Positions 1 through 64,000 of a DNA stretch of 64,000 bases are shown here, piece after piece. The DNA is from an uncultured delta proteobacterium (GTDB lineage: Bacteria > Myxococcota_A > Polyangia > Palsa-1104). Position 1 is the stretch's first letter, and the number at the start of each line of letters is the position of its first letter. The notes under the pieces are model-generated. The model had not been told where the DNA came from. It ran no database searches and saw nothing but the letters and a program-made list of their open reading frames with translations. The translations under genes were made by a program, and so were the position numbers. The stretch covers positions 1 to 64,000 of the forward strand of contig CAWAWS010000005.1 of assembly GCA_963785725.1 (NCBI GenBank). Direction: 5' to 3'.

Positions 1-51
1 TGATCGGGACATGCGGCGTATCGGAGTACGAAGCAAAAGCGAGGGTCGCCA

Positions 52-270
52 CTAGGCACGCTCCTGGTCTTTGGCGGTCCACAGATCGCCGTCGCCTGCG
101 TCGGCGGTGGTCGGCGTCGTCAGCAGCTGATCGAGTCGCTCCAACGCATTCGAGCGAGAGGCGACGAATCTCAGTTCGCGTTTGACCATCTGTCGCAGGA
201 GCTGTGCGGTCTCCGGCGGAAGCTCGACCTCGCCGATCCTGATCGGCGCGAATGGACTCTTCGACGGCAT
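52..270 (-). CDS. Hypothetical protein
   Basis: 72 aa ORF with SD-like GGGGAG upstream; follows the upstream ORF stop by 3 nt; natural-looking composition. Confidence 0.5.
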   Translation of the reverse strand: MPSKSPFAPIRIGEVELPPETAQLLRQMVKRELRFVASRSNALERLDQLLTTPTTADAGDGDLWTAKDQERA

Positions 271-273
271 CGT

Positions 274-1503
274 TTACTCCCCCACCGGCTCGGTGATCCG
301 AGCACTGAGCTGAGCCTCGCGGCGCTCCACGCGCTTCCGCTGCGTCGACGAGCGGTGCTGCAGCTGAAGTTTTTCGAGCGCCGCGCGCTGGCGTTCGCGC
401 TTCGCTTCGGCCTGCTCCTGCGCCTCGCGGCGGCGCGCTTGGCGGCCGCGCTTCGATGCCGAGCAGTTCGAGACCCTTGTCGACTGCGGCCTTGAGCAGA
501 CTCGATCGATATCGGGGTGACTCCTGGTCTTCCGCCTTGGTCGCGTTCGCACGTGCCTCGGCCTCGTCGGGCGTTTCGAGGGCGCCCATCCGCGTGCCGT
601 CGAGCGGGTTGCGACGCGTCTGCAGCGCGGCCTCCTCGGCCGTGACCATGACTCGCTCGCCAGCTTTTGCGGCGCCATACGAGTTGCCTTTGGCCACGAT
701 CATTTCCACTTTGGGCTCGCGGTCGTCGTCTTCGTCGATGATCCGGGCGGCGGCCCGTCGCGGTGCATCGGGCAGCGCGCGAAGCGCCTCGGGGGGCAGG
801 ACCTTCGTCAGCGCGTAAGCGATGAGTGTTTCAGGTTACGTGCCGCCCGCAGGGCAGCGACGCCTTCGCCGAAACCAGCGCGTGCGGCTGTCTCGGCGTC
901 GGCGAGCAACGGGCCCACGACAGCGACGAACGCCTCGCACTGCTCGACGGCAGCAGCGGCGGCCTTGGCGTGTGCCAGCTTGAAGGCAGCCGTCCTGCGC
1001 CTGTCGACGGCGGAGGCGTACGACGCCTGGGCAGCGGCCAGTGGTTCTTTCGCCTTCATCTCTTCGACGCGTAGAACCGACACGCGACGGGCAGCTGCCT
1101 CGCTCGCGGCCTGCGCGGCGGCAACGTCGACCTCGACGACGAGAACGCCGCGAGCGAAGGCGGCTCGCTCGATTTCGATCGCGGCCTCACGGTCCTGCTG
1201 CGCCAACGATGCCGAGCGCTCGGCCATGCTGCGAACCTCGGCGGCAGCGCGGGCCTGCTCCTCGACGCCTTCGACATGAGCCCGCTCGCTCGCCTCGAAC
1301 GCCGTCGCTTGGGCGAGTGCGGCCTCCGTACGGGCGACCGCGGTCTGCGCCACGCCGATACCGTCGGGTAGTAAGCTCAGCTCGCGCTGCGTGGCTTGGA
1401 CCTTCTCGTAGGCGGCCCACTTATGCTCGAGCACATCGTTGAGCGTCTCGCCCGGTCGAAGAATCGACGGCGCGTTTCCCAAAGTGATCATCTGCTTCTC
1501 CAC
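274..1503 (-). CDS. Ala/Glu-rich coiled-coil protein, apparently split by frameshifts
   Basis: ORF 808-1503 is coiled-coil-like. Protein-like text continues in another frame (LTKVLPPEALRALPD...MIVAKGNSYGAAKAGERVMVTAEEA) and then in the C-terminus of ORF 274-678 (EAQEQAEAKRERQRAALEKL). Confidence 0.45.
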
Positions 1504-1804
1504 AGTCGTCTGCTACTGCTTGGTCTTCGATTGACGGCGCAAGCGCCGCTGCGTGCTGCTGCTTACTTCGTGCGGCTGAGCCGCGCGATCCGTCGGCTAG
1601 CTTTTTTACGCGCCAGTCGTCGGTCGAATCCGCGCCGTGCTCCGCTCTCTCACGACCACCGACGTTCGGCGTTCGCAGGCGCTTTTCGTAACGGGTCAGG
1701 CCTCGGTAGGAGGTGCCGGGAAATTCGCGCAGGTCTCCGGGCGCCTTTGTTACCGTGCGGACCCCGAGGCGCTTGTCGTCGTCGGATAATTTCGTCGACA
1801 TCGG

Positions 1805-2227
1805 TCAGGCCTCGAAGGGCAGCGGTCGGCCGAAGTGCGCGCCGGTTCCACGTCCAGTGCAGCACGAGACTGACGAGCGAAGGTCCGAGCCGCACTGGCA
1901 TGGGGGCTGGTTGTCGTCGTGTGATGCAGGCGCGGATGCGTCGTGCGAGTGGCTAAAGAGCTGCTCGCCGAGCGGCTGACTCTTCTGCGTCGACGGCGGC
2001 GGCTTCACTGCGCGAACGCCGAGCGCGTGCTGACGACTATTCATCGTGGTGCTCATGAGGCTACCGTGGCGACGGCCGCTGAGGCCCGGGCGCGGCACCG
2101 GGCGACTCGGGGTTGACGCCGGGATAAGTCGCCGGAAGCTGTGGAACGGGTCGACCGCTGGGCGCGCGGAGCCGTCGAAGAGGGCGGGGCTCGATCTGAC
2201 GATGGGGATTTGAGTTTCGGTCGGCAT
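1805..2227 (-). CDS. Hypothetical protein (may be frameshifted)
   Basis: Strong SD AGGAGA before the ATG at 2227. Confidence 0.35.
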   Translation of the reverse strand: MPTETQIPIVRSSPALFDGSARPAVDPFHSFRRLIPASTPSRPVPRPGLSGRRHGSLMSTTMNSRQHALGVRAVKPPPSTQKSQPLGEQLFSHSHDASAPASHDDNQPPCQCGSDLRSSVSCCTGRGTGAHFGRPLPFEA

Positions 2228-2712
2228 GGGCTATCTCCTGTTCCTGGTTGGCGTCGGCGTCGGCGCGCAGGTCGTCGGCTTCGGTGCGGGCTGCCGTTGC
2301 TAGCGCTCGGCAAGCCAGCGGCATGAGCGCGGCTGGTGGCGGACAATTCGGGCGTCGCGCTGATGATCTTGTCGCGGCGGGCCTCGGCGTTGCTGGCCTC
2401 CGCCTCCAGGCCGGCGGCGTATCGTTCGGCCTCGTCGGCAGCGGCCTGCGCTGCCGTTGTCTGATCGGTCTCGGCCATGGCGGTACGACTCGTCCGGCGA
2501 GTCGTCTCGTCGTCGGCGATGCGCGCATCGACCGCTTGCCGGCGGCCACTCGCGTCGGGGCCGATGTCGAAGACGAGACGGTCGCCGACGGAGATCAGCG
2601 CGAAGTGATCTCGCGGTAATTCGTTTGCGTGCAGGAAAAGCTCGTGGCTGCCGTCGTCGCATTCCAGGAAGCAAAATCCTCGGGGGCTCTTTTTCTTAAC
2701 GGTTCCGAGCAT
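2053..2712 (-). CDS. Cold-shock domain (OB-fold) protein; the domain occupies about 2500-2712, true 3' end uncertain
   Basis: MLGTVKK..RGFCFL (RNP1)..ELFLH (RNP2)..VGDRLVFDI..GRRQAVD; SD GAGGAG. Confidence 0.75.
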   Translation of the reverse strand: MLGTVKKKSPRGFCFLECDDGSHELFLHANELPRDHFALISVGDRLVFDIGPDASGRRQAVDARIADDETTRRTSRTAMAETDQTTAAQAAADEAERYAAGLEAEASNAEARRDKIISATPELSATSRAHAAGLPSASNGSPHRSRRPARRRRRQPGTGDSPCRPKLKSPSSDRAPPSSTAPRAQRSTRSTASGDLSRRQPRVARCRARASAAVATVAS

Positions 2713-3002
2713 GGTCTCTCCTCACTTTGCCGTCGGGTGACGGCGGTTGCTCCGACTCGACGGTCGAGTTGGTCCATTGCCGCAGCAACGCGCTGCAGGC
2801 GCGCGCGCATGGCGGGCGAGTTGTCGACGATCGGCGCCGACGCATTCGGCCACGGCACTGGCTCGGCGGGCGGGAGTCCAGCGACTCTTTCCAGGTCGGC
2901 GATTTCCAGATCGAGGCTGCGCTCGTTCAGACGGTGCCGCAGGCTGTGCACTTCCCAGAGCGCGTTGATGGTTGCGACCGCGTCGCCCTTTGCAGCGGCC
3001 AC
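2595..3002 (-). CDS. Hypothetical protein
   Basis: Helical, protein-like segment (LWEVHSLRHRLNERSLDLEIADLERVAG), co-oriented with neighbours. Confidence 0.35.
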   Translation of the reverse strand: MAAAKGDAVATINALWEVHSLRHRLNERSLDLEIADLERVAGLPPAEPVPWPNASAPIVDNSPAMRARLQRVAAAMDQLDRRVGATAVTRRQSEERPCSEPLRKRAPEDFASWNATTAATSFSCTQTNYREITSR

Positions 3003-3078
3003 ACGTTTGCGGAGCTGGCGCTCAACTGCGGTCGCGCAATCGCTGGACGCTGCGTAGCGGCGTCGTTGCGCTCATTCA

Positions 3079-3556
3079 TCACCGTCGGGCTCGTCGTCGC
3101 CGTCGGCCGCCGGCTCGGGCAAGTCCACCGTGGCGTTTTCTGGCAGTGCACGAGGGCCGCCCCAGCCCTGACCGCGGGCCGTGGGTGGCTTCTTGATCCT
3201 GCCAGCCGGCTGCTCGGTCACGAACGACGTCGCGCGCGATCGATCGGCGATCGACTTTTGATCCTTGACCTGATCCTCGATCAGCCCCGAGAGGGTGCGT
3301 CATGCCGATCGTTTTCGCGTGCTCAAGAATCAGACGCGCGCGGCGCGGGTCGATCTTGTCGCTGGCTGCGAGCCAGAGCCGCGGTCGCATCTGCCGCGCC
3401 CAAACGAGCAGCGAGAGCTCCGTCGTCTAAATCGGGCTCACCGATCGACTTAAACGCCCGCCGCGCTGCGCGCGACAGAGGCGGCAGTGGATCGCCGGCC
3501 AGCTTACGCTGCGCGGCGCCCGACAGCCTGATGCCGTCGGCATTGAAGGTGGGCAT
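3079..3556 (-). CDS. Hypothetical protein, probably frameshifted near 3360
   Basis: SD AAGGAG before the ATG at 3556; protein-like text passes from ORF 3323-3634 into ORF 3079-3390. Confidence 0.35.
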
Positions 3557-4276
3557 GTAGACTCCTTGGGACGTAGCGGCCGACAGTGCCCTTAGGACAA
3601 AGGGCCAGCGTGGGAGCGATTGCGCCAGGGGCACTAGGCCTGGAACGACGATAAAATAACGGAAACCTCATTAGTCCCGTATACCTCGTCAGACCGATCA
3701 CTCGGAGGCACTCATCCGGCGAACGGGCCGAGTCTTTTAGTCAATCGAAGGCAGCGCCGGCGCCCTTTAGGACCCGCTCCTGTAGAGGCGTCGAGTCCCC
3801 AAGGGCACGATAGACGTGGGCATACATCGGGGCTGCACGTCAGGCCACCGACGGGGGCCGTGGGGCGAGGCCGGCGGCCGGATGTGCATCGCGAGCCTCA
3901 TATACAGGGGCGGCCCACAGCATCTGGCCCGCGAGAAGCGACCTAAGCTGGCGCAGCTACATGGAGATCGTTGCACGAAGTTTTCGGTTGACATCATGGC
4001 TGCATCGTGAATGAGGCGACGCATGGACTGGGCGGGGTGGCCGTGATCGTGGCGGGTGCACGTGTGGCGCACCGTCCGGGCCGCTATCGCGCGTTCGTGC
4101 TCGGGCTCGTACTTGGGCGCCGACGGCTAGCTGGAGGGCGTGTCGGGGCTGTCGTGCGTGCGTAGTCGGCGAGCGCCGGAGAGCGGCTGGGGGCGTGGCG
4201 TATCGGGCGAGCTGCAATGGAACAAAGGGTCTGTAAAAGCTGGGTATACCCTCACCCCCCCAAACATCTACAAACG

Positions 4277-4467
4277 ATCCTTTGCATCCGTTGCAGTCGG
4301 GTCTAAGGAGCCGCGCCCACGCACGATTATGGTGCAACGGATGGTGCAACGGATCGCGCTGCTGCAAAGGATCGATCCGTTGCACCTCCGACGGCAGCGT
4401 GGGCTTCCTTACCAGACCGACCAGCCTGCAACGGGTCATCCGTTGCACCGGCCGTCGATCCGTTGCA
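4277..4467. repeat. Iteron cluster, putative replication origin of the element
   Basis: Nine copies of the 10-mer ATCCGTTGCA (at most 1 mismatch). Forward: 4277, 4286, 4375, 4438, 4458. Inverted: 4333, 4345, 4363, 4427. Lies immediately downstream of the helicase stop. Confidence 0.8.
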
Positions 4468-4474
4468 GCTGGGA

Positions 4475-5917
4475 TCAGCCCGCGGCGGCTTCCTTCGCAC
4501 GCACGCCGAGCGCCGCCCGGAGCGCGTCGTCGTCCCCGATCTGAAGTTGCTCGGCGGCGTGCCGGAGCATCTCGAACTTCACGGCACGGCAAGCGTGGCG
4601 CCGCCCGGCGGGCACCTTCTCGGTGATGAACTTCTTGTCGGCTGCGCTGACGCTGGCCAACACGTCGCCGATGAACTTGAGGGTCGGCGGGTTCGGCTGG
4701 GCGGTCATGACCCGCCGCCAGTGCTCCTGGATGAACGACGCGTTCACCAGCAGCTCGCCACCGCCGACCTGGATGCCCCGGCGCTCCTCGACGTCGACCT
4801 TCACGGCGATCGGCAACGAGCGCTCCAGCAGCACGCGTAGGAGGAACTCGACCACGAGCGAGCGCGCCTTGCCACTGGTAGTCGCCAGCTGCCGATGCAG
4901 CTCGGTGATCTCACCCTCGACGATGAAGCGCGCGCCCGGCTTCACGGCTCGGTTGTCGCGCAGCCACAGCGCGTGCGCCGCCACTCGATCACCGGCTTCG
5001 ACCCAGCCTTGGGTCGCGCTGCGCCCGCCGAGCGACCGTAGGTACACCGCGGCGGCGTCGTCGACCTTGACGTGGAGAAACCGCTCCGCGACCGCTTCTA
5101 GATCGGCCGGGCCCAATTCCTCGTCGAAGTTAAGCAGGCTCAAGTTGTTGGCCGCGAATATGAGCCGGATCGCGCCCAGCAGGTCGGCGTCGGGAAGGAA
5201 CTTCCGTTTCAACGTCCTGGACGACGAGCCGATCAGCTCTCGCAGGATGCCGGAGTTCATTTTGCGCTGCGATTCGGGCAGCGTCTCGTCGACGAAGATC
5301 AGCGGGTTGTTGATCAGCGTCGAGTTGAAGTTGCCGAGTACGCTATCGAGCCGACTCGGCGACTGGCCCCAAAGCCGCGCGAGGCCCGTGGCCAGCATCG
5401 TTTTGCCGCAGCCCTTCGGGCCTTCGAGGTACAGCGCGCACGTCTGGCGGCTGAGGTCGGAGTACGTCGCCACCCAGTCGAGCAGCTTGTCGGCTTGCTT
5501 GCCGCCGAGTAGGCGCAGCCACTGGTCGATCTGCTCGTCGTAGACAGGCGCGATGTCGCGCGGCGAACAGACCGCTTCGTAGAAGGTCTGCGTCGTCGGA
5601 TCGTAGATGCTGCGTCCGAGCGACATGTCAGCGATGATCTTTCGAGCGACCGTCGCGTAGTCGCCGAGGATCTCCGACAAGGTCTTTCGGCGCGTGCTGC
5701 CGTCAACCTGCCGCGCGAGGAAGTCGACGGGCGCGTCAACGAGATCGCGGGGCAGACTGACGGCGAGGTCGCCCACGGTGATCGGCGGCAGGTACCTGCC
5801 GTTCGAGAGCACGTAGTGAGCGCCCGCCGACATGATGATCCAGCGCTTCTGCAGCGTCACCAGGTCGCAGCCCTGCTGCTCGGCGTATTCGAGCAGCTCC
5901 TCTTTCGTGTAGCCCAT
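4475..5917 (-). CDS. Superfamily-3 primase-associated helicase (DUF5906/NrS-1-like)
   Basis: Walker A LYLEGPKGCGKT, GNFNSTL, Walker B LIFVDE, LIFAAN motif C, ERF arginine finger; start overlaps the primase stop. Confidence 0.85.
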   Translation of the reverse strand: MGYTKEELLEYAEQQGCDLVTLQKRWIIMSAGAHYVLSNGRYLPPITVGDLAVSLPRDLVDAPVDFLARQVDGSTRRKTLSEILGDYATVARKIIADMSLGRSIYDPTTQTFYEAVCSPRDIAPVYDEQIDQWLRLLGGKQADKLLDWVATYSDLSRQTCALYLEGPKGCGKTMLATGLARLWGQSPSRLDSVLGNFNSTLINNPLIFVDETLPESQRKMNSGILRELIGSSSRTLKRKFLPDADLLGAIRLIFAANNLSLLNFDEELGPADLEAVAERFLHVKVDDAAAVYLRSLGGRSATQGWVEAGDRVAAHALWLRDNRAVKPGARFIVEGEITELHRQLATTSGKARSLVVEFLLRVLLERSLPIAVKVDVEERRGIQVGGGELLVNASFIQEHWRRVMTAQPNPPTLKFIGDVLASVSAADKKFITEKVPAGRRHACRAVKFEMLRHAAEQLQIGDDDALRAALGVRAKEAAAG

Positions 5918-7137
5918 CAGCGGCCTGCCTTCATCATTCTGGATTCCGCTGACATTCGATCACGCAGCGCCTGGTCCAAGGCGGCCTGCTGCGCCCGATC
6001 GGTGGCCGCGGTGATCGCGGCCGATTCGTATAGGGCCTTCGTTTTGATCAGCGGGTCCTGCTCGCCGTCGAAGCGGGGCGTAGACTCGATCGGCGTTCGC
6101 ATCAACTCCAGCACGGCGGCCCAAGGCACTGCGCCCCGGTCGGTGCACAGCGCCCGAGCGATGATCGCCGTGACTGATCGCCGTGCTTCGTGTCGCCGAC
6201 CGTCTTCGTCCGCAAGAGACAGCCCGTCGAGTACACGGCCGAGTCTACGCGCCTTGAGCAACTCCTCGGGCTTGGCCGACAGCGACTTCGATCTCCGAAC
6301 CTTGTTCAGCTTCTCCCGCATGAAGGCCAGGTCGAACGGGCCCGACTGCCACAAGTCGCCGATCGGGAGCGCCGCCATCTCCACCAGCATCGCGGCCACG
6401 TTGCTGGCCGTCGTCGTGATCGGCTGGCCCGCCGCCAGGAGCATCGACTCCAGCTCGTCGATGGCGTAGCGTCGGAACGTAGACTCCGGGTCGAGCGCGA
6501 CCGCGCGCGGCCTGTCCGCGATCTTGCGGTTCGACGTACCCGGGATGCGCAGCACGCGCGCCGCGTCGGCGGTCGAGTCGATGGACCAGCCCCGAGCCTC
6601 GGCCTTCGCGCGCAGGAGCCGCTGCCACGCCCGGCACACCGCGCTCACGCGTTCGAGGTCGCGGCACCATCCGTCGAACAGCCAATACACGTGGAAACCT
6701 CCGCCGGTGTCGACGGCGATCGACGGTGGGGCCGGCATCTCGTCGAGCAACTCGGCCACCGAAGCCTCGTCGGGCGGACACTTCTTGCCGGCGTGGCCGA
6801 GCTGCCCGACATCGACGTCGGCCCAGACGCAGCCAGCACCGAGCAGCTCCCCGCGGCTTTGTGCGCCGCGCGCCAGCGGGCTGAGCCCGGGGCAGGTAGC
6901 GGCGACGCCGAAGTAGGTGTCCAGGCCGAGCGCGTCGAACTCCATCGCCTGGCGCACCGCCGCGTCGATGTCGCCAACGGGGATGTGAGCCGATCGCCAG
7001 CGGTTGCCGCCGTTCTCGTCGGCGGCCACGCATACGGTGATGCAGTGCGCCGGCGGTGCGCCCCGGAAAAGCTCGCCGAAGAATCGCTTGGCGTCCCCTT
7101 CAGGACTTCCAATCATTGAATCGGATGCTAGCTTCAT
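5917..7137 (-). CDS. Archaeo-eukaryotic primase, RepB-type DNA primase domain
   Basis: WADVD (DxD), PSIAVDTGGGFHVYW, DAARVLRIPGTSNRK. Confidence 0.85.
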   Translation of the reverse strand: MKLASDSMIGSPEGDAKRFFGELFRGAPPAHCITVCVAADENGGNRWRSAHIPVGDIDAAVRQAMEFDALGLDTYFGVAATCPGLSPLARGAQSRGELLGAGCVWADVDVGQLGHAGKKCPPDEASVAELLDEMPAPPSIAVDTGGGFHVYWLFDGWCRDLERVSAVCRAWQRLLRAKAEARGWSIDSTADAARVLRIPGTSNRKIADRPRAVALDPESTFRRYAIDELESMLLAAGQPITTTASNVAAMLVEMAALPIGDLWQSGPFDLAFMREKLNKVRRSKSLSAKPEELLKARRLGRVLDGLSLADEDGRRHEARRSVTAIIARALCTDRGAVPWAAVLELMRTPIESTPRFDGEQDPLIKTKALYESAAITAATDRAQQAALDQALRDRMSAESRMMKAGR

Positions 7138-7218
7138 AACGTACCTCGCCGGTATCTCGGACCGGCTTCATTGAGCGGCTCGCCGGATCCCCCCGGCGGG
7201 CCGTTCGCGTGTCTGGGG

Positions 7219-7597
7219 TCAGCAGCGACGGTGATCGGCGTCTGCGGTGCGTGCCGGCGCGAGGCCATCGGCGATGTCCGCCTCAGACGGCGCACCCAGT
7301 TGCAAAGCGCCCATACGTCCCAGCGCTTCGACGGCGCCGGCAACGAACGAGGATCTGATCGCGGCTCGCCGCCGAGCGCGCTCCGGGTCGACGAAGGCGT
7401 CCAGCGCCTCATCAAGCCCGACGACGCCGCTGTTCGACTGTGGGCTGTCGAGTATTTCGGACAAGGCCATGCTCGGCGACATAAGCGCCGCCGTGTGCAC
7501 CGCGTACTCCTGCCCGCGCTCGCGCCAAGTGCTGAGCTCGCTCTCGTCGAGTCCGTTCGGCGTCGGCGATTCGGAGGATCGTGTCGAGGTCGAACAT
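7219..7597 (-). CDS. Hypothetical protein (frameshifted near its start)
   Basis: GGAG plus ATG (MFDLDTILR), continuing in the frame of ORF 7219-8064 (LDESELSTWRERGQEYAVH...). Confidence 0.35.
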
Positions 7598-8212
7598 TTC
7601 ACCGGTCTCCTCCCTTTGCCAGCAGGCGCAGCCGGCCTTTCGTCTATGCCGTACTGCTCGATCAGCTTCTCCGCCCGCGCGGACTCTTGTTTCTTGCAGG
7701 TACGTGCCTCGCGCGCGACCGCATGCGTCGACACGCTGCACGGGGACGCCGACGACGTGTTCGACGATTGCCTTGGCGTCGCCGAGCTTAATTCGCCGCG
7801 TGGCACACTCGGGGCGAGGTGCAATAGCCTCGATCGTCGCGGCCGGAGCGTCGTCCTCGCCTTCAATCTCGTCGACGAGATCGCGGCCACGATCGAGCGC
7901 GCGCCATGCGTCGAACTGCTGCTCCTCGTCGGCGCCGGGATTCCGATCGCGCCATTCGCGGAACTGGACGGCCCACCACTGGTCCGTGTCTTCTTCCCGC
8001 GCTGGCGTCGGCGCAGACCGGCAGCGCACCTCGTCCGGCCGCCGCTTGCGGCTGCGCTGCGCATTCTCGGTAACGATCACCGGAGGGACCGACTCACGCT
8101 CCTCGTCAGTCAGACCGGCCAGCCAGGCTTTGACCGCCTCGCGCTGATCGTCGTCGAGCACAAGCTCATCCGCCAGCGCTACGTGAGCGCCGACCTTCTG
8201 CTTCTGCTTCAC
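7412..8212 (-). CDS. Hypothetical protein (3' end uncertain)
   Basis: Protein-like acidic N-terminal 170 aa directly after the HTH gene. Confidence 0.45.
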   Translation of the reverse strand: MKQKQKVGAHVALADELVLDDDQREAVKAWLAGLTDEERESVPPVIVTENAQRSRKRRPDEVRCRSAPTPAREEDTDQWWAVQFREWRDRNPGADEEQQFDAWRALDRGRDLVDEIEGEDDAPAATIEAIAPRPECATRRIKLGDAKAIVEHVVGVPVQRVDACGRARGTYLQETRVRAGGEADRAVRHRRKAGCACWQREETGEMFDLDTILRIADAERTRRERAQHLARARAGVRGAHGGAYVAEHGLVRNTRQPTVEQRRRRA

Positions 8213-8221
8213 GATCGGGGG

Positions 8222-8422
8222 CTAGCGCGAGGCGGGCGATGGTGCGACGGCGAGCGCGATCAGCTTGGCGGTGCCATTGAAGACGCCCAGTCCGGCGGCG
8301 CCGCGGAGCAGCGTCTGCTGATGGACGCCCGTTTTCTCTGCAACGGTGTCGATGCCGTGCTGGGCGATCGCGGCACGCAATGCAGCGGCGACGCGCGAGT
8401 CGAGAGCTTTACCAGATGCCAT
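8222..8422 (-). CDS. Small helix-turn-helix DNA-binding protein (Cro/AlpA-like position)
   Basis: 66 aa, GIDTVAEKTGVHQQTLLR HTH pattern, SD AAGGAG. Confidence 0.7.
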   Translation of the reverse strand: MASGKALDSRVAAALRAAIAQHGIDTVAEKTGVHQQTLLRGAAGLGVFNGTAKLIALAVAPSPASR

Positions 8423-8500
8423 TGGGGACTCCTTGCTTCAAGGCGGGTCGGGGGCGCGTGAGTGCACCACCGACGAGGTGTTGTGTTCCCTAGGAAGAAG

Positions 8501-9022
8501 TTAAGTACGAATTTGCGCTCGTTCCAGCCCTGCGCCGACAGGCCGATTTAATTTGCCCGGTGGCGGCAGCGACCTCACGAGCGCGATGCCCAGCGGACCG
8601 GGGACCTCGCGCCCGATGTCGGCGCGCTCGTCCGGCGTGCACGCCGCGATGGCCCCGCGGAGCCGCTCGGCCGAGAGCACGCGCCGGCGCGGCGGCTTCG
8701 GCGCCTTCGGTTCCGGAACCGCCCTGGTGCGTTCCGGAACGCCGCTGTCGGCCTTGGCGGCTAGTGCGCGGTACACGCGCGCGGTGCGCTCCTCCAGGCC
8801 GCACTGCCGCAAGAAGTCGCCCTTCTCGCCCTTGCGCAGCGACGGCCAGATCGCGTTGAGGCGGCGGCCGACTTCGAGCCGAGCAGCGCGCGCTGCCGCG
8901 CGTGCCTCACGCCGGTTGTCTAGCGACTCCTGCACCACCAGCCGCGCGTTCGCATAGCCCGTCACGACGCTGCTGGCCCACGCGTGCAGGCCGCGAATCT
9001 CTTCGGCGACAACGTCTTTCAT
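8501..9022 (-). CDS. DUF3102-like phage protein
   Basis: LEVGRRLNAIWPSLRKGEKGDFLRQCGLEERTARVYRALA resembles the DUF3102 pattern; AGGA before the ATG at 9022. Confidence 0.55.
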   Translation of the reverse strand: MKDVVAEEIRGLHAWASSVVTGYANARLVVQESLDNRREARAAARAARLEVGRRLNAIWPSLRKGEKGDFLRQCGLEERTARVYRALAAKADSGVPERTRAVPEPKAPKPPRRRVLSAERLRGAIAACTPDERADIGREVPGPLGIALVRSLPPPGKLNRPVGAGLERAQIRT

Positions 9023-9275
9023 GACCGCGATCCTGTCACGACGCCGCGAAAGTCCTGGTACTGGAGCGCGGCGCTCTGGATCGCGGTGAGAGGTATCCCT
9101 GTGACGACGGGGGCTTAGGTGGTGGAGAATTTCTCTGACGCGGTGCTCATGGCGGCTGGCTAGTTCCGACGCCGGTTCAGCAACGTGCCTGCGGCATTTC
9201 GTCGCACCGAACACAATACGTCAGCGTGCTACGATGCCCCGGCGCTGACGTCTCGGCGATGACTGGGGGACGCGG

Positions 9276-11315
9276 ATGAAGCTCAGGACGTTTCAAGTGA
9301 AAGACTTCAGGTCAATCAACGATTCTGGCTCTATCGATGTAGCGGAGCGGACCGCACTCGTTGGGCGCAACGAGAGTGGAAAGACGACACTACTGAAGGT
9401 TTTGTACTCGCTGAACCCCGCCGATCAAGCCCTGCAGGAGTTCACCCCGGCACGTCACTATCCGCGCGATCGGCGACGAAGAGACTTCCGCGATGACATT
9501 GTCATTCTTGAAACAGAGTGGGAACTCTCCGCTGATGAACAGTCAGAAATTGGCAAGCTTTGGCCCCGCGGGCATGTCGCGAAGACCTTCTCTGCAAGCC
9601 GCCCATACAAGCCCGAACGTTACGGATACTTTCCTGACGCGGAGCCATTGGAAGTGTGGGCCAAGGCAATTGCTGCGCAAGGCTATCACCTGGCAATCGT
9701 CGCGGCGAAGGTTGCCTCGAATGTCGAATACGCGCCCCTATCCAAGACGTTCGCAGTAGCCGAGGAGCTTTGCGCGCAACTCAAGGCCGACCTGATCGCG
9801 GGCGACAACCCGACCGCATCCGCCGGACAGGCGAGTGCGGCACTCGCTGCGCTGCGCGCCGCACTTCGGGAGACGCCGTTTGCCGAAGATGCTGAAGGGC
9901 CGCTATCAGAAACCGAAGGGATCGTCTCAAACGCGGCGACTGATCACGCGAACTCTATCGAGGCGATCAGGTGGGCGTACTCGGTGATGCCAAAGTTCGT
10001 TTACCTAGAGGAATTCGATACTGTTCCTGGTCATCATGACATCAATGCGTACCTTGAGCGGGGCGCTGGTAGCGGCGACAGATCTACCAAAGAGGACAGA
10101 CTATTCGCAAAGCTTCTCAAAATCTCCGAACTTGACGCCGCCGAACTAAAGCAGGCGCTCGTAACCAACAACCATGAGGAGCGTAACCTACTCACCAACC
10201 GCGCTGAGAATCAGGTCACTGAAACGCTTCGCCAGTTGTGGAAGGACCGCGATATCCACGTTGAACTTGCGGTCGACGAGAGACACTTCGATGTCGTCGT
10301 CTCGGACGTCGAGACTAGGGCGAAAGTTCCACTCGACGAGCGCAGTCGAGGCTTTCGCTGGTACTTTTCCTTTTTCATCACGTTCGCAGCTGATACGGAC
10401 GGTGGTGACAAGTCCAACGCAATCATCCTGCTCGATGAGCCAGGCTTGTTCCTTCATGCAACCGCGCAGGACAGCTTGCTCCGCTTCTTCGAGCAACTGC
10501 CGAACCAAATAATTTACACCACGCATTCGCCGTTCATGATCAGCGTTAAAGTGCAGAACCTGGGATCCGTCCGCACCGTGAACCTCTCAAAGGGAGAGGG
10601 CACAACGGTGACGAACAACCCGACCGGCGATGCGAATACCCTCTTTCCGCTGCAAGCGGCCTTGGGATACGACCTCACCCAGACCATGTTTGTCGGCAGC
10701 CGAAACGTAATCGTCGAAGGAGTTACGGACTATTGGTACATTTCGTCGGTCGCTGACTATCTGCGCGATGTGTCTCATTGCCCTCTAGAAGAGGGAATAG
10801 TAGTCACGCCCGCCGGGGGAGCTCAGAAGGTCTCATATATGGTCTCGCTGCTCACCGCTCAACGTCTCCAAGTGGCGATAGTGCTCGACACGGAGCCAGA
10901 GGCGGGTCGTACACGAACGGAGCTACTCGCGTCGAAGCTTATTCGCAGCGAGGGTGTTGTGCTCGTCGGCGACGTCTTCCCGGCCGGGAGCCGGAGTGAA
11001 GCAGACATCGAAGATCTCCTCGACGAAGGCGTCTTTATGAGTCTCGTCCACGAAACCTACGTAAAGGAGCTGTCGGGCAAGACTCTTCAACCAAACAGCG
11101 CCATTCCGCGGATCGTCAAGCGCGTAGAGAAGGCATTCGAAGATATTGGTCTCAAGTTTAACAAGACGCGCGTTGCAAGGCTGTTCCTCTCAAAGATGGG
11201 GTCCGAGCCTACGAAGATGTTGGCGAACAACGCCGAGACGCGGTTCGCCGAGTTACTCAAGAGGATGCAGATAGCGGTCGAGAAGGTCTCGAAAGCTGGC
11301 GACCCCTTCAAGTAA
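9276..11315 (+). CDS. OLD-family ATP-dependent nuclease (ABC ATPase + TOPRIM)
   Basis: DFRSI, Walker A VGRNESGKT, signature RSRGF, Walker B LLDEPGLFLH, TTHSPF, TOPRIM IVEGVTD and ADIEDLL; visibly lower GC than the flanks. Confidence 0.85.
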   Translation: MKLRTFQVKDFRSINDSGSIDVAERTALVGRNESGKTTLLKVLYSLNPADQALQEFTPARHYPRDRRRRDFRDDIVILETEWELSADEQSEIGKLWPRGHVAKTFSASRPYKPERYGYFPDAEPLEVWAKAIAAQGYHLAIVAAKVASNVEYAPLSKTFAVAEELCAQLKADLIAGDNPTASAGQASAALAALRAALRETPFAEDAEGPLSETEGIVSNAATDHANSIEAIRWAYSVMPKFVYLEEFDTVPGHHDINAYLERGAGSGDRSTKEDRLFAKLLKISELDAAELKQALVTNNHEERNLLTNRAENQVTETLRQLWKDRDIHVELAVDERHFDVVVSDVETRAKVPLDERSRGFRWYFSFFITFAADTDGGDKSNAIILLDEPGLFLHATAQDSLLRFFEQLPNQIIYTTHSPFMISVKVQNLGSVRTVNLSKGEGTTVTNNPTGDANTLFPLQAALGYDLTQTMFVGSRNVIVEGVTDYWYISSVADYLRDVSHCPLEEGIVVTPAGGAQKVSYMVSLLTAQRLQVAIVLDTEPEAGRTRTELLASKLIRSEGVVLVGDVFPAGSRSEADIEDLLDEGVFMSLVHETYVKELSGKTLQPNSAIPRIVKRVEKAFEDIGLKFNKTRVARLFLSKMGSEPTKMLANNAETRFAELLKRMQIAVEKVSKAGDPFK

Positions 11316-11367
11316 GATGGGGCGGTGCTACGAAGCGAATCGGATCTCAAAAGGCCAAGAGATAACG

Positions 11368-12972
11368 CTATTTCGGCGACCGAGGCCGGCCCCCGCTACC
11401 ACGATATCCTGAGACTCCCGCCGAGCCAGCCTCGGCGGGAGTAGCCGGATCCTCCCGACTCCCCAGCTTCAGCAAGAATCCCCCATCGAAGACGTAACCT
11501 TCCGGCGTCGGCGTTAACACCAACGCTCCGATGTGTCGTCGCAGTAGCTCGCGCGCGGCCGGCGTATCCTTCTCCGGCGTCTCCAATATCGACCGTACCG
11601 CAGCCTTGATTCGCGCCGGATGCGCGATGACCTTCGCCTTTGGTGTCGCCTTGGTGGCCTGGGCTCGCAGCGCGACTAGATCCGCTTCGGCCGATCGAAT
11701 CGAAGCGTCCAGCGTGTCCGTCAAGCCGAGCTTACCGACCGCGTCGTAGAGATGGCGCAGCTTGCGATCGGCGGCCGCGACTTGCTTGCCGATGATGTCT
11801 TCCTCGTCCGCCTTTTGCGCCGTCGCCAGCCGCTCCGAATACAGCGCTGCCAGCTCATCTTCGATGCCGGGCTTACCGAGCACGCGACGAACTTCGAGCA
11901 GCATGCCGTCGCAGGCCTTGCCCTCTGACACCGTCAGGTTGTTGCTGCAGATCGTGGCGCCGCGCGTGTAGTGGCTGGTGCAGCCGTACTGACGGTAGGT
12001 CCTTCCGTTCTTTCGCCGTTGCCCGACGATGGTCATCGAGCCGCCGCACGCGCCGCAGCGAAGTAGGCCTGCACACAACGAATGCCGCTTCGAGTGGGAT
12101 CCGGCCGGACGACCCGGACCCGACTTGCGCGACTTGAAGCGCGCCTGAGCCGCCGCGAAGTCGTCATCCTCGATGATGCGGAGGTCTGGCCTTTCGAGCG
12201 TGATCCATTTTTCCGGCGCGTTGGGCAGATTGCGACGCTTGCCGGTCGTCCGATCCTTCAGCCACGTCGACTTGTTCCACGTGACCTTGCCGATGTAACG
12301 ATCGTTCAGCAGCATGGCGCGGATCGTCGACGGCACCCAGCCGCGGTTGCCTTTGTGGCCGTTGCCGCCGTCGTGAGGCGCGGGGATCCGCTCGTCGTTC
12401 AAGGAGATCGCGATGGCCTTGAAGGACTGGCCCTCGATCCACATGCGAAAGATGCGACGAACGAGCGCGGCCTCGTCGGCCTTGATGAAGATCTCCGAGC
12501 GCGGATGCTCGGGGTCGCTGGGATTCGCCTCCTTCCGCGTGTCGTAACCAAACGTGCGGCCGCCGGTCGCGAACCCGGTCAGCGCGCGACCTTCCATGCC
12601 GCGGTGGGTCTCGGTGCGAACCATCTCTAGAAACGAATCGTTCATCAGGGCGGTGACGCCGAACGTCAGCCGCGCGCCCATCTCGTCCGACGATCGCCCC
12701 GTCGTGCAGTCGACTACCTTGACCTTGACCGATGGTAAGTCCTCGAAGATGAGCCGCCACGCGGTTCCGAGATCGCGCGCGAGCCGCGACTGGTCGTCGA
12801 CGAGCACGGCGCGAAAAGGACTGCCGCCCCTCCGCCGTGCGTCGCCCAGCATGCGTTGAAGGTCGGCGCGAACGGCATGCGCGCCGCTCATCGCTTTGTC
12901 CTCGTAGACGCCGACGACGTCATAGCCCTCGAGCTCGGCGTGACGACGGCAGCGACGGACCTGATCTTCGGC
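11368..12972 (-). pseudogene. Large serine recombinase lacking its catalytic N-terminus
   Basis: EDQVRRCR..YEDKAMSG..DDQSRLAR resolvase domain, GGRTFGY recombinase domain, LLRCGACGGSM..YGC zinc ribbon, coiled coil; the YxRxS nucleophile motif is missing. Confidence 0.85.
11386..11401 (+). other. tRNA-fMet 3'-end fragment, putative att core
   Basis: CCGGCCCCCGCTACCA matches the 3' end of bacterial initiator tRNA. The T-loop (GGTTCAAAT) is absent upstream. It lies antisense inside the recombinase 3' end. Confidence 0.6.
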
Positions 12973-13400
12973 ACCAATCGCCTTCACCGATGCGAACGGC
13001 GGCCCATTGTCGGACTGGATGGCCGTGGGCAGCCCGTACGCCTCGAAGAGCTCTTCGAAGACGCGCTTGACCTCCTCGGTGCGCGTCTTTTCGACAATCT
13101 TCAGCGCCAGCACCATGCGGCTATGTGCGTCGCGTATCGTCAATGGGTCGCAGCGTCGACGGTCGGCCGTGTACCACCAGCCCTTGAAGTCGACAGTCCA
13201 CAGATCATTCCGACCTTCGACGGCGCAGCTCGGCGCGTGCGCCGGCAGTCCCTTGGACCGTGCCCAATAGCGCCGCTTCTTCGTCAGCGCAGCCCGATCG
13301 AGCACGCGGGCAATGGTCCTCGACGACGGCAGCCCTTCGCCAGCGAGCTGCTTCGCGATCAACGCTTGCAGCTTGCGCGCGCCCCACGTCGGGCAGGCGG
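12973..13400 (-). mobile_element. IS481/IS3-type DDE transposase internal fragment fused in frame to the recombinase
   Basis: PTWGARKL, NDLWTVDFKG, LTIRDAHSR, YGLPTAIQSDNGPPF; the third catalytic residue (E) and both ends are missing. Confidence 0.85.
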
Positions 13401-13493
13401 CGCTGCTGCCGGCAAGGCGGGACTCGCTCAAGTCCACGCGCACGATGAGCTTGCCGAGCGCGCCGAGGACCGCGTCACCAGCGGCGCCGGGGC

Positions 13494-13702
13494 TCAGGCC
13501 TCGTCGATCTCCAACCGAATCTCTCCGCCATCGAGATACCGCCGCACCTCTTCGCGAGCCGCGATCGGGTCGTCGTCCATTCGCGCGTCCAGTTCGAGTA
13601 GTCGATCCATGACCTCCTCGGGATCGGCAACCGGACCGGCCGCATCGCCGCTTCGTTGAGCGCTGCGATCTCTCGTTGCTCGGTCGCCCTATGCGCCTCC
13701 AT
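13494..13702 (-). pseudogene. C-terminal remnant of a second large serine recombinase
   Basis: Across a frameshift it reads EQREIAALNEAAMRPV..PEEVMDRLLELDARMDDDPIAAREEVRRYLDGGEIRLE, which parallels DTPAARELLRRHIGALVL of the neighbouring recombinase. Confidence 0.5.
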
Positions 13703-13783
13703 GGCCCGGAGCGGGTGCGTGATCGCGTCTGACCGCTCGCTCGAGGCTAAGACGCACTATTATCGTGTACGGTCGAGCGTCGA

Positions 13784-15184
13784 ATGAGAAGAACGCAACC
13801 GCTTCCGCCGGGTCCAGCGGAGAGCGCCTGGCTGCAGGTGTGGCGCTACTTTCGCGACCCGAACGCGTTCTTCGCGCAGTGCCAGCGCGACTATGGCGAT
13901 GCCTTTACGATGCGCTATCCGGGAAACCCAGCATTGGTGGTCTTCAGCCACCCGACGGCGGTGAAAGAGATTCTCACCTCCGATCCCGACGATCTGCGCG
14001 CCGGCGAAGCCAACGTCATCTTGCGCAACGTCGTCGGCGACGATTCGCTGTTCGTGCTCGACGGTGCTCGTCACGACCACCACCGTCGCGCGATGACACC
14101 GCTCTTTCACGGCGACCGGCTGCGCGCCCACGCAGCGCCCATGACGAAGGCCGCGGCGCAGGCGGTGCACGCGCTGCCGCGTAATGTTCCCTTTCGTGCT
14201 CAGCCGTGGCTCGAGTCGACGACGCTCGACATGATCGTGGGTGCGCTCTTCGCAGATAGCCCCAAGCGCGTGTTGGAGCAACTGCGTCACGCGATCCTGA
14301 AGTTTACGCAACTCGCAACGAGCCCGATGGGAACGCTCGCAGCCATGCTGGTCCCGGTCGAAGCGGTGCGGCAAATGACACGCCTTATTCGCACGCGCAT
14401 TCAGCTCGGCGGCCGCACGATGACGCCGTTCGCGCTATTGCCGGGCGGTCGCCTGGTCCGTGCGCAGCGCGCGCAACGCCAGCTCGTGCTCGACGAGCTG
14501 GCGCGCCGGCGGCGGGCGGCGACGCCGGCTAACGGCGACATCGTCTCGCTGCTCATGGCGGCGCCTGACGATCGAGGGCAGCTGCCGTCCGACGAGCAGC
14601 TGCACGATCACATCCTCACGCTTATTCTCGCCGGCAATGAAACCAGCGCCACGACGCTCGCGTGGGCCGTGCACCACCTCAGCGAGTACGCCGATCTTCA
14701 GTCCGAGCTGCGTGCCGAGCTCGCGTCGTCGCGCGGCGATCTGAACGCCTGCGCGCGATTGGATGCCGTCCTCAAAGAAACACTGCGTCTGACGCCCGTC
14801 GTCCCGATCATCCCGCGTCGTCTGGCGCGCTCGCGTTCAATCGGTGGTTACAGCTTACCGGCCGGCACCGTCGTCGCCGTCGCGCCGTTTCTCACGCAGC
14901 ACCGGGACGATATCTGGACGAATCCCAGGCGCTTCGATCCAACGCGCTTCATCGATACGCGAATCGATTCTTATCATTTCTTTCCATTCGGCGGCGGCGC
15001 GCGACGTTGCCTCGGTATGACATTTTCGCTCTACCAAATGAAGACTGTCTTGGCGGAAATGGTCCGCTGTACGTGCTGGCGCAAGGCCAACAGCGACAGC
15101 GGCGGCGAAAAGCGGCGCGGTGTTCTCGTCTCGCCTTCGCGAGGCGTACCCATCATCGCCGTCGACGTAGCGAGGCTTCACTGA
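13784..15184 (+). CDS. Cytochrome P450
   Basis: AGNETS (I-helix), ETLR (ExxR), FDPTRF, FFPFGGGARRCLG heme-thiolate motif. Confidence 0.95.
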   Translation: MRRTQPLPPGPAESAWLQVWRYFRDPNAFFAQCQRDYGDAFTMRYPGNPALVVFSHPTAVKEILTSDPDDLRAGEANVILRNVVGDDSLFVLDGARHDHHRRAMTPLFHGDRLRAHAAPMTKAAAQAVHALPRNVPFRAQPWLESTTLDMIVGALFADSPKRVLEQLRHAILKFTQLATSPMGTLAAMLVPVEAVRQMTRLIRTRIQLGGRTMTPFALLPGGRLVRAQRAQRQLVLDELARRRRAATPANGDIVSLLMAAPDDRGQLPSDEQLHDHILTLILAGNETSATTLAWAVHHLSEYADLQSELRAELASSRGDLNACARLDAVLKETLRLTPVVPIIPRRLARSRSIGGYSLPAGTVVAVAPFLTQHRDDIWTNPRRFDPTRFIDTRIDSYHFFPFGGGARRCLGMTFSLYQMKTVLAEMVRCTCWRKANSDSGGEKRRGVLVSPSRGVPIIAVDVARLH

Positions 15185-15714
15185 CGCGCGAGGCGCGCCG
15201 ACTCGGCGCCGTGCGCATCGGGCCGATAGTGCAAGCGCATCATCAGCAGCCAACCGAGGACGGCGCTCGCGAGGTGAATTAAGTGATTCTTCCACGCCAC
15301 CTCGCCCGACAAGAGTCCGGTGAGCCCCAGGCCGAAGACGTGCGTCGCCTTTTCGAGTTCGATCAGTGAGCAGAGCAGCAGCAATGAGCCGACGCAGAAG
15401 AGCCGCGTACGCCATGCTAGCCAGGAGCGATCTGCCGTCCGCAGCCCGCCGGCACGAATGAGATTGAGATAGAAGGCGACGGATATTCCGCAAGGCACGG
15501 CCAGCAGCTTGAAGAGCTGGACATCGATGTTCGCCGCAACGCTTCCGTCGGATGCCGTGCGTACGACATAGCGCAGCCAACTGTGGCGAAGCGCGTCGAC
15601 CCAATTGGGATTCACGTCGGTGAGATAGTCGCTGCCCAGCCGCGCCAACCCCACGATTCCCATGAATCCGGCGATGAAGAAGCTCGAGCGGGAGATGCTC
15701 GTCTCGTCAGCCAT
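15178..15714 (-). CDS. Hypothetical membrane protein (about 4 TM)
   Basis: Hydrophobic segments; start overlaps the UbiA stop. Confidence 0.65.
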   Translation of the reverse strand: MADETSISRSSFFIAGFMGIVGLARLGSDYLTDVNPNWVDALRHSWLRYVVRTASDGSVAANIDVQLFKLLAVPCGISVAFYLNLIRAGGLRTADRSWLAWRTRLFCVGSLLLLCSLIELEKATHVFGLGLTGLLSGEVAWKNHLIHLASAVLGWLLMMRLHYRPDAHGAESARLARQ

Positions 15715-16636
15715 GCGATAGCCAGACGAGCTTATCGGCCAGCAGAATGAGATTGAGTACTAGATAGACGCGAATATAGCCAACATGAAGACGCGTCGCG
15801 ATCGACTTTTCGTACGCGGACCGGAGCCTGACGATCCAGGTGCCCGCGCGCAAGAGCCACAGCAGAAGCAAGACTGTTCCGGCGATGCGCGATACCAGGT
15901 GCATCTCGCCACGCCACCAAAAGAGGGTGACGAGGAAGAGACTGCCGAGGGTCGACGCCAATAGCGAATAGACGGCCGCGCGCGCCGTGCCCAAGACCAC
16001 CACCGACGTCCGCTTGCCGGCGGCGCGATCGTTGTCCCAATCGCGGATGTCCTTGGCCAGCGTTTCGCCTATCGCATAGAAGAAGCCGACACCGGCCAGA
16101 TATACGAATGCCGCAGTCGTGAACCAGTGTCCCGTAAAGAGGGCGACGGTCGCGTAACACAAGAGGCCGAGCGTGGGCCAGACGAATTGTGAAGTCCACG
16201 GCCGTCCACTCAATCGAAACGGCGGAACGCTGTACGCAACGCCCAACGCAATAGCCGTGAGGAAGACGAGCGCCGCGCGGATGGACGCGAACGACATCAT
16301 CAATGGCGCGGCCGTCAGGAGGAGCACGACTTGAACGACGGCGGCGCGCGGCGAGACGAGACCGGCCACGATGGGACGCGTGTTGCGATCGGCTTCCGTG
16401 CTGGAGCGATCAGTCTCGACGTCGCACAGGTCGTTGAGCGTGCTGACACCGGAATCGGCCAGCACGATGCCGATCAGAAAAGCAAGCAGGCGATACGGCG
16501 AAGGCGACGTAGGATGCAAAAGCAAGATGAGCACGCTGGCCGGCAGTAGATCGAACCACAGCCACGCGTAAGGTCGCATCAGTGCGATATGTCCCCAAAT
16601 GCGAGCCGATCGCGAATGGGTGATCGTCTCGTACAT
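15707..16636 (-). CDS. UbiA-family prenyltransferase
   Basis: LMRP, NDLCDVETD, RPIVAG, YSVPPFRL, KDIRDWDND; multiple TM helices. Confidence 0.92.
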   Translation of the reverse strand: MYETITHSRSARIWGHIALMRPYAWLWFDLLPASVLILLLHPTSPSPYRLLAFLIGIVLADSGVSTLNDLCDVETDRSSTEADRNTRPIVAGLVSPRAAVVQVVLLLTAAPLMMSFASIRAALVFLTAIALGVAYSVPPFRLSGRPWTSQFVWPTLGLLCYATVALFTGHWFTTAAFVYLAGVGFFYAIGETLAKDIRDWDNDRAAGKRTSVVVLGTARAAVYSLLASTLGSLFLVTLFWWRGEMHLVSRIAGTVLLLLWLLRAGTWIVRLRSAYEKSIATRLHVGYIRVYLVLNLILLADKLVWLSHG

Positions 16637-16658
16637 TGGCTCCCCCGCCTTTTCGCCG

Positions 16659-17285
16659 CTACGATAGCCGATCGATACGAGTGAGGACAGCTTCGTATTC
16701 GGGGACGACCAGGTCGGGCTCAGCCGACCACGCTCGTTCGATAGGCGGGCCGAGCAGCGTGCCCAACACCGCCGTCGCCAGGCCCGCGATCAGGTCGATT
16801 CCATAGTGATAGCGCAGGTAGACGGTGGAGACGAAAAGGACGAGCGCGATTGGCAAGTAGATGACAAAAAACCGACGCGCGCGGCGCCAGGCGAAGATCA
16901 GCACGCACATCGTGGCCGCCGTGTGCAGCGACGGAAAGCAGTCGCGCGCCGAGCCGTGCAAGTCGTCGAGCACGCGGATGAGCTGTTGGCTTGCTACGCT
17001 GCCCGGCAACTGCCGTGGAAACAGCGCCGACTGGTAAATATAGGGACCCACTGCGGGCACGAGCCAATAGCCGACGTAGCCGAGCGTAATCACGCAGGAG
17101 ATAGAGACGACGTAGTCGCGAAAATGTCCGCGGTCGCGCTTCCAATAGAGGACCGCCGCTAAGACGCCGGGCGCGAAGAAGAACGAAAGATAGCAAAGCA
17201 GCATGACACCGGTAAGCGTGGGTGTGGCGAATTGTCCGATCCATGACGACAGGTCTACGCCGAACAGTCGATGGTTCGCGCGCAG
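16659..17285 (-). CDS. PAP2/AUR1-like phosphatase or phosphotransferase, probably 5'-truncated
   Basis: PAVGP, RDCFPSLH, STVYLRYHYGID. Family-like text continues in frame upstream of ATG 17204 (HRLFGVDLSSWIG) with no evident start. Confidence 0.8.
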   Translation of the reverse strand: MRANHRLFGVDLSSWIGQFATPTLTGVMLLCYLSFFFAPGVLAAVLYWKRDRGHFRDYVVSISCVITLGYVGYWLVPAVGPYIYQSALFPRQLPGSVASQQLIRVLDDLHGSARDCFPSLHTAATMCVLIFAWRRARRFFVIYLPIALVLFVSTVYLRYHYGIDLIAGLATAVLGTLLGPPIERAWSAEPDLVVPEYEAVLTRIDRLS

Positions 17286-17318
17286 TCCAGCGCGGTCGTG
17301 CGTGGTATTCTGCCGTGG

Positions 17319-17660
17319 ATGGCAATTCCGTCCCGGCGCAGAGGTTTTCGCTCGCTAGAGCACGACGGCGTGAGCTATCGCTGGCGGATGCAGGCGGGCG
17401 TTGACGACAGCCGCATTGTGCTCTACGGCGAAAGCTCCTCGAGCGCCGGCCTCGAGATTCAGCTCCCAGGCTGGCGCAACGAATGGGTGACCTTCCCAGA
17501 CCCCGTCGAGAATCGACCCCAGCGCATCGGACCGGCATTCGTGCTCGCCGCACTGCAAGCCGCGCTCGGATTTGGCTATCGTCCGGTACCGCATGGACGC
17601 CCCTTCAAAATTGTCTTCCATGAAGGCCGCTTCTTACGCCGCGGCGGCGGCACTCACTAG
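17319..17660 (+). CDS. Conserved hypothetical protein
   Basis: GFRSLEHDGVSYRW...IGPAFVLAALQAALGFGYRP pattern familiar from small myxobacterial/actinobacterial proteins. Confidence 0.6.
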   Translation: MAIPSRRRGFRSLEHDGVSYRWRMQAGVDDSRIVLYGESSSSAGLEIQLPGWRNEWVTFPDPVENRPQRIGPAFVLAALQAALGFGYRPVPHGRPFKIVFHEGRFLRRGGGTH

Positions 17661-17819
17661 CGCTGTCGTACAGCGGATCCCTGCAACTCGATGTAGCCAG
17701 AGGTCGAGAGGCCTTGCGCCGGAGGGTTACGGCTATGGTGTCAATGCGTCCTGGGCCGGACGGTTACCGTCGCCAACGCGCGGCCATCGATGCTCACGGC
17801 GCGTGAATCGCCCAGCGGC

Positions 17820-18160
17820 GTCGCCGGCATGACGAACAGCGCCTGATGCAAGCGCTTGGAGAGCAGGCAGTAGCCGTTGGTGTCCTACCACAACACCCGT
17901 GCCTGCGTGGACCGCTTGTTAAGGAAGACGAACAGAGCGCCCGAGCGCGGGTCTTTGCCTAGAATCTGCGTCGTCGCCAGCGCGAGCCCATTGAAGGAGC
18001 GCCGCATGTCCTGCGGCTCGGTGCAGACGAAGATGCGGACCGACGCGGGCAGCATCAGCGGACCACCGCCAGCACGCGACGCGGAGTCTCGGCGTCGAAG
18101 CGTACGGGAACGCGAGTGCAGAAGCCGCTCGGAGCCACGACCAACCTGGCCGTGAGCTGC
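17820..18160 (-). mobile_element. IS66 remnant (tnpA 3' end + tnpB with premature stop)
   Basis: RVPVRFDAETPRRVLAVV, TGATG overlap, then MLPASVRIFVCTEPQDMRRSFNGL..DPRSGALFVFLNKR..VLW*DTNGYCLLSKRL; no tnpC. Confidence 0.85.
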
Positions 18161-18686
18161 GCTTCGCCGCCGTTGGGCGCGGAAGTGGGGCGGCCGATGC
18201 AGGCAGGTGCAGACGCGATGACAGACGTGATCGCCACGGCGGCCGACATCGGCTCGCTCGGCGGCAGCTATTCGCCGCCGACGCATGCAGCGCTGGGTTC
18301 CGCGACCGCGCAGATCTTCTTTGGCCCGAACGGCGCTGCCGACGCGATGTGCTCAAAAGTCGTGGGTACCGTCGAGGACGACTCCGCGGTGGCGCCTCGT
18401 CGTACCGAGTCAGCTCTCGTCGCCAACGTAGGCTCGTCTGCGAAAAAGGCGACACTGAGCGCAGTCGCCGATGACGACAGCCGAGGATGACAGCCGAGGA
18501 TGACAGCGTACGCCGCGGAGAAATGTCGGGCATCTGCTCGCACGCGCAGCCAACCGCCGCCATCAGCGCCGCCGACCGCCATCGGCGTTCGATGCCTTCA
18601 ATGAAGGTTAAATGACAAACTATTTATTCGCGTTCGTTTTTGAATTGGGTTTCAAGTGATATTATAAGGCGAAGCGAGGTCCGAAC

Positions 18687-19475
18687 ATGCGTCGCGCGTG
18701 CATCACCGCCTTCGTCGTCGCAGCACTGCTGGCTCCACGCTCGGCCACCGCGCGGCCGGTAAGTGACTTAGGCAGTGTCTACAAGTGGGGAATGAGCTCG
18801 GACAACGTACTTCGAATGCTCATTGACCAACTCCAAGCCAAATATAGCGAGCTGGTAGCGCACGAGTCGGACGCGTACAAACAAGATCAACTGCGCCTCA
18901 AGCAAGGCGAGCTCGAGCAACAGCTGCGCGAGTCGCTGATCAAGTTCGATGGCGTCTCCGAGTCGAACAGGAGCTGGAACACGTCGCTGGTGCAGGAGGA
19001 GTTTGCGCAGCGCAACGACGAATCGATGCTCGTCGTGAACGAGCCGAAGCTTCGCCGGTTCCTGTTCTTCTGGCAGGACAAGCTATACAAGCAGGTGATT
19101 GCGCTCGACTCGGAACGCGCCGCGGGGCAAGGCAGCACCTTCGAGGATTTCACGCGCGTTCTCCAGGACCGTTATGGGCCGGCGGAGATGCGCTTCTTGC
19201 CGCTCCGTACCCATGACGACGACATGAAGCTCGATCATCTGGAGTGGCCTGCGACGGGCGATTATCAGTTGTTCGCCCGTGACCAGACCGACGTCTACGA
19301 CAACTATTGTCTGGTGCTCTTCAATCCGACCGTCACCGCTCAGGTCGAAGCGCGGCGCAAGGCGCGCGTCGGAGTGGTGCGCGCCGGCAGCGTGCTGATC
19401 GACGCGGCGACGGCGCCGGCGTCCTCCGTCGACCGCAACGAAGACATCGTCGACCGCATCATCGGCCGGAAGTAA
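18687..19475 (+). CDS. Secreted hypothetical protein, myxobacterial type
   Basis: Signal peptide, KWGMS and RRFLFFWQDKLYK motifs; AT-rich upstream region and GAGG SD. Confidence 0.75.
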   Translation: MRRACITAFVVAALLAPRSATARPVSDLGSVYKWGMSSDNVLRMLIDQLQAKYSELVAHESDAYKQDQLRLKQGELEQQLRESLIKFDGVSESNRSWNTSLVQEEFAQRNDESMLVVNEPKLRRFLFFWQDKLYKQVIALDSERAAGQGSTFEDFTRVLQDRYGPAEMRFLPLRTHDDDMKLDHLEWPATGDYQLFARDQTDVYDNYCLVLFNPTVTAQVEARRKARVGVVRAGSVLIDAATAPASSVDRNEDIVDRIIGRK

Positions 19476-19926
19476 GCGCGTCGTACTCGTTCGGCGAGCG
19501 CGTGCAATCAAATGCACGGGCTGGGGGCAAGGTTAAGCTCGTCAAGCGCTCCAGCTCGTTCAGACGCATCACCAGATGGGCTGACCGCGGGCAACTCGGG
19601 ACTTTGGTTTTGTGGCCGGTCACCCGGGCGCTTCCGGGTGAACAACTCGACATGAACGGACCGCTATAGAGTCCCAACACGTCATTCACTGGGAGAGGTC
19701 AAGCTCGATGACTTCAAAGCGGACTCGTCGTTCGTCCCCGGCCTGCACTTCAAGGGAGCCGGCTCGAAGATTCCGGCGGTGCGCAGCCGCTGGACGGACG
19801 GCTCGACGCGGCTCTGGCAGCTGCGACGCGTGCAGCCGGGGACGGGCGAGGCGCAGAGGCGTTGAGATTCGATCAGGCGCTGCCGAGCTCGTAGCGTTCG
19901 GCGCCAGACGCTCGTCCACGGCCGCG

Positions 19927-20712
19927 CTACGGGAACTGGTTGGCGCAGTGGTGCGTGCTGTCGCAGATGAACGAGATGACGCCCTGGCAGCAGTCGCTGT
20001 CGTAGTTGCAGCTGGCGCCCGTGGCGGCGCAGACGCAGGCGCCGTTGGCGCAGGTGCCGCCGCAGCAGTCGCGGCTGGTCGTGCACTGGCCGGCGCTCTG
20101 CACGCAGCCGCAGGTGCCGCTGCCGGGGACGGAGCCGACGCAGATGCCGCTGCAGCAGTCGGAGCCGGAGGCGCAACTCACGCCGGACGGCGAGCAGCAC
20201 TGCAGGCCGGCGAACGTCGAGACGCAGCGATCGCCGCAGCAGTCGGCGTCGGTCGTGCAGAAGTCGGTGCGCGGCGTGCAGCAGGCGCCGCCGAGGCACG
20301 AGCGCGTGCAGCATTGGTTGTCCGTGCCGCAGTGATCGGCGGCAGGTAGGCAGGCGCCCCCATTGGACGCGAGATCCGGCGAAGGCGTCGCCAGGTCATG
20401 AGGTGAAGCCGTCGCCAGGTCGTGAAGCGAGCTGGCGTCCGGCGACGCGGAGGCATCGACGGCCGCGCCCAGGTCGGGCAAGGGACTCGCGTCGTGGATG
20501 GCGCCTGCGTCCTTGATGATGCCGAAGTCGTGTGCAGCGCCGTCGAGCGCTGGCGCCGCAGCATCGGTGGCGAGGTCGCCGACGTCGTAGCTCGCGAGGT
20601 CCGAGGCGCACTCGTTGGTGCAGACGGCGAGGTCATGCACGACCGGCGAGCCCGATTCCCCGCAGCCGCTCCATGCGAGAAAAATGAAAGTCGTGAACGC
20701 CGGCGCCCGCAA
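19927..20712 (-). CDS. Cys-rich putative lipoprotein
   Basis: Lipobox-like WSGC, Asp-Leu-Ala linker repeats, repeated CxxxxDCC disulfide modules. Confidence 0.8.
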   Translation of the reverse strand: MRAPAFTTFIFLAWSGCGESGSPVVHDLAVCTNECASDLASYDVGDLATDAAAPALDGAAHDFGIIKDAGAIHDASPLPDLGAAVDASASPDASSLHDLATASPHDLATPSPDLASNGGACLPAADHCGTDNQCCTRSCLGGACCTPRTDFCTTDADCCGDRCVSTFAGLQCCSPSGVSCASGSDCCSGICVGSVPGSGTCGCVQSAGQCTTSRDCCGGTCANGACVCAATGASCNYDSDCCQGVISFICDSTHHCANQFP

Positions 20713-20795
20713 AGTGGTCCGACCAATAGCGGCCTATGACACTGAAGTCAAGCGCTCGCGCTTCGGCGGAGCGCCGCCAGCGCAAGAGGTTGCCG

Positions 20796-21653
20796 TTATC
20801 CTTGGCGCCCCGAGGTGTCCACCGAGAGGTCGGTCGAGCTCGAGAGCGTCGCGAAAGCGCGAATCTCGGCGAGGTGCGCCTCGAGCGCGGGCACGACCAT
20901 ATCGATCGCATCCTTGCCACCGAGGAATTGCCTCGGTGGCGACTCCATGGCCGCGAGCTGAATGAGCGCCTTTGCAAGCTTGGCCGGATCGCCGGTCTGC
21001 TTCTGGTTGTACCCAGCCCAAGTCGCCTGGATCTGGGCCGGCGCGTCGTAGCCCTCGACGGCGATGGCGCCGGCCTCGAAGGCGTGAGGCGCGATGAGGT
21101 CGGTGCGGAAGAAGCCGGGCTCGACGATGGTGATCTTGACACCGAGCTTCTCCACCTCTTTCGCCACCGACAATGAAAGCCCTTCGAGCGCGAACTTCGA
21201 AGCAGCGTACGCGCTGCAGTGCTCGAGACCGACGAGTCCCGCGGTCGACGAGATGTTGAGGATGTGGCCCGCACGCTGGCGCCGCATGACGGGCAGCACC
21301 GCGCGCATGAGGTACGTGGCGCCGAAGAAGTTCGTCGCCAGCTGTCGCTCAATCTGCTCGGCCGTGAACGACTCGAACGTGCCAAGCAGGCTATAACCTG
21401 CGTTGTTCACGAGGACGTCGATGCGACCCAGCTTCTCTACGGCCGCCGTGACGGCCGTCCGCGCCTGCGCCTCCACGGTCACGTCGAGCTGCACGAGCTC
21501 GAGGCGATCACTCGCAGACGACGCCAGCACCGAGCGCAGCTTCTCGACGTTGCGCGCCGTCGCCACCACGCGATGGCCAGCCGCGAGCGCCGCCTTCACG
21601 ATGGCCGTACCAATCCCACTACTCGCTCCAGTCACGAACCACACTGCGCTCAT
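20796..21653 (-). CDS. SDR family oxidoreductase
   Basis: WFVTGASSGIG, NNAG, YAASK, EPGFFRT. Confidence 0.92.
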   Translation of the reverse strand: MSAVWFVTGASSGIGTAIVKAALAAGHRVVATARNVEKLRSVLASSASDRLELVQLDVTVEAQARTAVTAAVEKLGRIDVLVNNAGYSLLGTFESFTAEQIERQLATNFFGATYLMRAVLPVMRRQRAGHILNISSTAGLVGLEHCSAYAASKFALEGLSLSVAKEVEKLGVKITIVEPGFFRTDLIAPHAFEAGAIAVEGYDAPAQIQATWAGYNQKQTGDPAKLAKALIQLAAMESPPRQFLGGKDAIDMVVPALEAHLAEIRAFATLSSSTDLSVDTSGRQG

Positions 21654-21775
21654 CACGACCCTCCGTTTGTATGAAACAGTCTGAGGGCTGTCGAAGAGGT
21701 GAGCTAGATGCCTCGAAAGCAATAGCCTGGTGAGCCAGATTTGACAATGTGGCCGCGCTGTCGGATTGGATCGAT

Positions 21776-22693
21776 ATGAACACGCCTCCGTTCGCACAGC
21801 TCCAGACCTTCGTCGCGGTCGCTCGTCAAGGGAGCTTCGCCGGTGCTGCCGGCGCGCTCGGCGTGACGCGTTCAGCGGTGAGCCACGCCGTTCGCCAGCT
21901 CGAGGAGCAGCTCCGGGTGGCGCTATTCGTACGGACGACGCGGAGTGTGTCACTGACCGATGTCGGACGGCGACTCCTCGAGGCCGCTGGACCCGCGCTC
22001 AGCCAGGCGGTCGCAGCGCTCGCCGATGCGTCCGCCCAGCCCGGCGAGCACATTGGACGGCTGCGCATCTCCGTCCCCCGCGTCGCAGTGCCTTCGGTGA
22101 TCACGCCGGTGTTGCCGACGTTCAGGGGCCGACATCCACGCATCGAGGTGGAGATCTCGGTCGATGACCGCCTCGTAGACATCGTCGCCGAGGGGTTCGA
22201 CGCGGGCGTGCGACTGAGCGAGATCATCCAGCGCGACATGGTGCAGGTCCGCCTGACCGAGCCCTTTCGGTTCGTGGTCGTCGGCACCCCCGGGTATCTG
22301 AGGCGTCACGGCACGCCCGAGCGTCCCGAGGATTCGTTGCGCCACGAGTGCATCACGTTCCTCTCGCAGACCACGGGGGCGCCGTATGCTTGGGAGCTGG
22401 AGCGAGGACGCCGGAGCTACCGCATCCCCGTGCGCGGTGGCCTCGTGACCAACGACGGCGCGCTGGCGCTCGCGATGACGGAGGAGGGCCTTGGGCTCAC
22501 TTATGCCGCAGAGCCCTTGGTGCAACGGCAGCTCGAGCGAGGTCGACTAAAGCGCGTGCTCGAAGGCTTTGCGGCATCCGTACCGGGCTTCTTCCTGTAC
22601 TTCCCGAGCCGCGCGCAGAAGTCGAAGCCGCTGCAGCTCTTCATCGAAGTTGCGAAGGAGCTGGCAAGGAAACGGCGGAGCGCGCCCGGCTGA
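21776..22693 (+). CDS. LysR-family regulator (divergent from SDR)
   Basis: SFAGAAGALGVTRSAVSHAVRQLE HTH, RTTRSVSLT, EGFDAGVR. Confidence 0.93.
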   Translation: MNTPPFAQLQTFVAVARQGSFAGAAGALGVTRSAVSHAVRQLEEQLRVALFVRTTRSVSLTDVGRRLLEAAGPALSQAVAALADASAQPGEHIGRLRISVPRVAVPSVITPVLPTFRGRHPRIEVEISVDDRLVDIVAEGFDAGVRLSEIIQRDMVQVRLTEPFRFVVVGTPGYLRRHGTPERPEDSLRHECITFLSQTTGAPYAWELERGRRSYRIPVRGGLVTNDGALALAMTEEGLGLTYAAEPLVQRQLERGRLKRVLEGFAASVPGFFLYFPSRAQKSKPLQLFIEVAKELARKRRSAPG

Positions 22694-22960
22694 CGCCAAG
22701 GCTGCGGCGATTCTCCGTCGCCTGCGTGGTCGCCCGCTTGGCCCAAGCGTCATAGCGCTCTAAACGAGAGATGGTCTCAACCTGAAACGACCGATTCGAC
22801 GACGAGCTGCGGAGCACGGCACCAAGCGCCGCCTCGAGCGGTTGCCCCCGCGCCATCCGAGCGCGTAGCGTTCGAGGCGTGGAGGCACATTCGCGCGCGC
22901 CGCGGCGCGTGATCGGCGTCGCCTCGAACGCTCGCGCGGTGGCATAGAGTGCGTACATCG

Positions 22961-24025
22961 ATGCGCCACTTGCCCTTCGTCATCATCGTCGTCGCCGCCA
23001 TCGCGCCCGCCCGGTTCGTCGCCAGCGCGGCCGCGGCGCCCGCGGCGCCCGGCGCCCACGACCGCTGGACCGTGCACCCGACCACCGTCGAAGGCCAACC
23101 GCTGGTCGTGCGTACGAACCTGAGCGCGCTCGACTTCGTCGGCGACGTCGCCCATCCGGTGCGCATCGACGTTGTCGTGCCGCTCCGCCACCCGAGGCCC
23201 GACGGCTTCAACACCGAAGCAGAGGCCGAGGAGCTGTGGCAGATCGAAGATCGCCTGGTTCAGCTGTTCACGGCCCGCGACGACGCGCGCCTGGTGCTGG
23301 TCACGAGCGGTCGCGGGCAGCGCCTGTTCCAGCTGTACGCGCGCTCGGCCGACACGGCGAAGCGCGCCTTCGCGACGCTGCAAGCGGCCACGTCGGACCG
23401 CACGCTGACGCTCACAACTGCGCCCGACCCCACCTGGAGCGCGTATCGCGAGGCCGCGTTTCCCAACGAAAGCGCATTCTGGCGCTGGTTTCGCGACCAC
23501 GAGACCGCGCTGCTCGCGGTGCATACCACCAAAGAGCCGGTCGCCGAGCAGCTGATGACGGAGCTGCAGAAGATCGACTCGCACCTCACGATCGAGGTCC
23601 AGGCCACCGACGGGCCGCGCCGCGATCTGATCATCAGTGCCGATGGCGTGCGCGACGCGTTTCCCGCGGTCCGGCGGCTGGTGGCGCTCGCGCCGCCGTC
23701 ACCGCGGTGGAACATCATCGGCTTTCGCCCACGCAGCGGGGCGCCGACGATAGAGATCGGCGACGTCACGCTGAAGGCGTCGGCGGTCTGGTTTCGCGTC
23801 GATCGGCGCCGGCCGGGTGAGCCGCTCGATCTGACCTTCTTCGTCGCCGGTATGACGCCGGAGCGCGCCATGCAGGCGTTCTACCTGCTGCTCGATGCCA
23901 CGCTCGGCGAGCTCGACGTCGAGACGCGCCTGCGCAAGATCGACCTACAGCCTGCGCCGGCCGATCCCACGCGGCAGGGGCTACTGCCGCTATCGCGCCT
24001 CACCGCCCTCGTCGATCAGCGCTGA
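22961..24025 (+). CDS. DUF695-domain protein with signal peptide
   Basis: LWQIEDRL..GRGQRLFQLY..DPTWSAY domain, followed by a FWRWF..LIISADG domain. Confidence 0.7.
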   Translation: MRHLPFVIIVVAAIAPARFVASAAAAPAAPGAHDRWTVHPTTVEGQPLVVRTNLSALDFVGDVAHPVRIDVVVPLRHPRPDGFNTEAEAEELWQIEDRLVQLFTARDDARLVLVTSGRGQRLFQLYARSADTAKRAFATLQAATSDRTLTLTTAPDPTWSAYREAAFPNESAFWRWFRDHETALLAVHTTKEPVAEQLMTELQKIDSHLTIEVQATDGPRRDLIISADGVRDAFPAVRRLVALAPPSPRWNIIGFRPRSGAPTIEIGDVTLKASAVWFRVDRRRPGEPLDLTFFVAGMTPERAMQAFYLLLDATLGELDVETRLRKIDLQPAPADPTRQGLLPLSRLTALVDQR

Positions 24026-24330
24026 CCGCCGTCCCGCAGGCGCAGCCCGAAGCTCGTATGCGTCGTCCGCAGCGAGCGTGCCAGCGCCGTGGCGATCGCC
24101 AGGATCGCTTCTAAACAGTGTGTTCCAACCTAGGCGACACCAACCTGGGTTGCACGGGCCACCGCTCCCGCGAACGCGTGTAGCTCATTACGCGACGGGG
24201 ACGGTCACCATGCTGTAGCCGCTCGAGCTACGCGCATGAAGCTAACGCCGCTGATCTGCACCAGACGACGAGCGGAATGATACTTGCTGAGTGCCGCCGC
24301 AACATCTTAGGAGCGTGCCCCTTGTCGAGA

Positions 24331-25188
24331 ATGCGCCCGCTGTTGTGTCTGCTCGCGATCGCCGGATGCAACACCTCGGAGCCGGCGGCGCAGACGCGAA
24401 CGGTGACCACGGTGACCTGGGATTCCAATCATCAACAGGTCAGCACCACGCGCGTCGTGCCGCTCGGTACTCCCATCGTCGGCGGAGCGCCGCAGGGCGG
24501 CTACCAAGCAGACCTGTCGTTCGATCCGGTCGATCCCAACAGCGCTTGCAAGGCGACCGATCTCATCATTTCGGACGAAGCGCTCGTGATCGACGCCAAA
24601 GGCGTCGTGCTGGGCTTCGAACCGGGCAGCAACTTTCTGTGCTTGTCGCCGCCTCCCGAGCTGCCTGCCGTCGGCGGAACGGAGCTCGTCAGGCTCGACC
24701 AGCTGACGTATCCGTCGGGTGGCACCTGGGCTGGCAAGGTGCGCTCCTTCGACTCGGCGCAGTACATCGGCGCCTTCATCACGGTGGGCGCGAGTAGCTG
24801 CCAGGGCAACTTCCACGACAACGAAACGACCAACGCCTCCGCCTGCGACCAGACGGCCTCCCAGCTGCAGTTCATCAACCAGACGAACGCACCCGCTTCC
24901 TGCACCGCCGGCTGCTCCGGCGGCATCCTCGACACCTGCGACGAATACGGTGAGCTGCAGACGCAGAACTGCACCGGGATGGGGCTGGATTGCAGCACGA
25001 CCACGTTGACCTGCTGCCTGTTGCCCGCGGCCTCCGAGTGCACGCCCGGCGCGCTCGGGCAGGCGTGTGGCTCCGCGAGCAACGCCTGCGGCACCATCTC
25101 GTGCGGTTGCGCCGGGCGGGGCTTCTGCTTCAAGGGCATTTGCCGCGAAATCATCATTGTCCCGCCGCCCCAGGATTCGCTCAACTAA
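24331..25188 (+). CDS. Cys-rich putative lipoprotein
   Basis: Lipobox IAGC, Cys-rich C-terminus. Confidence 0.75.
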   Translation: MRPLLCLLAIAGCNTSEPAAQTRTVTTVTWDSNHQQVSTTRVVPLGTPIVGGAPQGGYQADLSFDPVDPNSACKATDLIISDEALVIDAKGVVLGFEPGSNFLCLSPPPELPAVGGTELVRLDQLTYPSGGTWAGKVRSFDSAQYIGAFITVGASSCQGNFHDNETTNASACDQTASQLQFINQTNAPASCTAGCSGGILDTCDEYGELQTQNCTGMGLDCSTTTLTCCLLPAASECTPGALGQACGSASNACGTISCGCAGRGFCFKGICREIIIVPPPQDSLN

Positions 25189-25362
25189 CCGGTCAACAGT
25201 ATCCGCTCAGCGACCGGCATGACGACGCGGCTCGCCGAACGCTTACTCCTCATGTCGTAGGTGACGCCGCGCGGCCGCTCGGACCCGGTGACAGCGCTCG
25301 GCGACATATGGTGCATTTTCGAACCAGGTACGCATTGCGCAGCCTATGCTTGGGCTAGGCAC

Positions 25363-26259
25363 ATGATCGACTGGGATGACGTTCGTTTCTTCCTCGCGGT
25401 GGCGCGGAGGGGATCGGTTCGCGCCGCTGCCGAGCACCTCAAAGTGAACCACTCCACCGTGCTGCGACGTATCGCCCAGCTCGAGCAGCGCCTGGGAGCG
25501 CTTCTGTTCGAGAAGCGCCCGTCCGGCTACCGTTTGACGCGTGCCGGAAACGAGGTCCTCGAGCTCGCCGAACAGATGGAAGCGTCGTCGAGCCAGTTGG
25601 AGACGCGTATCTTCGGCCGCGACCAGGCGCTGCGTGGATCCCTGCGGGTGACGCTGCCGCCGACGATCTCGACCTATCTGCTCATGCCCGACCTCGCCGA
25701 GTTCGCGCGGCTCCATCCCGAAGTCGAGATGGAGATCCTCACGTCCTACAAGCGGGTCAACCTCACCAATCGCGAAGCCGACGTCGCGATCCGAGTGGTC
25801 TACGACCCCGCGACGCTGCCCCAGAATCTCCACGCGCTGAAAGGACCGCAGCTGTTCGGCGCGGTCTACATGTCACGCGCGCTGCTTGCCGACTGGCGGG
25901 CCGGTTCGCACGCTCCCATCCGCTGGATCGTCACGGACGACGGCATGATTCCCGATTGGGCGCGCACCAACGACGTTGCCGTCGACGGAACGACACTCAA
26001 AACCACCGACGCCGAGACCCAGATTCTCGCCGTGCGCGAGGGATTGGGCATCACGGCACTGTCGTGCTTCGTCGGAGATGCCGACCCGCTTCTGGCGAGA
26101 GTGCCGGGCAGCGCCTTGCGCCTCCACGGATGCGTGTGGCTGCTCACGCAGGGTGAGACGCGCAAGACGAAGCGCGTTCGCCTCTTCACGAATTTCATGT
26201 TCCAAAGGCTCGCCACGTACCAGCCGCTTCTCGCGGGGCAGCGCCCGCGACTCGACTGA
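25363..26259 (+). CDS. LysR-family regulator
   Basis: MIDWDDVRFFLAVARRGSVRAAA..HSTVLRRI, READVAIR. Confidence 0.93.
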   Translation: MIDWDDVRFFLAVARRGSVRAAAEHLKVNHSTVLRRIAQLEQRLGALLFEKRPSGYRLTRAGNEVLELAEQMEASSSQLETRIFGRDQALRGSLRVTLPPTISTYLLMPDLAEFARLHPEVEMEILTSYKRVNLTNREADVAIRVVYDPATLPQNLHALKGPQLFGAVYMSRALLADWRAGSHAPIRWIVTDDGMIPDWARTNDVAVDGTTLKTTDAETQILAVREGLGITALSCFVGDADPLLARVPGSALRLHGCVWLLTQGETRKTKRVRLFTNFMFQRLATYQPLLAGQRPRLD

Positions 26260-26404
26260 CGATCACGACTCGCCCAACTGCGCATCGACCGCGAGTGGTG
26301 CGTAAATGCACAACCGTTGTCGACAATTGAAGAGTCCCACGCGAGCGCACGGCCATTACATCCAACGATGTCTCGAACGCGGTTTCACTCGCAAAGGAGC
26401 ATCC

Positions 26405-27013
26405 GTGCGCTACTCGATCATCGGCTTCGGCAATTTCGGCCAGGCGTTGGCCCGGCTCTTCGCTCGCAAGAACATCGAGGTGGCGGTGGCAAGCAGGCGG
26501 CCGCCCGAATCACTCAAGCCCCTGGCTCGGGAAATCGGGCCGACGATCAAAGCCCAGTCACTAGTCGATGCGCTGGAAGCGGACGTCCTGTTTCTCGCCG
26601 TCCCGTTCTCGCAGCACCGCGACATCGCCAAGGCGCGCGCGAGCTGGAAGGGAAAGCTCGTCGTCGACGTGACCAACGCGTTCGGCGTCCCGGTGGAGGA
26701 GCTGGACGGCCTTCCTTCGTCTGCCGTCATCGCCAAGGCGCTGCCGGGCGCGCGCGTCGTGAAGGGGTTCAATCACCTCGCCGCCAAGGTCTTGGGCGGC
26801 GACCCGGGCTTCAACGGCGGCCGACGCGTCGTCTTTCTGGCCAGCGACGATGACGACGCGATCCCTCCGGTCGCGGCACTGGCCGAGCAGCTCGGGTTGG
26901 CGCCGGTGCCGCTCGGAAAGCTCGCAGAAGGCGGCGCGCTCGTCCAGTCGCAAGGACGGAGCTGGGCTCCTCTCATCTTTCAAGACCTCTTCAAGCTCGA
27001 GACTGCGAAATGA
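26405..27013 (+). CDS. NADP oxidoreductase, F420_oxidored family
   Basis: IIGFGNFG, FLAVP, VDVTN, VVKGFN; GTG start after AAGGAG. Confidence 0.88.
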   Translation: MRYSIIGFGNFGQALARLFARKNIEVAVASRRPPESLKPLAREIGPTIKAQSLVDALEADVLFLAVPFSQHRDIAKARASWKGKLVVDVTNAFGVPVEELDGLPSSAVIAKALPGARVVKGFNHLAAKVLGGDPGFNGGRRVVFLASDDDDAIPPVAALAEQLGLAPVPLGKLAEGGALVQSQGRSWAPLIFQDLFKLETAK

Positions 27014-27045
27014 GAATTCTGCCCGACACGACGAAAGGACAAGTC

Positions 27046-27777
27046 ATGGGAAAGCTCGAGGGTAAGGTCGCAGTCATCACGGGTGGATCGAGCGGCCTGG
27101 CGCTGGCGACGGCCAAGCGGTTCGTCGAAGAAGGCGCCTACGTGTTCATTACGGGCAGGAGGCAGGCGGCGCTCGACGAGGCCGTGAAGCTCATCGGCCG
27201 CAACGTGACCGGTGTGCGCGGCGACGCGGCCAATCTCGACGACCTCGACCGCCTGTTCGATACGGTCAAGCGGGCAAAGGGCAAGATCGACGTCCTGTTT
27301 GCGAGCGCCGGCAAGGGCGAAGCCGCCAAGCTGGGCGAGATTACCGAGCAGCACTTCGATGCAGGCTTCGGCCTGATTGTGCGCGGAACGCTGTTTACGG
27401 TTCAGAAGGCGTTGCCGCTCTTCAACGATGGCGGCTCGATCATCATGACTGGGTCAGTTGCTTCGGTGAAAGGCTTTCCTGGTTTCGGCGTGTATGCGGC
27501 GAGCAAGGCGGCATTGCGCTCATTCGCACGCACGTGGCTCAACGAGCTGAAGGGCAGGAATATCCGAGTGAACGTGCTGAGCCCGGGGCAGACCGACACT
27601 TCGGATTCCCAGCGACTCGATAAGCAGACGAGGGAGATGTTCGAGTCGCTGATACCGCGGGGAAAGATGGGTCGACCTGAGGAGATTGCCGCGGTCGCGC
27701 TGTTTCTCGCTTCGGACGATTCGAGCTACGTGAATGGAGTGGAGTTGGCCGTCGACGGCGGCTTCTCGGCCATCTGA
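27046..27777 (+). CDS. SDR family oxidoreductase
   Basis: ITGGSSGLA, YAASK, RVNVLSPG. Confidence 0.92.
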   Translation: MGKLEGKVAVITGGSSGLALATAKRFVEEGAYVFITGRRQAALDEAVKLIGRNVTGVRGDAANLDDLDRLFDTVKRAKGKIDVLFASAGKGEAAKLGEITEQHFDAGFGLIVRGTLFTVQKALPLFNDGGSIIMTGSVASVKGFPGFGVYAASKAALRSFARTWLNELKGRNIRVNVLSPGQTDTSDSQRLDKQTREMFESLIPRGKMGRPEEIAAVALFLASDDSSYVNGVELAVDGGFSAI

Positions 27778-27965
27778 GATCGCGCCGAAGAGCGTGGGAC
27801 CGAGCACGCTGCGGCCCGGCCTGGAATCCAGCGGCAGGACAAGAGTAGAGACCGTCCCACGTCAAAGACGCGATTGTGCCCTCCCCTACTCCAGTCGCGG
27901 GCTTATTCCGATCGCGTCGGATTAGTTCGGACACGATCCGACGTAACGGAAATGGAGACACTTCG

Positions 27966-28382
27966 ATGAGCACTCAAGAGAATGTCCAGGTTGTGAAGGA
28001 TTTCTTTGCGGCAATGAGCCACGGCGATAAGCAAGGTCTGCTGGCGTTGTCTGCCAAAGATATTGAGTGGACCATTCCCGGCGACAACTGGCCGCTGGCC
28101 GGCACGCACCGCGGGCACGCGGGATTGGCCGAGTTGCTTCAGAAGGCTTCCGAAACGGTGGACACTTCATACCCAGAGCCCCCCGAATTCGTAGCCCAGG
28201 GCGATCGGGTTCTGGTCGTCGGCTTCGCTAAGGGGAAAATCAAAGCCACGAATAGGGCGTTCGAGGACAACTGGGTCTTCGCCATTACCGTACGAGATGG
28301 CCTGGTGACGAACATTCGGGAGTATATCGACACGCAAGCACTGGCGCGGGCCTCCGCGATGGCCGCGAGCCCCAAGCGCTGA
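27966..28382 (+). CDS. NTF2/SnoaL-like protein
   Basis: IEWTIPG..PLAGTHRGH..FVAQGDRV..REYIDT. Confidence 0.88.
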   Translation: MSTQENVQVVKDFFAAMSHGDKQGLLALSAKDIEWTIPGDNWPLAGTHRGHAGLAELLQKASETVDTSYPEPPEFVAQGDRVLVVGFAKGKIKATNRAFEDNWVFAITVRDGLVTNIREYIDTQALARASAMAASPKR

Positions 28383-28476
28383 GCCTCACGATGACGCGAG
28401 GCCAATGGCAGCACCATATCTGTGCTCAAGTAAGCAGTCCCCTACTTCCGTACCACTCCAAGGAAGGATGCACGTC

Positions 28477-29211
28477 ATGAACAGACTGACTGGAAAGACC
28501 GCCGTGATCACCGGTGGCGCCACCGGCATCGGCCGCGCCGCGGCAAAGCGCTTCATCGAGGAGGGCGCCTTCGTCTTCATCTTCGGCCGCCGCCAGGAAG
28601 CGCTCGACGCCGCGGTCGCCGACCTCGGGCCCAAGGCCCGCGCGGTGAAGGGCTCGGTCTCCGATCCGGCCGACCTCGACCGACTCTACGCGGCGGTGAA
28701 GGCCGAGCGCGGAACCCTCGACATCGTCTTCGCCAATGCCGGGGCGGGAAGCCAGCTTGCGCTCGGCAAGATCACCGCCGAGCACATCGACGAAACCTTC
28801 GACACCAACGTGAAGGGTACGATCTTCACGGTGCAGCAGGCGCTACCGCTGATGGGCCAGGGCGGTTCGATCATCCTGACCGGATCGAGCGCCGGCACCA
28901 CGGGCGCCCCGGGAATGAGCGCCTACAGCGCGAGCAAGGCGGCGGTGCGCAACCTCGCGCGCACCTGGGCGGAGGACCTGAAAGGCACCGGCATCCGGGT
29001 CAACGTGCTGTCGCCCGGAGCGACTGCGACCGAGCTCGCGAAGGAAGCGCTCGGCGAGGAGGGCCAGAAGTTCTTCGCCTCGATGACTCCGCTCCAGCGC
29101 ATGGCCGATCCGGCGGAGATCGGAGCGGTGGCCGCCTTTCTCGCCTCGCCGGACAGCAGCTTCATGACCGCCAGCGAGGTCGCCGTCGACGGCGGCCTGG
29201 CGCAACTCTAA
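28477..29211 (+). CDS. SDR family oxidoreductase (paralog of 27046)
   Basis: ITGGATGIG, YSASK, RVNVLSPG. Confidence 0.92.
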   Translation: MNRLTGKTAVITGGATGIGRAAAKRFIEEGAFVFIFGRRQEALDAAVADLGPKARAVKGSVSDPADLDRLYAAVKAERGTLDIVFANAGAGSQLALGKITAEHIDETFDTNVKGTIFTVQQALPLMGQGGSIILTGSSAGTTGAPGMSAYSASKAAVRNLARTWAEDLKGTGIRVNVLSPGATATELAKEALGEEGQKFFASMTPLQRMADPAEIGAVAAFLASPDSSFMTASEVAVDGGLAQL

Positions 29212-29395
29212 CGCGCCACGCCCGCCGGTCACTCCATTCGCGCGTGCCCACTGGGCAGCCGCATTTGCCTCTCCCAGCAGCTCGAGGCTCCGCGCTCCGA
29301 TGATGCCGTCGGCGAAGCGACGCTCGAAAGCTCTACGTCAATCGTCGACGCTGCTCGTTGAACGCGTACGAATAAGAAGTCAGGTAGAATGGAGC

Positions 29396-29836
29396 ATGAC
29401 CCACAAGACGGTGGTCGAGACGCTCCTGGAGGTGTCGATCTGGATGTTCGTGGCCGTGGTCGGCGCATGGGGACTCGCGGGAATGTTCGCCACCTCGATC
29501 TGGATCGAGCGCGGCTTCGGAATTGACCTCCATTCAATCGAACGGATATCGCGCAATACCTGGTTATCCGAATATCGATTCCTGGCGGGACGCGAGGTGG
29601 GAATTGCGCTGTTCGCCCTAATCTTCCGCCGCGAGATCGTCTCCTCGCGCTCGTTCGGGCTGGCCTTTTGGGCCATCATCGTCGTTTCGCCGCTCGGCCG
29701 TATCTACACGATCGTCGTGGACGGACAGCCCCGCGCGCTGTGGCACGGGTTTCTCGCCGTCGAGCTCAGTTTCGTCGTGGGCTTCCTCGTGCTTTGGCGG
29801 TTGCGGCATCGTTCTGACGCGGCCTCCTCGAGCTAG
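29396..29836 (+). CDS. DUF4345-like membrane protein
   Basis: Four TM segments, SEYRFL and LGRIYTIVVDGQP motifs. Confidence 0.65.
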   Translation: MTHKTVVETLLEVSIWMFVAVVGAWGLAGMFATSIWIERGFGIDLHSIERISRNTWLSEYRFLAGREVGIALFALIFRREIVSSRSFGLAFWAIIVVSPLGRIYTIVVDGQPRALWHGFLAVELSFVVGFLVLWRLRHRSDAASSS

Positions 29837-30009
29837 CAGCAGCTTCCGAGCGAGCATCGATTCCGGCGTGGACGATGGCGCGCGGGTTTGACGATGGCGC
29901 TGCTGAGGGCGCGCGGCCGATGCCCCATCCGCAATACGAGTGGTTGGCTCGCGCTGGTTCTTGGTATCGTGCGCCGCTGACGCCACAGACGTCGCTCCTG
30001 CAAAACCCA

Positions 30010-30936
30010 ATGAAAACATTCCTGCAGAAAATTACCGACCGAGCCGAAGGTATTTGCCTTTACGGGATTGCCCCTCCGAAGCTGGCGACCGATCCCGCGG
30101 CGCTCCAGACCATCGCGCAGCAGCACTCGGCTCGATTTCAATCGATGCGCCCTGACGGTCTCATTGTTTACGATATTCAAGACGAATCGGAGCGCACCCA
30201 CGAGCCGCGACCCTTTCCATTCCTGCCTACGCATGCGCCCGAGGTCTATGCCGACTTCCACCTGGGTGCCGTCGATGTACCGAAGATTGTCTATCGCGCC
30301 ATCACACGCGGCTCGCGCGAGTCGCTGGTCGAGTGGCTCGACGGGATCCACGCACGCGGCCAGCCGCAGCTGTCAGTGCTCGTCGGTGCAGCGAGTAGCC
30401 GGTCGGTGGGAAATGGGCTCAAGCTTGCCGAGGCCTACGACCTTGCGCGTGTACGCGCGCCCGAGCTCGTGCTGGGAGGCATCGCCATCGCCGAGCGGCA
30501 CAGCCGCACCCTCGACGAGCACGAGCGCATCTTCGCCAAGGTCAATTACGGCTGCCGATTCATCGTGACGCAAGCGGTCTATGACGTAACGGCGACGAAA
30601 TCGCTGCTGTCAGACTATGCCCTCGCCCTCGCCGCGCGCGGCGCCGCGCCGGTGCCGGTGGTGATCACCCTCTCGCCATGCGGATCCGAAAAGACCATCG
30701 CGTTCATGAAGTGGCTGGGAATTGGCTTTCCACGCTGGCTGGAAAACGAGCTGCGCCATTCTTCGGATATCCTCGCCAAGTCGGTCAAGCTTTGCGAGGC
30801 GATCTTTTCGGAGCTTCTCGAGTTCGCGCGCGAAAAACGGATACCGCTCGGAATCAACGTCGAGAGCGTGTCGATTCGGAAGTCCGAGATCGATGCCTCG
30901 GTCGCCCTCTTTCAGACGCTTCGATCCCGCTGGTGA
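30010..30936 (+). CDS. Methylenetetrahydrofolate reductase-like FAD-linked oxidoreductase
   Basis: LYGIAPPK, YDIQDE, RPFPFLPT, FIVTQAVY, FMKWLG, NVESVS. Confidence 0.8.
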   Translation: MKTFLQKITDRAEGICLYGIAPPKLATDPAALQTIAQQHSARFQSMRPDGLIVYDIQDESERTHEPRPFPFLPTHAPEVYADFHLGAVDVPKIVYRAITRGSRESLVEWLDGIHARGQPQLSVLVGAASSRSVGNGLKLAEAYDLARVRAPELVLGGIAIAERHSRTLDEHERIFAKVNYGCRFIVTQAVYDVTATKSLLSDYALALAARGAAPVPVVITLSPCGSEKTIAFMKWLGIGFPRWLENELRHSSDILAKSVKLCEAIFSELLEFAREKRIPLGINVESVSIRKSEIDASVALFQTLRSRW

Positions 30937-30997
30937 GCATCGTTTCGCCGAGGGCGCACGGGTCCGCGGTCAGCAGCTCGACGGCTCGCACGGTCGA

Positions 30998-31702
30998 TTA
31001 CACCAGCGGCTTGTCGCTGCGCAGCCGCTCCAGCTCGTCGAGCAGCCGCCCCGGCGCCACGGGCTTCTCGAAGCGCACCTGCACGAAGACCGGCAGCTCG
31101 ATATTGGCAAAGCCGGTCATGGCCAAGAGCGGCACTCTCGGAAAGCGTTCGGCCAGCCGCCGCAACGCCTCGCCATCGGGAGCACCCGGCAAGCGCACGT
31201 CGACGAGCGCCGCCAAGAGCGGTAGGTCCGCCAGCGCGTCCAGCTCGCTCAGGCTGCTCACAGCGACCGGGGCAAAGCCATGTTGGCGCAGGATTTCGCA
31301 CCAGTTGTCGACGAGGGCGGCGTCGTCGTCGATCACGGCCACCACTGCGTTGCGTCGCGCCCGCGCCAAGAGCTGCAAGAGTCGCGGGATGGGCACCGGT
31401 TTCGGCAAGACGTCGAGCAGGCCGGCGTGCTGCGCGTGCTCGTCCTGCCCGGCGCTGTATGCGGTCACCAAAATGACCGGCAGGCCGGCGTCGATTTCAC
31501 GGATGCGTCGCACGACCTCGAGGCCGTTCATCTCCGGCATGCGCATGTCCGACACCAGCACGTCGAAGCGCTGCTGCCGCACCAGCTCGAGCGCGCGGGC
31601 GCCGGAGTCGGCCACCACCGCCTCGTCGCCCATGTCGCCGACAATCTCGGCCAGGTTCTCGGCGAAGGAGACGTTGTCGTCGACGATCAGAAAGCGGCTC
31701 AT
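30998..31702 (-). CDS. Response regulator with two receiver domains
   Basis: IVDDN..VSDMRMP..KP and VIDDD..VDVRLP..KP; start overlaps the kinase stop. Confidence 0.92.
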
Positions 31703-32859
31703 GCGTGGCCCTCCGTCTCCGTTCCCTGAGGCAGGCGCACGACGAAGCGCGCGCCACCGCCGGATCTCGGTTCATAGGCCACCGTCCCGTCGTGACGCTC
31801 GACGAGGCGCTTGACCAGGGCCAGCCCGAGGCCGATTCCGGTGGTCTTGGTCGTAATCAGGGGCTCGAACAGCCGCCGCCGCGTATCGGCGTCGACGCCG
31901 GGGCCACTGTCCTCGACCGCGAGCTCCACCATGGCGCCGTCGACCCGGCCGACGACGCGCACCTCGCCCACCGGCGCCGCAGCTTGTACGGCGTTGTCGA
32001 CGAGATTGCGCAGCACCTGGCGCAGGTGGGCCGCGTCGCCGCGCAAAGGTGGCATCGCCTCCAAACCGACGACCTCGATGCGGACCCCCGGCGGCACGAT
32101 CAGCGACGAGCAAACGCTCTCGATCAGGGGTGCCAGGGCGACCGCCTCGCGCAGCAGCGGCCGCTCGCGAATCATGTCGAGCAGCGAGCTGACGATGTCG
32201 TTGGCGATGCCGAGCTGCTCGCCTACGCGGGTCACGTGCTTGTGCACGCGCGGGTCGCTGCCGGCGTTCTTGTCGATGATGAACATCGAGGACTCGATGA
32301 CGCCGAGCGGGTTGCGCAGCTCGTGGCCGATCGAGCCGATGAGCTGCCCGAAGGTGGCCAGCCGCTCCTTGCGCGCCTGCTGCGCTTCCATGTCCTCGCG
32401 GTAGGTATGCAGCATGATGGCGAGCTCGAGATCGAGCATCTTGCCGATGGCTCGCTGCGTGAGCAGCAGCGTCTCGGGAGCGCTGCGATAGGCGTGCTCG
32501 ACGACCCCTTTGAGCTCGTCGCGGAGCACGTTCATGGCGCCGAACATGTAGTGCTGCGGCAAGCCAATCCGTACGTGCACACGGCCGATGAGGCAGCGCA
32601 GCTGGTAATAATCCTCGTCCCACGGCCCGGCCAGCAGCCAATCCATCCACTGCACGAGCTTGACCTTGAGGTGGCCGACGGTCGACTCGCCGCTCTCGAG
32701 CACGCCGCGCGCCTCATCGTGTTCCTGGATGCGCGCGTAGAAGACATCGGCGATGCGCTGGAAGTGCGGCGCGGCGATCGGCCGCAGCGCGTGGAGCGCC
32801 TGCTCGTGCGGCGCGCTCCACCCGACATAGCGTTTGAGCTCGGCGAACAGCGTCTCCAT
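31699..32859 (-). CDS. Globin-coupled (protoglobin) sensor histidine kinase, AfGcHK-like
   Basis: [33 protein letters not shown] globin domain with distal Tyr and proximal His, H-box [10 protein letters not shown]1, F and G2 boxes. Confidence 0.93.
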
Positions 32860-33019
32860 TGCGGACTGATGGTGCCTCGTTTCCGGGCCGAGCGATATCG
32901 ACAAGCGCCGGCTACCCGCGGAATCTGCAGACTAGGCGCACGTTGGGCCGCCTTCGGCGCCGACCGCGACGAGCGGCGCACGATGCCGCCGTCGCCGCAA
33001 TCGGAGCGCCGAGGCTCGA

Positions 33020-33445
33020 CTAAGGATGTTGCCGCTGCGCAGCGCGCAGACGTGGTGAGCGCGGCGAGCGACCGAGCGCGATCGGGTCGACGATGCGGGC
33101 TTCCTGCCTGATGAAGCGACGGAACAGCATCTCGACTCGGCCGAGCGTGCGGGAAAAGACGCGATGGTCATCGTAAGCGACCTCGACCTCGCTCACCGCC
33201 GTCCGCAAGCTGCGGCTGGTCGCGCACAGACCGGCCCACAACCGCTGTCGCAGCGGTCGGGGAAACAGCGCGTGGGCCTGAAGGCGCAGATGCCGGTCGA
33301 GCCGCTCGGCGAACTGCGCGAACGACGCTGCTGCAGCCGAGGGCAGCCGCTCTGCCAACAGCGTGCGCGTCTCGGCCAACAGCGCTTCGAGCTGCGGACG
33401 ATCGTCGAGAAGGAAGAGCGCGACCGCGTGCTCGCTGCCGCTCAC
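33020..33445 (-). CDS. Degenerate hemerythrin-like helical bundle protein
   Basis: FAERLDRHLRLQAHALFP and FRRFIRQEARIVDP echo the HxxxEE..LFP repeats, but most ligands are substituted. Confidence 0.45.
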   Translation of the reverse strand: MSGSEHAVALFLLDDRPQLEALLAETRTLLAERLPSAAAASFAQFAERLDRHLRLQAHALFPRPLRQRLWAGLCATSRSLRTAVSEVEVAYDDHRVFSRTLGRVEMLFRRFIRQEARIVDPIALGRSPRSPRLRAAQRQHP

Positions 33446-33558
33446 GACGACCACCCCATCGTCGGACACGAATGCGCGACTGCGCACCACAGGGCATCTT
33501 CGAACGAGCGAATGGACAGGGTCGGCGTCATCGGCATCGGTTCTCCGCTGCCGCTTTT

Positions 33559-33574
33559 TGCGCATATCGTGCCA
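33559..33574 (-). promoter_or_regulatory. sigma-54 promoter
   Basis: TGGCACGATATGCGCA (GG-N10-GC). Confidence 0.65.
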
Positions 33575-33635
33575 AGCTGCCCGCGCGCGCACGCTGGAGT
33601 CGCGTAGCTCGCCACCGGCGCGCTGTCGGAGATCG

Positions 33636-33678
33636 CGCAAGCCGCGCCGTCTTGGGCCACGCACGCGCAAGGCTTGCG
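33636..33678. promoter_or_regulatory. Paired palindromic activator sites
   Basis: CGCAAGCCGCGCC at 33636 (degenerate) and CGCAAGGCTTGCG at 33666; 30 bp apart. Confidence 0.6.
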
Positions 33679-33817
33679 CGCTTTGGTGATTTGCGGCCGA
33701 GCCGACCGCGAACGCGCGATTCATGCTGCTCTTGGCGGCGCCACTGCACAGACTGGGCGAGCCGCGCGAGACGACGACCGACCCGCGCTCGAGCGCGAGC
33801 GACGGCCGCTCGCTTCC

Positions 33818-34270
33818 CTACTTCGCGCCGGGCTGCGGACGCACGGTGACGACCGGAACGCTGCTCCGCCGCACCACTTGTTCCGCGACGCTGCCGAGCA
33901 CCAGGTGCTTGAAGCCACCGCGACCGTGCGTCCCCAAGACCACGAGGTCGAAGCGGCCCGAGTTGGCGAGCGATGTCACGACGTCCGCGGCCAAACCAAC
34001 TTGCACCTCGCCGGTGCACGGCGCCAGCTCGCGCGAGCGCTCGATCGCCTCGTCGATCCGCTTCTGTCCGCCGCTGACTTCGGCGGCGATGGCTTCGTTC
34101 ATCACGACGATGGCCTCGGGTGAAACGAACGTCGGCGGCTGCGCGACGTACAAGAGATGCAGCGCTGCCCCGAAGCGGCGCGCCAGCAGGACGGCGTATT
34201 CCATGGCCGGCTGCGAGCAGGCGGAGAAGTCGGTGGCGACCAGGATCCGTTTCGGTTCCGTGGGTTTCAT
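33818..34270 (-). CDS. Universal stress protein
   Basis: ILVATDFS..DLVVLGTHGRGG..LGSVAEQVVR. Confidence 0.93.
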   Translation of the reverse strand: MKPTEPKRILVATDFSACSQPAMEYAVLLARRFGAALHLLYVAQPPTFVSPEAIVVMNEAIAAEVSGGQKRIDEAIERSRELAPCTGEVQVGLAADVVTSLANSGRFDLVVLGTHGRGGFKHLVLGSVAEQVVRRSSVPVVTVRPQPGAK

Positions 34271-34283
34271 GAGACTGCGACGA

Positions 34284-34299
34284 AGCAAGCGACGTTCCA
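34284..34299 (-). promoter_or_regulatory. sigma-54 promoter
   Basis: TGGAACGTCGCTTGCT; 14 nt from GC to ATG. Confidence 0.7.
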
Positions 34300-34530
34300 G
34301 ACGTCGCGCGCGACGCACTCGGGGACAGCCGGCGACGACGCGGCGCCGCGCCGAACAAGACGAAGCCGGGATGGCAGGCCGGGTAGCCCAGAAAAAAAAA
34401 TGGACACGCTCGTCGAGAACGCAGACGCCGCTCGTCGATCACCAAAGGCTGAGATAGCCGGACAACGAAGTGCCGGCGCCCGCGAGCGGAGTCGCCACGC
34501 GCAGCTCCGTTTGGCTGCGCATGTCACGAC

Positions 34531-34986
34531 TCAGCCGTCGCCGCGGTCGTCGTCCGGCCCTTCGAGGTTGGCCTGGTGTCGGGCGACCTCGATGAGCGTC
34601 GCGGCCGCGCGCTCCGGCTTGTGCGCCGCGATGTCGGCCAGGCTGACGACACCGAGCGGCCGTCCCTCGCCGTCGGCGACGAGGATGCGCGACTTTTCGT
34701 GCAGGATCATCAAATCCTGCGCCCGCTGCACGTCGTCGGTGGCGCGGCACGATACGGGCTCCGGCGACATGACGTCCGAGACCCGTGTCTTCTTGGCCTT
34801 CAAGTTCTCGGCGCAGATGCGCAGCGCGAGGTCGCGATCGGTGACGACGCCGACGGCCTTGCCGGCTTTGTCGCAGACCGGCAGGAATCCGATGTTCCGG
34901 TCACGCATGCGACGCGCAGCCTCTTGGACCGTATCGTGACGACGAACGGTCTGAATCGACGTGCTCATGATCTCTTGGCACAGCAT
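34531..34986 (-). CDS. CBS-pair protein
   Basis: IGFLPV..GVVTDRDL..GVVSLAD. Confidence 0.92.
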   Translation of the reverse strand: MLCQEIMSTSIQTVRRHDTVQEAARRMRDRNIGFLPVCDKAGKAVGVVTDRDLALRICAENLKAKKTRVSDVMSPEPVSCRATDDVQRAQDLMILHEKSRILVADGEGRPLGVVSLADIAAHKPERAAATLIEVARHQANLEGPDDDRGDG

Positions 34987-35010
34987 GCGGACCTCCTGCG
35001 CGTGGCGGAG

Positions 35011-35026
35011 AGCAACCGATGTGCCA
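35011..35026 (-). promoter_or_regulatory. sigma-54 promoter
   Basis: TGGCACATCGGTTGCT, near consensus. Confidence 0.8.
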
Positions 35027-35101
35027 TCGCGCCCAGCCGTTCGGCGGCGAATGGCGCGACGACATCGCGGCGCGCGCCCGGCGCTTGCATCGCGCGTACG
35101 C

Positions 35102-35812
35102 ATGGCGAGCGACGTCGAGTTTCACACGCGCATCGATCCGCACCGCAGCAGCTCGCGGCTGAGCGACATCATCCTCGGCGGACAGGATGGCCTCATCAAC
35201 GTGCTCGGCGTGATCCTCGGCGTCGCCAGCGCCACCGCGGACGTGCGCATCGTGCTCGCCGCCGGTGTCGCCGCCGCACTGGCGGAGTCGGTGTCGATGG
35301 CGGCCGTCGCCTATACCGCCCGCCGCGCCGATCAGGCGCTCTACGAGAGTGAGCTGGCGCGCGAGAAACGACATATCGATCGCGTGCCGACCTTGGAGAC
35401 GGAAGAGATCCGCAGCCTCTACCGCGACAAAGGCTTCACGGGCGCGCTCCTCGATCAAGTGGTCGCGACGATCACGGCGAACAAAGAGGTCTGGCTGGCG
35501 GTGATGATGGCCGAGGAGCTGCGCCTGCAACCGAGCGATCGCCGGAGCGCGCTGCGTGCGGCGCTGGTCGTCGGCGGGTCGGCGCTGCTGGGCTCGGCGC
35601 TGCCGCTGCCGCCCTTCCTCATCCTCGGCATCCACCACGCGATGTGGCTGGCGGTCATCATCTCGGGCGTCGTGCTGTTCGCGGTCGGCGCCTACAAGAA
35701 CGCGCGCACCGTCGGCAGCTGGCTCGGCGGTGGGCTCGAGATGGCGGCCATCGGTCTCGCCGCCGCCGCCATCGGCTGGCTCGTGGGTCTCGCGTTTCGC
35801 ACGCCCGTGTGA
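35102..35812 (+). CDS. VIT1/CCC1 family Fe/Mn transporter
   Basis: LSDIILGGQDGL, AESVSMA, MMAEEL. Confidence 0.9.
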   Translation: MASDVEFHTRIDPHRSSSRLSDIILGGQDGLINVLGVILGVASATADVRIVLAAGVAAALAESVSMAAVAYTARRADQALYESELAREKRHIDRVPTLETEEIRSLYRDKGFTGALLDQVVATITANKEVWLAVMMAEELRLQPSDRRSALRAALVVGGSALLGSALPLPPFLILGIHHAMWLAVIISGVVLFAVGAYKNARTVGSWLGGGLEMAAIGLAAAAIGWLVGLAFRTPV

Positions 35813-35836
35813 CGCGTGAATGGCACGGCGCGAACG

Positions 35837-35926
35837 CGCAAACCCTGCGCCGACAGCGAGCGCGAACGCAGAGCATGCGCGCCACAGAGCGCAGCTTCGC
35901 GAGCCGCAGCTGGCATCGCTTTCGCT
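35837..35926 (+). promoter_or_regulatory. Paired activator sites + sigma-54 promoter
   Basis: CGCAAACCCTGCG (35837), CGCAGAGCATGCG (35867), TGGCATCGCTTTCGCT (35911). Confidence 0.7.
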
Positions 35927-35939
35927 AACAAGCCGCTCC

Positions 35940-37115
35940 ATGCACACGATCACGGTCTTCGTCATCCTTGCTGCGTTGGTGGCGCTCGCTTGGCAGTACC
36001 GGCGGTTGCTGCCGGCGGCACAAAGGCGCAGCGAGCCGCCGCCGCCACCGGCGCGATATCCTTCGTTGACGATGGTGCGACCCATCCGCGGCCTCGACTT
36101 CGGCGCGAGTGAGAACGTCACGGCGCTGCTCGCCTCCACGTATCCCGGGACACTGGAGCTTCTCTTCGTCCTCGATGACGAGAGCGACCCGGCGCTGCCG
36201 CTGGTGCGCGCGCTCGTCGCCGCGCATGTCGCCAAGCAGCCGCGGGCGCAGGTCAAGGTGCTGCTCGCGGGCGCGCCGCCGGCGGGACGCACCGGCAAGC
36301 TGCACGCGATGTCGGTCGGCGTCCGCCAGGCCACCGGCGAGCTCATCGGCTTCACCGACTCCGACACGCGGCTCGCGCCGGATCAGCTGCAGGCGATGGT
36401 CGCTGAGCTGCTCGCTTCGCCGCTCGCCGGCGACGTCTTTGCGCCAGCCGTCGCGGTGTCGCCGCCACGCACCATCGGCGATGCCGGCTATGCGCTCATG
36501 CTCAACAGCTGGTACGGCGCGGTCGCCGCCGCCAGCGCCGGCGAGACGCACGAGCTGCCCTTCATCATGGGTCAGCTCATGATCTTCCGTCGCGAGGCGC
36601 TCGTCGCCATCGGCGGCGTCGAGAGCGCCGACGGCCAGCTCGTCGACGACATGTACCTCGGCCGTCGCGTCGTCGCATTCGGTTACCGCAACCTCATGAG
36701 CCGTCAGCCGCTGCGCGTGGTCTCGGAGCAGCTCAGCCTGTCGGGCTTCGTCGTGCTCATGCGCCGCTGGCTCCTCTTTTCGCGCAGCGGTCTGCCCACG
36801 CGCTTCAAGCGTCCCGCCTGGATGCACGGCTTGGCGCTCGGTGTGACGCTGGCCGCGCTGTGTGGCGCGCTCATCGCCGGCTGGACGGCCGTCGCGATCT
36901 TCGCGGCGCTCACGCTGGCCATGGGCTGCATCGGCGACGTCTTCCTGCACCGGGAGCTGGGCGGCGCGCCCATGCCGCTCAAGTGGTGGTGGGTGACCTT
37001 GATCGTGCCGGTGCTCGGCCCGTTTGCGCTCGCTTCGCTGCTCTTCGACCGCCACGTCGACTGGCGTGGTCGCGACTACGCGCTCGACACCGGCGCGCAC
37101 CTCGGCCACTCGTAG
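35940..37115 (+). CDS. GT2 glycosyltransferase, ceramide glucosyltransferase/HpnI-like
   Basis: VRPIRGLD, GKLHAM, FTDSD, LVDDMYLG, RRW, WRGRDY. Confidence 0.88.
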   Translation: MHTITVFVILAALVALAWQYRRLLPAAQRRSEPPPPPARYPSLTMVRPIRGLDFGASENVTALLASTYPGTLELLFVLDDESDPALPLVRALVAAHVAKQPRAQVKVLLAGAPPAGRTGKLHAMSVGVRQATGELIGFTDSDTRLAPDQLQAMVAELLASPLAGDVFAPAVAVSPPRTIGDAGYALMLNSWYGAVAAASAGETHELPFIMGQLMIFRREALVAIGGVESADGQLVDDMYLGRRVVAFGYRNLMSRQPLRVVSEQLSLSGFVVLMRRWLLFSRSGLPTRFKRPAWMHGLALGVTLAALCGALIAGWTAVAIFAALTLAMGCIGDVFLHRELGGAPMPLKWWWVTLIVPVLGPFALASLLFDRHVDWRGRDYALDTGAHLGHS

Positions 37116-37321
37116 CCGTAGGCGGTCGCGAAGTGGAGAACGATCGAGCGCTCCGCGCCGTCGCCGCCGCGCAGACGAACACGCCGCGGCGCACCATAGC
37201 CGGCCGCCTTTTACGTCTCGCCGGGAATGTTCGCGTCGGCGCCGAGCAGCTCGACGGCGTCCGCCGGCGGAATCGTCTGTTGCGACCGCGTCGAGGCTCA
37301 TCTCGAACCTCCTGCAGGCGA

Positions 37322-38389
37322 TCAGGGCTTGAGCGCGATCTTGAGGACGCCCTCGCGACGCTCGCCGAACAGCCGATAGGCGTCCACGACCTGGTCGAGC
37401 GCCATCGTGTGCGTCACGAGCGGCTGCAGGTCGAGCCGGCCATGCTCGACGAGCGCGAGCAGCCGGCGCATCCGCTCTTTGCCGCCCGGACAGAGCGAGG
37501 TGACGATGCGTTGGCCGCCGATTCCCGCACTGAACGCGTCGTTCGGCAGCTGCAGCTTGGTCGCGTAAACGCCGAGGCTCGACAATGTGCCGGCGGGACG
37601 CAAGCAGCGCAGCCCCTGCTCGAACGTCGCTTGGCTGCCGAGCGCTTCGATGGCGACGTCGGCGCCGCCTCCGGTCAGCCGCTTGACCTCGGCGACCACG
37701 TCCTGCGACTGCGGATTGAGGGTCACGTTGGCGCCCATGCGCCTCGACAGCTCACGCCGATAGCTCTCGGGATCGACGCCGATGATGAGCGCCGCGCCCA
37801 TGAGACGCGCGCCGACGACGGCGCACAGACCGATCGGCCCCTGCCCGAGCACGACGACCGCGTCGCCGAGCCGCACGCCGCCGGACTCCGCGCCGGCAAA
37901 ACCCGTCGACGCCACGTCCGCCAACATCAGCGCCTGCGTGTCGCTCACCGAGTCGGGAATCAGCGCCAAATTGGCCTGCGCATTGGGCACGCGCAGGTAC
38001 TCCGCTTGCGCGCCGTCGATGGTATGGCCGAAGCGCCAGCCGCCGGTCAGCTGATAGCCGGCGCCGTCGCCGCACTGCGCGCCGTTGCTCGAGAGGCAGG
38101 CCGCGCACTGGCCGCAGGGCGTGATGGCGCCGACGAGCACGCGCTGGCCCACCGAGTAGCCGCGCACGCCGGCGCCGATCTCGGCGATCACGCCGACGGC
38201 TTCGTGGCCCACCGTGAGGCCGGGCTCGATCGGGTATTCGCCACGCAAGATGTGCAGATCGGTCCCGCAGATCGTCGTCAGCGTCACCCGCATGACCACG
38301 TCGCCGGCTTGCGCGATCGGGATCGGCTTCTCGTCCAGGGCGATCTGCCCAACGCCGACGAATGCTGCGACCTTCATCGTCTTCTTCAT
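37322..38389 (-). CDS. Zinc-dependent alcohol dehydrogenase
   Basis: ICGTDLH, GHEAVG, CGQCAAC..C structural zinc site, GQGPIG. Confidence 0.93.
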   Translation of the reverse strand: MKKTMKVAAFVGVGQIALDEKPIPIAQAGDVVMRVTLTTICGTDLHILRGEYPIEPGLTVGHEAVGVIAEIGAGVRGYSVGQRVLVGAITPCGQCAACLSSNGAQCGDGAGYQLTGGWRFGHTIDGAQAEYLRVPNAQANLALIPDSVSDTQALMLADVASTGFAGAESGGVRLGDAVVVLGQGPIGLCAVVGARLMGAALIIGVDPESYRRELSRRMGANVTLNPQSQDVVAEVKRLTGGGADVAIEALGSQATFEQGLRCLRPAGTLSSLGVYATKLQLPNDAFSAGIGGQRIVTSLCPGGKERMRRLLALVEHGRLDLQPLVTHTMALDQVVDAYRLFGERREGVLKIALKP

Positions 38390-38445
38390 GGTCGTCCTCG
38401 CTCCGGCTTCGACGCCGTGACGTCATTCGTCTCGGCCCTCCACAA

Positions 38446-38620
38446 TGCGAGGTGAGTGCCAACCCGCGCGACGACCGCGACGACGACGGCGATTGCGCTG
38501 ACGCTGTGCCGGCCGAGAGCCCGCAACGCTTGCGGCGCATGAACGCCGGCGCGCAAATCCTGCGAGCTTCGCCGCGGAACGAGCGTGAGCGCCCGGGCAG
38601 CCGTTGGCCCTCGTCTTGCG
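38446..38620. promoter_or_regulatory. Divergent sigma-54 promoters sharing a central activator pair
   Basis: Minus TGGCACTCACCTCGCA (38446-38461); CGCAACGCTTGCG (38522) and CGCAAATCCTGCG (38552); plus TGGCCCTCGTCTTGCG (38605-38620). Confidence 0.75.
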
Positions 38621-38633
38621 ATTGGTGCGCTGC

Positions 38634-39098
38634 ATGATGATGCGCAGGCTGTTGGTTCCCGTCGATTTCTCCGAGCGCTCGCGCGCGCAGCTCGACTACG
38701 CCTTCGCGCTGGCCGAGCTCACGAAGCTCGACGTCGACGTGCTGCACGTCATTGCCGGGCCGAGCCCGACGCGCGCGGCGGTCGACGCCTACGTCGGCCG
38801 CCCGATGCCGCACGTCTCGCGGCTCGACGAATCGACGGCCTATCAAGAGCTGGGCGACCTCGTGGACATCTGTCTCCGGCGCGGTATCGTGCCGCGCTTG
38901 CTGGTCGAGGCCGGCGACGTGGCCTCCGCCATCGTCCGCGTCGCCGCCGAGGCGCCGGCCGACCTCATCGTGCTGGCGACGCGCGGCCATCGTGGTGTCG
39001 CCGAGCTGCTCCTCGGCAGTGTCGCCCACGCGGTGATCACGACCGCCGGGTGCCCCGTCGTCACGCTCGGCGAAGCGGCGACGCGCGGCACGCGCTGA
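38634..39098 (+). CDS. Universal stress protein
   Basis: LLVPVDFS..DLIVLATRG..LGSVA..CPVVT. Confidence 0.92.
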   Translation: MMMRRLLVPVDFSERSRAQLDYAFALAELTKLDVDVLHVIAGPSPTRAAVDAYVGRPMPHVSRLDESTAYQELGDLVDICLRRGIVPRLLVEAGDVASAIVRVAAEAPADLIVLATRGHRGVAELLLGSVAHAVITTAGCPVVTLGEAATRGTR

Positions 39099-40372
39099 TG
39101 CGCCTCGTCGACGCCGAGGAAGCGATCGCGCTCGCGGTGTCCTCGGGCCGGCAGCTGTTCGTGCAAGGTGGCGCCGCGACGCCGTCGCTGCTGCTGGCGG
39201 CGCTGGCGGCTCGCGGGCCGACGCTCGACGGCGTCGGGGTCGTGCATCTGCACTGCGAAGGCGCCGCGCCCCATCTCGCACCCGAGCTGGCCGGCCACCT
39301 GCGCCATCGCGCGCTCTTCGTCGGCGCCAATGCACGCGCGGCGGTCGCCGAAGGACGCGCGGACTACATTCCCGTCTTCCTCTCCGACATTCCGCGGCTG
39401 TTCGCGCGGCGCCAGCTGCGCATCGACGTCGCGCTCGTCAACGTCTCGCCGCCCGACGCGCACGGCTACTGCACGCTCGGCCCGTCGGTCGACGTCACGA
39501 TGGCGGCCATCGAAGCCGCCGACGTCGTCGTCGCGCAGATCAACAGCGGTCTGCCGCGCGTCCTCGGCGACGGCATTCTCCACGTCGACGACATCGACTT
39601 CGGCGTCGCCTGCGCCATACCACCCTACGTTAGTGCCGTGCACGAGGTTGGCGACGTCGAGCGCCGCATCGGTCAGCACGTGGCCGAGCTCGTGCCCGAC
39701 GGCGCGACGCTGCAGCTCGGGATCGGCGGGCTGCCGGGCGCGATCTGCGCTGCGCTCGCGGACAAGCGCCACCTCGGCATCCACAGCGAGCTGTTCTCCG
39801 ACGGCGTCGTCGACCTGGTGGAGCGCGGCGTCGTCGACGGCGCCGCCAAGGAGCTCGATCGCGGCAAGATCGTCGCCGCCTTCGTCGTCGGCAGTCCGCG
39901 CGTCTATCGCTTCATCGACGACAACCCGATGGTCGAGCTGCGGCGCGCTGACTACACCAACGATCCGGGCGTCATTCGCCGGTTCCGCAAGATGGTCGCC
40001 GTCAACAGCGCCATCGAGGTCGACTTGACGGGCCAGGTGTGCGCCGACTCGATCGGCGCGCGCATCTACAGCGGCGTCGGCGGCCAAGTCGACTTCTTGC
40101 GCGGGGCGGCGCTGGCCGACGAAGGCCGCGCCATCGTCGCGCTGCCCGCCTGCGCCGCCGGCGGACGCCTCTCGCGCATCGCGGCCGAGCTGCAGCCGGC
40201 CGCCGGCGTCGTCACGACGCGCGCGCACGTCCATACCGTCGTGACCGAATACGGGGTCGCCGAGCTGCACGGCCGGGCCATCGGCGAGCGCGCGCGGTCG
40301 CTCATCGCCATCGCGGCGCCGCAGTTCCGGGAGGCGCTCACGGCCGAGGCCCGGCGGCGTCACTACCTCTGA
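39098..40372 (+). CDS. Acetyl-CoA hydrolase/4-hydroxybutyrate CoA-transferase family
   Basis: GRADYIP, DGATLQLGIG, HLGIHSE, VDLTGQV, SGVGGQVDF, VVTEYG. Confidence 0.93.
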   Translation: MRLVDAEEAIALAVSSGRQLFVQGGAATPSLLLAALAARGPTLDGVGVVHLHCEGAAPHLAPELAGHLRHRALFVGANARAAVAEGRADYIPVFLSDIPRLFARRQLRIDVALVNVSPPDAHGYCTLGPSVDVTMAAIEAADVVVAQINSGLPRVLGDGILHVDDIDFGVACAIPPYVSAVHEVGDVERRIGQHVAELVPDGATLQLGIGGLPGAICAALADKRHLGIHSELFSDGVVDLVERGVVDGAAKELDRGKIVAAFVVGSPRVYRFIDDNPMVELRRADYTNDPGVIRRFRKMVAVNSAIEVDLTGQVCADSIGARIYSGVGGQVDFLRGAALADEGRAIVALPACAAGGRLSRIAAELQPAAGVVTTRAHVHTVVTEYGVAELHGRAIGERARSLIAIAAPQFREALTAEARRRHYL

Positions 40373-40412
40373 TCGAACGACGCGCGGCGCGTCGACGACC
40401 GATTCGTGACGG

Positions 40413-40512
40413 CGCAGTGTTTGCGGCCCGAATCGGGCTCACGACTCATCGACGCAAGCCTTGCGCGCGATCGGGGTCGAACCGTGCCTTTGGCGCTGGT
40501 CCGTAGGTTGCT
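40413..40512 (+). promoter_or_regulatory. Activator sites + sigma-54 promoter of the cytochrome operon
   Basis: CGCAGTGTTTGCG (40413), CGCAAGCCTTGCG (40453), TGGTCCGTAGGTTGCT (40497). Confidence 0.7.
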
Positions 40513-40524
40513 GAGGCACACCGC

Positions 40525-43020
40525 ATGCGAAGCCGCCCAATCCTCCTCGCGCTGTGTGTGGCTCTCGGCTGCGAAGGTCCGCGCGGGCCGGCGGGAGCGA
40601 CGGGTCCAGCCGGTGCCACCGGTCCGACCGGCGACGCGGGAGCGCCCGGCGCGACGGGTCCGAGCGGCGACGCCGGCACCAACGGCTGCCCCGGCCTCGA
40701 GCCGGGCGCGACCGTCGGCCTGAACGCCGTCGTCGACCTCTCGACTCCGGCCAACGGCAGCTTCTTCGTCGTCGGTGAACGCGCCAAGGTCACGATTCAC
40801 TTCACCAACGGCTGCGGGCAGACCTTGCGGCCGAGCGACCTCGGGACGGCGAGCCTGTATCTGTCGGGACCGCGGCTCGGCTCGCTGACGACGACGGCGG
40901 CCAAGCTGCTCAACTGCGTCACCGATCGCAGCGCGACCGACGGCCAGCACCACTACATCAACCTGCGCAGCCCGAGCTACGCCGATCCGTCGCAAGCCAA
41001 CTTGAGCAGCGCCGCCGACGGCACGCTGACCTACACCTTGGCGCCCGTCAGCGACGAGGCCGCCGGCACGTACACGCTCGGCGTCTGGGCCAAGAGCACC
41101 GACGACAAAGACCAGCTGTTCCCGACGCTCGACTTGCAAATCGGCAACGCCACCGCCGAAACCTTTGCCAGCGGTCCGAGCGCGACGTCGACCTGCTACT
41201 CGTGCCACCGCGGCGCGCAGTCCGGCAAGTCTTATCAGGCGCACATCATCCCCGGCTTCTCGCCCGAGGGAAACTACGCGCTCGACGCCACGCCCATCGC
41301 CACCTGCAAGCTCTGCCACAACCTCGACGGCTACAGCGCCAATCCCACCGTGCGCAAGGTCCACGGCGCACATCGCGGTGCCAACCAGCTGGCGCCCGGC
41401 GTCGCTCACCCCGAGTACGGGCTCGCCGCCGATCCGACGCTGGCCGAGCTCACCGACGTCACGTTCCCGTCGATGCCGGGCGCCGAGAACGACTGCGGCA
41501 AGTGCCACGTCGACGCGCGCTGGAAGACGGCGACGCGGCTCGCCTGCGGCACCTGCCACGACAACCTCTTCTTCGACACCGGCACGCTGACGCCGCCGCG
41601 CACGTTCGGCCCGCCTCCCGCCGGCGCGTGCACGTCGGACGCCGCCTGCGGCGTCTTCGGCGACTTCGCGACCTGCGATTTGCCGTCGGGGAGCTGCTTG
41701 CGCAAGACGCACCCGCCGCAGGCCGACGACGCCCAATGCAGCGTCTGCCACACCCCCGACCCGCCGGGGCTGGCAGCGGTCTCAGCGGTGCACGCGATCC
41801 TGCCGGTCACGGCGAACCCGGGCCTCACGCTGAGCAACGTCACGCTGAGCGGCGCCAGCGGCAGCGGCGGCGCGTTCATTGCCGGCACCGACACGCCGGT
41901 CGTGACCTTCGCGCTCGTCGACGGAACCGGGACGGCCATCGCCACGCTCAAGTCGAGCTCGGTCTTCTCGGCCACCGCCATCGTGTCCGGCCCCACCGAC
42001 GACCGGCAGCGCGTCTACGGACCGCTCACCCTGAAGTCGCAAGGCACGCTCGCCTTCGACGCCACCAAGGGTCTCTATACGTACACCTTCCCGACCGCGT
42101 TTCCGGTCGGCGCGCTCGCGCCCTACAACACGACCGCGCCCTACAGCCGCGCCAACGGGCCCGGCACGTACACGCTGTGGCTCTACGTCAATGAGACCGT
42201 GACCGCGAGCGGTCAGACCTTCCGCGCCGCGGCCAACTCAATCGTCGACTTTCCCGTCGGCACCGCCGGGCCGGTGCAGCCGCGTCAGGTCGTCGCCGAT
42301 GCCGCGTGCAACGGCTGCCACGTCAACGTGCAGGCGCACGGCGGCTCGCGACAGGGCGTCGGCAGCCAGTGCTCGAATTGCCACACCAAGGGCGCGCTCG
42401 ACTTCGGCGTCGGCTCGAAGGGGCTCGCCTGCACGACGAGCGCGCAGTGCGGCGGCAACGCCGCCGGCTGGGAAGCGTGCCAGGACACCAACGGCGACGG
42501 CACGCCCGACAGCTGCGTGGTCACCGTCGATCCCACGCCCGGTCAGACCATCGACTTCGGCGTGCTCGCGCACGACATCCACTACGCCCGCCTCCGCGAC
42601 GGCTACGCCGAGCGCAACAACCTCGTCGCACCGGGCACGCTCACCGTGCTCGGCTATCAGAACGCGCTGTCGAGCTTCGCCACGGATCTGCTTCCGCAGG
42701 ACGTGCGCAACTGCAAGACCTGCCACGCCGACGCCGGCGGCAGCTGCTCGGCGACGCAGCCGTGCGGCATCGGTCAGTCGTGCGTGAGCGGCAGCTGCGT
42801 CAACGTCGCCTGGCTGACGCCGTCGACCCGCGTCTGCACTTCGTGCCACGACGACGCCAGCACCGCCGGCCACGCCGCCATCAACACCTGGACGGACGGC
42901 AGCGGCAACGTCATCGAGACCTGCGCCACCTGCCACGGCTCGGGCGCGCAATTCGCCGTCGACGTCGTGCACCAGATCGCCTCGCCCTACGTGCCGCCCT
43001 ATCCGCGAGAGAAGCAATAG
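40525..43020 (+). CDS. MtrC/OmcA-like decaheme c-type cytochrome lipoprotein
   Basis: Lipobox ALGC, collagen-like G-x-y linker, two (beta-domain + 5 CxxCH) units, RQVVADAACNGCH..AHGGSR, IDFGVLAHDIH, PQDVRNCKTCH. Confidence 0.9.
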   Translation: MRSRPILLALCVALGCEGPRGPAGATGPAGATGPTGDAGAPGATGPSGDAGTNGCPGLEPGATVGLNAVVDLSTPANGSFFVVGERAKVTIHFTNGCGQTLRPSDLGTASLYLSGPRLGSLTTTAAKLLNCVTDRSATDGQHHYINLRSPSYADPSQANLSSAADGTLTYTLAPVSDEAAGTYTLGVWAKSTDDKDQLFPTLDLQIGNATAETFASGPSATSTCYSCHRGAQSGKSYQAHIIPGFSPEGNYALDATPIATCKLCHNLDGYSANPTVRKVHGAHRGANQLAPGVAHPEYGLAADPTLAELTDVTFPSMPGAENDCGKCHVDARWKTATRLACGTCHDNLFFDTGTLTPPRTFGPPPAGACTSDAACGVFGDFATCDLPSGSCLRKTHPPQADDAQCSVCHTPDPPGLAAVSAVHAILPVTANPGLTLSNVTLSGASGSGGAFIAGTDTPVVTFALVDGTGTAIATLKSSSVFSATAIVSGPTDDRQRVYGPLTLKSQGTLAFDATKGLYTYTFPTAFPVGALAPYNTTAPYSRANGPGTYTLWLYVNETVTASGQTFRAAANSIVDFPVGTAGPVQPRQVVADAACNGCHVNVQAHGGSRQGVGSQCSNCHTKGALDFGVGSKGLACTTSAQCGGNAAGWEACQDTNGDGTPDSCVVTVDPTPGQTIDFGVLAHDIHYARLRDGYAERNNLVAPGTLTVLGYQNALSSFATDLLPQDVRNCKTCHADAGGSCSATQPCGIGQSCVSGSCVNVAWLTPSTRVCTSCHDDASTAGHAAINTWTDGSGNVIETCATCHGSGAQFAVDVVHQIASPYVPPYPREKQ

Positions 43021-44205
43021 GTGCGGCTGCCGATGGTGCTGGTCAGCCTCCTCGCGGTCGGCTGCGGCGTGGCGCGCGCCGTCGACGGCCGCCGGTGCGC
43101 CAGCGCCGCCGACTGCGAGCAGATCCATCCCGCCGGCATCGCCGATCCGAGCAGCCCCGACTTTCACGGGCAGCTCGTGCAGTCGCTCGGCTGGAACCTC
43201 GGGCTGTGCGCGCAGTGCCACGGCGCCGACTTCAGCGGCGGCGCCTCGGGCAAGTCGTGCCTGACGTGCCATGCCCAAGGACCGACCGCCTGCACCGTCT
43301 GCCACGCACAACCGCCGGCGACGGGCGCGCACGTCGCCCACGCCGCCAAATACGACTGCACCGTCTGCCACGTCAAGCCGGCAGCGTGGAACGATCCCGG
43401 GCACCTCTTCGCCAGCGACGGCAGCGTCATCACGAGCGCGCGCATCACGTTCGGCGGGCTCGCCGTGAGCCACGGCGCGACGCCGAGCTGGGATGGCGCC
43501 AGCTGCAGCGGCACCTATTGCCACGGCAGCGCCAAGCCGGTCTGGACCGGCGGCGCCGGCCAAGCGGCCTGCGGCAGCTGCCACGCCATTCCGCCCGCCA
43601 ACCACGCCAGCAGCCGCTGCGGCGACTGCCACGTCCGCGTCGCCAACGACCAGGCGCAGATCGTCGACGACGCGCTACACGTCGACGGACAGGTCAGCCT
43701 CGGCGATGACAGCGGCACCTGCCTCGCCTGCCATCCGCAGCCGGGCGGCGCGCACGCCAGCCACACGCAGGCGCTGCACGAGCTGCGCGCCCCGCTCGGC
43801 TGCCCCGAGTGCCACGTCGTGCCCACGATGCTCACGAGCCCCGGCCACATCGATCAGCCGAGCGCGCCAGTCTTCCCCGCCGGCTGGAGCGGGCTCGGCG
43901 CCAACGACGGCGCGCAGCCGACCTGGAGCCTCGCCGCCGGTCAGTGCAGCAGCGTCTACTGCCACGGCGGCGGCAAGACGCTCGGCGCCGACGCCGCCGC
44001 GACGATCATTCGTCAGCCGACGTGGATTCCCGGCAGCGGTGCCGCCAGCTGCGGCGCCTGCCACGGCATCCCGCCCGTCGACGGCGCGCACTCGGCCTCG
44101 ATGGGGCTCGGCGACTGCGCGACGTGCCATCCGACGACGATGAACGCCGGCGGCGGGCTCATCAGCGGCGGCACCCATATGGACGGCGTCATCGATGCGC
44201 TTTAG
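43021..44205 (+). CDS. Multiheme cytochrome lipoprotein with Geobacter-type CxxxxCH...CxxCH domains
   Basis: Lipobox AVGC; 10 CxxCH plus 2 CxxxxCH (CSGTYCH, CSSVYCH), each followed by P.W...CGxCH. Confidence 0.9.
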   Translation: MRLPMVLVSLLAVGCGVARAVDGRRCASAADCEQIHPAGIADPSSPDFHGQLVQSLGWNLGLCAQCHGADFSGGASGKSCLTCHAQGPTACTVCHAQPPATGAHVAHAAKYDCTVCHVKPAAWNDPGHLFASDGSVITSARITFGGLAVSHGATPSWDGASCSGTYCHGSAKPVWTGGAGQAACGSCHAIPPANHASSRCGDCHVRVANDQAQIVDDALHVDGQVSLGDDSGTCLACHPQPGGAHASHTQALHELRAPLGCPECHVVPTMLTSPGHIDQPSAPVFPAGWSGLGANDGAQPTWSLAAGQCSSVYCHGGGKTLGADAAATIIRQPTWIPGSGAASCGACHGIPPVDGAHSASMGLGDCATCHPTTMNAGGGLISGGTHMDGVIDAL

Positions 44206-45460
44206 CGCGCGGCCGCTGTTGCTCGTGTTGCTGCTCGGCGGCGTCGCGCGCGGCGAGACGGTCGACGCCACGCTGACCACGATCCTGCAGGGCCGACAAG
44301 ATCCGCGCGACGGCAACCTTTACACGTCGGTGCCGCTGTATCAGACGATGACGCTGACGATCGACGACGTGCCGCTGCGCCATGTCGACGATCTGCGGCT
44401 CGTCCTGTCGGGCTGGGGCCAGTTCCAATTCGCGCCCAGCGGCTCGGCGCTCGCAGGCACCGGTGACGTCGACGTCGGCTTCGTCGAGGGCAAGCTGTTT
44501 CATCGCCGCCTCGAGCTGCGGCTCGGGCGGCAGCTCGTCTTCGGCGGCGCCGCCCACGCCTTGCCGCTCGACGGCGCGTCGGTCACCGCGCGCCTGCCGC
44601 GCCGACTCGCGCTCAACGTCTATGGCGGCGTGCCGGTGACGCCACGCTTCGGCGTGCACCAGGGCGACTTCGCCGCCGGCGGCCGGCTGTCGCTGCGGCC
44701 GACGGTCGACAGCGAGCTGGGCGCGTCGTTCCTCGAGATGCTCAAGGACGGCCTACAGGCGCGCCAGGATCTCGGCTTCGACGCGCGCTATCGCCCGTCG
44801 CTGCCGGCGCTGCGCTCGCTGGTGCTGACCGGCTATGCGCTGGTGAGCCTCATCGAGCTGCGGCTCATCGAGGGCGACGTCGCCGCCGTCTGGCAGGCGC
44901 GCGCGCCCTTGCAGCTCGGCGTCGACTATCGGCGCACCTCGCCCGATCTGTACCTGCCGCGCAGCTCGATCTTGTCGGTCTTCGCGCAGGAGACGCACGA
45001 CGAGGTCGGCGGCAACCTCTATTGGCGCCCGCTGTCGCGCTTGCGCATCGAGGGCGACTATCACGCCATCCTCGACGACGACGGCTTCGGGCAGCGCGGC
45101 GGCGCGCGCGTCGTCGGCACCTTGGGCGCGGCCTTCACGACGACGCTCACCGCCGAGACGCGCGTGCTGCGCCTCGCCACCGGCGACGGCTACGTGCAGG
45201 GTCGGCTCTACGCCATCCAGCGGCTGTCGACGCGGCTCGTCGGGACGCTCGATCTCGACGCCTACTCGCTCGAGAAGCCGATCAACGGCCAGACCTTCTC
45301 GTTCACCAGCGCGGCCACGCTCGGCTGGGACTTCGCGCCCGGCTGGCGCACGGTGCTGACCGCGATCGCCGACTCGACGCCGCAGGTCGAGCGCCGCTTC
45401 GAGTGCATGGCCAAGGTCGTCTACAACGCCGTCTACCACGTGCGGCGGGTGATTCAGTGA
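44195..45460 (+). CDS. Putative outer-membrane beta-barrel (porin of a porin-cytochrome conduit)
   Basis: Signal peptide, alternating amphipathic strands (LELRLGRQ..LDGASV, LNVYGG, LGVDY, LGWDF); overlaps the multiheme genes on both sides. Confidence 0.75.
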   Translation: MRFSARPLLLVLLLGGVARGETVDATLTTILQGRQDPRDGNLYTSVPLYQTMTLTIDDVPLRHVDDLRLVLSGWGQFQFAPSGSALAGTGDVDVGFVEGKLFHRRLELRLGRQLVFGGAAHALPLDGASVTARLPRRLALNVYGGVPVTPRFGVHQGDFAAGGRLSLRPTVDSELGASFLEMLKDGLQARQDLGFDARYRPSLPALRSLVLTGYALVSLIELRLIEGDVAAVWQARAPLQLGVDYRRTSPDLYLPRSSILSVFAQETHDEVGGNLYWRPLSRLRIEGDYHAILDDDGFGQRGGARVVGTLGAAFTTTLTAETRVLRLATGDGYVQGRLYAIQRLSTRLVGTLDLDAYSLEKPINGQTFSFTSAATLGWDFAPGWRTVLTAIADSTPQVERRFECMAKVVYNAVYHVRRVIQ

Positions 45461-46524
45461 GCGGCGCGCGCGGCTTTGTCCTCGTCGTCGCTTGTGCCGT
45501 CGGCGCCGCCGCCTGTGCGCCGTGGCTGACGATTCGGCTGCCGTACAAAGCCGATCACCTCAAGGTGCCGCACGGGCTGCACGCGCAAGGCAAGGTCGAG
45601 TGCATCGCCTGCCACGACGAGCTCTACGACGCCAAGAACCTCGAGCAGCGCGTGCTGCCCGCCGAGGCCAAGTGCCTCGAGTGCCACCGCGAGCAGAAGG
45701 CCAACGGCCAGTGCGGCTTCTGCCACACCGACGTGACGCGCGCCCGAGCGTGGCCGGCGCGCGAGCCGACGCTGCGCATGTCGCACGCCGAGCACATCGA
45801 TCGAGTCAAGGAGGACTGCCATGTCTGCCACAAGACGCTGCCCAATCCGCTGCGCGGCACCGACGGGACGCCGCCCATGAGCGCCTGCCTCTCGTGTCAC
45901 GAGCATCAACAGGAGTACGACGAGGGCCGCTGCTCTCGCTGCCACATCGACTTGACGCGCTATCCGCTCAAGCCCGTGTCGCTGTTCTCGCACCAAGGCA
46001 ACTTCGTGCGCGAGCACGGCCGCTCGGCGCGCGCCGCGGCCGACACGTGCGCCCAGTGCCACGAGCAGACCTTCTGCAGCGACTGCCACGCGCGCACCGT
46101 GTCGATGCCGATCGAGCAGAAGCTGCCCGAGCGCGTCGACGCCGACTTCATCCATCGCAACGACTTCATCGACCGTCATGTCGTCGAAGCGAAGGCCGAT
46201 CCGGCGTCGTGCCGGCGCTGCCACGGCTCGACCTTCTGCGACGACTGCCATCGCGCGCAGAACCTGACGCCGCAAGCGGCCAACCCGCGCGATCCGCACC
46301 CGGCCGGCTGGTCGTTCCCGGGCGCGGCGCAGTTCCACGGCACCGAGGCGCGGCGCGACATCAACCAGTGCGCCGCCTGCCACGATCAGGGCGCGCGCTC
46401 CATCTGCGTCGACTGCCATAAGGTCGGCGGCATCGGCGGCGATCCGCATCCGGCCGGCTGGTCGGCGCGCCACGGCCGTAACGAGATCGCGCGCAGCTCG
46501 ATGTGCCTCGCGTGCCACTCGTGA
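45457..46524 (+). CDS. 13-heme c-type cytochrome (c3/c7-like repeats), putative lipoprotein
   Basis: GTG start overlapping the porin stop, AAAC lipobox, 13 CxxCH in about 355 aa with HxxH distal ligands. Confidence 0.9.
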   Translation: MSGARGFVLVVACAVGAAACAPWLTIRLPYKADHLKVPHGLHAQGKVECIACHDELYDAKNLEQRVLPAEAKCLECHREQKANGQCGFCHTDVTRARAWPAREPTLRMSHAEHIDRVKEDCHVCHKTLPNPLRGTDGTPPMSACLSCHEHQQEYDEGRCSRCHIDLTRYPLKPVSLFSHQGNFVREHGRSARAAADTCAQCHEQTFCSDCHARTVSMPIEQKLPERVDADFIHRNDFIDRHVVEAKADPASCRRCHGSTFCDDCHRAQNLTPQAANPRDPHPAGWSFPGAAQFHGTEARRDINQCAACHDQGARSICVDCHKVGGIGGDPHPAGWSARHGRNEIARSSMCLACHS

Positions 46525-47129
46525 GCCTCGTCGGCCTCGGCATCGTCGCCGCGCTCTTGCTGCTCTTGCCGCTCGTCGTGCGGCCCTCGTTGACGCTGCG
46601 CAGGGTCGGGCGCGTCTTCGCTTTCGTCGCCATCGTCGTCGTGCCGGTGGCGGTGGGCTTCGGCGGCCTCAGCGAGCACATCGAGCACTCCAAGACGACC
46701 GCCTTTTGCCTCTCGTGCCACGTGATGGAGCCGTACGGACGGAGCTTTCACGTCGACGACCTGGACCATCTACGGCGCAGCACTGGCAATACAGCCGCGT
46801 GCCGCGCGAGACCGCCTGCTTTACCTGCCACACCAACTACACGCTTTACGGCGACTACAAAGCCAAGCTGCGCGGGCTGCATCACGTCTGGGTGCAGTAC
46901 CTCGGAACCATCCCGAAGACGCTCGCGCTGTACACCCCGTACGACAATCGCGAGTGCCTGCATTGCCACGACGGCGCGCGCTCGTTCGTCGAGGCGATCC
47001 CGCACAAGAGCTGAGCTCGCCGCCATCCTCGCCAACCGCAAGTCGTGCGTGGCGAGCGGCTGCCACGCCACCGTGCACGACGTCGCGCACGTCGACGCGC
47101 TCCCGAAGTGGCCCAAGGAGAATCCATGA
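46521..47129 (+). CDS. NapC/NirT (CymA/NrfH-like) membrane tetraheme quinol dehydrogenase, two frameshifts
   Basis: Two TM helices, FCLSCHVM; middle part in ORF 46706-47014 (CFTCH, KAKLRGLHHV, CLHCH); returns to the first frame for CVASGCH. Confidence 0.85.
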   Translation: MSLVGLGIVAALLLLLPLVVRPSLTLRRVGRVFAFVAIVVVPVAVGFGGLSEHIEHSKTTAFCLSCHVMEPYGRSFHVDDLDHLRRSTGNTAACRARPPALPATPTTRFTATTKPSCAGCITSGCSTSEPSRRRSRCTPRTTIASACIATTARARSSRRSRTRAELAAILANRKSCVASGCHATVHDVAHVDALPKWPKENP

Positions 47130-47407
47130 GCGACCGCGCGGGAGCGACTGCGAGCGTCCGGCCCGTTGCGCCGGCGGATCGACCGTCCGGCTCGTTGACC
47201 GCCGAAAGAGGTCATACGAGCGACGCGAAGCTGGAGCGGCGGCTACAACTGTCGGCCGCGCTGGTCATGCTCGGGCTCGTCGTCGAGCTGGTCAGCCTGC
47301 GCTGGCATCACCCGACGGCGTTCGTCCTGTTCGTGCTCGTCGGCGGCCTGGCCATGGCGGCCGGCATCTTGCTGTTCTCGTACTCAATCGTTTCCCGAGG
47401 AGGATGA
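47126..47407 (+). CDS. Small membrane protein (2 TM)
   Basis: SD AAGGAG, overlaps the NapC stop, hydrophobic hairpin. Confidence 0.7.
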   Translation: MSDRAGATASVRPVAPADRPSGSLTAERGHTSDAKLERRLQLSAALVMLGLVVELVSLRWHHPTAFVLFVLVGGLAMAAGILLFSYSIVSRGG

Positions 47408-47409
47408 CC

Positions 47410-47742
47410 ATGCGTTGGATCTTCGTGATGGCGCTCGTGCCGAGCTTGGCGTTTGCAGACGGCAACCCGCAGATCGACCGGCTGTGGCGCGCCAAGTGCG
47501 CCTCGTGCCACGGCGCCGATGGCAAGGCGCAGACCGAGCAGGGCAAGAAGATGGCGATCGGCGACTTGTCGACCGCGGCCGCGCAGGCAAAAGTCACCGA
47601 CGCGCAGATCAAGGCGGCGATCAGCGACGGCGTCAATCGCGACCAAAACGGCGTGCACCAGGAGATGGAAGGCTACAAGGCCAAGCTGAAGCCGGACCAG
47701 ATCGACGGTCTGGTCACGTACGTGCGGGCGCTCAAGAAGTAG
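47410..47742 (+). CDS. Monoheme class I cytochrome c
   Basis: Signal peptide, KCASCHGADG, distal Met (EMEGY), IDGLVTYVRAL. Confidence 0.92.
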   Translation: MRWIFVMALVPSLAFADGNPQIDRLWRAKCASCHGADGKAQTEQGKKMAIGDLSTAAAQAKVTDAQIKAAISDGVNRDQNGVHQEMEGYKAKLKPDQIDGLVTYVRALKK

Positions 47743-47755
47743 CCGCGAACGACCG

Positions 47756-47856
47756 CGCACGCCTTGCCGCCGCCGGCGGCGCCGCCGCAAATCCTGCGCG
47801 AGTCGCGCGGAGGCGACCGCGCCGTCGCGGCTGCGGCTTTCGGCACGCCTCCTGCT
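47756..47856 (+). promoter_or_regulatory. Paired activator sites + sigma-54 promoter
   Basis: CGCACGCCTTGCC (47756), CGCAAATCCTGCG (47786), CGGCACGCCTCCTGCT (47841). Confidence 0.72.
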
Positions 47857-47877
47857 CTGAGCCGAGATGGAGGCCTC

Positions 47878-48306
47878 ATGCAGATCGAGAGCGTCATGAC
47901 GCGCAACGTTCACTTCTGCCGCAAGGACGACAGCCTCGACGCTGCCGCGCGCGTGATGTGGGACGCCGATTGCGGCTGCCTTCCGGTGGTCGACCACTGC
48001 GGCGAGCTCGTCGGCGTCATCACCGATCGCGACATCTGCATGGCCGCGTATACGCGAGGCGAGCCGCTGCGTCAGCTGCGCGTCGTCGATGCGATGGCCA
48101 AGACCGTCATCATCTGCCGAGCCGAGGACTCGACGCAGCACGCCGAGCGCCTCATGCGCACGCATCGCGTGCGTCGCCTGCCGGTCGTCGGCGGCCGCGG
48201 CGAGCTCGTGGGCATGCTCTCGCGTACCGACATCGCGCGCGGTACGCATCGCGACGCAGCGCCCACCGCGGCCGCGCGAACCGGGCCTGGCGCGTCGCGA
48301 CACTGA
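47878..48306 (+). CDS. CBS-pair protein
   Basis: MWDADCGCLPVV..GVITDRDI..VRRLPVV. Confidence 0.92.
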   Translation: MQIESVMTRNVHFCRKDDSLDAAARVMWDADCGCLPVVDHCGELVGVITDRDICMAAYTRGEPLRQLRVVDAMAKTVIICRAEDSTQHAERLMRTHRVRRLPVVGGRGELVGMLSRTDIARGTHRDAAPTAAARTGPGASRH

Positions 48307-48329
48307 CGGCACGCCGCGAATGAATGGTC

Positions 48330-48345
48330 TGGAACGATTCGTGCT
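48330..48345 (+). promoter_or_regulatory. sigma-54 promoter
   Basis: TGGAACGATTCGTGCT. Confidence 0.65.
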
Positions 48346-48367
48346 CAACGAACACTCGGAGGTTCCC

Positions 48368-48844
48368 ATGGAAGTCCGTGAGCTCATGTCCGCCCCCGTC
48401 GCGACGCTGACGATCGACGACACGTTGAATTGCGCCGCCAAGATGATGCTCGATCTGGGGATCGGCTGCGTTCCGATCGTCGACCGTCACGGCGTGCTGG
48501 TCGGCATCCTGACCGACCGCGACATCGCGCTGGCCGGCTACGAGATCGGCGAGGCGTTCTGGCGGCTGCGCATCGACGGCAGCATGACCAAGCCGGTGCA
48601 CACCTGCCGCGCCGAAGACGACATCGCGGTCGCCGCGCAGCGCATGCGCGCTCATCGCGTGCGCCGACTGCCGGTCGTCGACGCCGCCGGCAAGCCGCTC
48701 GGCGTCATCTCGCTCGACGACCTGACGCACGCCTCGCGCCAGCCCCTGCTCGATCCGACGCCTGGCCTGACGTGCGACGAGATTGCCGGGCTCTACGAAG
48801 CGACGTCGGGCCGCACGAAGCACAGCCAAGACGGGCAAGGCTGA
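48368..48844 (+). CDS. CBS-pair protein
   Basis: IGCVPIV..GILTDRDI..VRRLPVV..SLDDL. Confidence 0.92.
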   Translation: MEVRELMSAPVATLTIDDTLNCAAKMMLDLGIGCVPIVDRHGVLVGILTDRDIALAGYEIGEAFWRLRIDGSMTKPVHTCRAEDDIAVAAQRMRAHRVRRLPVVDAAGKPLGVISLDDLTHASRQPLLDPTPGLTCDEIAGLYEATSGRTKHSQDGQG

Positions 48845-48923
48845 GCCCGCAATCGCGCGCGCCCTCCGTCCTCGTGGCGCGCGGCGCGCGATCATTCCTG
48901 CGCAGGCATCCGCGGAGGCTCAC

Positions 48924-49400
48924 ATGCACGTTCGCGAGCTGATGACGGCACCGGTAGAGACGCTGACCATCGATGACACCTTGAATCACGCGGCCAAGAC
49001 GATGCGGGATCACGCCGTCGGCTGCGTCCCGATCGTCGATCGTCGCGGCGTGCTCGTCGGCATGCTCACCGATCGCGACATCGCGCTGGCGGCGTACGAG
49101 CGCGGCGAGTCGCTGTGGCGATTGTCCGTCGAGTCCAGCATGCATCAGCCCGTGCACGCCTGCCGCGCCGACGACGCCGTGGCGACCGCGGCGGCGACGA
49201 TGCGGGCCTACCGCTTGCGGCGGCTGCCGGTCATCGACGCCGGGGGCAAGCCGATCGGCCTCATCTCGCTCGACGATCTCACGCACGCCTTGCATCGGCC
49301 CGACCTCGATCGGCCGCCCGGCTTGAGCGACGCCGACATCACCGGGCTCTACGAGGCGACGTCGGGCCGCAGCAAGCATCGCCGCACGGGTGGCCGATGA
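48924..49400 (+). CDS. CBS-pair protein (tandem paralog of 48368)
   Basis: Same motifs and the same LYEATSGR tail; both are 477 nt. Confidence 0.92.
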   Translation: MHVRELMTAPVETLTIDDTLNHAAKTMRDHAVGCVPIVDRRGVLVGMLTDRDIALAAYERGESLWRLSVESSMHQPVHACRADDAVATAAATMRAYRLRRLPVIDAGGKPIGLISLDDLTHALHRPDLDRPPGLSDADITGLYEATSGRSKHRRTGGR

Positions 49401-49859
49401 GCGGCCTCGGCAAGCTGCTGGTCGCGGTCGACTTCTCCGCCGAGCAGAAGGCGGCGCTGGCGCTGGCGGTGACCTTGGCTCGCCCGTTCGCAGCCGCGAT
49501 CGAGCTCCTTCACGTCTGGACGCCGCCGCCCTTGTTCGGCGAGCCGCTGATGGTGTGGACGGCCGCGGACGCGCCGCCCATCAGCCTCGAAGATCTGGCG
49601 CGCCAGCGCGCGGGCATGCACATGCAAGAGCTGGTCGACGAGCTGCATCGGGCCGGCTGCAAGCAAGCGCACGCGACCGTGGCGGTTGGCGACGCAGCCG
49701 ATCAGATTCTGCGCGCACGCCGCCAAGAGCCGCCCCGATCTGATCGTCATGGGCACGAGAGGTCGCACCGGTCTTGCGCACGTTCTACTCGGAAGCGTGG
49801 CCGAGCGCGTCGTACGCCATGCGCCCTGCCCCGTCGTCACGGTGCGCGCGTCACGCTGA
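49397..49859 (+). CDS. Universal stress protein, one frameshift near 49715
   Basis: LLVAVDFS... then in another frame DLIVMGTRGRTGLAHVLLGSVAERVVRHAPCPVVTV. Confidence 0.85.
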
Positions 49860-49880
49860 CGCTTCGCTCGTCCGCGCTCG

Positions 49881-49896
49881 CGGCACGCGCTTTGCT
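49881..49896 (+). promoter_or_regulatory. sigma-54 promoter
   Basis: CGGCACGCGCTTTGCT. Confidence 0.78.
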
Positions 49897-49919
49897 CACC
49901 CTGCCCTCGGAGGTCACAC

Positions 49920-50630
49920 ATGCGTGCAAACAAGATCCTGGTCGCGGTCGATTTCGGCGCGACCTCGTTGCTGGCAATGGAGACGGCGCTCGACTTCGCC
50001 CGGCGGCTCGACGCGTCGCTGGAGATCGTCCACGTCTGCCCGCGCGTTCCTTTCGAAGCGGAGACGAACGCGACGGCCCCGGCCTATATCGAGGACGCGC
50101 AGCGCGAGCTGTCGCTGCTCGGTGCACGCGCGGAGGCGGCGGGACTGAAAGCGGCCACCCACCTGCGGCAAGAGAGCGTCGTGTTCGGCCTGCTCGAAGC
50201 CATCGACGAGCTGCAACCCACGCTCATCGTGCTCGGCAGCCACGGCCGCGGCGGGCTGACGCGCGTGCTCTTGGGCAGCGTCTCGGAGGCCGTCGCCCGG
50301 CGTAGCCGAGTGCCGGTCCTGATCGTGCCCTCGCCCGAGCGCGACAAAGAGGCCGTCGCGCAGGCCTGGAGCTGCCGCGACTGCGGCCACATCCTCTCCG
50401 ACGGCGAGTCGACGACGACCTGCGCACGCTGCGGCGAATCGCCGGCGCGCTGGAGCTCGGCGCCGCTGGGCGGCGGCCCCGCCGACGCCGGCGAGCCCAC
50501 CGTCGGCATCGCGGTCGGCGATGAGAGCCAGTCGATCGTGACGCAGGATCCGGTCGAGCTGTTCGCGACCGCGCCCGCCGGCATCGGCGGCGGCACCACG
50601 AACGCCGAGCTGCGCATCCGTCGCTTCTGA
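49920..50630 (+). CDS. Universal stress protein with C-terminal rubredoxin/zinc-ribbon-like domain
   Basis: USP domain, then WSCRDCGH...TCARCGE. Confidence 0.88.
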   Translation: MRANKILVAVDFGATSLLAMETALDFARRLDASLEIVHVCPRVPFEAETNATAPAYIEDAQRELSLLGARAEAAGLKAATHLRQESVVFGLLEAIDELQPTLIVLGSHGRGGLTRVLLGSVSEAVARRSRVPVLIVPSPERDKEAVAQAWSCRDCGHILSDGESTTTCARCGESPARWSSAPLGGGPADAGEPTVGIAVGDESQSIVTQDPVELFATAPAGIGGGTTNAELRIRRF

Positions 50631-50732
50631 CTGTCACGCCCGCCCCGCGCGATAGCCGCGCCACCTCGACGCCATTCGCATCGCCCGAGACGTATGCCAG
50701 GTCGTGCCACGCCCGTCGCCGCCGACGCCGCA

Positions 50733-50832
50733 CGCAAGCGCTGCGTCGCCTGCGCCGGCCCTCCGCAACTCTTGCGCGGTCTTGCGGTTTCGCCCCGCGC
50801 GACCGCCGCGAAGAGTTGGCGCGGTTCGCGCA
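50733..50832 (+). promoter_or_regulatory. Paired activator sites + sigma-54 promoter
   Basis: CGCAAGCGCTGCG (50733), CGCAACTCTTGCG (50764), TGGCGCGGTTCGCGCA (50817). Confidence 0.68.
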
Positions 50833-50860
50833 GAGGCGAAGGCCATCGACGGAGGTTCCC

Positions 50861-51061
50861 ATGAAAGAAGCGATGGTTGCAGGCTCGAGCGCGATCAACT
50901 GGACCGGTGTCGCGGTGATCGCCGGTGGTGGCGCGGCCGTGCTCCTGACCGACGTGTTGCTGGGAGCGCCGATGGCCGGATGGCACAGCGCGCTGGCTGC
51001 CTCGGGATTGGCGGGCGGGATTACGGCGGTGCTCGCCTACGTGTTCTCGCACGGTCATTAG
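50861..51061 (+). CDS. Small 2-TM membrane protein
   Basis: SD GGAGG, 66 aa, two Gly/Ala-rich hydrophobic helices. Confidence 0.7.
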   Translation: MKEAMVAGSSAINWTGVAVIAGGGAAVLLTDVLLGAPMAGWHSALAASGLAGGITAVLAYVFSHGH

Positions 51062-51210
51062 TCGGACAAGCTCCCGACCGCCCGCTTCCACCGCGCCGGC
51101 GGCGCTGCACGAGCTCGCGCTCGACCTGCGCTGGACGTGGAGCAGCGCCGCCGCCGAGGATTGGCCGCCGGCGTGGCACGGGCGCCGGCGGCCGTCGTTC
51201 TCGCCGGGCT

Positions 51211-53779
51211 TCAGCGGATGAGCTTGCGCATCAGTCGCCCCTTGACCAGCTCGACCAACCCCAAGTAAGTGAGCGTCGCCAGCGTCAAGAAGGCGAAGAA
51301 CGGCAGCGGCAACGGCACGAAGCCGAGCGCGCCCGCCAGCGGCGAATAGGGCAGCGCCAGCGCCACCGCCGTCGCGCCCAGCGTCGTCAGCACGAGCGCC
51401 GGGCTGGGCCGATTGCGCCACGGCCGCCCAACGGTGCGAATGACGAACAGCACCAGCGTCTGCGTCGCCAGCGACTCGACGAACCAGCCCGTGTGAAACA
51501 GCCGCTCGGACGCGTGAAACAGCCGCAGCAGCACGAAGAAGGTCAGAAAGTCGTAGATCGAGCTGAGCGGGCCGATCCACAGCATGAAGCTGCGAATCGC
51601 GCCGATGTCCCACTTGCGCGGCTTGATCGTGTAGGCCGGGTCGACGCGATCGAGCGGGATCGTCAGCTGCGCCAGGTCGTAGAGGAAATTATTGAGCAGG
51701 ATCTGCGTCGGCAGCATCGGCAGGAACGGCAAGAAGAGCGACGCGCCCGCCATCGACAGCATGTTGCCGAAGTTGGAGCTGGTGCCCATGAGCAGGTACT
51801 TGAGCACGTTGCCGAAGGCGCGCCGCCCCTCGACGATGCCGGTATGCAGGACGTCGAGGCCCGGCCGCATGAGGATGACCTCGGCGGCGTCGCGCGCCAC
51901 GTCGACGGCGCTGGCGACCGAGATGCCGACATCGGCGGCGCGCAAGGAAGGCGCATCGTTGATGCCGTCGCCGAGGAAGCCGACGACGTGGCCGCGACTC
52001 TTGAGCGCCATCAGAGATCCGGTTCTTCTGCCCGGGGCTCAGCCGCGCGAACAGCGCCACCTCCTCGGCGCGCTTGCCCAGCGCCGCGTCGGTCAGCCGA
52101 CCGATGTCGGCGCCCGAGAGCACATCGTCGACGGGCAAGCCGACGCGCGCGCAGACATGACGGGCAACGGGCTCGTTGTCGCCGGTGAGGATCTTGACCA
52201 CGACGCCGTCGGCGCGCAGCCGCTCGAGCATGGCCGCGGCGTCGTCGCGAGGCGGGTCGCAAAAGGCGAGGAAGCCGAGGAGCGTGAGGTCGCGCTCGTC
52301 GCCGGCGTCGAGCCCGTCCGGGCGTGTGACCGCGGCGATCGCCACCGCCAGCACGCGCAACCCCTCTTCGCCGAGCGCACCGAAGGTCGCTTGCGCGCGC
52401 GCCTGCTCGGCGTCATCGAATGGGATGCGGCGACCGTCGCGCTCGACCGCGCTGCACAGCGGCAGCACCGACTCCGGCGCGCCCTTGGTGACGAGCAGAT
52501 GCTGCGCGTCGTGCTGCAAGACGACGGAGACGCGCCGGCGCTCGAAGTCGAACGGGATCTCGTCCGTCTTGCGCCAACCTTCGGCCGGCGTGCACGGTCG
52601 CGCCAGGATGGCGGCGTCGAGCGGGCTCTTGATGCCGGTCTCGTAAACCGCGTTGAGATAGCCGTGCTCGAGCACACGCGGCGCGTCGTTGCCGGCGATG
52701 TCGACGGTGCGCTCGAGCGCGGTCGAGCCGGTGGTGAGCGTGCCGGTCTTGTCGCTGCACAACACATCGATGCTGCCGAGGTTCTGGATCGCCGCCAGCT
52801 GCTTCACGATCACGTGCGCACGGCCCATGCGCACCGCGCCGCGCGCCAGCGTCACCGTCGTGATCATGGGCAGAAACTCGGGCGTCATGCCGACGGCGAG
52901 CGCGACGGCGAACAGCAGCGACTGAAAGGCGTCGCGATGCAGCAGCACGCTCACCATCACGATGAACAGCACGAGAAACAGCACGGTGCGCGCGATGAAG
53001 AGGCCGAACTGCCGCGTGCCGCGCTCGAACTCCGTCGGCGGCGGGTGATGCGCCAGCCGGGCAGCGATGTCGCCGAAGGCGGTGGCCGCGCCGGTAAAGG
53101 CCACCCGCGCCGTCGCCGTGCCGCTGACGACGGAAGTGCCGAGGAAAACCATGTGCGCCGCGTCGGCGTCGCGCGAGACCGGCAGCACCCCCGAGCGCTT
53201 CTCGACCGGCAGCGACTCGCCCGTCAGCGCCGCCTGCGCCACATGCAAATCGTGGGATGACAAGAGCCGGCAGTCGGCGGGGACCAAGTCTCCCGCGCAC
53301 AGCTTGACGAGATCGCCGGGGACGATTTCGCGGCGCGGCAGCTCTTGCCAACGACCGTCGCGCATGACGGTCGCCGTCGGCGCGACCGTCGCCTGCAGAC
53401 GCTCCACGGCGCGCGCCGAGCGATAGGTCTGCACGAAGTCGATGGCGATGCCGAGCACGACCATGAGCCCGATGATCGCCGCGTCCACGCGTTCGCCGAG
53501 CACGGCCGAGACCACCGCGGCGATGGCCAAGAGAAGTATCAACGGGCTGGCCGCGAAGTGACCGAGCGCTCGCAAGGGCGACCACCGGTCGGCCGTCGCC
53601 GATTCATTGAAGCCGTGACGCTCGCGCAGCGCGCGCGCCGCTTCGTCGGTCAGTCCGGCGTCGTCAGCGGCGGCGGATTCGCCGCCGGGCGCAGCCGCCT
53701 CGTTCGCCAGCGACGACCCCGCGATCCCCGAAGCGGCGGCGCGGCGATCGCGAGCAGAGACGCGAGTGACAGGGCGCAT
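51211..53779 (-). CDS. mgtA: Mg2+-importing P-type ATPase, one frameshift near 52012
   Basis: LTGES, PEFLPMI, DKTGT, IPFDFERRR, TKGA, TGDN; continues GDGINDA, SSNFGNMLS, QILLNNFLYD, TGWFVES. Confidence 0.9.
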
Positions 53780-53791
53780 GTCGAACGCCGA

Positions 53792-54003
53792 TGCGAGGCC
53801 CGCGCCAACGGATTCGCCGCGGAGCTCGCCGATCGGCGCATCCCGAGCGCGGACGTTGGAAGAACCGTGCCGTCGCCAACGCTCGACTGCCCTGGCCGCA
53901 TGACCCAGCGTCGCGCAACCTTGGCGCCCGGATCAGCCGGAAGCCGCAAAGTCTGCGCGCATTCGACGGGTCGACGCCATCTGCGCCTGGCATCGCGCTC
54001 GCT
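53792..54003. promoter_or_regulatory. Divergent sigma-54 promoters with central activator pair
   Basis: Minus TGGCGCGGGCCTCGCA (53792-53807); CGCAACCTTGGCG (53914) and CGCAAAGTCTGCG (53945); plus TGGCATCGCGCTCGCT (53988-54003). Confidence 0.68.
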
Positions 54004-54015
54004 AAGAGCCGCGCC

Positions 54016-55130
54016 ATGCAAACGATCGCGGTCTTCATCATCCTGAGCGCGCTCTCCTGTCTGGCCTGGCAGTGCCGGCGTCTGTTTCAGTCCGCGCAAT
54101 CCCGCGTCGCCCGACCGTCGGTGCCGCGCGGTCATCCTGCGTTGACGATGGTGCGCCCCGTGCGCGGGCTCGACTTCGGAGCGCGCGCGAGCATCGAGAC
54201 GCTGCTGACGAGCGCCTATCCCGGAACGCTCGAGCTCATCCTCGTCCTCGACGATGACGATCCGGCGCTGCCGATGGTGCGCGCCCTAGTCCGACGCCAT
54301 CGGCAGCGCCATCCGGAGGCGTGCGTCAGGTCTTGCTCGCGGGCGCGCCGCCGGCCGGATGCTCGGGCGAGCTGCACGCGATGTCGGTCGGCGCGCGGCA
54401 CGCCACCGGCGCGCTCATCGGCTTCAGCGACTCCGACACGCGGCTCGAGCCGCAACAGCTGCATGCGATGGTCGACGAGCTGCTCGCCGAGCCGAGCGCC
54501 GGCGACGTCTTCGCGCCCACCGTCGCCACCACGTCCCCACGCACGCTCGGCGAGGCCGGCGCCGCACTCTTGGTCAACCGCTGGTATGGCACCGTCGCCG
54601 CTGCCACGGCCGGACCAGCGCAAACGCTGCCCTTACTCACCGGTCCGCTCATGATCTTTCGCCGCGAAGCGCTCGACGCGATCGGGGGATCGGCTGCGCG
54701 GACAGCCAGCTCGTCGCCAAGATGGCGCTCGGCGGTCGCGTCGTCGCATGCGGCTATCGCAACCTCGTGAGCCGCTATCCGCTGCGCCTCGTCACCGAGT
54801 CGCTCGGCCTGTCGGGTCTCGTCGGGTTCATGCGCCGTTGGCTCCTGGTCTCGCGCAGCGGTCTGCCGGCGCGCCTCGCGCGTCCAGTGTGGCTGCACGA
54901 TTTGGCGCTCGGCGTCACGCTGGCGGCGCTCTGCGGCGCGCTCGTCGCCGGCTGGGTCGGCGTCGCCACGTTCGCGGCGCTCACGCTCGCCATTGGCTGC
55001 CTCGGTGACATCCTCTTGCATCAGGAGCTCGGCGGCGCACCCGTCCCTGTCAAGTGGTGGTGGGTCAGCCTGTTGATGGCGCTGCTCGGCCCGTTTGCGT
55101 TCGCGTCGCTGCTCTTCGGTCGTCGTGCTG
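54016..55130 (+). pseudogene. Decayed duplicate of the 35940 glycosyltransferase
   Basis: Colinear paralog split over three frames (breaks near 54325 and 54690); GKLH changed to GELH, VDDM to VAKM; terminal WRGRDY lost. Confidence 0.8.
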
Positions 55131-55152
55131 GCCGCGCGGCCGGCGTTGGGCG

Positions 55153-56805
55153 TCAGGCGTCGCCCGAGCCGAGGACGTCGTCGACGATCGCGCGCGCTTC
55201 GTCCTGGATCTGCGCGAGGTGGTCGCGACCGCGAAAGCTCTCGGCGTAGATCTTGTAGACATTCTCGGTCCCCGACGGGCGCGCCGCGAACCAGCCGTTC
55301 TCGGTCGCGACCTTGAGACCGCCGATGGGCTCGCCGTTGCCAGGCGCGTGGCTCAGCTTGGCGACGATGGGCTCGCCCGCCAACATGACGGCGCCGACCT
55401 CGGCCGGCGTGATGTGCTTGAGCCGCTCCTTTTGCGCTGCGCTCGCCGGGCTGTCGACTCGCGCGTAGACCGGATCGCCGAGCTCGGCGGTCAGGCGGCG
55501 ATAGCGTTCGCCGAGGTCGTCACCGGTGACCGCGCGAATCTCGGCCGCGAGCAGCGCGAGCAGGATCCCGTCCTTGTCGGTCGTCCAGGCGCTGCCATCG
55601 CGACGCAAGCAGGCCGCGCCCGCGCTCTCCTCGCCTGCGAAGCCGAGCGTGCCGTCGAAGAGACCGCCGGCGAACCACTTGAAGCCGACCGGGACCTCGA
55701 CGAGCGGCCGGCCGAGCTTGGCGGCGACGCGCTCGATGAGGCTGCTCGACACCAACGTCTTGCCGATAGCCAAGCCCGCGCGCCAGTCGGGTCGATGCGT
55801 GAACAGATATTCGATGGCGACCGCCAAGTAGTGGTTGGGGTTGAGCAAGCCCACCGACGGGACGACGATGCCGTGCCGATCGGCGTCCGTGTCATTGCCG
55901 AACGCGAGGTCGTGGCGGTCCTTGAGCTCGACGAGGCCCGCCATCGCCCACGGCGACGAGCAGTCCATCCTGATCTTGCCGTCGTGATCGACGCGCATGA
56001 AGGAGAAGGTCGGGTCGACACAATCGTGCACGATCGTCAGATCGAGCCGGTAACGCTCGGCGATCGGCGCCCAATAAGCCACGCTGGCGCCGCCCAGCGG
56101 ATCGACGGCCAGCGACAGCTTGGCCGCGCGCACCGCCTCGAGGTCGATGACGGACGCGAGATCGGCCACGTAGCCGCCGACGTAATCGTGCCGTCGTGTG
56201 GTCGCGGCCGAAAGCGCGCGCGCATAGGGAATCCGTCGCACATCGCGATTGCCGGCCGCGAGGAGCGCGTTGGCGGTGCGCTCGATGAAGGTCGTGATCG
56301 CGCCTTCGGCGGGGCCGCCGTGCGGTGGGTTGTACTTGAAGCCGCCGTCCGCGGGCGGGTTGTGCGATGGCGTCACGACGATGCCGTCGCCGTGACCGCT
56401 CTGTCGACCGCGATTGTGCGTGAGGATGGCGTGCGAGATGACGGGCGTCGGCGTGTAGCCGTCGGCGGCGTCGATGCGAACCTCGACCCCGTTGGCCGCC
56501 AACACCTCGAGCGCGCTGACCTGCGCCGGCTCCGACAAGGCGTGGGTGTCCTTGCCCAAGAAGAGCGGTCCCTCGATGCCCACGCTCTTGCGATAGAGAC
56601 AAATGGCCTGCGTGATGGCCAGGATGTGGTCCTCGTTGAACGTGCCGTCGAGGGCCGAGCCGCGATGGCCGGACGTGCCGAAGGCGACACGCTGCCCGGG
56701 CTCGCCCGGATCGACGCGGACTGCGTAATAGGCGGTGACGAGCCGCGGGACGTCGACGAGGATGGACCGCGGTGCGAGCTGGCCTGCGAGCGGATGTGGG
56801 CTCAT
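55153..56805 (-). CDS. pgm: Phosphoglucomutase
   Basis: [34 protein letters not shown]. Confidence 0.95.
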
Positions 56806-56899
56806 GACTCTCCTGATCGGGCGGCGACGACGACTGTACTCGAAGCGAGCCGTCACTGCCGATCAGCGTGCGCGCCGCGACCACGATGCAGCCGTGCGA

Positions 56900-57337
56900 C
56901 TATGGCGCGGCCGCGCGCAGCTTGACCGGACGGCGACGCCGGCGCGCTCGGCTCAACAGCTCGCTCAGCGCACGCAAGGCGTCGATCGTGGTCAAGATGC
57001 CGACGACCTTCTCGTGCTCGACCACGATCATAGAGCCGAGCTTGTGTTGCGCCATCTCGGCGGCGGCCCACTCGAGTGAGCTGTCGGGCGAGATGACATG
57101 CGGTGCCGCCGTCATCGCCTCGGATACGACGACCCGCGCCAAGTCGACAGCCGGCAGCGCGCCCACCAGCGCGACGTCGCGCGCGGAGAGGATGCCGACG
57201 AGTCGGCCGCCGTCCAGCACCGGCAGATGGCGGAATCCGTGGAGGCGCATCCGCTCGGCCGCCTCTGCCAGCGGCTGGTCGGCGCCGATCGTCTGCGGGG
57301 CAGCCGTCATGAACGCACGAATCGTGAGCTTGTCCAT
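56900..57337 (-). CDS. CBS-pair protein
   Basis: FRHLPVL..GILSARD..GILTTID; upstream TGGCTCGCCCGCTGCA (57350-57365). Confidence 0.9.
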   Translation of the reverse strand: MDKLTIRAFMTAAPQTIGADQPLAEAAERMRLHGFRHLPVLDGGRLVGILSARDVALVGALPAVDLARVVVSEAMTAAPHVISPDSSLEWAAAEMAQHKLGSMIVVEHEKVVGILTTIDALRALSELLSRARRRRRPVKLRAAAP

Positions 57338-57373
57338 GCTCGCGTCCAATGCAGCGGGCGAGCCAGCGGCCGC

Positions 57374-57793
57374 TTACTCGCGGACGACGAGCACCGACTG
57401 CTTGGCGTGGTCGACCACCTTCGCCGCGGTCGTGCCGAGCAGCCGATCGACACCGCCATAGCCGTGCGAGCCGATCACGACGAGCGCCGCGCCTTCGTCG
57501 CGCGCGGCGTCACAGATGACGTGCCACGGCACGCCGACCTCGACGCGAAGCTTGGCGACCACCTCGGGCGGCAGCTCGGCCGCGCGCGCCGCCAGCGCCG
57601 CGCGTGCCTCGCGCTCGAGCGTGGCCACGACCTCGTCCGGGCGCACCGTCAACAGGTGCGGCGGCAGCTCGACCGGCCGCGTGACGGCGCGCAAGAGCAC
57701 GAGCTGGTCCCCGAGCCGGGTGAGCCGCAGCGCCGCGCGCAACACGGCCGGCTCCCGCGGTGAGCCATCCAGTCCTACGATAATCTCGGGCAT
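57374..57793 (-). CDS. Universal stress protein
   Basis: IIVGLDGS..LVVIGSHGYGG..LGTTAAKVV. Confidence 0.92.
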   Translation of the reverse strand: MPEIIVGLDGSPREPAVLRAALRLTRLGDQLVLLRAVTRPVELPPHLLTVRPDEVVATLEREARAALAARAAELPPEVVAKLRVEVGVPWHVICDAARDEGAALVVIGSHGYGGVDRLLGTTAAKVVDHAKQSVLVVRE

Positions 57794-57822
57794 CTCGCGC
57801 TCCTCCAAAACCTGGGCGAGTC

Positions 57823-58458
57823 TCAGGCGGCATGGCCACCCTGACGCGCGAGCCAGCGGGTCACGTCGAGTGTCGTGACCAGCCCGACGATCTCCAGATG
57901 GCCCGCGGTCACGAGGACGTGATGCACCCCTTCCGTCGCCATCAGCGCCGCTCCTTGCAGAAGTGAGACGTGCTCGTCGACCATGAACGGAATGGGCATC
58001 ATGACCTCGTCGACGGTCCGGGCATCGCTGCCGAGGGCCAGCGCGCCCAAGAGGTCGGAGCGCGCCAGCATTCCAACCGGGCGTCCGCCTGGGCCGACGA
58101 CAGGCGCTCCGCTCAGGCCTCGCTCGATGAGGAGTGTCCGTGCGTCGCCGCAACCGACGCTGGCCGCCAGGCAGACGCACGATTCGCCCATGACCTCGCC
58201 CATGGTCGGGATGGTCAGGGTGAGCGTCTCGGTCGCGGCGGCCGGCGACGGCGGCGCCGACGCGCACAGCACGGCGCGAATCCCATTCTGATCGAGCCGC
58301 AGCCCATGACTGCGCTGGCAGGCGTGGCAGCGATCGAGCGAGCAGGTCGCACCTCGCTCGGGGCAATGCACCACCAGCGCGCGCTCGCATGCGCCTCGCT
58401 TGTAATAGGTCGATCGAACGCGCACGCCAATCTGCGTCAACGTCGTGGGCGGGCTCAT
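57823..58458 (-). CDS. CBS-pair protein with N-terminal Cys-rich domain
   Basis: HCPERGATCSLDRCHAC..VLC, then LSGAPVV..GMLARSDLL..GLVTTLDV. Confidence 0.85.
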   Translation of the reverse strand: MSPPTTLTQIGVRVRSTYYKRGACERALVVHCPERGATCSLDRCHACQRSHGLRLDQNGIRAVLCASAPPSPAAATETLTLTIPTMGEVMGESCVCLAASVGCGDARTLLIERGLSGAPVVGPGGRPVGMLARSDLLGALALGSDARTVDEVMMPIPFMVDEHVSLLQGAALMATEGVHHVLVTAGHLEIVGLVTTLDVTRWLARQGGHAA

Positions 58459-58482
58459 CGTGCACCTCCACGTCATCCGCTA

Positions 58483-58573
58483 TGAGAAAAGCGTGCCGGC
58501 TAAAGGGCGCGATGGACCCTGATCTTTCGCGCAAACGCTGCGCCCGCCGGCAGATCGCGCGCCAAATCGTGCG
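58483..58573 (-). promoter_or_regulatory. Variant sigma-54 promoter + activator pair
   Basis: CGGCACGCTTTTCTCA (TC instead of GC at -12); CGCAAACGCTGCG (58530) and GCCAAATCGTGCG (58561). Confidence 0.5.
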
Positions 58574-58601
58574 CGGGTCGCCGCTCGGTTGCGCGTCGGC
58601 T

Positions 58602-58763
58602 TCAGCGTTTCGCGGGGCGCCTTCGTTTGCGCGCGATGGTCGCGGCCGACGCCTTCTTGCTCTTGCCGGCTTTGGCGCGGGTCGTGCGCTGTTTGCGCGC
58701 GGCCGGGATGAAGATCGAGAGCTCGTGAATCAGATCGTCTTCGGAGTCTTTCTGCTTGGTCAT
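58602..58763 (-). CDS. Small basic protein
   Basis: GAGG SD; 53 aa with an acidic start and a Lys/Arg/Ala-rich tail. Confidence 0.45.
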   Translation of the reverse strand: MTKQKDSEDDLIHELSIFIPAARKQRTTRAKAGKSKKASAATIARKRRRPAKR

Positions 58764-58913
58764 ACGCGCCTCAGCTTGATCATCGCTCGCCGCCGTGCAG
58801 GCGCCTCCGCGACGATACATTGCGCAACGTCTTCGCTTTCATTCGTCATGACAGGTCGTGGCGCCGCGTTTCGTCGAGGCGGAGGAGGAGCGCGACCGTG
58901 TCCTCGCGACCGC

Positions 58914-59411
58914 TCATGACGCATGCTCGGTCACGACCGGCGTCACTGTCCTCGCCTCTTGGACCGCCGCCGCGCGAATCGTCAGCACCGGAATCGGCGA
59001 GCGCCGCATGACCGCCTCGGCGATCGAGCCCATCAAGAGGCGACGCAAGCCGGTGCGCCCGTGCGTACCCATGACGATGAGATCGTAGTGGCCCGATTCG
59101 GCCAGCCGCAGAATCTCGTCTGCCGGCGCGCCCATCAACGCCTGCGCCGTCACCTCGATGCCGGCGGCGCGCGCGACGACCGCTGCGCGCGCCTGCGCCA
59201 GCGCCGTCTCGGCGCGCTCGGTCACCCCCCACAGCTCGTCGGCGGTCGCCGGGAACGCGCTGCCGTCGGGCAGGATGATGCCCGGCGGACCGTACACGTG
59301 CACCAGCTCGATCGCGCCACCGGCGGTCGGAGCCAAGGCGACGGCCACCTCGGCGGCGGGCATGGCGTTGGCCGAGAAGTCGGTGGGTACCAGAATTCGC
59401 TTGAATCGCAT
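58914..59411 (-). CDS. Universal stress protein
   Basis: ILVPTDFS..DLIVMGTHGRTG..MGSIAEAVMR. Confidence 0.93.
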   Translation of the reverse strand: MRFKRILVPTDFSANAMPAAEVAVALAPTAGGAIELVHVYGPPGIILPDGSAFPATADELWGVTERAETALAQARAAVVARAAGIEVTAQALMGAPADEILRLAESGHYDLIVMGTHGRTGLRRLLMGSIAEAVMRRSPIPVLTIRAAAVQEARTVTPVVTEHAS

Positions 59412-59451
59412 GTGATCCTCCTCGAGCGTGCTCATCGCCGAATGGCCGATC

Positions 59452-59715
59452 TCATCGCGTGACGCGCACGACGTCACCGACTGGTCGCCGCGCGGTCGGC
59501 GGAACGGCCGACCCATAGCCGAGGCGCAAGACGAGCTGCGGATGTCCCGTTTGGCCCAACGGATCGCGCAGCCGCTCGCGCATGAGGAAGCGCCAAGGCT
59601 GCGAGTTGTGCGTCGAAGGCGCCAAGATGGCGAAGCGCGCGGCGAAGGCCAGCTTCTCCTCGTCCGAGCCCTGCGCCGGGAATTCGCCGACGTCCTGTCG
59701 AGCCTCGAGGTCCAT
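59452..59715 (-). pseudogene. Internally deleted Acg-type nitroreductase-family gene
   Basis: N-terminal AILAPSTHNSQPWRF joined in frame to C-terminal PQLVLRLGYG..PPTARRPVGDV. Confidence 0.8.
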
Positions 59716-59728
59716 GCTCGTTCCTTAT

Positions 59729-59818
59729 TGCCAATGACGTGCCGGCGCGAAAAGCCGGCCGAGCGTTCCCGATCGCGCAAGCGATGCGCCGGCGCTCGAT
59801 GGAGACGCAAAGGCAGCG
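59729..59818 (-). promoter_or_regulatory. sigma-54 promoter + activator pair
   Basis: CGGCACGTCATTGGCA (59729-59744); CGCAAGCGATGCG (59776) and CGCAAAGGCAGCG (59806). Confidence 0.68.
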
Positions 59819-60015
59819 CGAACGCACGCGCGCGCCGACTGACGCCGAGCGTCGCGCCCAGCTGCGGGCGCAGTCGCCGTAACACGCTCGAAGATGCCTT
59901 TACTGCGCGAAGTCAATGGGCGGCGTGAAGAGCAACGGTTGCGCGGGACAGCGTGCCGTGCCGCGGCGCTTACGGGCGCGACGCGTCGGTGGTCGAGTCG
60001 AGCTCGGTCCGGGGA

Positions 60016-61389
<1,374 letters not shown>

Positions 61390-61511
61390 CTGTTCCTCTC
61401 GATTCCGCTGTTCGCCAGGCAAGCCATCGTCGAATCGGTGCGCGCAACTGCTCCTGCGAGCCAAGCAAGCTTCGCGCCAGCCAGAGGAACCCAGCTGGCG
61501 CGTCACACGCC

Positions 61512-61554
61512 GGCAAACGTTGCGCCGGTACCGAGCACAAACGCAAGCTTTGCG
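61512..61554. promoter_or_regulatory. Paired palindromic sites upstream of the activator gene
   Basis: GGCAAACGTTGCG (61512) and CGCAAGCTTTGCG (61542), 30 bp apart. Confidence 0.7.
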
Positions 61555-61627
61555 CGTATCAGTCCAGCTGAGGCGGAGCCTGCGGCGAGTCGTTCTTTCT
61601 AGGGCGACACGCGTCGGGATGGAGGCG

Positions 61628-62434
61628 CTATCGCTTCGGCGCTCCGGCCGTCCGCGGTTCACGTTCGAGGAGCCACCAGCGCGGCCGCGGGCGACGGTAG
61701 CTCAAGCCGAAGTCGGACAGCGCACGGGCGCGCACCAAGGCGGCGGCCTCTTGCGGCGAGTCGGTCAGCACGAGGCGGTCGACATCGATGACGTCGATAG
61801 TGCCGCTGCCGAGCAGTCGCTCGCGCAGATAGCCGAGCAGCGGACGCCAATGATCGACGCCCAAGAGGACGATGGGAAAGTCGATCATCTTGCCGGTCTG
61901 AATCAGGACGGCCACTTCGAAGAGCTCATCGAGCGTCCCAAAGCCGCCCGGCACGGCGATAAAGGCGTAGGAGTATTTGGCCAACATCAGCTTGCGCACG
62001 AAGAAATAGCGAAACTGCACCCAGTCATCGAGATAGACGTTCGGCCTCTGTTCGGCGGGCAGGATGATGTTGCAACCGATCGAGCGGCCCTGGACATCCT
62101 TGGCGCCGCGATTGGCCGCCTCCATCAGCCCCGGCCCGCCGCCGGTCAAGACCGTGAATCCAGCGCGCGCGAGCTCGGCCCCGAGCTCCCGCGTCATCGC
62201 ATAATAGGGATGAGTCGGGCCGAAGCGCGCCGAGCCGAAAACCGTCGCGCACGGCCCGGCGAAGTGCAGGTGGCGAAAGCCGCGAATCATCTCGCCGAAG
62301 ACGCGGAAGGCAACGCGGAGCTCACGGTGTCGTGCGCGCGGGCCGACGAGAAATCGCTGCTCCTCGGCATCGCCCGTCGACTTGCCCCATTCCGGCTCCT
62401 CTGGCGTCGCGGCCGGGGCCAGCGGCTGGCTCAT
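61628..62434 (-). CDS. LOG family (TIGR00730-type) nucleotide phosphoribohydrolase
   Basis: [37 protein letters not shown]. Confidence 0.92.
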
Positions 62435-62469
62435 CTCCCGCTCGGATCTTGGCGCATGTCGCAGCGCCA

Positions 62470-62573
62470 TGCGAGCGACATGCCGATATGAGCAGTCACC
62501 CTCGAGCACCCGTCGGTCACTCATCTCGATGCGATCTGCGCGAGACGGCCTGAGATGCGGCACGCGCCTTGCT
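62470..62573. promoter_or_regulatory. Divergent sigma-54 promoters
   Basis: Minus CGGCATGTCGCTCGCA (62470-62485); plus CGGCACGCGCCTTGCT (62558-62573). Confidence 0.68.
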
Positions 62574-62670
62574 GTCTGCCAGACGTGAAGCTGCCCATGA
62601 TGAAGTCGAAGATGATACTGAGCCAGGCTGGCAGTCCGGCGCCGCAGCTGACCTCGGACCGGTGGTTCTA

Positions 62671-63042
62671 ATGGCGTCCCACCCTCCAGCCGGCGGAGGT
62701 GCTCCGGCGCGGATTCTCGTCGTCGACGCGGAGCCGAACGCGACGTCTGCGCTGGCCGAGCTCTTGGGCGACGAAGGCTACGAGGTCTATTGCGCGGACA
62801 ACGGGGCGTCGGCGCAAGTGAGCTTGCAAGCGCTGTGTCCCGATCTGCTGCTGACCGGTCTGCAACTTCCCGGCGCCCAATCGCTCGAGGAGACCGCCGC
62901 GCAGCTCTCGACGGCCATCGTGCGCATGCTGGCGACCGGTCCGGTTCGTGGCGACGGATCGGCCGTGCTGCTCAAGCCGATCGATGTCGGCGAGCTGTTG
63001 GCGATGGTCGAGGGCGCGCTGGCACGGCGACACTCCCGTTAG
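62671..63042 (+). CDS. Atypical single-domain receiver protein
   Basis: RILVVDAEPNATSALAELLGDEGYEV..PDLLLTGLQLPG..LKPIDV; Gly at the phosphoacceptor position. Confidence 0.75.
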   Translation: MASHPPAGGGAPARILVVDAEPNATSALAELLGDEGYEVYCADNGASAQVSLQALCPDLLLTGLQLPGAQSLEETAAQLSTAIVRMLATGPVRGDGSAVLLKPIDVGELLAMVEGALARRHSR

Positions 63043-63149
63043 AAGCGAGTGACACGACGCCACCTCATGCGAAAGACCGAGGCATGGTGGTCGGCGGACC
63101 GATGACGAGCCGGACGGCCCGAGGCTGAGCCGAGCGGCAGCAGCGGTGC

Positions 63150-63430
63150 GCCGCGTGGCGTCGTTCTTCTCGTCGACGACAACGCGGCTCTCGTCGACAA
63201 CTTGTGCGAGATCGTCGAGGACGCCGGATTCCGCACGCGCCGCGCCCACGGCTTCGTCGAGGCCCACGCGCAAGCGGCCAGAGGATTGGACGACGGCTTG
63301 TCTCTTGCTGACCGCTGCAGCTATCGAACGTCACCGCGCGGCGCTGCAAGAGGCCGGGCGCATCGCGGACGTGCGCATCAGCGAAGGCCCGGCGCCCAAG
63401 CGGGCGCGCACGCGACGCACGCGTCATGTG
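63150..63430 (+). pseudogene. Degenerate receiver-domain fragment
   Basis: GVVLLVDDNAALVDNLCEIVEDAGF resembles the second REC of the 30998 regulator; central part missing or frameshifted. Confidence 0.5.
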
Positions 63431-63458
63431 CGGCCGCTCGCGATGAAACCGCCGTCAT

Positions 63459-63474
63459 TGGAACGTTTGATGCT
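63459..63474 (+). promoter_or_regulatory. sigma-54 promoter
   Basis: TGGAACGTTTGATGCT. Confidence 0.68.
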
Positions 63475-63496
63475 TATGCGACGAGCGGAGGCAATC

Positions 63497-64000
63497 ATGG
63501 ACGTCTACGAGATTATGACGACGCCAGCTCAAACGCTGAACCCGGAAAATACGCTCGATAGCGCCGCCCGCTTGATGCGCGACCGCTCAGTCGGTTGCGT
63601 GCCCATTGTCAGCACCGACGACAAGCTCATCGGCATCCTGACCGATCGCGACATCGTCATGGCGGCTTCGCTGGCCGACCGGACCTTGTCGTCGCTGCGC
63701 ATCGCCGATGCCATGCACGCGCCGGTGCACGCGTGTCACGCCGACGACGACATCGCGGTGTCCGCGCGCATCATGCGTCAGCATCGCGTGCGGCGGCTGC
63801 CGGTCGTCGACGCCACCGATCGGCCTATCGGCATCGTGTCGCTGGACGACCTGGCCAACGCTTCCCGCCAGCCGACGATCGATCCCACGCCCGGCTTGAC
63901 CGCCGACGAGCCCGGCGACGCCTATCATGCGACCTCGGGCCGCAGCAAACAGCCGCACGACAGCCAGCCGGACTGGATGCAGCGCGCGAGACAACGCTAA
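63497..64000 (+). CDS. CBS-pair protein (third copy of the 48368 type)
   Basis: VGCVPIV..GILTDRDI..SLDDL..DPTPGLTADE..YHATSGRSK. Confidence 0.92.
   Translation: MDVYEIMTTPAQTLNPENTLDSAARLMRDRSVGCVPIVSTDDKLIGILTDRDIVMAASLADRTLSSLRIADAMHAPVHACHADDDIAVSARIMRQHRVRRLPVVDATDRPIGIVSLDDLANASRQPTIDPTPGLTADEPGDAYHATSGRSKQPHDSQPDWMQRARQR

Follow-up and report, generated by a model that had tools for sequence, protein, structure and literature searches.

A myxobacterial gene island with paired NmpR-type sites as a predicted oxygen-sensing regulon that includes a porin–cytochrome cluster

The island at positions 33559–63474 of the window (the whole 64,000-nucleotide stretch of DNA that was analysed, from an uncultured myxobacterium) is probably a regulon governed by an NmpRSTU relay that senses oxygen, in which NmpR dimers on paired palindromes would switch on sigma-54 promoters, that of an electron conduit included. 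In Myxococcus xanthus, NmpR switches genes in response to low oxygen, and its site there is GCGCA-N5-TGCGC, with preferred gaps of 14–15 nt and one gap of 24 nt, at nmpU (PMC11841059). The island palindromes match this published site. Judged by sequence, the operator that the preliminary description took to be undescribed is therefore an already described one and, as operator and regulator are both known, the main claim to novelty made there falls. The Nmp regulon beyond M. xanthus is stated as unknown in the NmpR paper (PMC11841059), and the site, its spacing and its promoter phase are kept here across many related genomes.

Paired sites and their promoters

All 20 sites, forming ten pairs, were found where they had been placed when the coordinates were checked on the window sequence. 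The 13-bp palindrome first proposed, CGCAA-N3-TTGCG, is matched exactly by 5/20 sites, with one mismatch by 10/20, with two by 3/20 and with three by 2/20 (33636 and 58561). The sites are present, but a 15-mer describes the motif better, 18/20 sites lying within two mismatches of GCGCA-N5-TGCGC, with the GCA-N5-TGC core intact in 16/20 and broken in 4/20. The bound sites of M. xanthus all retain this core, and half of the ten sites predicted there are without binding; the mutagenesis primers of that work imply that the S2 site of mxan_4236, which is essential, matches the 13-mer exactly (PMC11841059). The island pairs are spaced by 30–31 bp, once by 40 bp (40412–40466), which leaves gaps of 15 nt in six pairs, 16 in three and 25 in one, compared with mostly 14–15 nt and a four-turn gap of 24 nt in M. 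xanthus (PMC11841059). At related loci, 73 of 110 pairs are spaced by 29–31 bp.

That the pairs are chance GC-rich palindromes has next to no probability. Loose motif thresholds do give island counts close to those of shuffled sequence (43 versus 33; 82 versus 88) and were dropped as evidence, and the 15-mer alone shows no spacing peak genome-wide, a peak requiring the core or extra A/T. Strict thresholds (sites 28–32 bp apart, at most three mismatches in total), however, yield seven pairs in the island against a mean of 0.02 and a maximum of 1 in 100 dinucleotide shuffles, and 15 across the 8.9-Mb genome. With the published rule (NmpR consensus alone, at most two mismatches per site, intact core, 29–31 bp), 5/7 pairs in the genome lie inside the island and all five are intergenic, as had been claimed, intergenic DNA making up 13% of the island. 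These counts, the intergenic placement and the promoter phase in other genomes refute the chance reading. The rightward extension (contig C5, 64000–82000) holds two single sites and two promoters, with no pair.

Promoters were scored over 12 positions against the sigma-54 consensus TGGCACG-N4-TTGCW. Matches at 10/12 or better number 15 in the island versus 2.3 per equal length genome-wide. Bare GG-N10-GC, on which the first promoter list relied, occurs 748 times in the island and was rejected as uninformative for that reason; even so, 19 gene-proximal, correctly oriented candidates at 9/12 or better come close to the 17 or so first counted. Nine of the ten pairs serve 11 canonical promoters and the tenth has a non-canonical −12 element. 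The sites are in helical phase with the promoters, in the island and in relatives, as expected from the proposed sigma-54 regulon with tandem sites on one helix face. In other genomes, a strong sigma-54 site is found no more than 130 bp from 47/84 pairs, compared with 2.4% of random places, and the site-to-promoter distance is 38–42 bp in 37/60. The resulting rule, about 39+10n bp from site to −24 G, gives a sharper prediction of targets.

From left to right, the pair at 33635–33679 (30 bp, first site weak) lies 69/99 bp from the −24 G of promoter 33559–33574(−), which points through a divergent ORF towards nmpU-T; the ORF at 33020–33559 resembles hemerythrin at only E 0.24 and this identity is not claimed. 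The pair at 35836–35880 (30 bp) is 39/69 bp from promoter 35911–35926(+) of the glycosyltransferase gene 35941–37115. Between divergent promoters, the pair at 38521–38565 (30 bp) is 68/98 bp from 38446–38461(−), before Adh, and 48/78 bp from 38605–38620(+), before USP and acetyl-CoA hydrolase genes. The pair at 47755–47799 (30 bp) is 50/80 bp from promoter 47841–47856(+) of the CBS gene at 47878, and the pair at 50732–50777 (31 bp) is 48/79 bp from promoter 50817–50832(+) of a 66-aa ORF. The pair at 53913–53958 (31 bp) is 38/69 bp from promoter 53988–54003(+) of a split glycosyltransferase gene and 114/145 bp from promoter 53792–53807(−) of a split MgtA-like ATPase gene. At 58529–58574 (31 bp, second site weak) the distance is 39/70 bp to the −24 element 58483–58498(−), which precedes the CBS gene 57823–58476 and whose −12 is without the G, a non-canonical form that recurs in three relatives. 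Finally, the pair at 59775–59819 (30 bp) is 39/69 bp from promoter 59729–59744(−), before an 87-aa fragment with a weak nitroreductase match (E 0.003–0.008), for which the name Acg was not upheld. In this assembly, MgtA, the second glycosyltransferase and one USP are split by frameshifts.

Eight of the 19 candidate promoters, at 34284(−), 35011(−), 48330(+), 49881(+), 57350(−), 62470(−), 62558(+) and 63459(+), have no pair within 260 bp. Control of the whole island by the one activator is for this reason not supported, and that activator also has a twin on another contig.

Nmp proteins of the genome

The activator at 60016–61389(−), 457 aa, is of NmpR type (NmpR copy 1). It contains a receiver, an AAA+ domain with GAFTGA and a Fis helix-turn-helix, with D54, V87 and K104–P105 numbered as in NmpR. 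It was confirmed as an activator of NtrC type whose own gene is preceded by a pair: this pair, at 61511–61555 (30 bp) and the strongest of the genome, is 40/70 bp from promoter 61464–61479(−), and autoregulation through it is predicted. A second copy on contig C24, 86% identical and with the same recognition helix, has no site and no sigma-54 promoter.

Another sigma-54 activator of the genome might be thought to read the motif, 65 proteins matching the activator at E 1e-30. This is very improbable: the motif is the experimentally tested NmpR site (PMC11841059), the NmpR-type helix occurs, among those listed, only in the two copies, and site pairs cluster at the nmp loci of relatives. Both copies fall in one clade of 29 with the M. 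xanthus-type NmpR (support 0.999), which excludes all 44 other activators of this genome (G000) in the tree. Orthology with M. xanthus runs via the protein of a metagenome locus, L137, which encodes both primer-covered stretches of NmpR; the locus has the M. xanthus gene order and 29- and 39-bp pairs. The best match of the L137 activator in G000 is the window protein (54%, 489 bits), the next non-twin scoring 411. The published nmpR primer had no match in 14, 112 and 196 genomes, samples seemingly without Myxococcus.

The sensor genes (30998–32859) lie just left of the coordinates of the preliminary description, which overlooked them. The kinase at 31699–32859(−), 386 aa (Pfam Protoglobin, HisKA and HATPase), is an NmpU/AfGcHK-type histidine kinase and predicted oxygen sensor; residues 2–157 match the globin domain of AfGcHK from Anaeromyxobacter sp. 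Fw109-5 (PDB 5OHE) at E 2.9e-54, and the heme histidine is present, His95 corresponding to H96 of NmpU. Oxygen binding by the window kinase is predicted. Behind it, as in relatives, is an NmpT-type double receiver of 234 aa (30998–31702, −) with two Response_reg stretches. The remaining component, an NmpS-type kinase (receiver–HisKA–HATPase), is encoded on C24 (L100:4145–5266) next to the second nmpR copy, the layout of Fw109-5, where nmpR stands beside nmpS in opposite orientation and where the AfGcHK regulon is stated as unknown (PMC11841059). The C24 kinase is the likely cognate kinase of NmpR. All parts are thus present and intact, but not in the one-operon order nmpU-T-S: nmpS adjoins nmpUT in most relatives, unlike here. 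An NmpS type is found at 14/18 of the relatives' nmpU loci and an activator at 10/18; for metagenome nmpU loci of at least 8 kb, the counts are 22/30 and 16/30. In one relative, G002, nmpU is split.

The separation of nmpS from nmpUT, its further neighbours (a PAS-PAS kinase and a single receiver) and five relatives' loci (L112, L238, L253, L254 and L257) with a longer globin-kinase arrangement or without nmpT would fit a rewired input, in which NmpR binds the sites but the C24 kinase answers a signal other than that of the protoglobin sensor. We consider this unlikely, as the C24 kinase is 71–72% identical to kinases following nmpUT in same-genus genomes, neither nmpU nor nmpT is broken, the heme histidine is in place, and the targets are consistent with hypoxia.

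The porin–cytochrome cluster

The pair reported before the cytochrome cluster was confirmed at 40412–40466, 39/79 bp from promoter 40497–40512(+), which matches 10/12 consensus positions. The cluster, all on the + strand, begins with an MtrC/OmcA-like decaheme cytochrome of 831 aa (40525–43020; ten CxxCH, PF22113 at E 1e-30) that has no sequence match in the PDB. It scores 167 bits against TIGR03507, under the curated cut-off of 209, and is therefore termed MtrC-like and not filed as a member of the OmcA/MtrC family. There follow a decaheme cytochrome of the Geobacter CxxxxCH type (43021–44205), a predicted outer-membrane beta-barrel (44195–45460), a 13-heme cytochrome (45457–46524), a membrane cytochrome resembling NapC/NrfH, whose gene is spread over three frames in this assembly (46521–47123), and a monoheme cytochrome c (47404–47742). 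The barrel, of about 400 aa, has no Pfam or NCBIfam match; its AlphaFold2 model from a 22-sequence alignment has 22 strands and pLDDT 83 (a single-sequence fold gave 29), with usher and porin barrels as best Foldseek matches and no MtrB among the matches listed. With a predicted outer-membrane barrel encoded amid multiheme cytochromes, the cluster is predicted to carry electrons across the outer membrane.

A pair and an in-phase promoter precede the decaheme/porin cluster here and in 5/14 assessable relatives (G000, G002, G004, G010, G041 and G049, three families), against a background of 3/7556 genes. The conduit is without a pair in 8/14, including G003 and G017, whose NmpR is 75–80% identical. 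The likely control of the conduit by NmpR is the one new-looking part, as it is absent from the targets named in the NmpR paper (PMC11841059), and it makes an extracellular electron-transfer cluster a predicted Nmp target in six genomes.

The island, conduit included, could also be in decay, a reserve of duplicated Nmp targets whose sites are relics and whose cluster is no functional electron outlet. Decay of this kind would suit the frameshifted genes, namely those for the NapC-like and MgtA-like proteins, the second glycosyltransferase and one USP, and likewise the nitroreductase fragment, the promoters without pairs and the cluster without sites in G003. It appears even a little less likely than a rewired input: no break affects the four core genes of the conduit or any Nmp gene, the pair–promoter phase is maintained in six genomes of three families, and the breaks may be assembly errors, as a split gene is also seen in nmpU of G002. 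The sequencing runs listed for the genome are three DNA runs with a small share of it, and no RNA run.

Proposed relay and comparison with known systems

In the M. xanthus model, NmpU in oxygen phosphorylates NmpT and NmpS, NmpS being kept off, and without oxygen NmpS phosphorylates NmpR (PMC6211767, PMC11841059). By analogy, the protoglobin kinase would here phosphorylate NmpT and NmpS in oxygen, whereby NmpS is off, and the C24 NmpS would phosphorylate NmpR when oxygen is absent. As oxygen falls, NmpR dimers would occupy the paired palindromes and turn on nearby sigma-54 promoters, the spacing and phase allowing them to oligomerise on one face of the DNA and reach the polymerase directly. 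The C24 copy may be a standing starter and the window copy, with its strong pair, a positive-feedback amplifier. Probable targets are the USP, CBS, Adh, acetyl-CoA hydrolase, glycosyltransferase and MgtA-like genes and the porin–multiheme cluster, which would let electrons out under oxygen shortage. The low-oxygen guess made earlier agrees with this predicted oxygen response.

A broader reading is possible but falls somewhat short of an even chance: in several myxobacteria of the class, NmpU would drive the conduit through NmpR and sigma-54, so that soil bacteria from a group regarded as aerobic respire minerals or humics when oxygen is gone, with the conduit repeatedly plugged in and out of the Nmp regulon and a duplicated, self-activating NmpR as amplifier.

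Shewanella MtrCAB is controlled by CRP, Fnr or Fur. The cluster shares with the MtrCAB and porin–cytochrome conduits of Shewanella and Geobacter a decaheme MtrC-like protein, a barrel (predicted here), further multiheme cytochromes and a membrane cytochrome of NapC-like type, but differs from MtrCAB in its sub-cut-off MtrC-like protein and unmatched barrel. In mycobacteria, hypoxia leads a heme-sensor kinase, acting through DosR, to activate gene sets rich in USP and CBS genes. The DosR dormancy regulon, named as a parallel (PMC11841059), works alike, but regulator family, site and sigma factor are unrelated and the island is not a member. The closest likeness is to M. xanthus NmpRSTU, which shares the site consensus, the pairing of sites three helical turns apart (four in one case), the use of sigma-54 promoters, a set of four components with matching domains and, as predicted here, nmpR autoregulation and CBS, USP and P-type ATPase targets (PMC6211767, PMC11841059). 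In contrast to M. xanthus, this genome encodes NmpR twice, has nmpS separated from nmpUT and packs its predicted targets into one 30-kb island. The targets named there, besides CBS, USP and P-type ATPase genes, are the cbb3 oxidase, HemN, hemerythrin and pilR (PMC11841059), compared with the porin–multiheme cluster, Adh, acetyl-CoA hydrolase and glycosyltransferases as predicted targets here.

Paired NmpR-type sites and their promoters

All 20 sites of the form CGCAA-N3-TTGCG placed in the island (33559..63474) by the preliminary description were found at its positions, five as exact matches and ten, three and two with one, two and three mismatches, respectively. The source genome (8.9 Mb, 47 contigs, 88% complete) contains 15 pairs 28–32 bp apart with at most three mismatches in total, seven of them in the island, versus a mean of 0.02 island pairs in 100 dinucleotide shuffles; at loose thresholds, no pair excess over shuffles was left. 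The operator, which had been presented as undescribed, is already published. The 13-mer is the inner portion of GCGCA-N5-TGCGC, paired copies of which are bound by NmpR, an NtrC-type activator of Myxococcus xanthus (PMC11841059). According to excerpts of that paper, the gap is 14–15 nt in five of seven bound promoters and 24 at nmpU, GCA-N5-TGC is kept by all bound sites, and five of ten predicted promoters showed no binding; judging by its mutagenesis primers, mxan_4236 has an exact copy of the 13-mer as its essential site. In the literature searched, the consensus string was found in one paper. A scan with the published NmpR rule alone, free of any training on the window, yielded seven pairs 29–31 bp apart in the genome, five of them in the island and all five intergenic. 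Operator, regulator and logic are already known, and the island system is a further case; the original observation is confirmed and its interpretation partly supported.

Non-island pairs are found at C24:187633, C24:193415, C24:206746 and C3:533770. The last, a lone pair with a sigma-54 promoter, lies 5' of the start of a USP-like gene (G000:C3:533770-534750, L102), which runs out into unrelated, insertion-like sequence.

Strong sigma-54 matches, defined as at least 10/12 to the consensus TGGCACG-N4-TTGCW, number 15 in the island versus 2.3 expected; bare GG-N10-GC, with 748 occurrences there, was rejected as promoter evidence. Nine pairs out of ten can be assigned to eleven canonical candidate promoters, the centre of the proximal site lying 38–40, 48–50 or 68–69 bp from the -24 G, with the exception of the MgtA-like gene (114 bp). 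The tenth pair (58529) lies at 39/70 bp from a -24 element that has no G in its -12. When phase was tested for 11 proximal distances, leaving MgtA out and including this promoter, p values were 1e-4 to 6e-4. The G-less element (58483-58498, minus strand), with its intact -24, is in phase with the pair before a CBS-domain gene, and is kept 5' of the same gene in three relatives (L083, L099, L139). Control of the whole island by the activator, as had been proposed, is not borne out: no pair lies within 260 bp of eight of the 19 candidate promoters, those preceding USP, CBS, LOG and receiver genes.

A matrix trained on the window was applied to 120 loci (1.29 Mb) of other genomes, kin and overlapping loci among them not being independent. 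Spacing was 29–31 bp in 73 of 110 distinct pairs; a strong sigma-54 site lay within 130 bp of 47/84 pairs spaced 29–31 or 39–41 bp, versus 2.4% of 3000 random places, and the pair-to-promoter distance was 38–42 bp in 37/60.

Nmp components and two activator copies

Just left of the island are a double receiver (30998-31702) and a protoglobin histidine kinase (31699-32859), the only such kinase detected in a search of the genome. Its globin matches that of AfGcHK, the studied NmpU homologue, with E 2.9e-54, and its His95 corresponds to NmpU H96. Of 18 nmpU loci from relatives, 14 include an NmpS-type kinase in the stretch covered, 13 the double receiver and 10 the activator; among metagenome loci of at least 8 kb (30 of 80), the kinase occurs in 22 and the activator in 16.

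The window activator (60016-61389) is matched by 65 proteins of the genome: a twin on contig C24 is 86% identical, and the rest of the best 25 are at most 48% identical. Its best named match, among the matches listed, belongs to a Polyangiaceae genome (64%). Residues D54, V87 and K104-P105, in NmpR numbering, are present. The activator of L137, a metagenome locus, served as stand-in for M. xanthus NmpR (MXAN_4240): gene order in the locus is that of M. xanthus, pairs spaced 39 and 29 bp lie 5' of nmpU and of a CBS gene, respectively, and the activator shows 0 and 1 mismatch to two nmpR primers. In the source genome, this activator matches the two copies best (489 and 464 bits), ahead of the next protein at 411. 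A FastTree phylogeny of 83 proteins places both copies together with the L137 protein and the nmp-linked activators in one clade of 29 (support 0.999), which contains none of the 44 other activators of the genome (those, of 63, aligned over 300 residues); two nmpU-neighbouring activators, 39–44% identical, fall outside. Both copies share the recognition helix SPRTIQYRL; its L137 counterpart is SVRKIQYRL. Two related genomes, G002 and G004, also have two NmpR copies (83–86%).

The C24 twin and a receiver-HisKA-HATPase kinase of NmpS type are arranged head to head (L100:4145-6739; G000:C24 about 190640-193240), the kinase being 71–72% identical to those following nmpU-nmpT in same-genus genomes. 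Near this locus, pairs lie 5' of a four-CBS protein gene and behind the activator. No site or sigma-54 promoter precedes the C24 activator gene, and the window copy has the best pair of the genome; this suggests that the C24 copy may act as starter and the window copy as amplifier.

In M. xanthus, NmpU is active when oxygen is present and holds NmpS inactive, and under hypoxia NmpS phosphorylates NmpR; mxan_4236 rises 6.5-fold in sealed tubes, NmpR-dependently (PMC11841059, PMC6211767). The sites with their spacing and phase were observed directly, as were gene content, synteny and clade membership; the same oxygen logic would hold here.

The putative conduit cluster and its proposed control

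The conduit genes (40525..47742) follow a 40-bp pair and promoter 40497. They encode a ten-heme MtrC-like protein (TIGR03507, 167 bits versus a cut-off of 209), further cytochromes with ten, 13 and one heme, and a 421-aa protein that matched no family in the profile search and is predicted to fold as a 22-strand barrel (pLDDT 83), closest to usher and porin barrels. The cluster would carry electrons outward. After its signal region, the MtrC-like protein has a collagen-like repeat (40570-40700), also found in the G010 and G017 homologues. The NapC-like gene (46521-47123) is split over three frames in the assembly, and USP (49398-49859), MgtA-like (51211-53779) and glycosyltransferase (54017-55127) genes are likewise split by frameshifts; real decay and assembly error are both possible causes.

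The barrel protein is present in 22 of 121 genomes searched. Seven of the 21 other carriers were left out of the pair count (contig ends or partial clusters). Among the 14 judged, a pair with an in-phase promoter (38–49 bp; scores 8–10 of 12) lies 5' of the conduit in G002, G004, G041, G049 and G010, in the last reaching the MtrC-like gene through a hemerythrin-like ORF, the link to the barrel crossing a contig break. G060 is ambiguous, its pair lying 5' of an adjacent upstream gene for pyruvate phosphate dikinase, and no pair was found at the conduit in G003, G014, G017, G022, G025, G026, G050 and G374. Outside the island, only 3 of 7556 roughly called genes of the source genome have such a pair upstream. 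With pair and promoter in six genomes, including the source, and absent in eight, the link is therefore conserved across three families, though not obligatory. An NmpR-type activator at least 74% identical is present in all five pair-positive genomes; among pair-negative ones, identity is 75–80% in G003 and G017, 69% in G022 and 58% in G050, and a search at 1e-150 gave no match in the other four.

In the excerpts of PMC11841059, the conduit is not named as an NmpR target and the Nmp regulon of Anaeromyxobacter is stated as unknown. Titles and abstract openings of related papers contain no Nmp-conduit link, and in passage searches the string 'Myxococc' was absent from the main text of PMC12133095, PMC11475568 and bioRxiv 10.64898/2026.05.27.727921. 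Searches of mostly non-subscription literature returned no paper on multiheme electron transfer in Polyangia or on oxygen regulation of Anaeromyxobacter porin-cytochromes. Within this partial literature, the conduit as an Nmp target is the part for which no precedent was found, operator and regulator being already known.

Cluster layouts vary. In G002 (L125:934-7782) the conduit forms two converging halves, with a pair only on the MtrC-like half. In G017 (L242:3254-19513) it follows molybdopterin oxidoreductase, Fe-S and NrfD genes, includes two MtrC-like genes and lacks an NmpR pair. In G060 (L248:2988-14841) a gene for a 31-heme, 1352-aa cytochrome precedes the barrel gene, and the 40-bp pair of the dikinase gene is shared with a divergent hemerythrin.

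Just beyond the island (L103:8062-17400; G000:C5 70061-79359), an ATP synthase operon of beta-first order lies behind a phosphoketolase gene, with no NmpR pair detected in that stretch. At 4475-13116, a mobile-looking stretch encodes a DUF5906 protein, a large serine recombinase and, in lower-GC DNA, an OLD-family ATPase/TOPRIM protein.

Follow-up and report, generated by a model that had tools for sequence, protein, structure and literature searches.

A seven-gene operon carrying 40 heme motifs, a total that includes all four motifs of g5, is located in the window analysed here, a 64,000-nucleotide stretch of contig CAWAWS010000005.1 from an uncultured delta proteobacterium. All seven ORFs lie on the + strand, and their description in the first-pass annotation as abutting or overlapping genes agrees with their positions and with intergenic gaps of 0, -11, -4, -4, -4 and +2 nt. 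The genes and the element that marks their 3' boundary are the following:

40525..43020, + strand: g1, MtrC/OmcA-family decaheme lipoprotein, 10 CxxCH
43021..44205, + strand: g2, 12-heme lipoprotein, 10 CxxCH and 2 CxxxxCH, with a Geobacter-type CxxxxCH domain
44195..45460, + strand: g3, 22-strand outer-membrane beta-barrel, no heme motif, homologue of the Anaeromyxobacter Pcc group IV porin
45457..46524, + strand: g4, 13-heme lipoprotein, 13 CxxCH, homologue of the Anaeromyxobacter Pcc 12-heme cytochrome
46521..47129, + strand: g5, NapC/NirT-family tetraheme, 3 CxxCH and 1 CxxxxCH, with two indels in this assembly
47126..47407, + strand: g6, small two-helix membrane protein, no family, no heme motif
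47410..47742, + strand: g7, periplasmic class I monoheme cytochrome c, 1 CxxCH
47755..47860, + strand: NmpR-box pair and sigma54 site of CBS genes, marking the 3' boundary of the seven-gene unit

Residue shuffles (2000 each) gave a CxxCH maximum of 1 in g1, 2 in g2 and 2 in g4, and the heme counts proposed earlier for g1, g2, g4 and g7 stand after motif counting and these controls.

The g1 lipoprotein (Cys16) has a collagen-like linker and two sets of five CxxCH hemes in alternating beta and heme domains. It matches PF22113 with 106.8 bits (cut-off 30), stays under the curated TIGR03507 cut-off (167.4 against 209.3 bits) and finds no match among PDB sequences at E 0.001. The predicted model (pLDDT 92.6) retrieved UndA, MtrC, OmcA or MtrF as all 15 of its top 15 Foldseek matches, and aligns with OmcA (Z 19.6, rmsd 3.1, 282 aligned) and MtrF (Z 15.9, rmsd 5.3, 517 aligned); judged from the model, g1 has the MtrC/OmcA fold, as had been anticipated for the decaheme. 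In addition, g1 contains three near-invariant inserted four-Cys modules (369-391, 636-664 and 741-758) and a C55/C97 pair. The CX8C motif of MtrC is located in domain III. Domain III of g1 has no Cys, and the only Cys residues between 391 and 636 are those of heme motifs; the CX8C redox disulfide, an MtrC feature according to PMC9973256, is absent from this domain, the sole CX8C of g1 being in an insert, at 375. The g2 lipoprotein scores above the cut-offs of TIGR01904 (68.4 against 27 bits) and PF09698 (37.2 against 21.7) and has nothing better than E 0.67 among PDB sequences. It is probably a relay, and it would reside at the cell surface.

The beta-barrel proposed earlier for 44195-45460 was recovered in the model of g3 (421 aa, 22 strands, pLDDT 89.8). 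No family was found for g3 in Pfam or NCBIfam, the porin profile gave 0 matches among PDB sequences at E 1, and the structural alignment with 6R2Q_B (Z 16.0, rmsd 4.8, 333 aligned) is equalled by unrelated barrels. The following gene, overlapping g3 by 4 nt, encodes a 355-aa lipoprotein with 13 hemes, the Cys20 of which is invariant in 35/35 sequences. The g4 protein matches c7-type chains only weakly; its N-terminal half is c7-like, and its seven C-terminal hemes (residues 180-353) are predicted to lie within the barrel. The predicted g3-g4 complex, suggested earlier as a check, scored 0.73 (best of three controls 0.00), a mark that is reached by 116 of 157 solved pairs and by 2 of 215 mismatched pairs; at least 75% of the contacts agree between runs and the partner pLDDT is at least 70. 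This score may stem from likeness to solved porin-cytochrome complexes.

Pcc group IV has been defined by a porin gene followed by that of a 12-14-heme cytochrome of approximately 340-350 aa, with 18-22 trans-membrane strands, and was described from the Anaeromyxobacter loci Adeh_3391/3392, A2cp1_3538/3539 and AnaeK_3474/3475 (Shi 2014, PMC4245776). Identities to five Anaeromyxobacteraceae pairs are 36-42% for g3 and 45-48% for g4 over aligned columns, and in the midpoint-rooted tree of g4 the Anaeromyxobacter-type cytochromes form the sister clade (support 0.90). The porin and 12-14-heme genes are adjacent in 20/20 distant loci and in 20/21 Anaeromyxobacteraceae loci; the pair was matched in 78/81 genomes of that family, A. 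oryzae Red232 included (porin profile E 4.6e-128, cytochrome profile E 5.3e-96, genes adjacent). Two of the loci (L058 and L059) encode 344-aa 12-heme proteins that are 98% identical, the same figures as in Shi 2014. By sequence homology, the g3-g4 pair is thus the counterpart of the Anaeromyxobacter Pcc group IV pair, and the core is not new. An MtrAB/MtoAB conduit was rejected, as 22 strands and 421 aa contrast with the 26-strand MtrB and 13 hemes with the decaheme MtrA. The first-pass annotation had seen a Geobacter-like conduit grafted onto Shewanella-type parts, an idea to be abandoned, the core being a myxobacterial pair known in Anaeromyxobacter since 2014. It had also held that an identical operon already characterised, for instance in Anaeromyxobacter, would remove the novelty; this applies in part, to the core only, because g3 and g4 are the Pcc group IV pair, whereas the rest of the seven-gene unit is not covered by that precedent. 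Among 21 Anaeromyxobacteraceae loci, a g2-like gene was found in five and an MtrC-family decaheme in three.

The NapC/NirT family proposed for g5 is supported by PF03264 (cut-off 24.1 bits), which intact relatives match with 36.4-38.3 bits, but the gene is not intact here and its ORF scores 23.1. Two single-base indels, with one base lost after 46771 and one gained near 47011, compensate each other, and hemes 2 and 3 are in another frame, so that the continuous ORF holds only two of the four motifs. Two N-terminal hydrophobic segments and CxxCHxM are present; the gene is intact with four heme motifs in eight relatives, and the best PDB match is NrfH, at E 0.2 only. The g6 protein is approximately 30 residues longer at the N-terminus than usual owing to an in-frame 90-bp dispersed repeat (64 aa in the relative G004), and its gene adjoins g5 in the six relatives in which it was found. 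The g7 protein has a signal peptide, a CASCH motif and a PF00034 match (40.0 bits, cut-off 21.3), and its place within the operon differs among relatives. Two indels in g5 together with the repeat in g6, and the fact that g5 alone was frameshifted among 24 loci compared with relatives, could be taken as signs of an operon decaying in this strain, its link to the quinone pool severed by real frameshifts. Such decay is highly improbable: the shifted block, read in the original frame, is still 79% identical to G004 at the amino-acid level, g1-g4 and g7 are intact, as is the promoter, and the gap counts of Logan contigs of relatives (2 gaps over 46637-47127, given without positions) fit an unshifted g5. 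Moreover, cydA carries the same compensating double shift, which points to assembly error for g5. The earlier notion of one conserved unit therefore holds for the porin-cytochrome conduit, the MtrC-family decaheme, the CxxxxCH cytochrome, the NapC-family protein and the monoheme c, with the reservation that NapC is frameshifted here.

The most informative feature, missed in the first-pass annotation, is an NmpR/sigma54 promoter within a low-oxygen island that surrounds the operon. Its elements and the island genes for the matching regulators are:

40412..40426, + strand: distal NmpR-type enhancer box, GCGCA-N5-TGCGC consensus with 1 mismatch, perfect GCA-N5-TGC core
40452..40466, + strand: proximal NmpR-type box, 1 mismatch, perfect core, 25 nt past the distal box and 58 nt before the ATG
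40496..40512, + strand: sigma54 -24/-12 element, with its end 12 nt upstream of the g1 start codon
30998..31702, - strand: NmpT-like double-receiver protein, PF00072 in two stretches
31699..32859, - strand: NmpU/AfGcHK-like protoglobin oxygen-sensor histidine kinase, PF11563 + HisKA + HATPase, PDB 5OHE globin-coupled kinase at E 2.9e-54
60016..61389, - strand: NmpR-like response regulator, a sigma54 enhancer-binding protein that itself has an NmpR-box promoter

With the sigma54 element so placed, the g1 start would be near-leaderless. Paired GCGCA-N5-TGCGC boxes with a sigma54 site are the NmpR promoter signature of M. xanthus (PMC11841059), and g1 shows what was taken to define the regulon, namely two perfect-core boxes 5-50 nt apart, intergenic and upstream of a sigma54 site. 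In the 8.9 Mb genome this architecture has 13 matches, seven of them in this island and one of these at g1; decoy spacers of 3, 4, 6, 7 and 8 give 0, 0, 0, 1 and 0 matches. A proximal-type box 57-67 nt before the decaheme start and a sigma54 element at 12-13 nt also occur in G004, G002, G017-C417, G011 and G010-C48, and of 16 regions scored upstream of related decahemes, five show the full architecture, three show part of it and eight lack it. The two boxes of g1 are 25 nt apart; at the six remaining promoters of the island, and in G004, G002, G017-C417, G011 and G521, the distance is 15-16 nt. NmpR favours 14-15 nt, and a 24-nt spacing occurs in one bound and one unbound M. xanthus promoter (PMC11841059); the departure of g1 from the preferred spacing counts against regulation, as does G003, which lacks the architecture yet has an NmpU homologue. 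In G521, G014 and G006, all incomplete genomes, boxes or a sigma54 site occur while an NmpU match is missing, and the architecture is absent upstream of the porin in the five Anaeromyxobacteraceae regions scanned. The NmpR-like regulator finds its best matches (56-57%) in three Anaeromyxobacteraceae genomes, 3-5 kb from an NmpU-like kinase on the opposite strand, the arrangement described for nmpR. An NmpS-like REC-kinase is on C24, apparently a separate contig. Judged by synteny, putative orthologues of NmpU, NmpT, NmpS and NmpR are present in the genome. The operon is apparently switched on by an oxygen sensor.

A myxobacterial host with aerobic traits, as presumed earlier, is in line with the NCBI names of the closest matches (Polyangia) and with the oxygen-respiring enzymes present: two heme-copper oxidases, one bd oxidase gene and an alternative-complex-III-like cluster. 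The host also has MqnA/D, cytochrome c assembly genes and four secretins; no NrfA over the cut-off and no NarG-sized molybdopterin match were found, absences that weigh little because the genome is 88% complete. The best reading is an oxygen-respiring heterotroph. The expanded gene set recurs in approximately 40% of the genomes of an uncultured Polyangia order.

We consider it probable that the operon is a hypoxia-induced outward electron conduit in such a heterotroph. As oxygen drops, the NmpU-like protoglobin kinase would fall silent and an NmpS/NmpR relay, with NmpR presumably bound at the paired boxes, would activate sigma54 transcription of the operon along with the island dormancy genes (Usp, CBS, fermentation, ATPase). 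Menaquinol would be oxidised by g5, probably with g6, the periplasm crossed via g7 and/or the c7-like half of g4, and the outer membrane via the seven C-terminal hemes of g4 plugged in the g3 barrel. If g1, g2 and g4 face as this order of carriers supposes, the lipoproteins g2 and g1 would take the electrons outside the cell, where g1 on its collagen-like tether could reduce Fe(III)/Mn(IV) oxides or humic quinones, and redox balance, or some respiration, would be kept in anoxic soil microsites. Induction is supported by one M. xanthus NmpR target that rises 6.5-fold under hypoxia. The outward direction is favoured because g1 shares the fold of the Shewanella surface reductases and because the core has a homologue associated with Mn(IV) reduction, Adeh_3392 being more abundant during that process (Nissen 2012, as relayed in Shi 2014, PMC4245776). 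Against the conduit counts the NapC gene, found in only 9/17 other loci of the host order, some of them cut by contig ends.

The known NmpR regulon of M. xanthus is devoted to oxygen utilisation and not to anaerobic respiration, which speaks against outward flow and for uptake, that is, micro-oxic oxidation of Fe(II) or reduced humics at the surface, with g7 and g5 feeding the terminal oxidases and the quinone pool in a lithoheterotroph. The oxidases of the host would serve this purpose, and the monoheme c and NapC genes resemble mtoD and cymA of the Sideroxydans mtoAB-mtoD-cymA cluster, for which an inward route has been proposed. Uptake is nevertheless unlikely, given that the g1 fold is that of reductases from metal reducers, that the core homologue is tied to Mn(IV) reduction, that RuBisCO was found in 0/42 genomes of the host order and that Fe(II) oxidisers had no pcc cluster as of 2014 (Shi 2014, PMC4245776). 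A two-way battery, charging humics or iron in anoxia and recovering the electrons once oxygen returns, could draw on both the quinol-linked NapC and the class I monoheme c, on the full aerobic chains and on CymA-type proteins described as reversible (PMC6295460), and oxygen-sensor induction fits fluctuating redox; we think it quite improbable, as it requires two activities where one explains the data. Little chance is given to a non-respiratory role in reductive iron mobilisation, redox sensing or exchange with neighbour or prey cells, without energy conservation: the gene of a VIT1 iron transporter is located 4.7 kb upstream and the cysteine-rich inserts and long tether of g1 could mediate adhesion, but 40 hemes and a quinol dehydrogenase are in keeping with bulk electron flux and the promoter bears an oxygen-response signature.

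With the outward conduit as the preferred reading, what is new is the expansion of the Pcc pair by a CxxxxCH 12-heme lipoprotein, an MtrC/OmcA-fold decaheme, NapC and monoheme c, and the NmpR/sigma54 promoter in an island with NmpU, NmpT and NmpR homologues. This promoter ties an experimentally defined oxygen-sensing regulon to EET and so predicts when the conduit would be made. The locus suggests that air-breathing bacteria of this type can use minerals or humic matter when oxygen is short. Possible, and put forward tentatively, is that oxygen-respiring members of an uncultured Polyangia order wired a complete mineral/humic conduit to the globin-sensed NmpRSTU low-oxygen switch as their main anaerobic outlet, via an MtrC subfamily that is specific to myxobacteria and decorated with disulfides, and via a 22-strand porin/13-heme complex of a kind with no solved structure. 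If true, Anaeromyxobacter would be no exception but one example of an EET capacity that spans the phylum, and soil myxobacteria would be overlooked iron and humic reducers. The porin profile matches 98/401 sampled Myxococcota genomes at E 0.001, some of them weakly, so that EET may be frequent in this phylum, which is regarded as aerobic; MtrC and ExtABC matches in Myxococcota MAGs were noted earlier (10.1101/2022.03.26.485925). The Anaeromyxobacter metal-reduction route rests on a two-gene prediction, and the locus shows this core with its likely partners, in a testable order of parts. Compact and equipped with a quinol dehydrogenase of its own, the operon is also a candidate module for electro-biotechnology.

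Among known systems, Pcc group IV is the closest in its porin-then-cytochrome order, strand number within the 18-22 range and sequence homology. It was described, however, as two genes without an outer-membrane cytochrome, to which five genes are added here; its cytochrome has 12 hemes (13 in g4) and was published as periplasmic, whereas a conserved lipobox was found here, and the promoter here is of the NmpR/sigma54 type. The extA-extB-extC order of Geobacter sulfurreducens ExtABCD/ExtEFG (PMC6148476) parallels the 12-heme protein, porin and lipoprotein cytochrome. This likeness rests on gene order and on the published identities, in which GSU2644 and GSU2726 come nearest to the group IV porin (24%) and GSU2643 comes nearest to its cytochrome (30%) (PMC4245776), and g2 shares the Geobacter CxxxxCH domain; ExtC has 5 hemes against 13 in g4, ExtA is predicted to be periplasmic whereas g2 is a lipoprotein, and the ext clusters as described (PMC6148476) are without the NapC gene found here. 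Shewanella MtrCAB/OmcA and CymA share the MtrC-fold decaheme lipoprotein and the NapC-family quinol dehydrogenase, but MtrA and MtrB have no counterpart here, the barrel has 22 strands instead of 26, the cytochrome embedded in it has 13 hemes and is unrelated, and g1 differs from MtrC in lacking the domain III CX8C and in having three four-Cys inserts. The linkage of a quinol dehydrogenase to EET genes, which the first-pass annotation had set against the unlinked cymA of Shewanella, is common: Rhodoferax, Ferrimonas and Sideroxydans have a cymA-type gene within the EET cluster (PMC6295460), almost all MtrCAB groups have a quinol dehydrogenase gene in the cluster (PMC8805035), and the mtr clusters of Rhodoferax, Ferrimonas and other MtrCAB groups already bundle cymA with periplasmic carriers. 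Sideroxydans mtoAB-mtoD-cymA likewise unites porin-cytochrome, monoheme c and NapC-family genes in one cluster, yet its porin and cytochrome belong to other families, two extra surface cytochromes are present here and no RuBisCO was found in the host order. Finally, the regulatory part resembles M. xanthus NmpRSTU, as far as the available part of PMC11841059 describes it, in the protoglobin kinase, double receiver, NtrC-like activator, paired boxes with sigma54 and Usp/CBS targets; the NmpR targets named there include no EET genes, whereas here the regulon is gathered in a single island.

Seven genes lie on the + strand at positions 40525-47742 of the window, as the first-pass annotation had described, with spacings of 0, -11, -4, -4, -4 and +2 nt. 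Their heme motif counts also stand, shuffled sequences giving far fewer. The genes are:

g1, MtrC/OmcA-type decaheme cytochrome, 10 motifs
g2, CxxxxCH lipoprotein, 12 motifs
g3, porin, 0 motifs
g4, 13-heme lipoprotein, 13 motifs
g5, NapC/NirT tetraheme protein, 4 motifs
g6, small membrane protein, 0 motifs
g7, monoheme cytochrome c, 1 motif

The window is the initial 64 kb of contig C5 of the source genome (G000; 8.9 Mb, 88% complete), and the closest named proteins to its genes come from Polyangia MAGs.

The MtrC-type fold expected for g1 was recovered in a structural model (pLDDT 92.6), whose top matches are exclusively UndA, MtrC, OmcA and MtrF. The protein scores over the cut-off with PF22113 and under it with TIGR03507, and sequence search gave no PDB match. 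Compared with MtrC, domain III of g1 is devoid of cysteine and three four-cysteine modules are inserted. For each insert cysteine, 116 or 117 of the 117 close homologues retain the residue; in three distant homologues these cysteines are mostly missing. The g2 product is a lipoprotein with a CxxxxCH domain; for both g2 and g4, PDB sequence searches yielded weak matches only.

The model of g3 has 22 strands, in agreement with the beta-barrel predicted earlier. Profile search assigned g3 to no family, the porin profile found no PDB sequence match, and fold search returned generic barrels of 18-24 strands that name no family. In the Atlas search g3 and g6, the latter also lacking a family assignment, fell in unnamed clusters only. 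Complex prediction placed residues 180-353 of g4, in which the lipobox cysteine is invariant, within the g3 barrel, with a score of 0.73 against 0.00 for the best control; the score mark is attained by 116 of 157 solved pairs and 2 of 215 mismatched pairs. Contact agreement between runs was at least 75% and partner pLDDT at least 70. The prediction supports binding of g3 and g4. Similarity to conduits of solved structure may account for the score, and the model does not fix orientation. Intact orthologues of g5 are NapC/NirT proteins and g7 is a class I monoheme cytochrome c.

Contig C16 of the same genome carries a second 13-CxxCH cytochrome (L082:6360-9037, 411 aa), preceded by a 486-aa familyless protein and followed by two DsbA-like genes. 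This is possibly another porin-cytochrome pair; the g3 profile found no match there. On contig C6 a 908-aa 4Fe-4S protein is followed by a 29-CxxCH cytochrome of 803 aa (L080:3916-9115). The start of g6 contains an in-frame insertion of a 90-bp dispersed repeat (window 47126-47221, starting ATGAGCGA), bounded by a short direct repeat. It has 26 further matches in the genome (73-86% identity), some in tandem, and is missing from the contig of a close relative. A DUF5906 primase-like gene, a large serine recombinase and an ATPase-TOPRIM gene of the OLD family at window 4478-13116 probably mark an integrated element that carries a defence gene.

The new part of the locus is its presumed regulation. 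Around the operon lie VIT1, genes for an alcohol dehydrogenase and a CoA transferase, and six genes each of the Usp and CBS types. The same neighbourhood encodes a protoglobin kinase, accompanied by a double-receiver protein, and an activator of the NtrC type; a phosphoketolase and an alternate F1F0 ATPase lie past the window. The region (window 31000-64000 and G000:C5:64001-84000), which also holds a P-type ATPase and a phosphoglucomutase, has the appearance of a large low-oxygen or dormancy island with many Usp and CBS genes. The kinase matches 5OHE, a globin-coupled kinase structure. In three Anaeromyxobacteraceae genomes the best matches of the activator are neighbours of the kinase, encoded on the other strand, the kinase being traced there by its C-terminal domain and not by the globin; the available text of PMC11841059 places nmpR, a low-oxygen regulator gene of M. 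xanthus, likewise. The region upstream of g1 carries a pair of NmpR-type boxes, each with a perfect core, as well as a sigma54 element that lies 12 nt 5' of the ATG. A strict search for the box pair and sigma54 element, with thresholds chosen after the island had been inspected, gave 13 matches genome-wide, 7 of them within the island; five decoy spacers gave 1 match altogether. Sigma54 scores of at least 11 were found upstream of 10/23 island genes, compared with 141/3798 genes genome-wide. Several island genes have the element 12-13 nt 5' of the start codon, which suggests near-leaderless transcripts.

The full architecture recurs in 5 of 16 related decaheme upstream regions (G004, G002, G017-C417, G011 and G521, the last with a weaker sigma54 element) and partially in three (G014, G006 and G010-C48); L097, with no scored start, is outside the 16. 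Three of the eight regions devoid of it belong to genus g15, and the sensor globin is found in none of the eight g15 genomes. Several observations speak against control by NmpR: the g1 boxes are spaced by 25 nt rather than 14-15 nt, the related genome G003 has the sensor without the boxes, and three genomes with the motifs gave no sensor match. A REC-histidine kinase on contig C24 (L089:8648-9697) shares 63% identity with the C-terminal portion of a G002 kinase encoded 1.8 kb after the globin kinase. It is probably NmpS, apart from nmpU/nmpT; a four-CBS gene that has an NmpR-like box is close by.

We consider hypoxia-induced export of menaquinol electrons the probable function of the operon, with Fe(III), Mn(IV) or humic matter as the acceptor. 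The electrons would enter via g5, and their next carrier would be g7 or else the N-terminal half of g4. From there the g3-g4 conduit would pass them to g2 and g1 for delivery to the acceptors. The host has genes for two heme-copper oxidases and a bd oxidase, for menaquinone synthesis by the futalosine route and for cytochrome c assembly, as well as four secretins. NrfA is below the cut-off and there is no NarG-sized match in the host genome. Electron uptake, running inward through the same proteins, seems unlikely. Its autotrophic form, iron oxidation with RuBisCO, was rejected on finding RuBisCO in 0/42 genomes of the order. These three absences are weak because the genome is incomplete. Use of the conduit in both directions is distinctly improbable, and a role other than respiration a little more so. 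The sequencing runs matching the locus (no RNA run among those listed, all shares at most 0.09) are uninformative on expression or habitat.

That the operon is in decay appears very improbable, a point in its favour being g5. The four motifs of the proposed tetraheme protein are present, but in the assembly they are distributed over two frames, because one base is missing after 46771 and one extra base is present near 47011. Eight relatives have a single ORF with all four motifs. Assembly error seems more likely than pseudogenisation given that the shifted block retains 79% identity to G004, that cydA (G000:C29:85769-87097) has a similar compensating double frameshift, and that gap counts, not positions, in related contigs match an unshifted g5. 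Among 24 loci tested g5 is the only shifted gene; a codon-model scan found internally shifted blocks in 141/6627 ORFs of G000 vs 8/504 in control loci, rates too close to tell the two apart or to mark the assembly as error-rich. The P-type ATPase at window 51214-53530 (- strand) also appears split between two frames.

Within the host's order the porin is found in 15/41 genomes and the decaheme in 17/42; the 41 scored for both include 14 with both, one with a porin fragment only and two with the decaheme only. At 17 other loci of the order the same set, namely decaheme, g2, porin, g4 and monoheme, is seen again where contigs permit, except in the degenerate L027. The monoheme changes position, NapC is present in nine and an octaheme follows g4 in two. 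Two further decaheme loci of the order, in G032 and G035, have no porin nearby. G017 has three porin copies, and at its L020 locus (C68) two decahemes flank the conduit, with a four-heme class I cytochrome upstream. At E 0.001, 98 of 401 genomes of the phylum have a match to the porin profile, in some cases a weak one. All 20 strong distant porin loci have an adjacent 12-14-heme gene, 15 a g2-like gene and three an MtrC-family decaheme; in L029 and L041 the five types of cytochrome and porin are all present, arranged differently. Joint occurrence of MtrC-type decahemes and the conduit is thus recurrent in Myxococcota. In other families (L030, L033, L036 and L037) porin-adjacent g2 homologues reach 36 heme motifs.

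In A. oryzae Red232, the only match of a single-protein search, a decaheme 54% identical to g1 stands apart from the conduit. No porin or 13-heme gene lies within 10 kb, so this operon is missing from A. oryzae; a porin and a 12-heme gene occupy a separate site. The orphan decaheme adjoins a gene of cysteine-rich repeats which by eye resemble the g1 inserts (L048:7946-9655 and 10001-12487). The porin is present in 78/81 genomes of the family of A. oryzae, two of which encode 12-heme proteins of 344 aa that share 98% identity, the figures given for the Anaeromyxobacter group IV porin-cytochrome cluster (Pcc) in the accessible part of Shi 2014 (PMC4245776). In a g4 tree (55 sequences, FastTree, midpoint root), silent on the direction of transfer, the clade of the order is sister to that family. 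The g3-g4 core is of an already known type, a group IV Pcc.

A quinol dehydrogenase gene within an extracellular electron transfer (EET) cluster, initially put forward as novel, has precedents in the linked cymA genes described in the available portions of PMC6295460 and PMC8805035. As far as the accessible texts go, 10.1101/2022.03.26.485925 mentions Myxococcota matches to MtrC and ExtABC, and its supplements may list these clusters; PMC12133095 describes Mtr and Pcc together in Desulfobacterota, and 10.64898/2026.05.27.727921 concerns other phyla. The literature searched, which also took in parts of PMC11475568, PMC9973256 and PMC12307469 and left most subscription papers and preprint supplements outside, held no description of the expanded operon, the modified decaheme or the NmpR-EET link. 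The g2-g3-g4 order parallels extA-extB-extC of Geobacter (PMC6148476, seen in part), a likeness of order and not of sequence. The operon would work like MtrCAB plus CymA, but g3-g4 is not a member of MtrAB, its core being that of a group IV Pcc.
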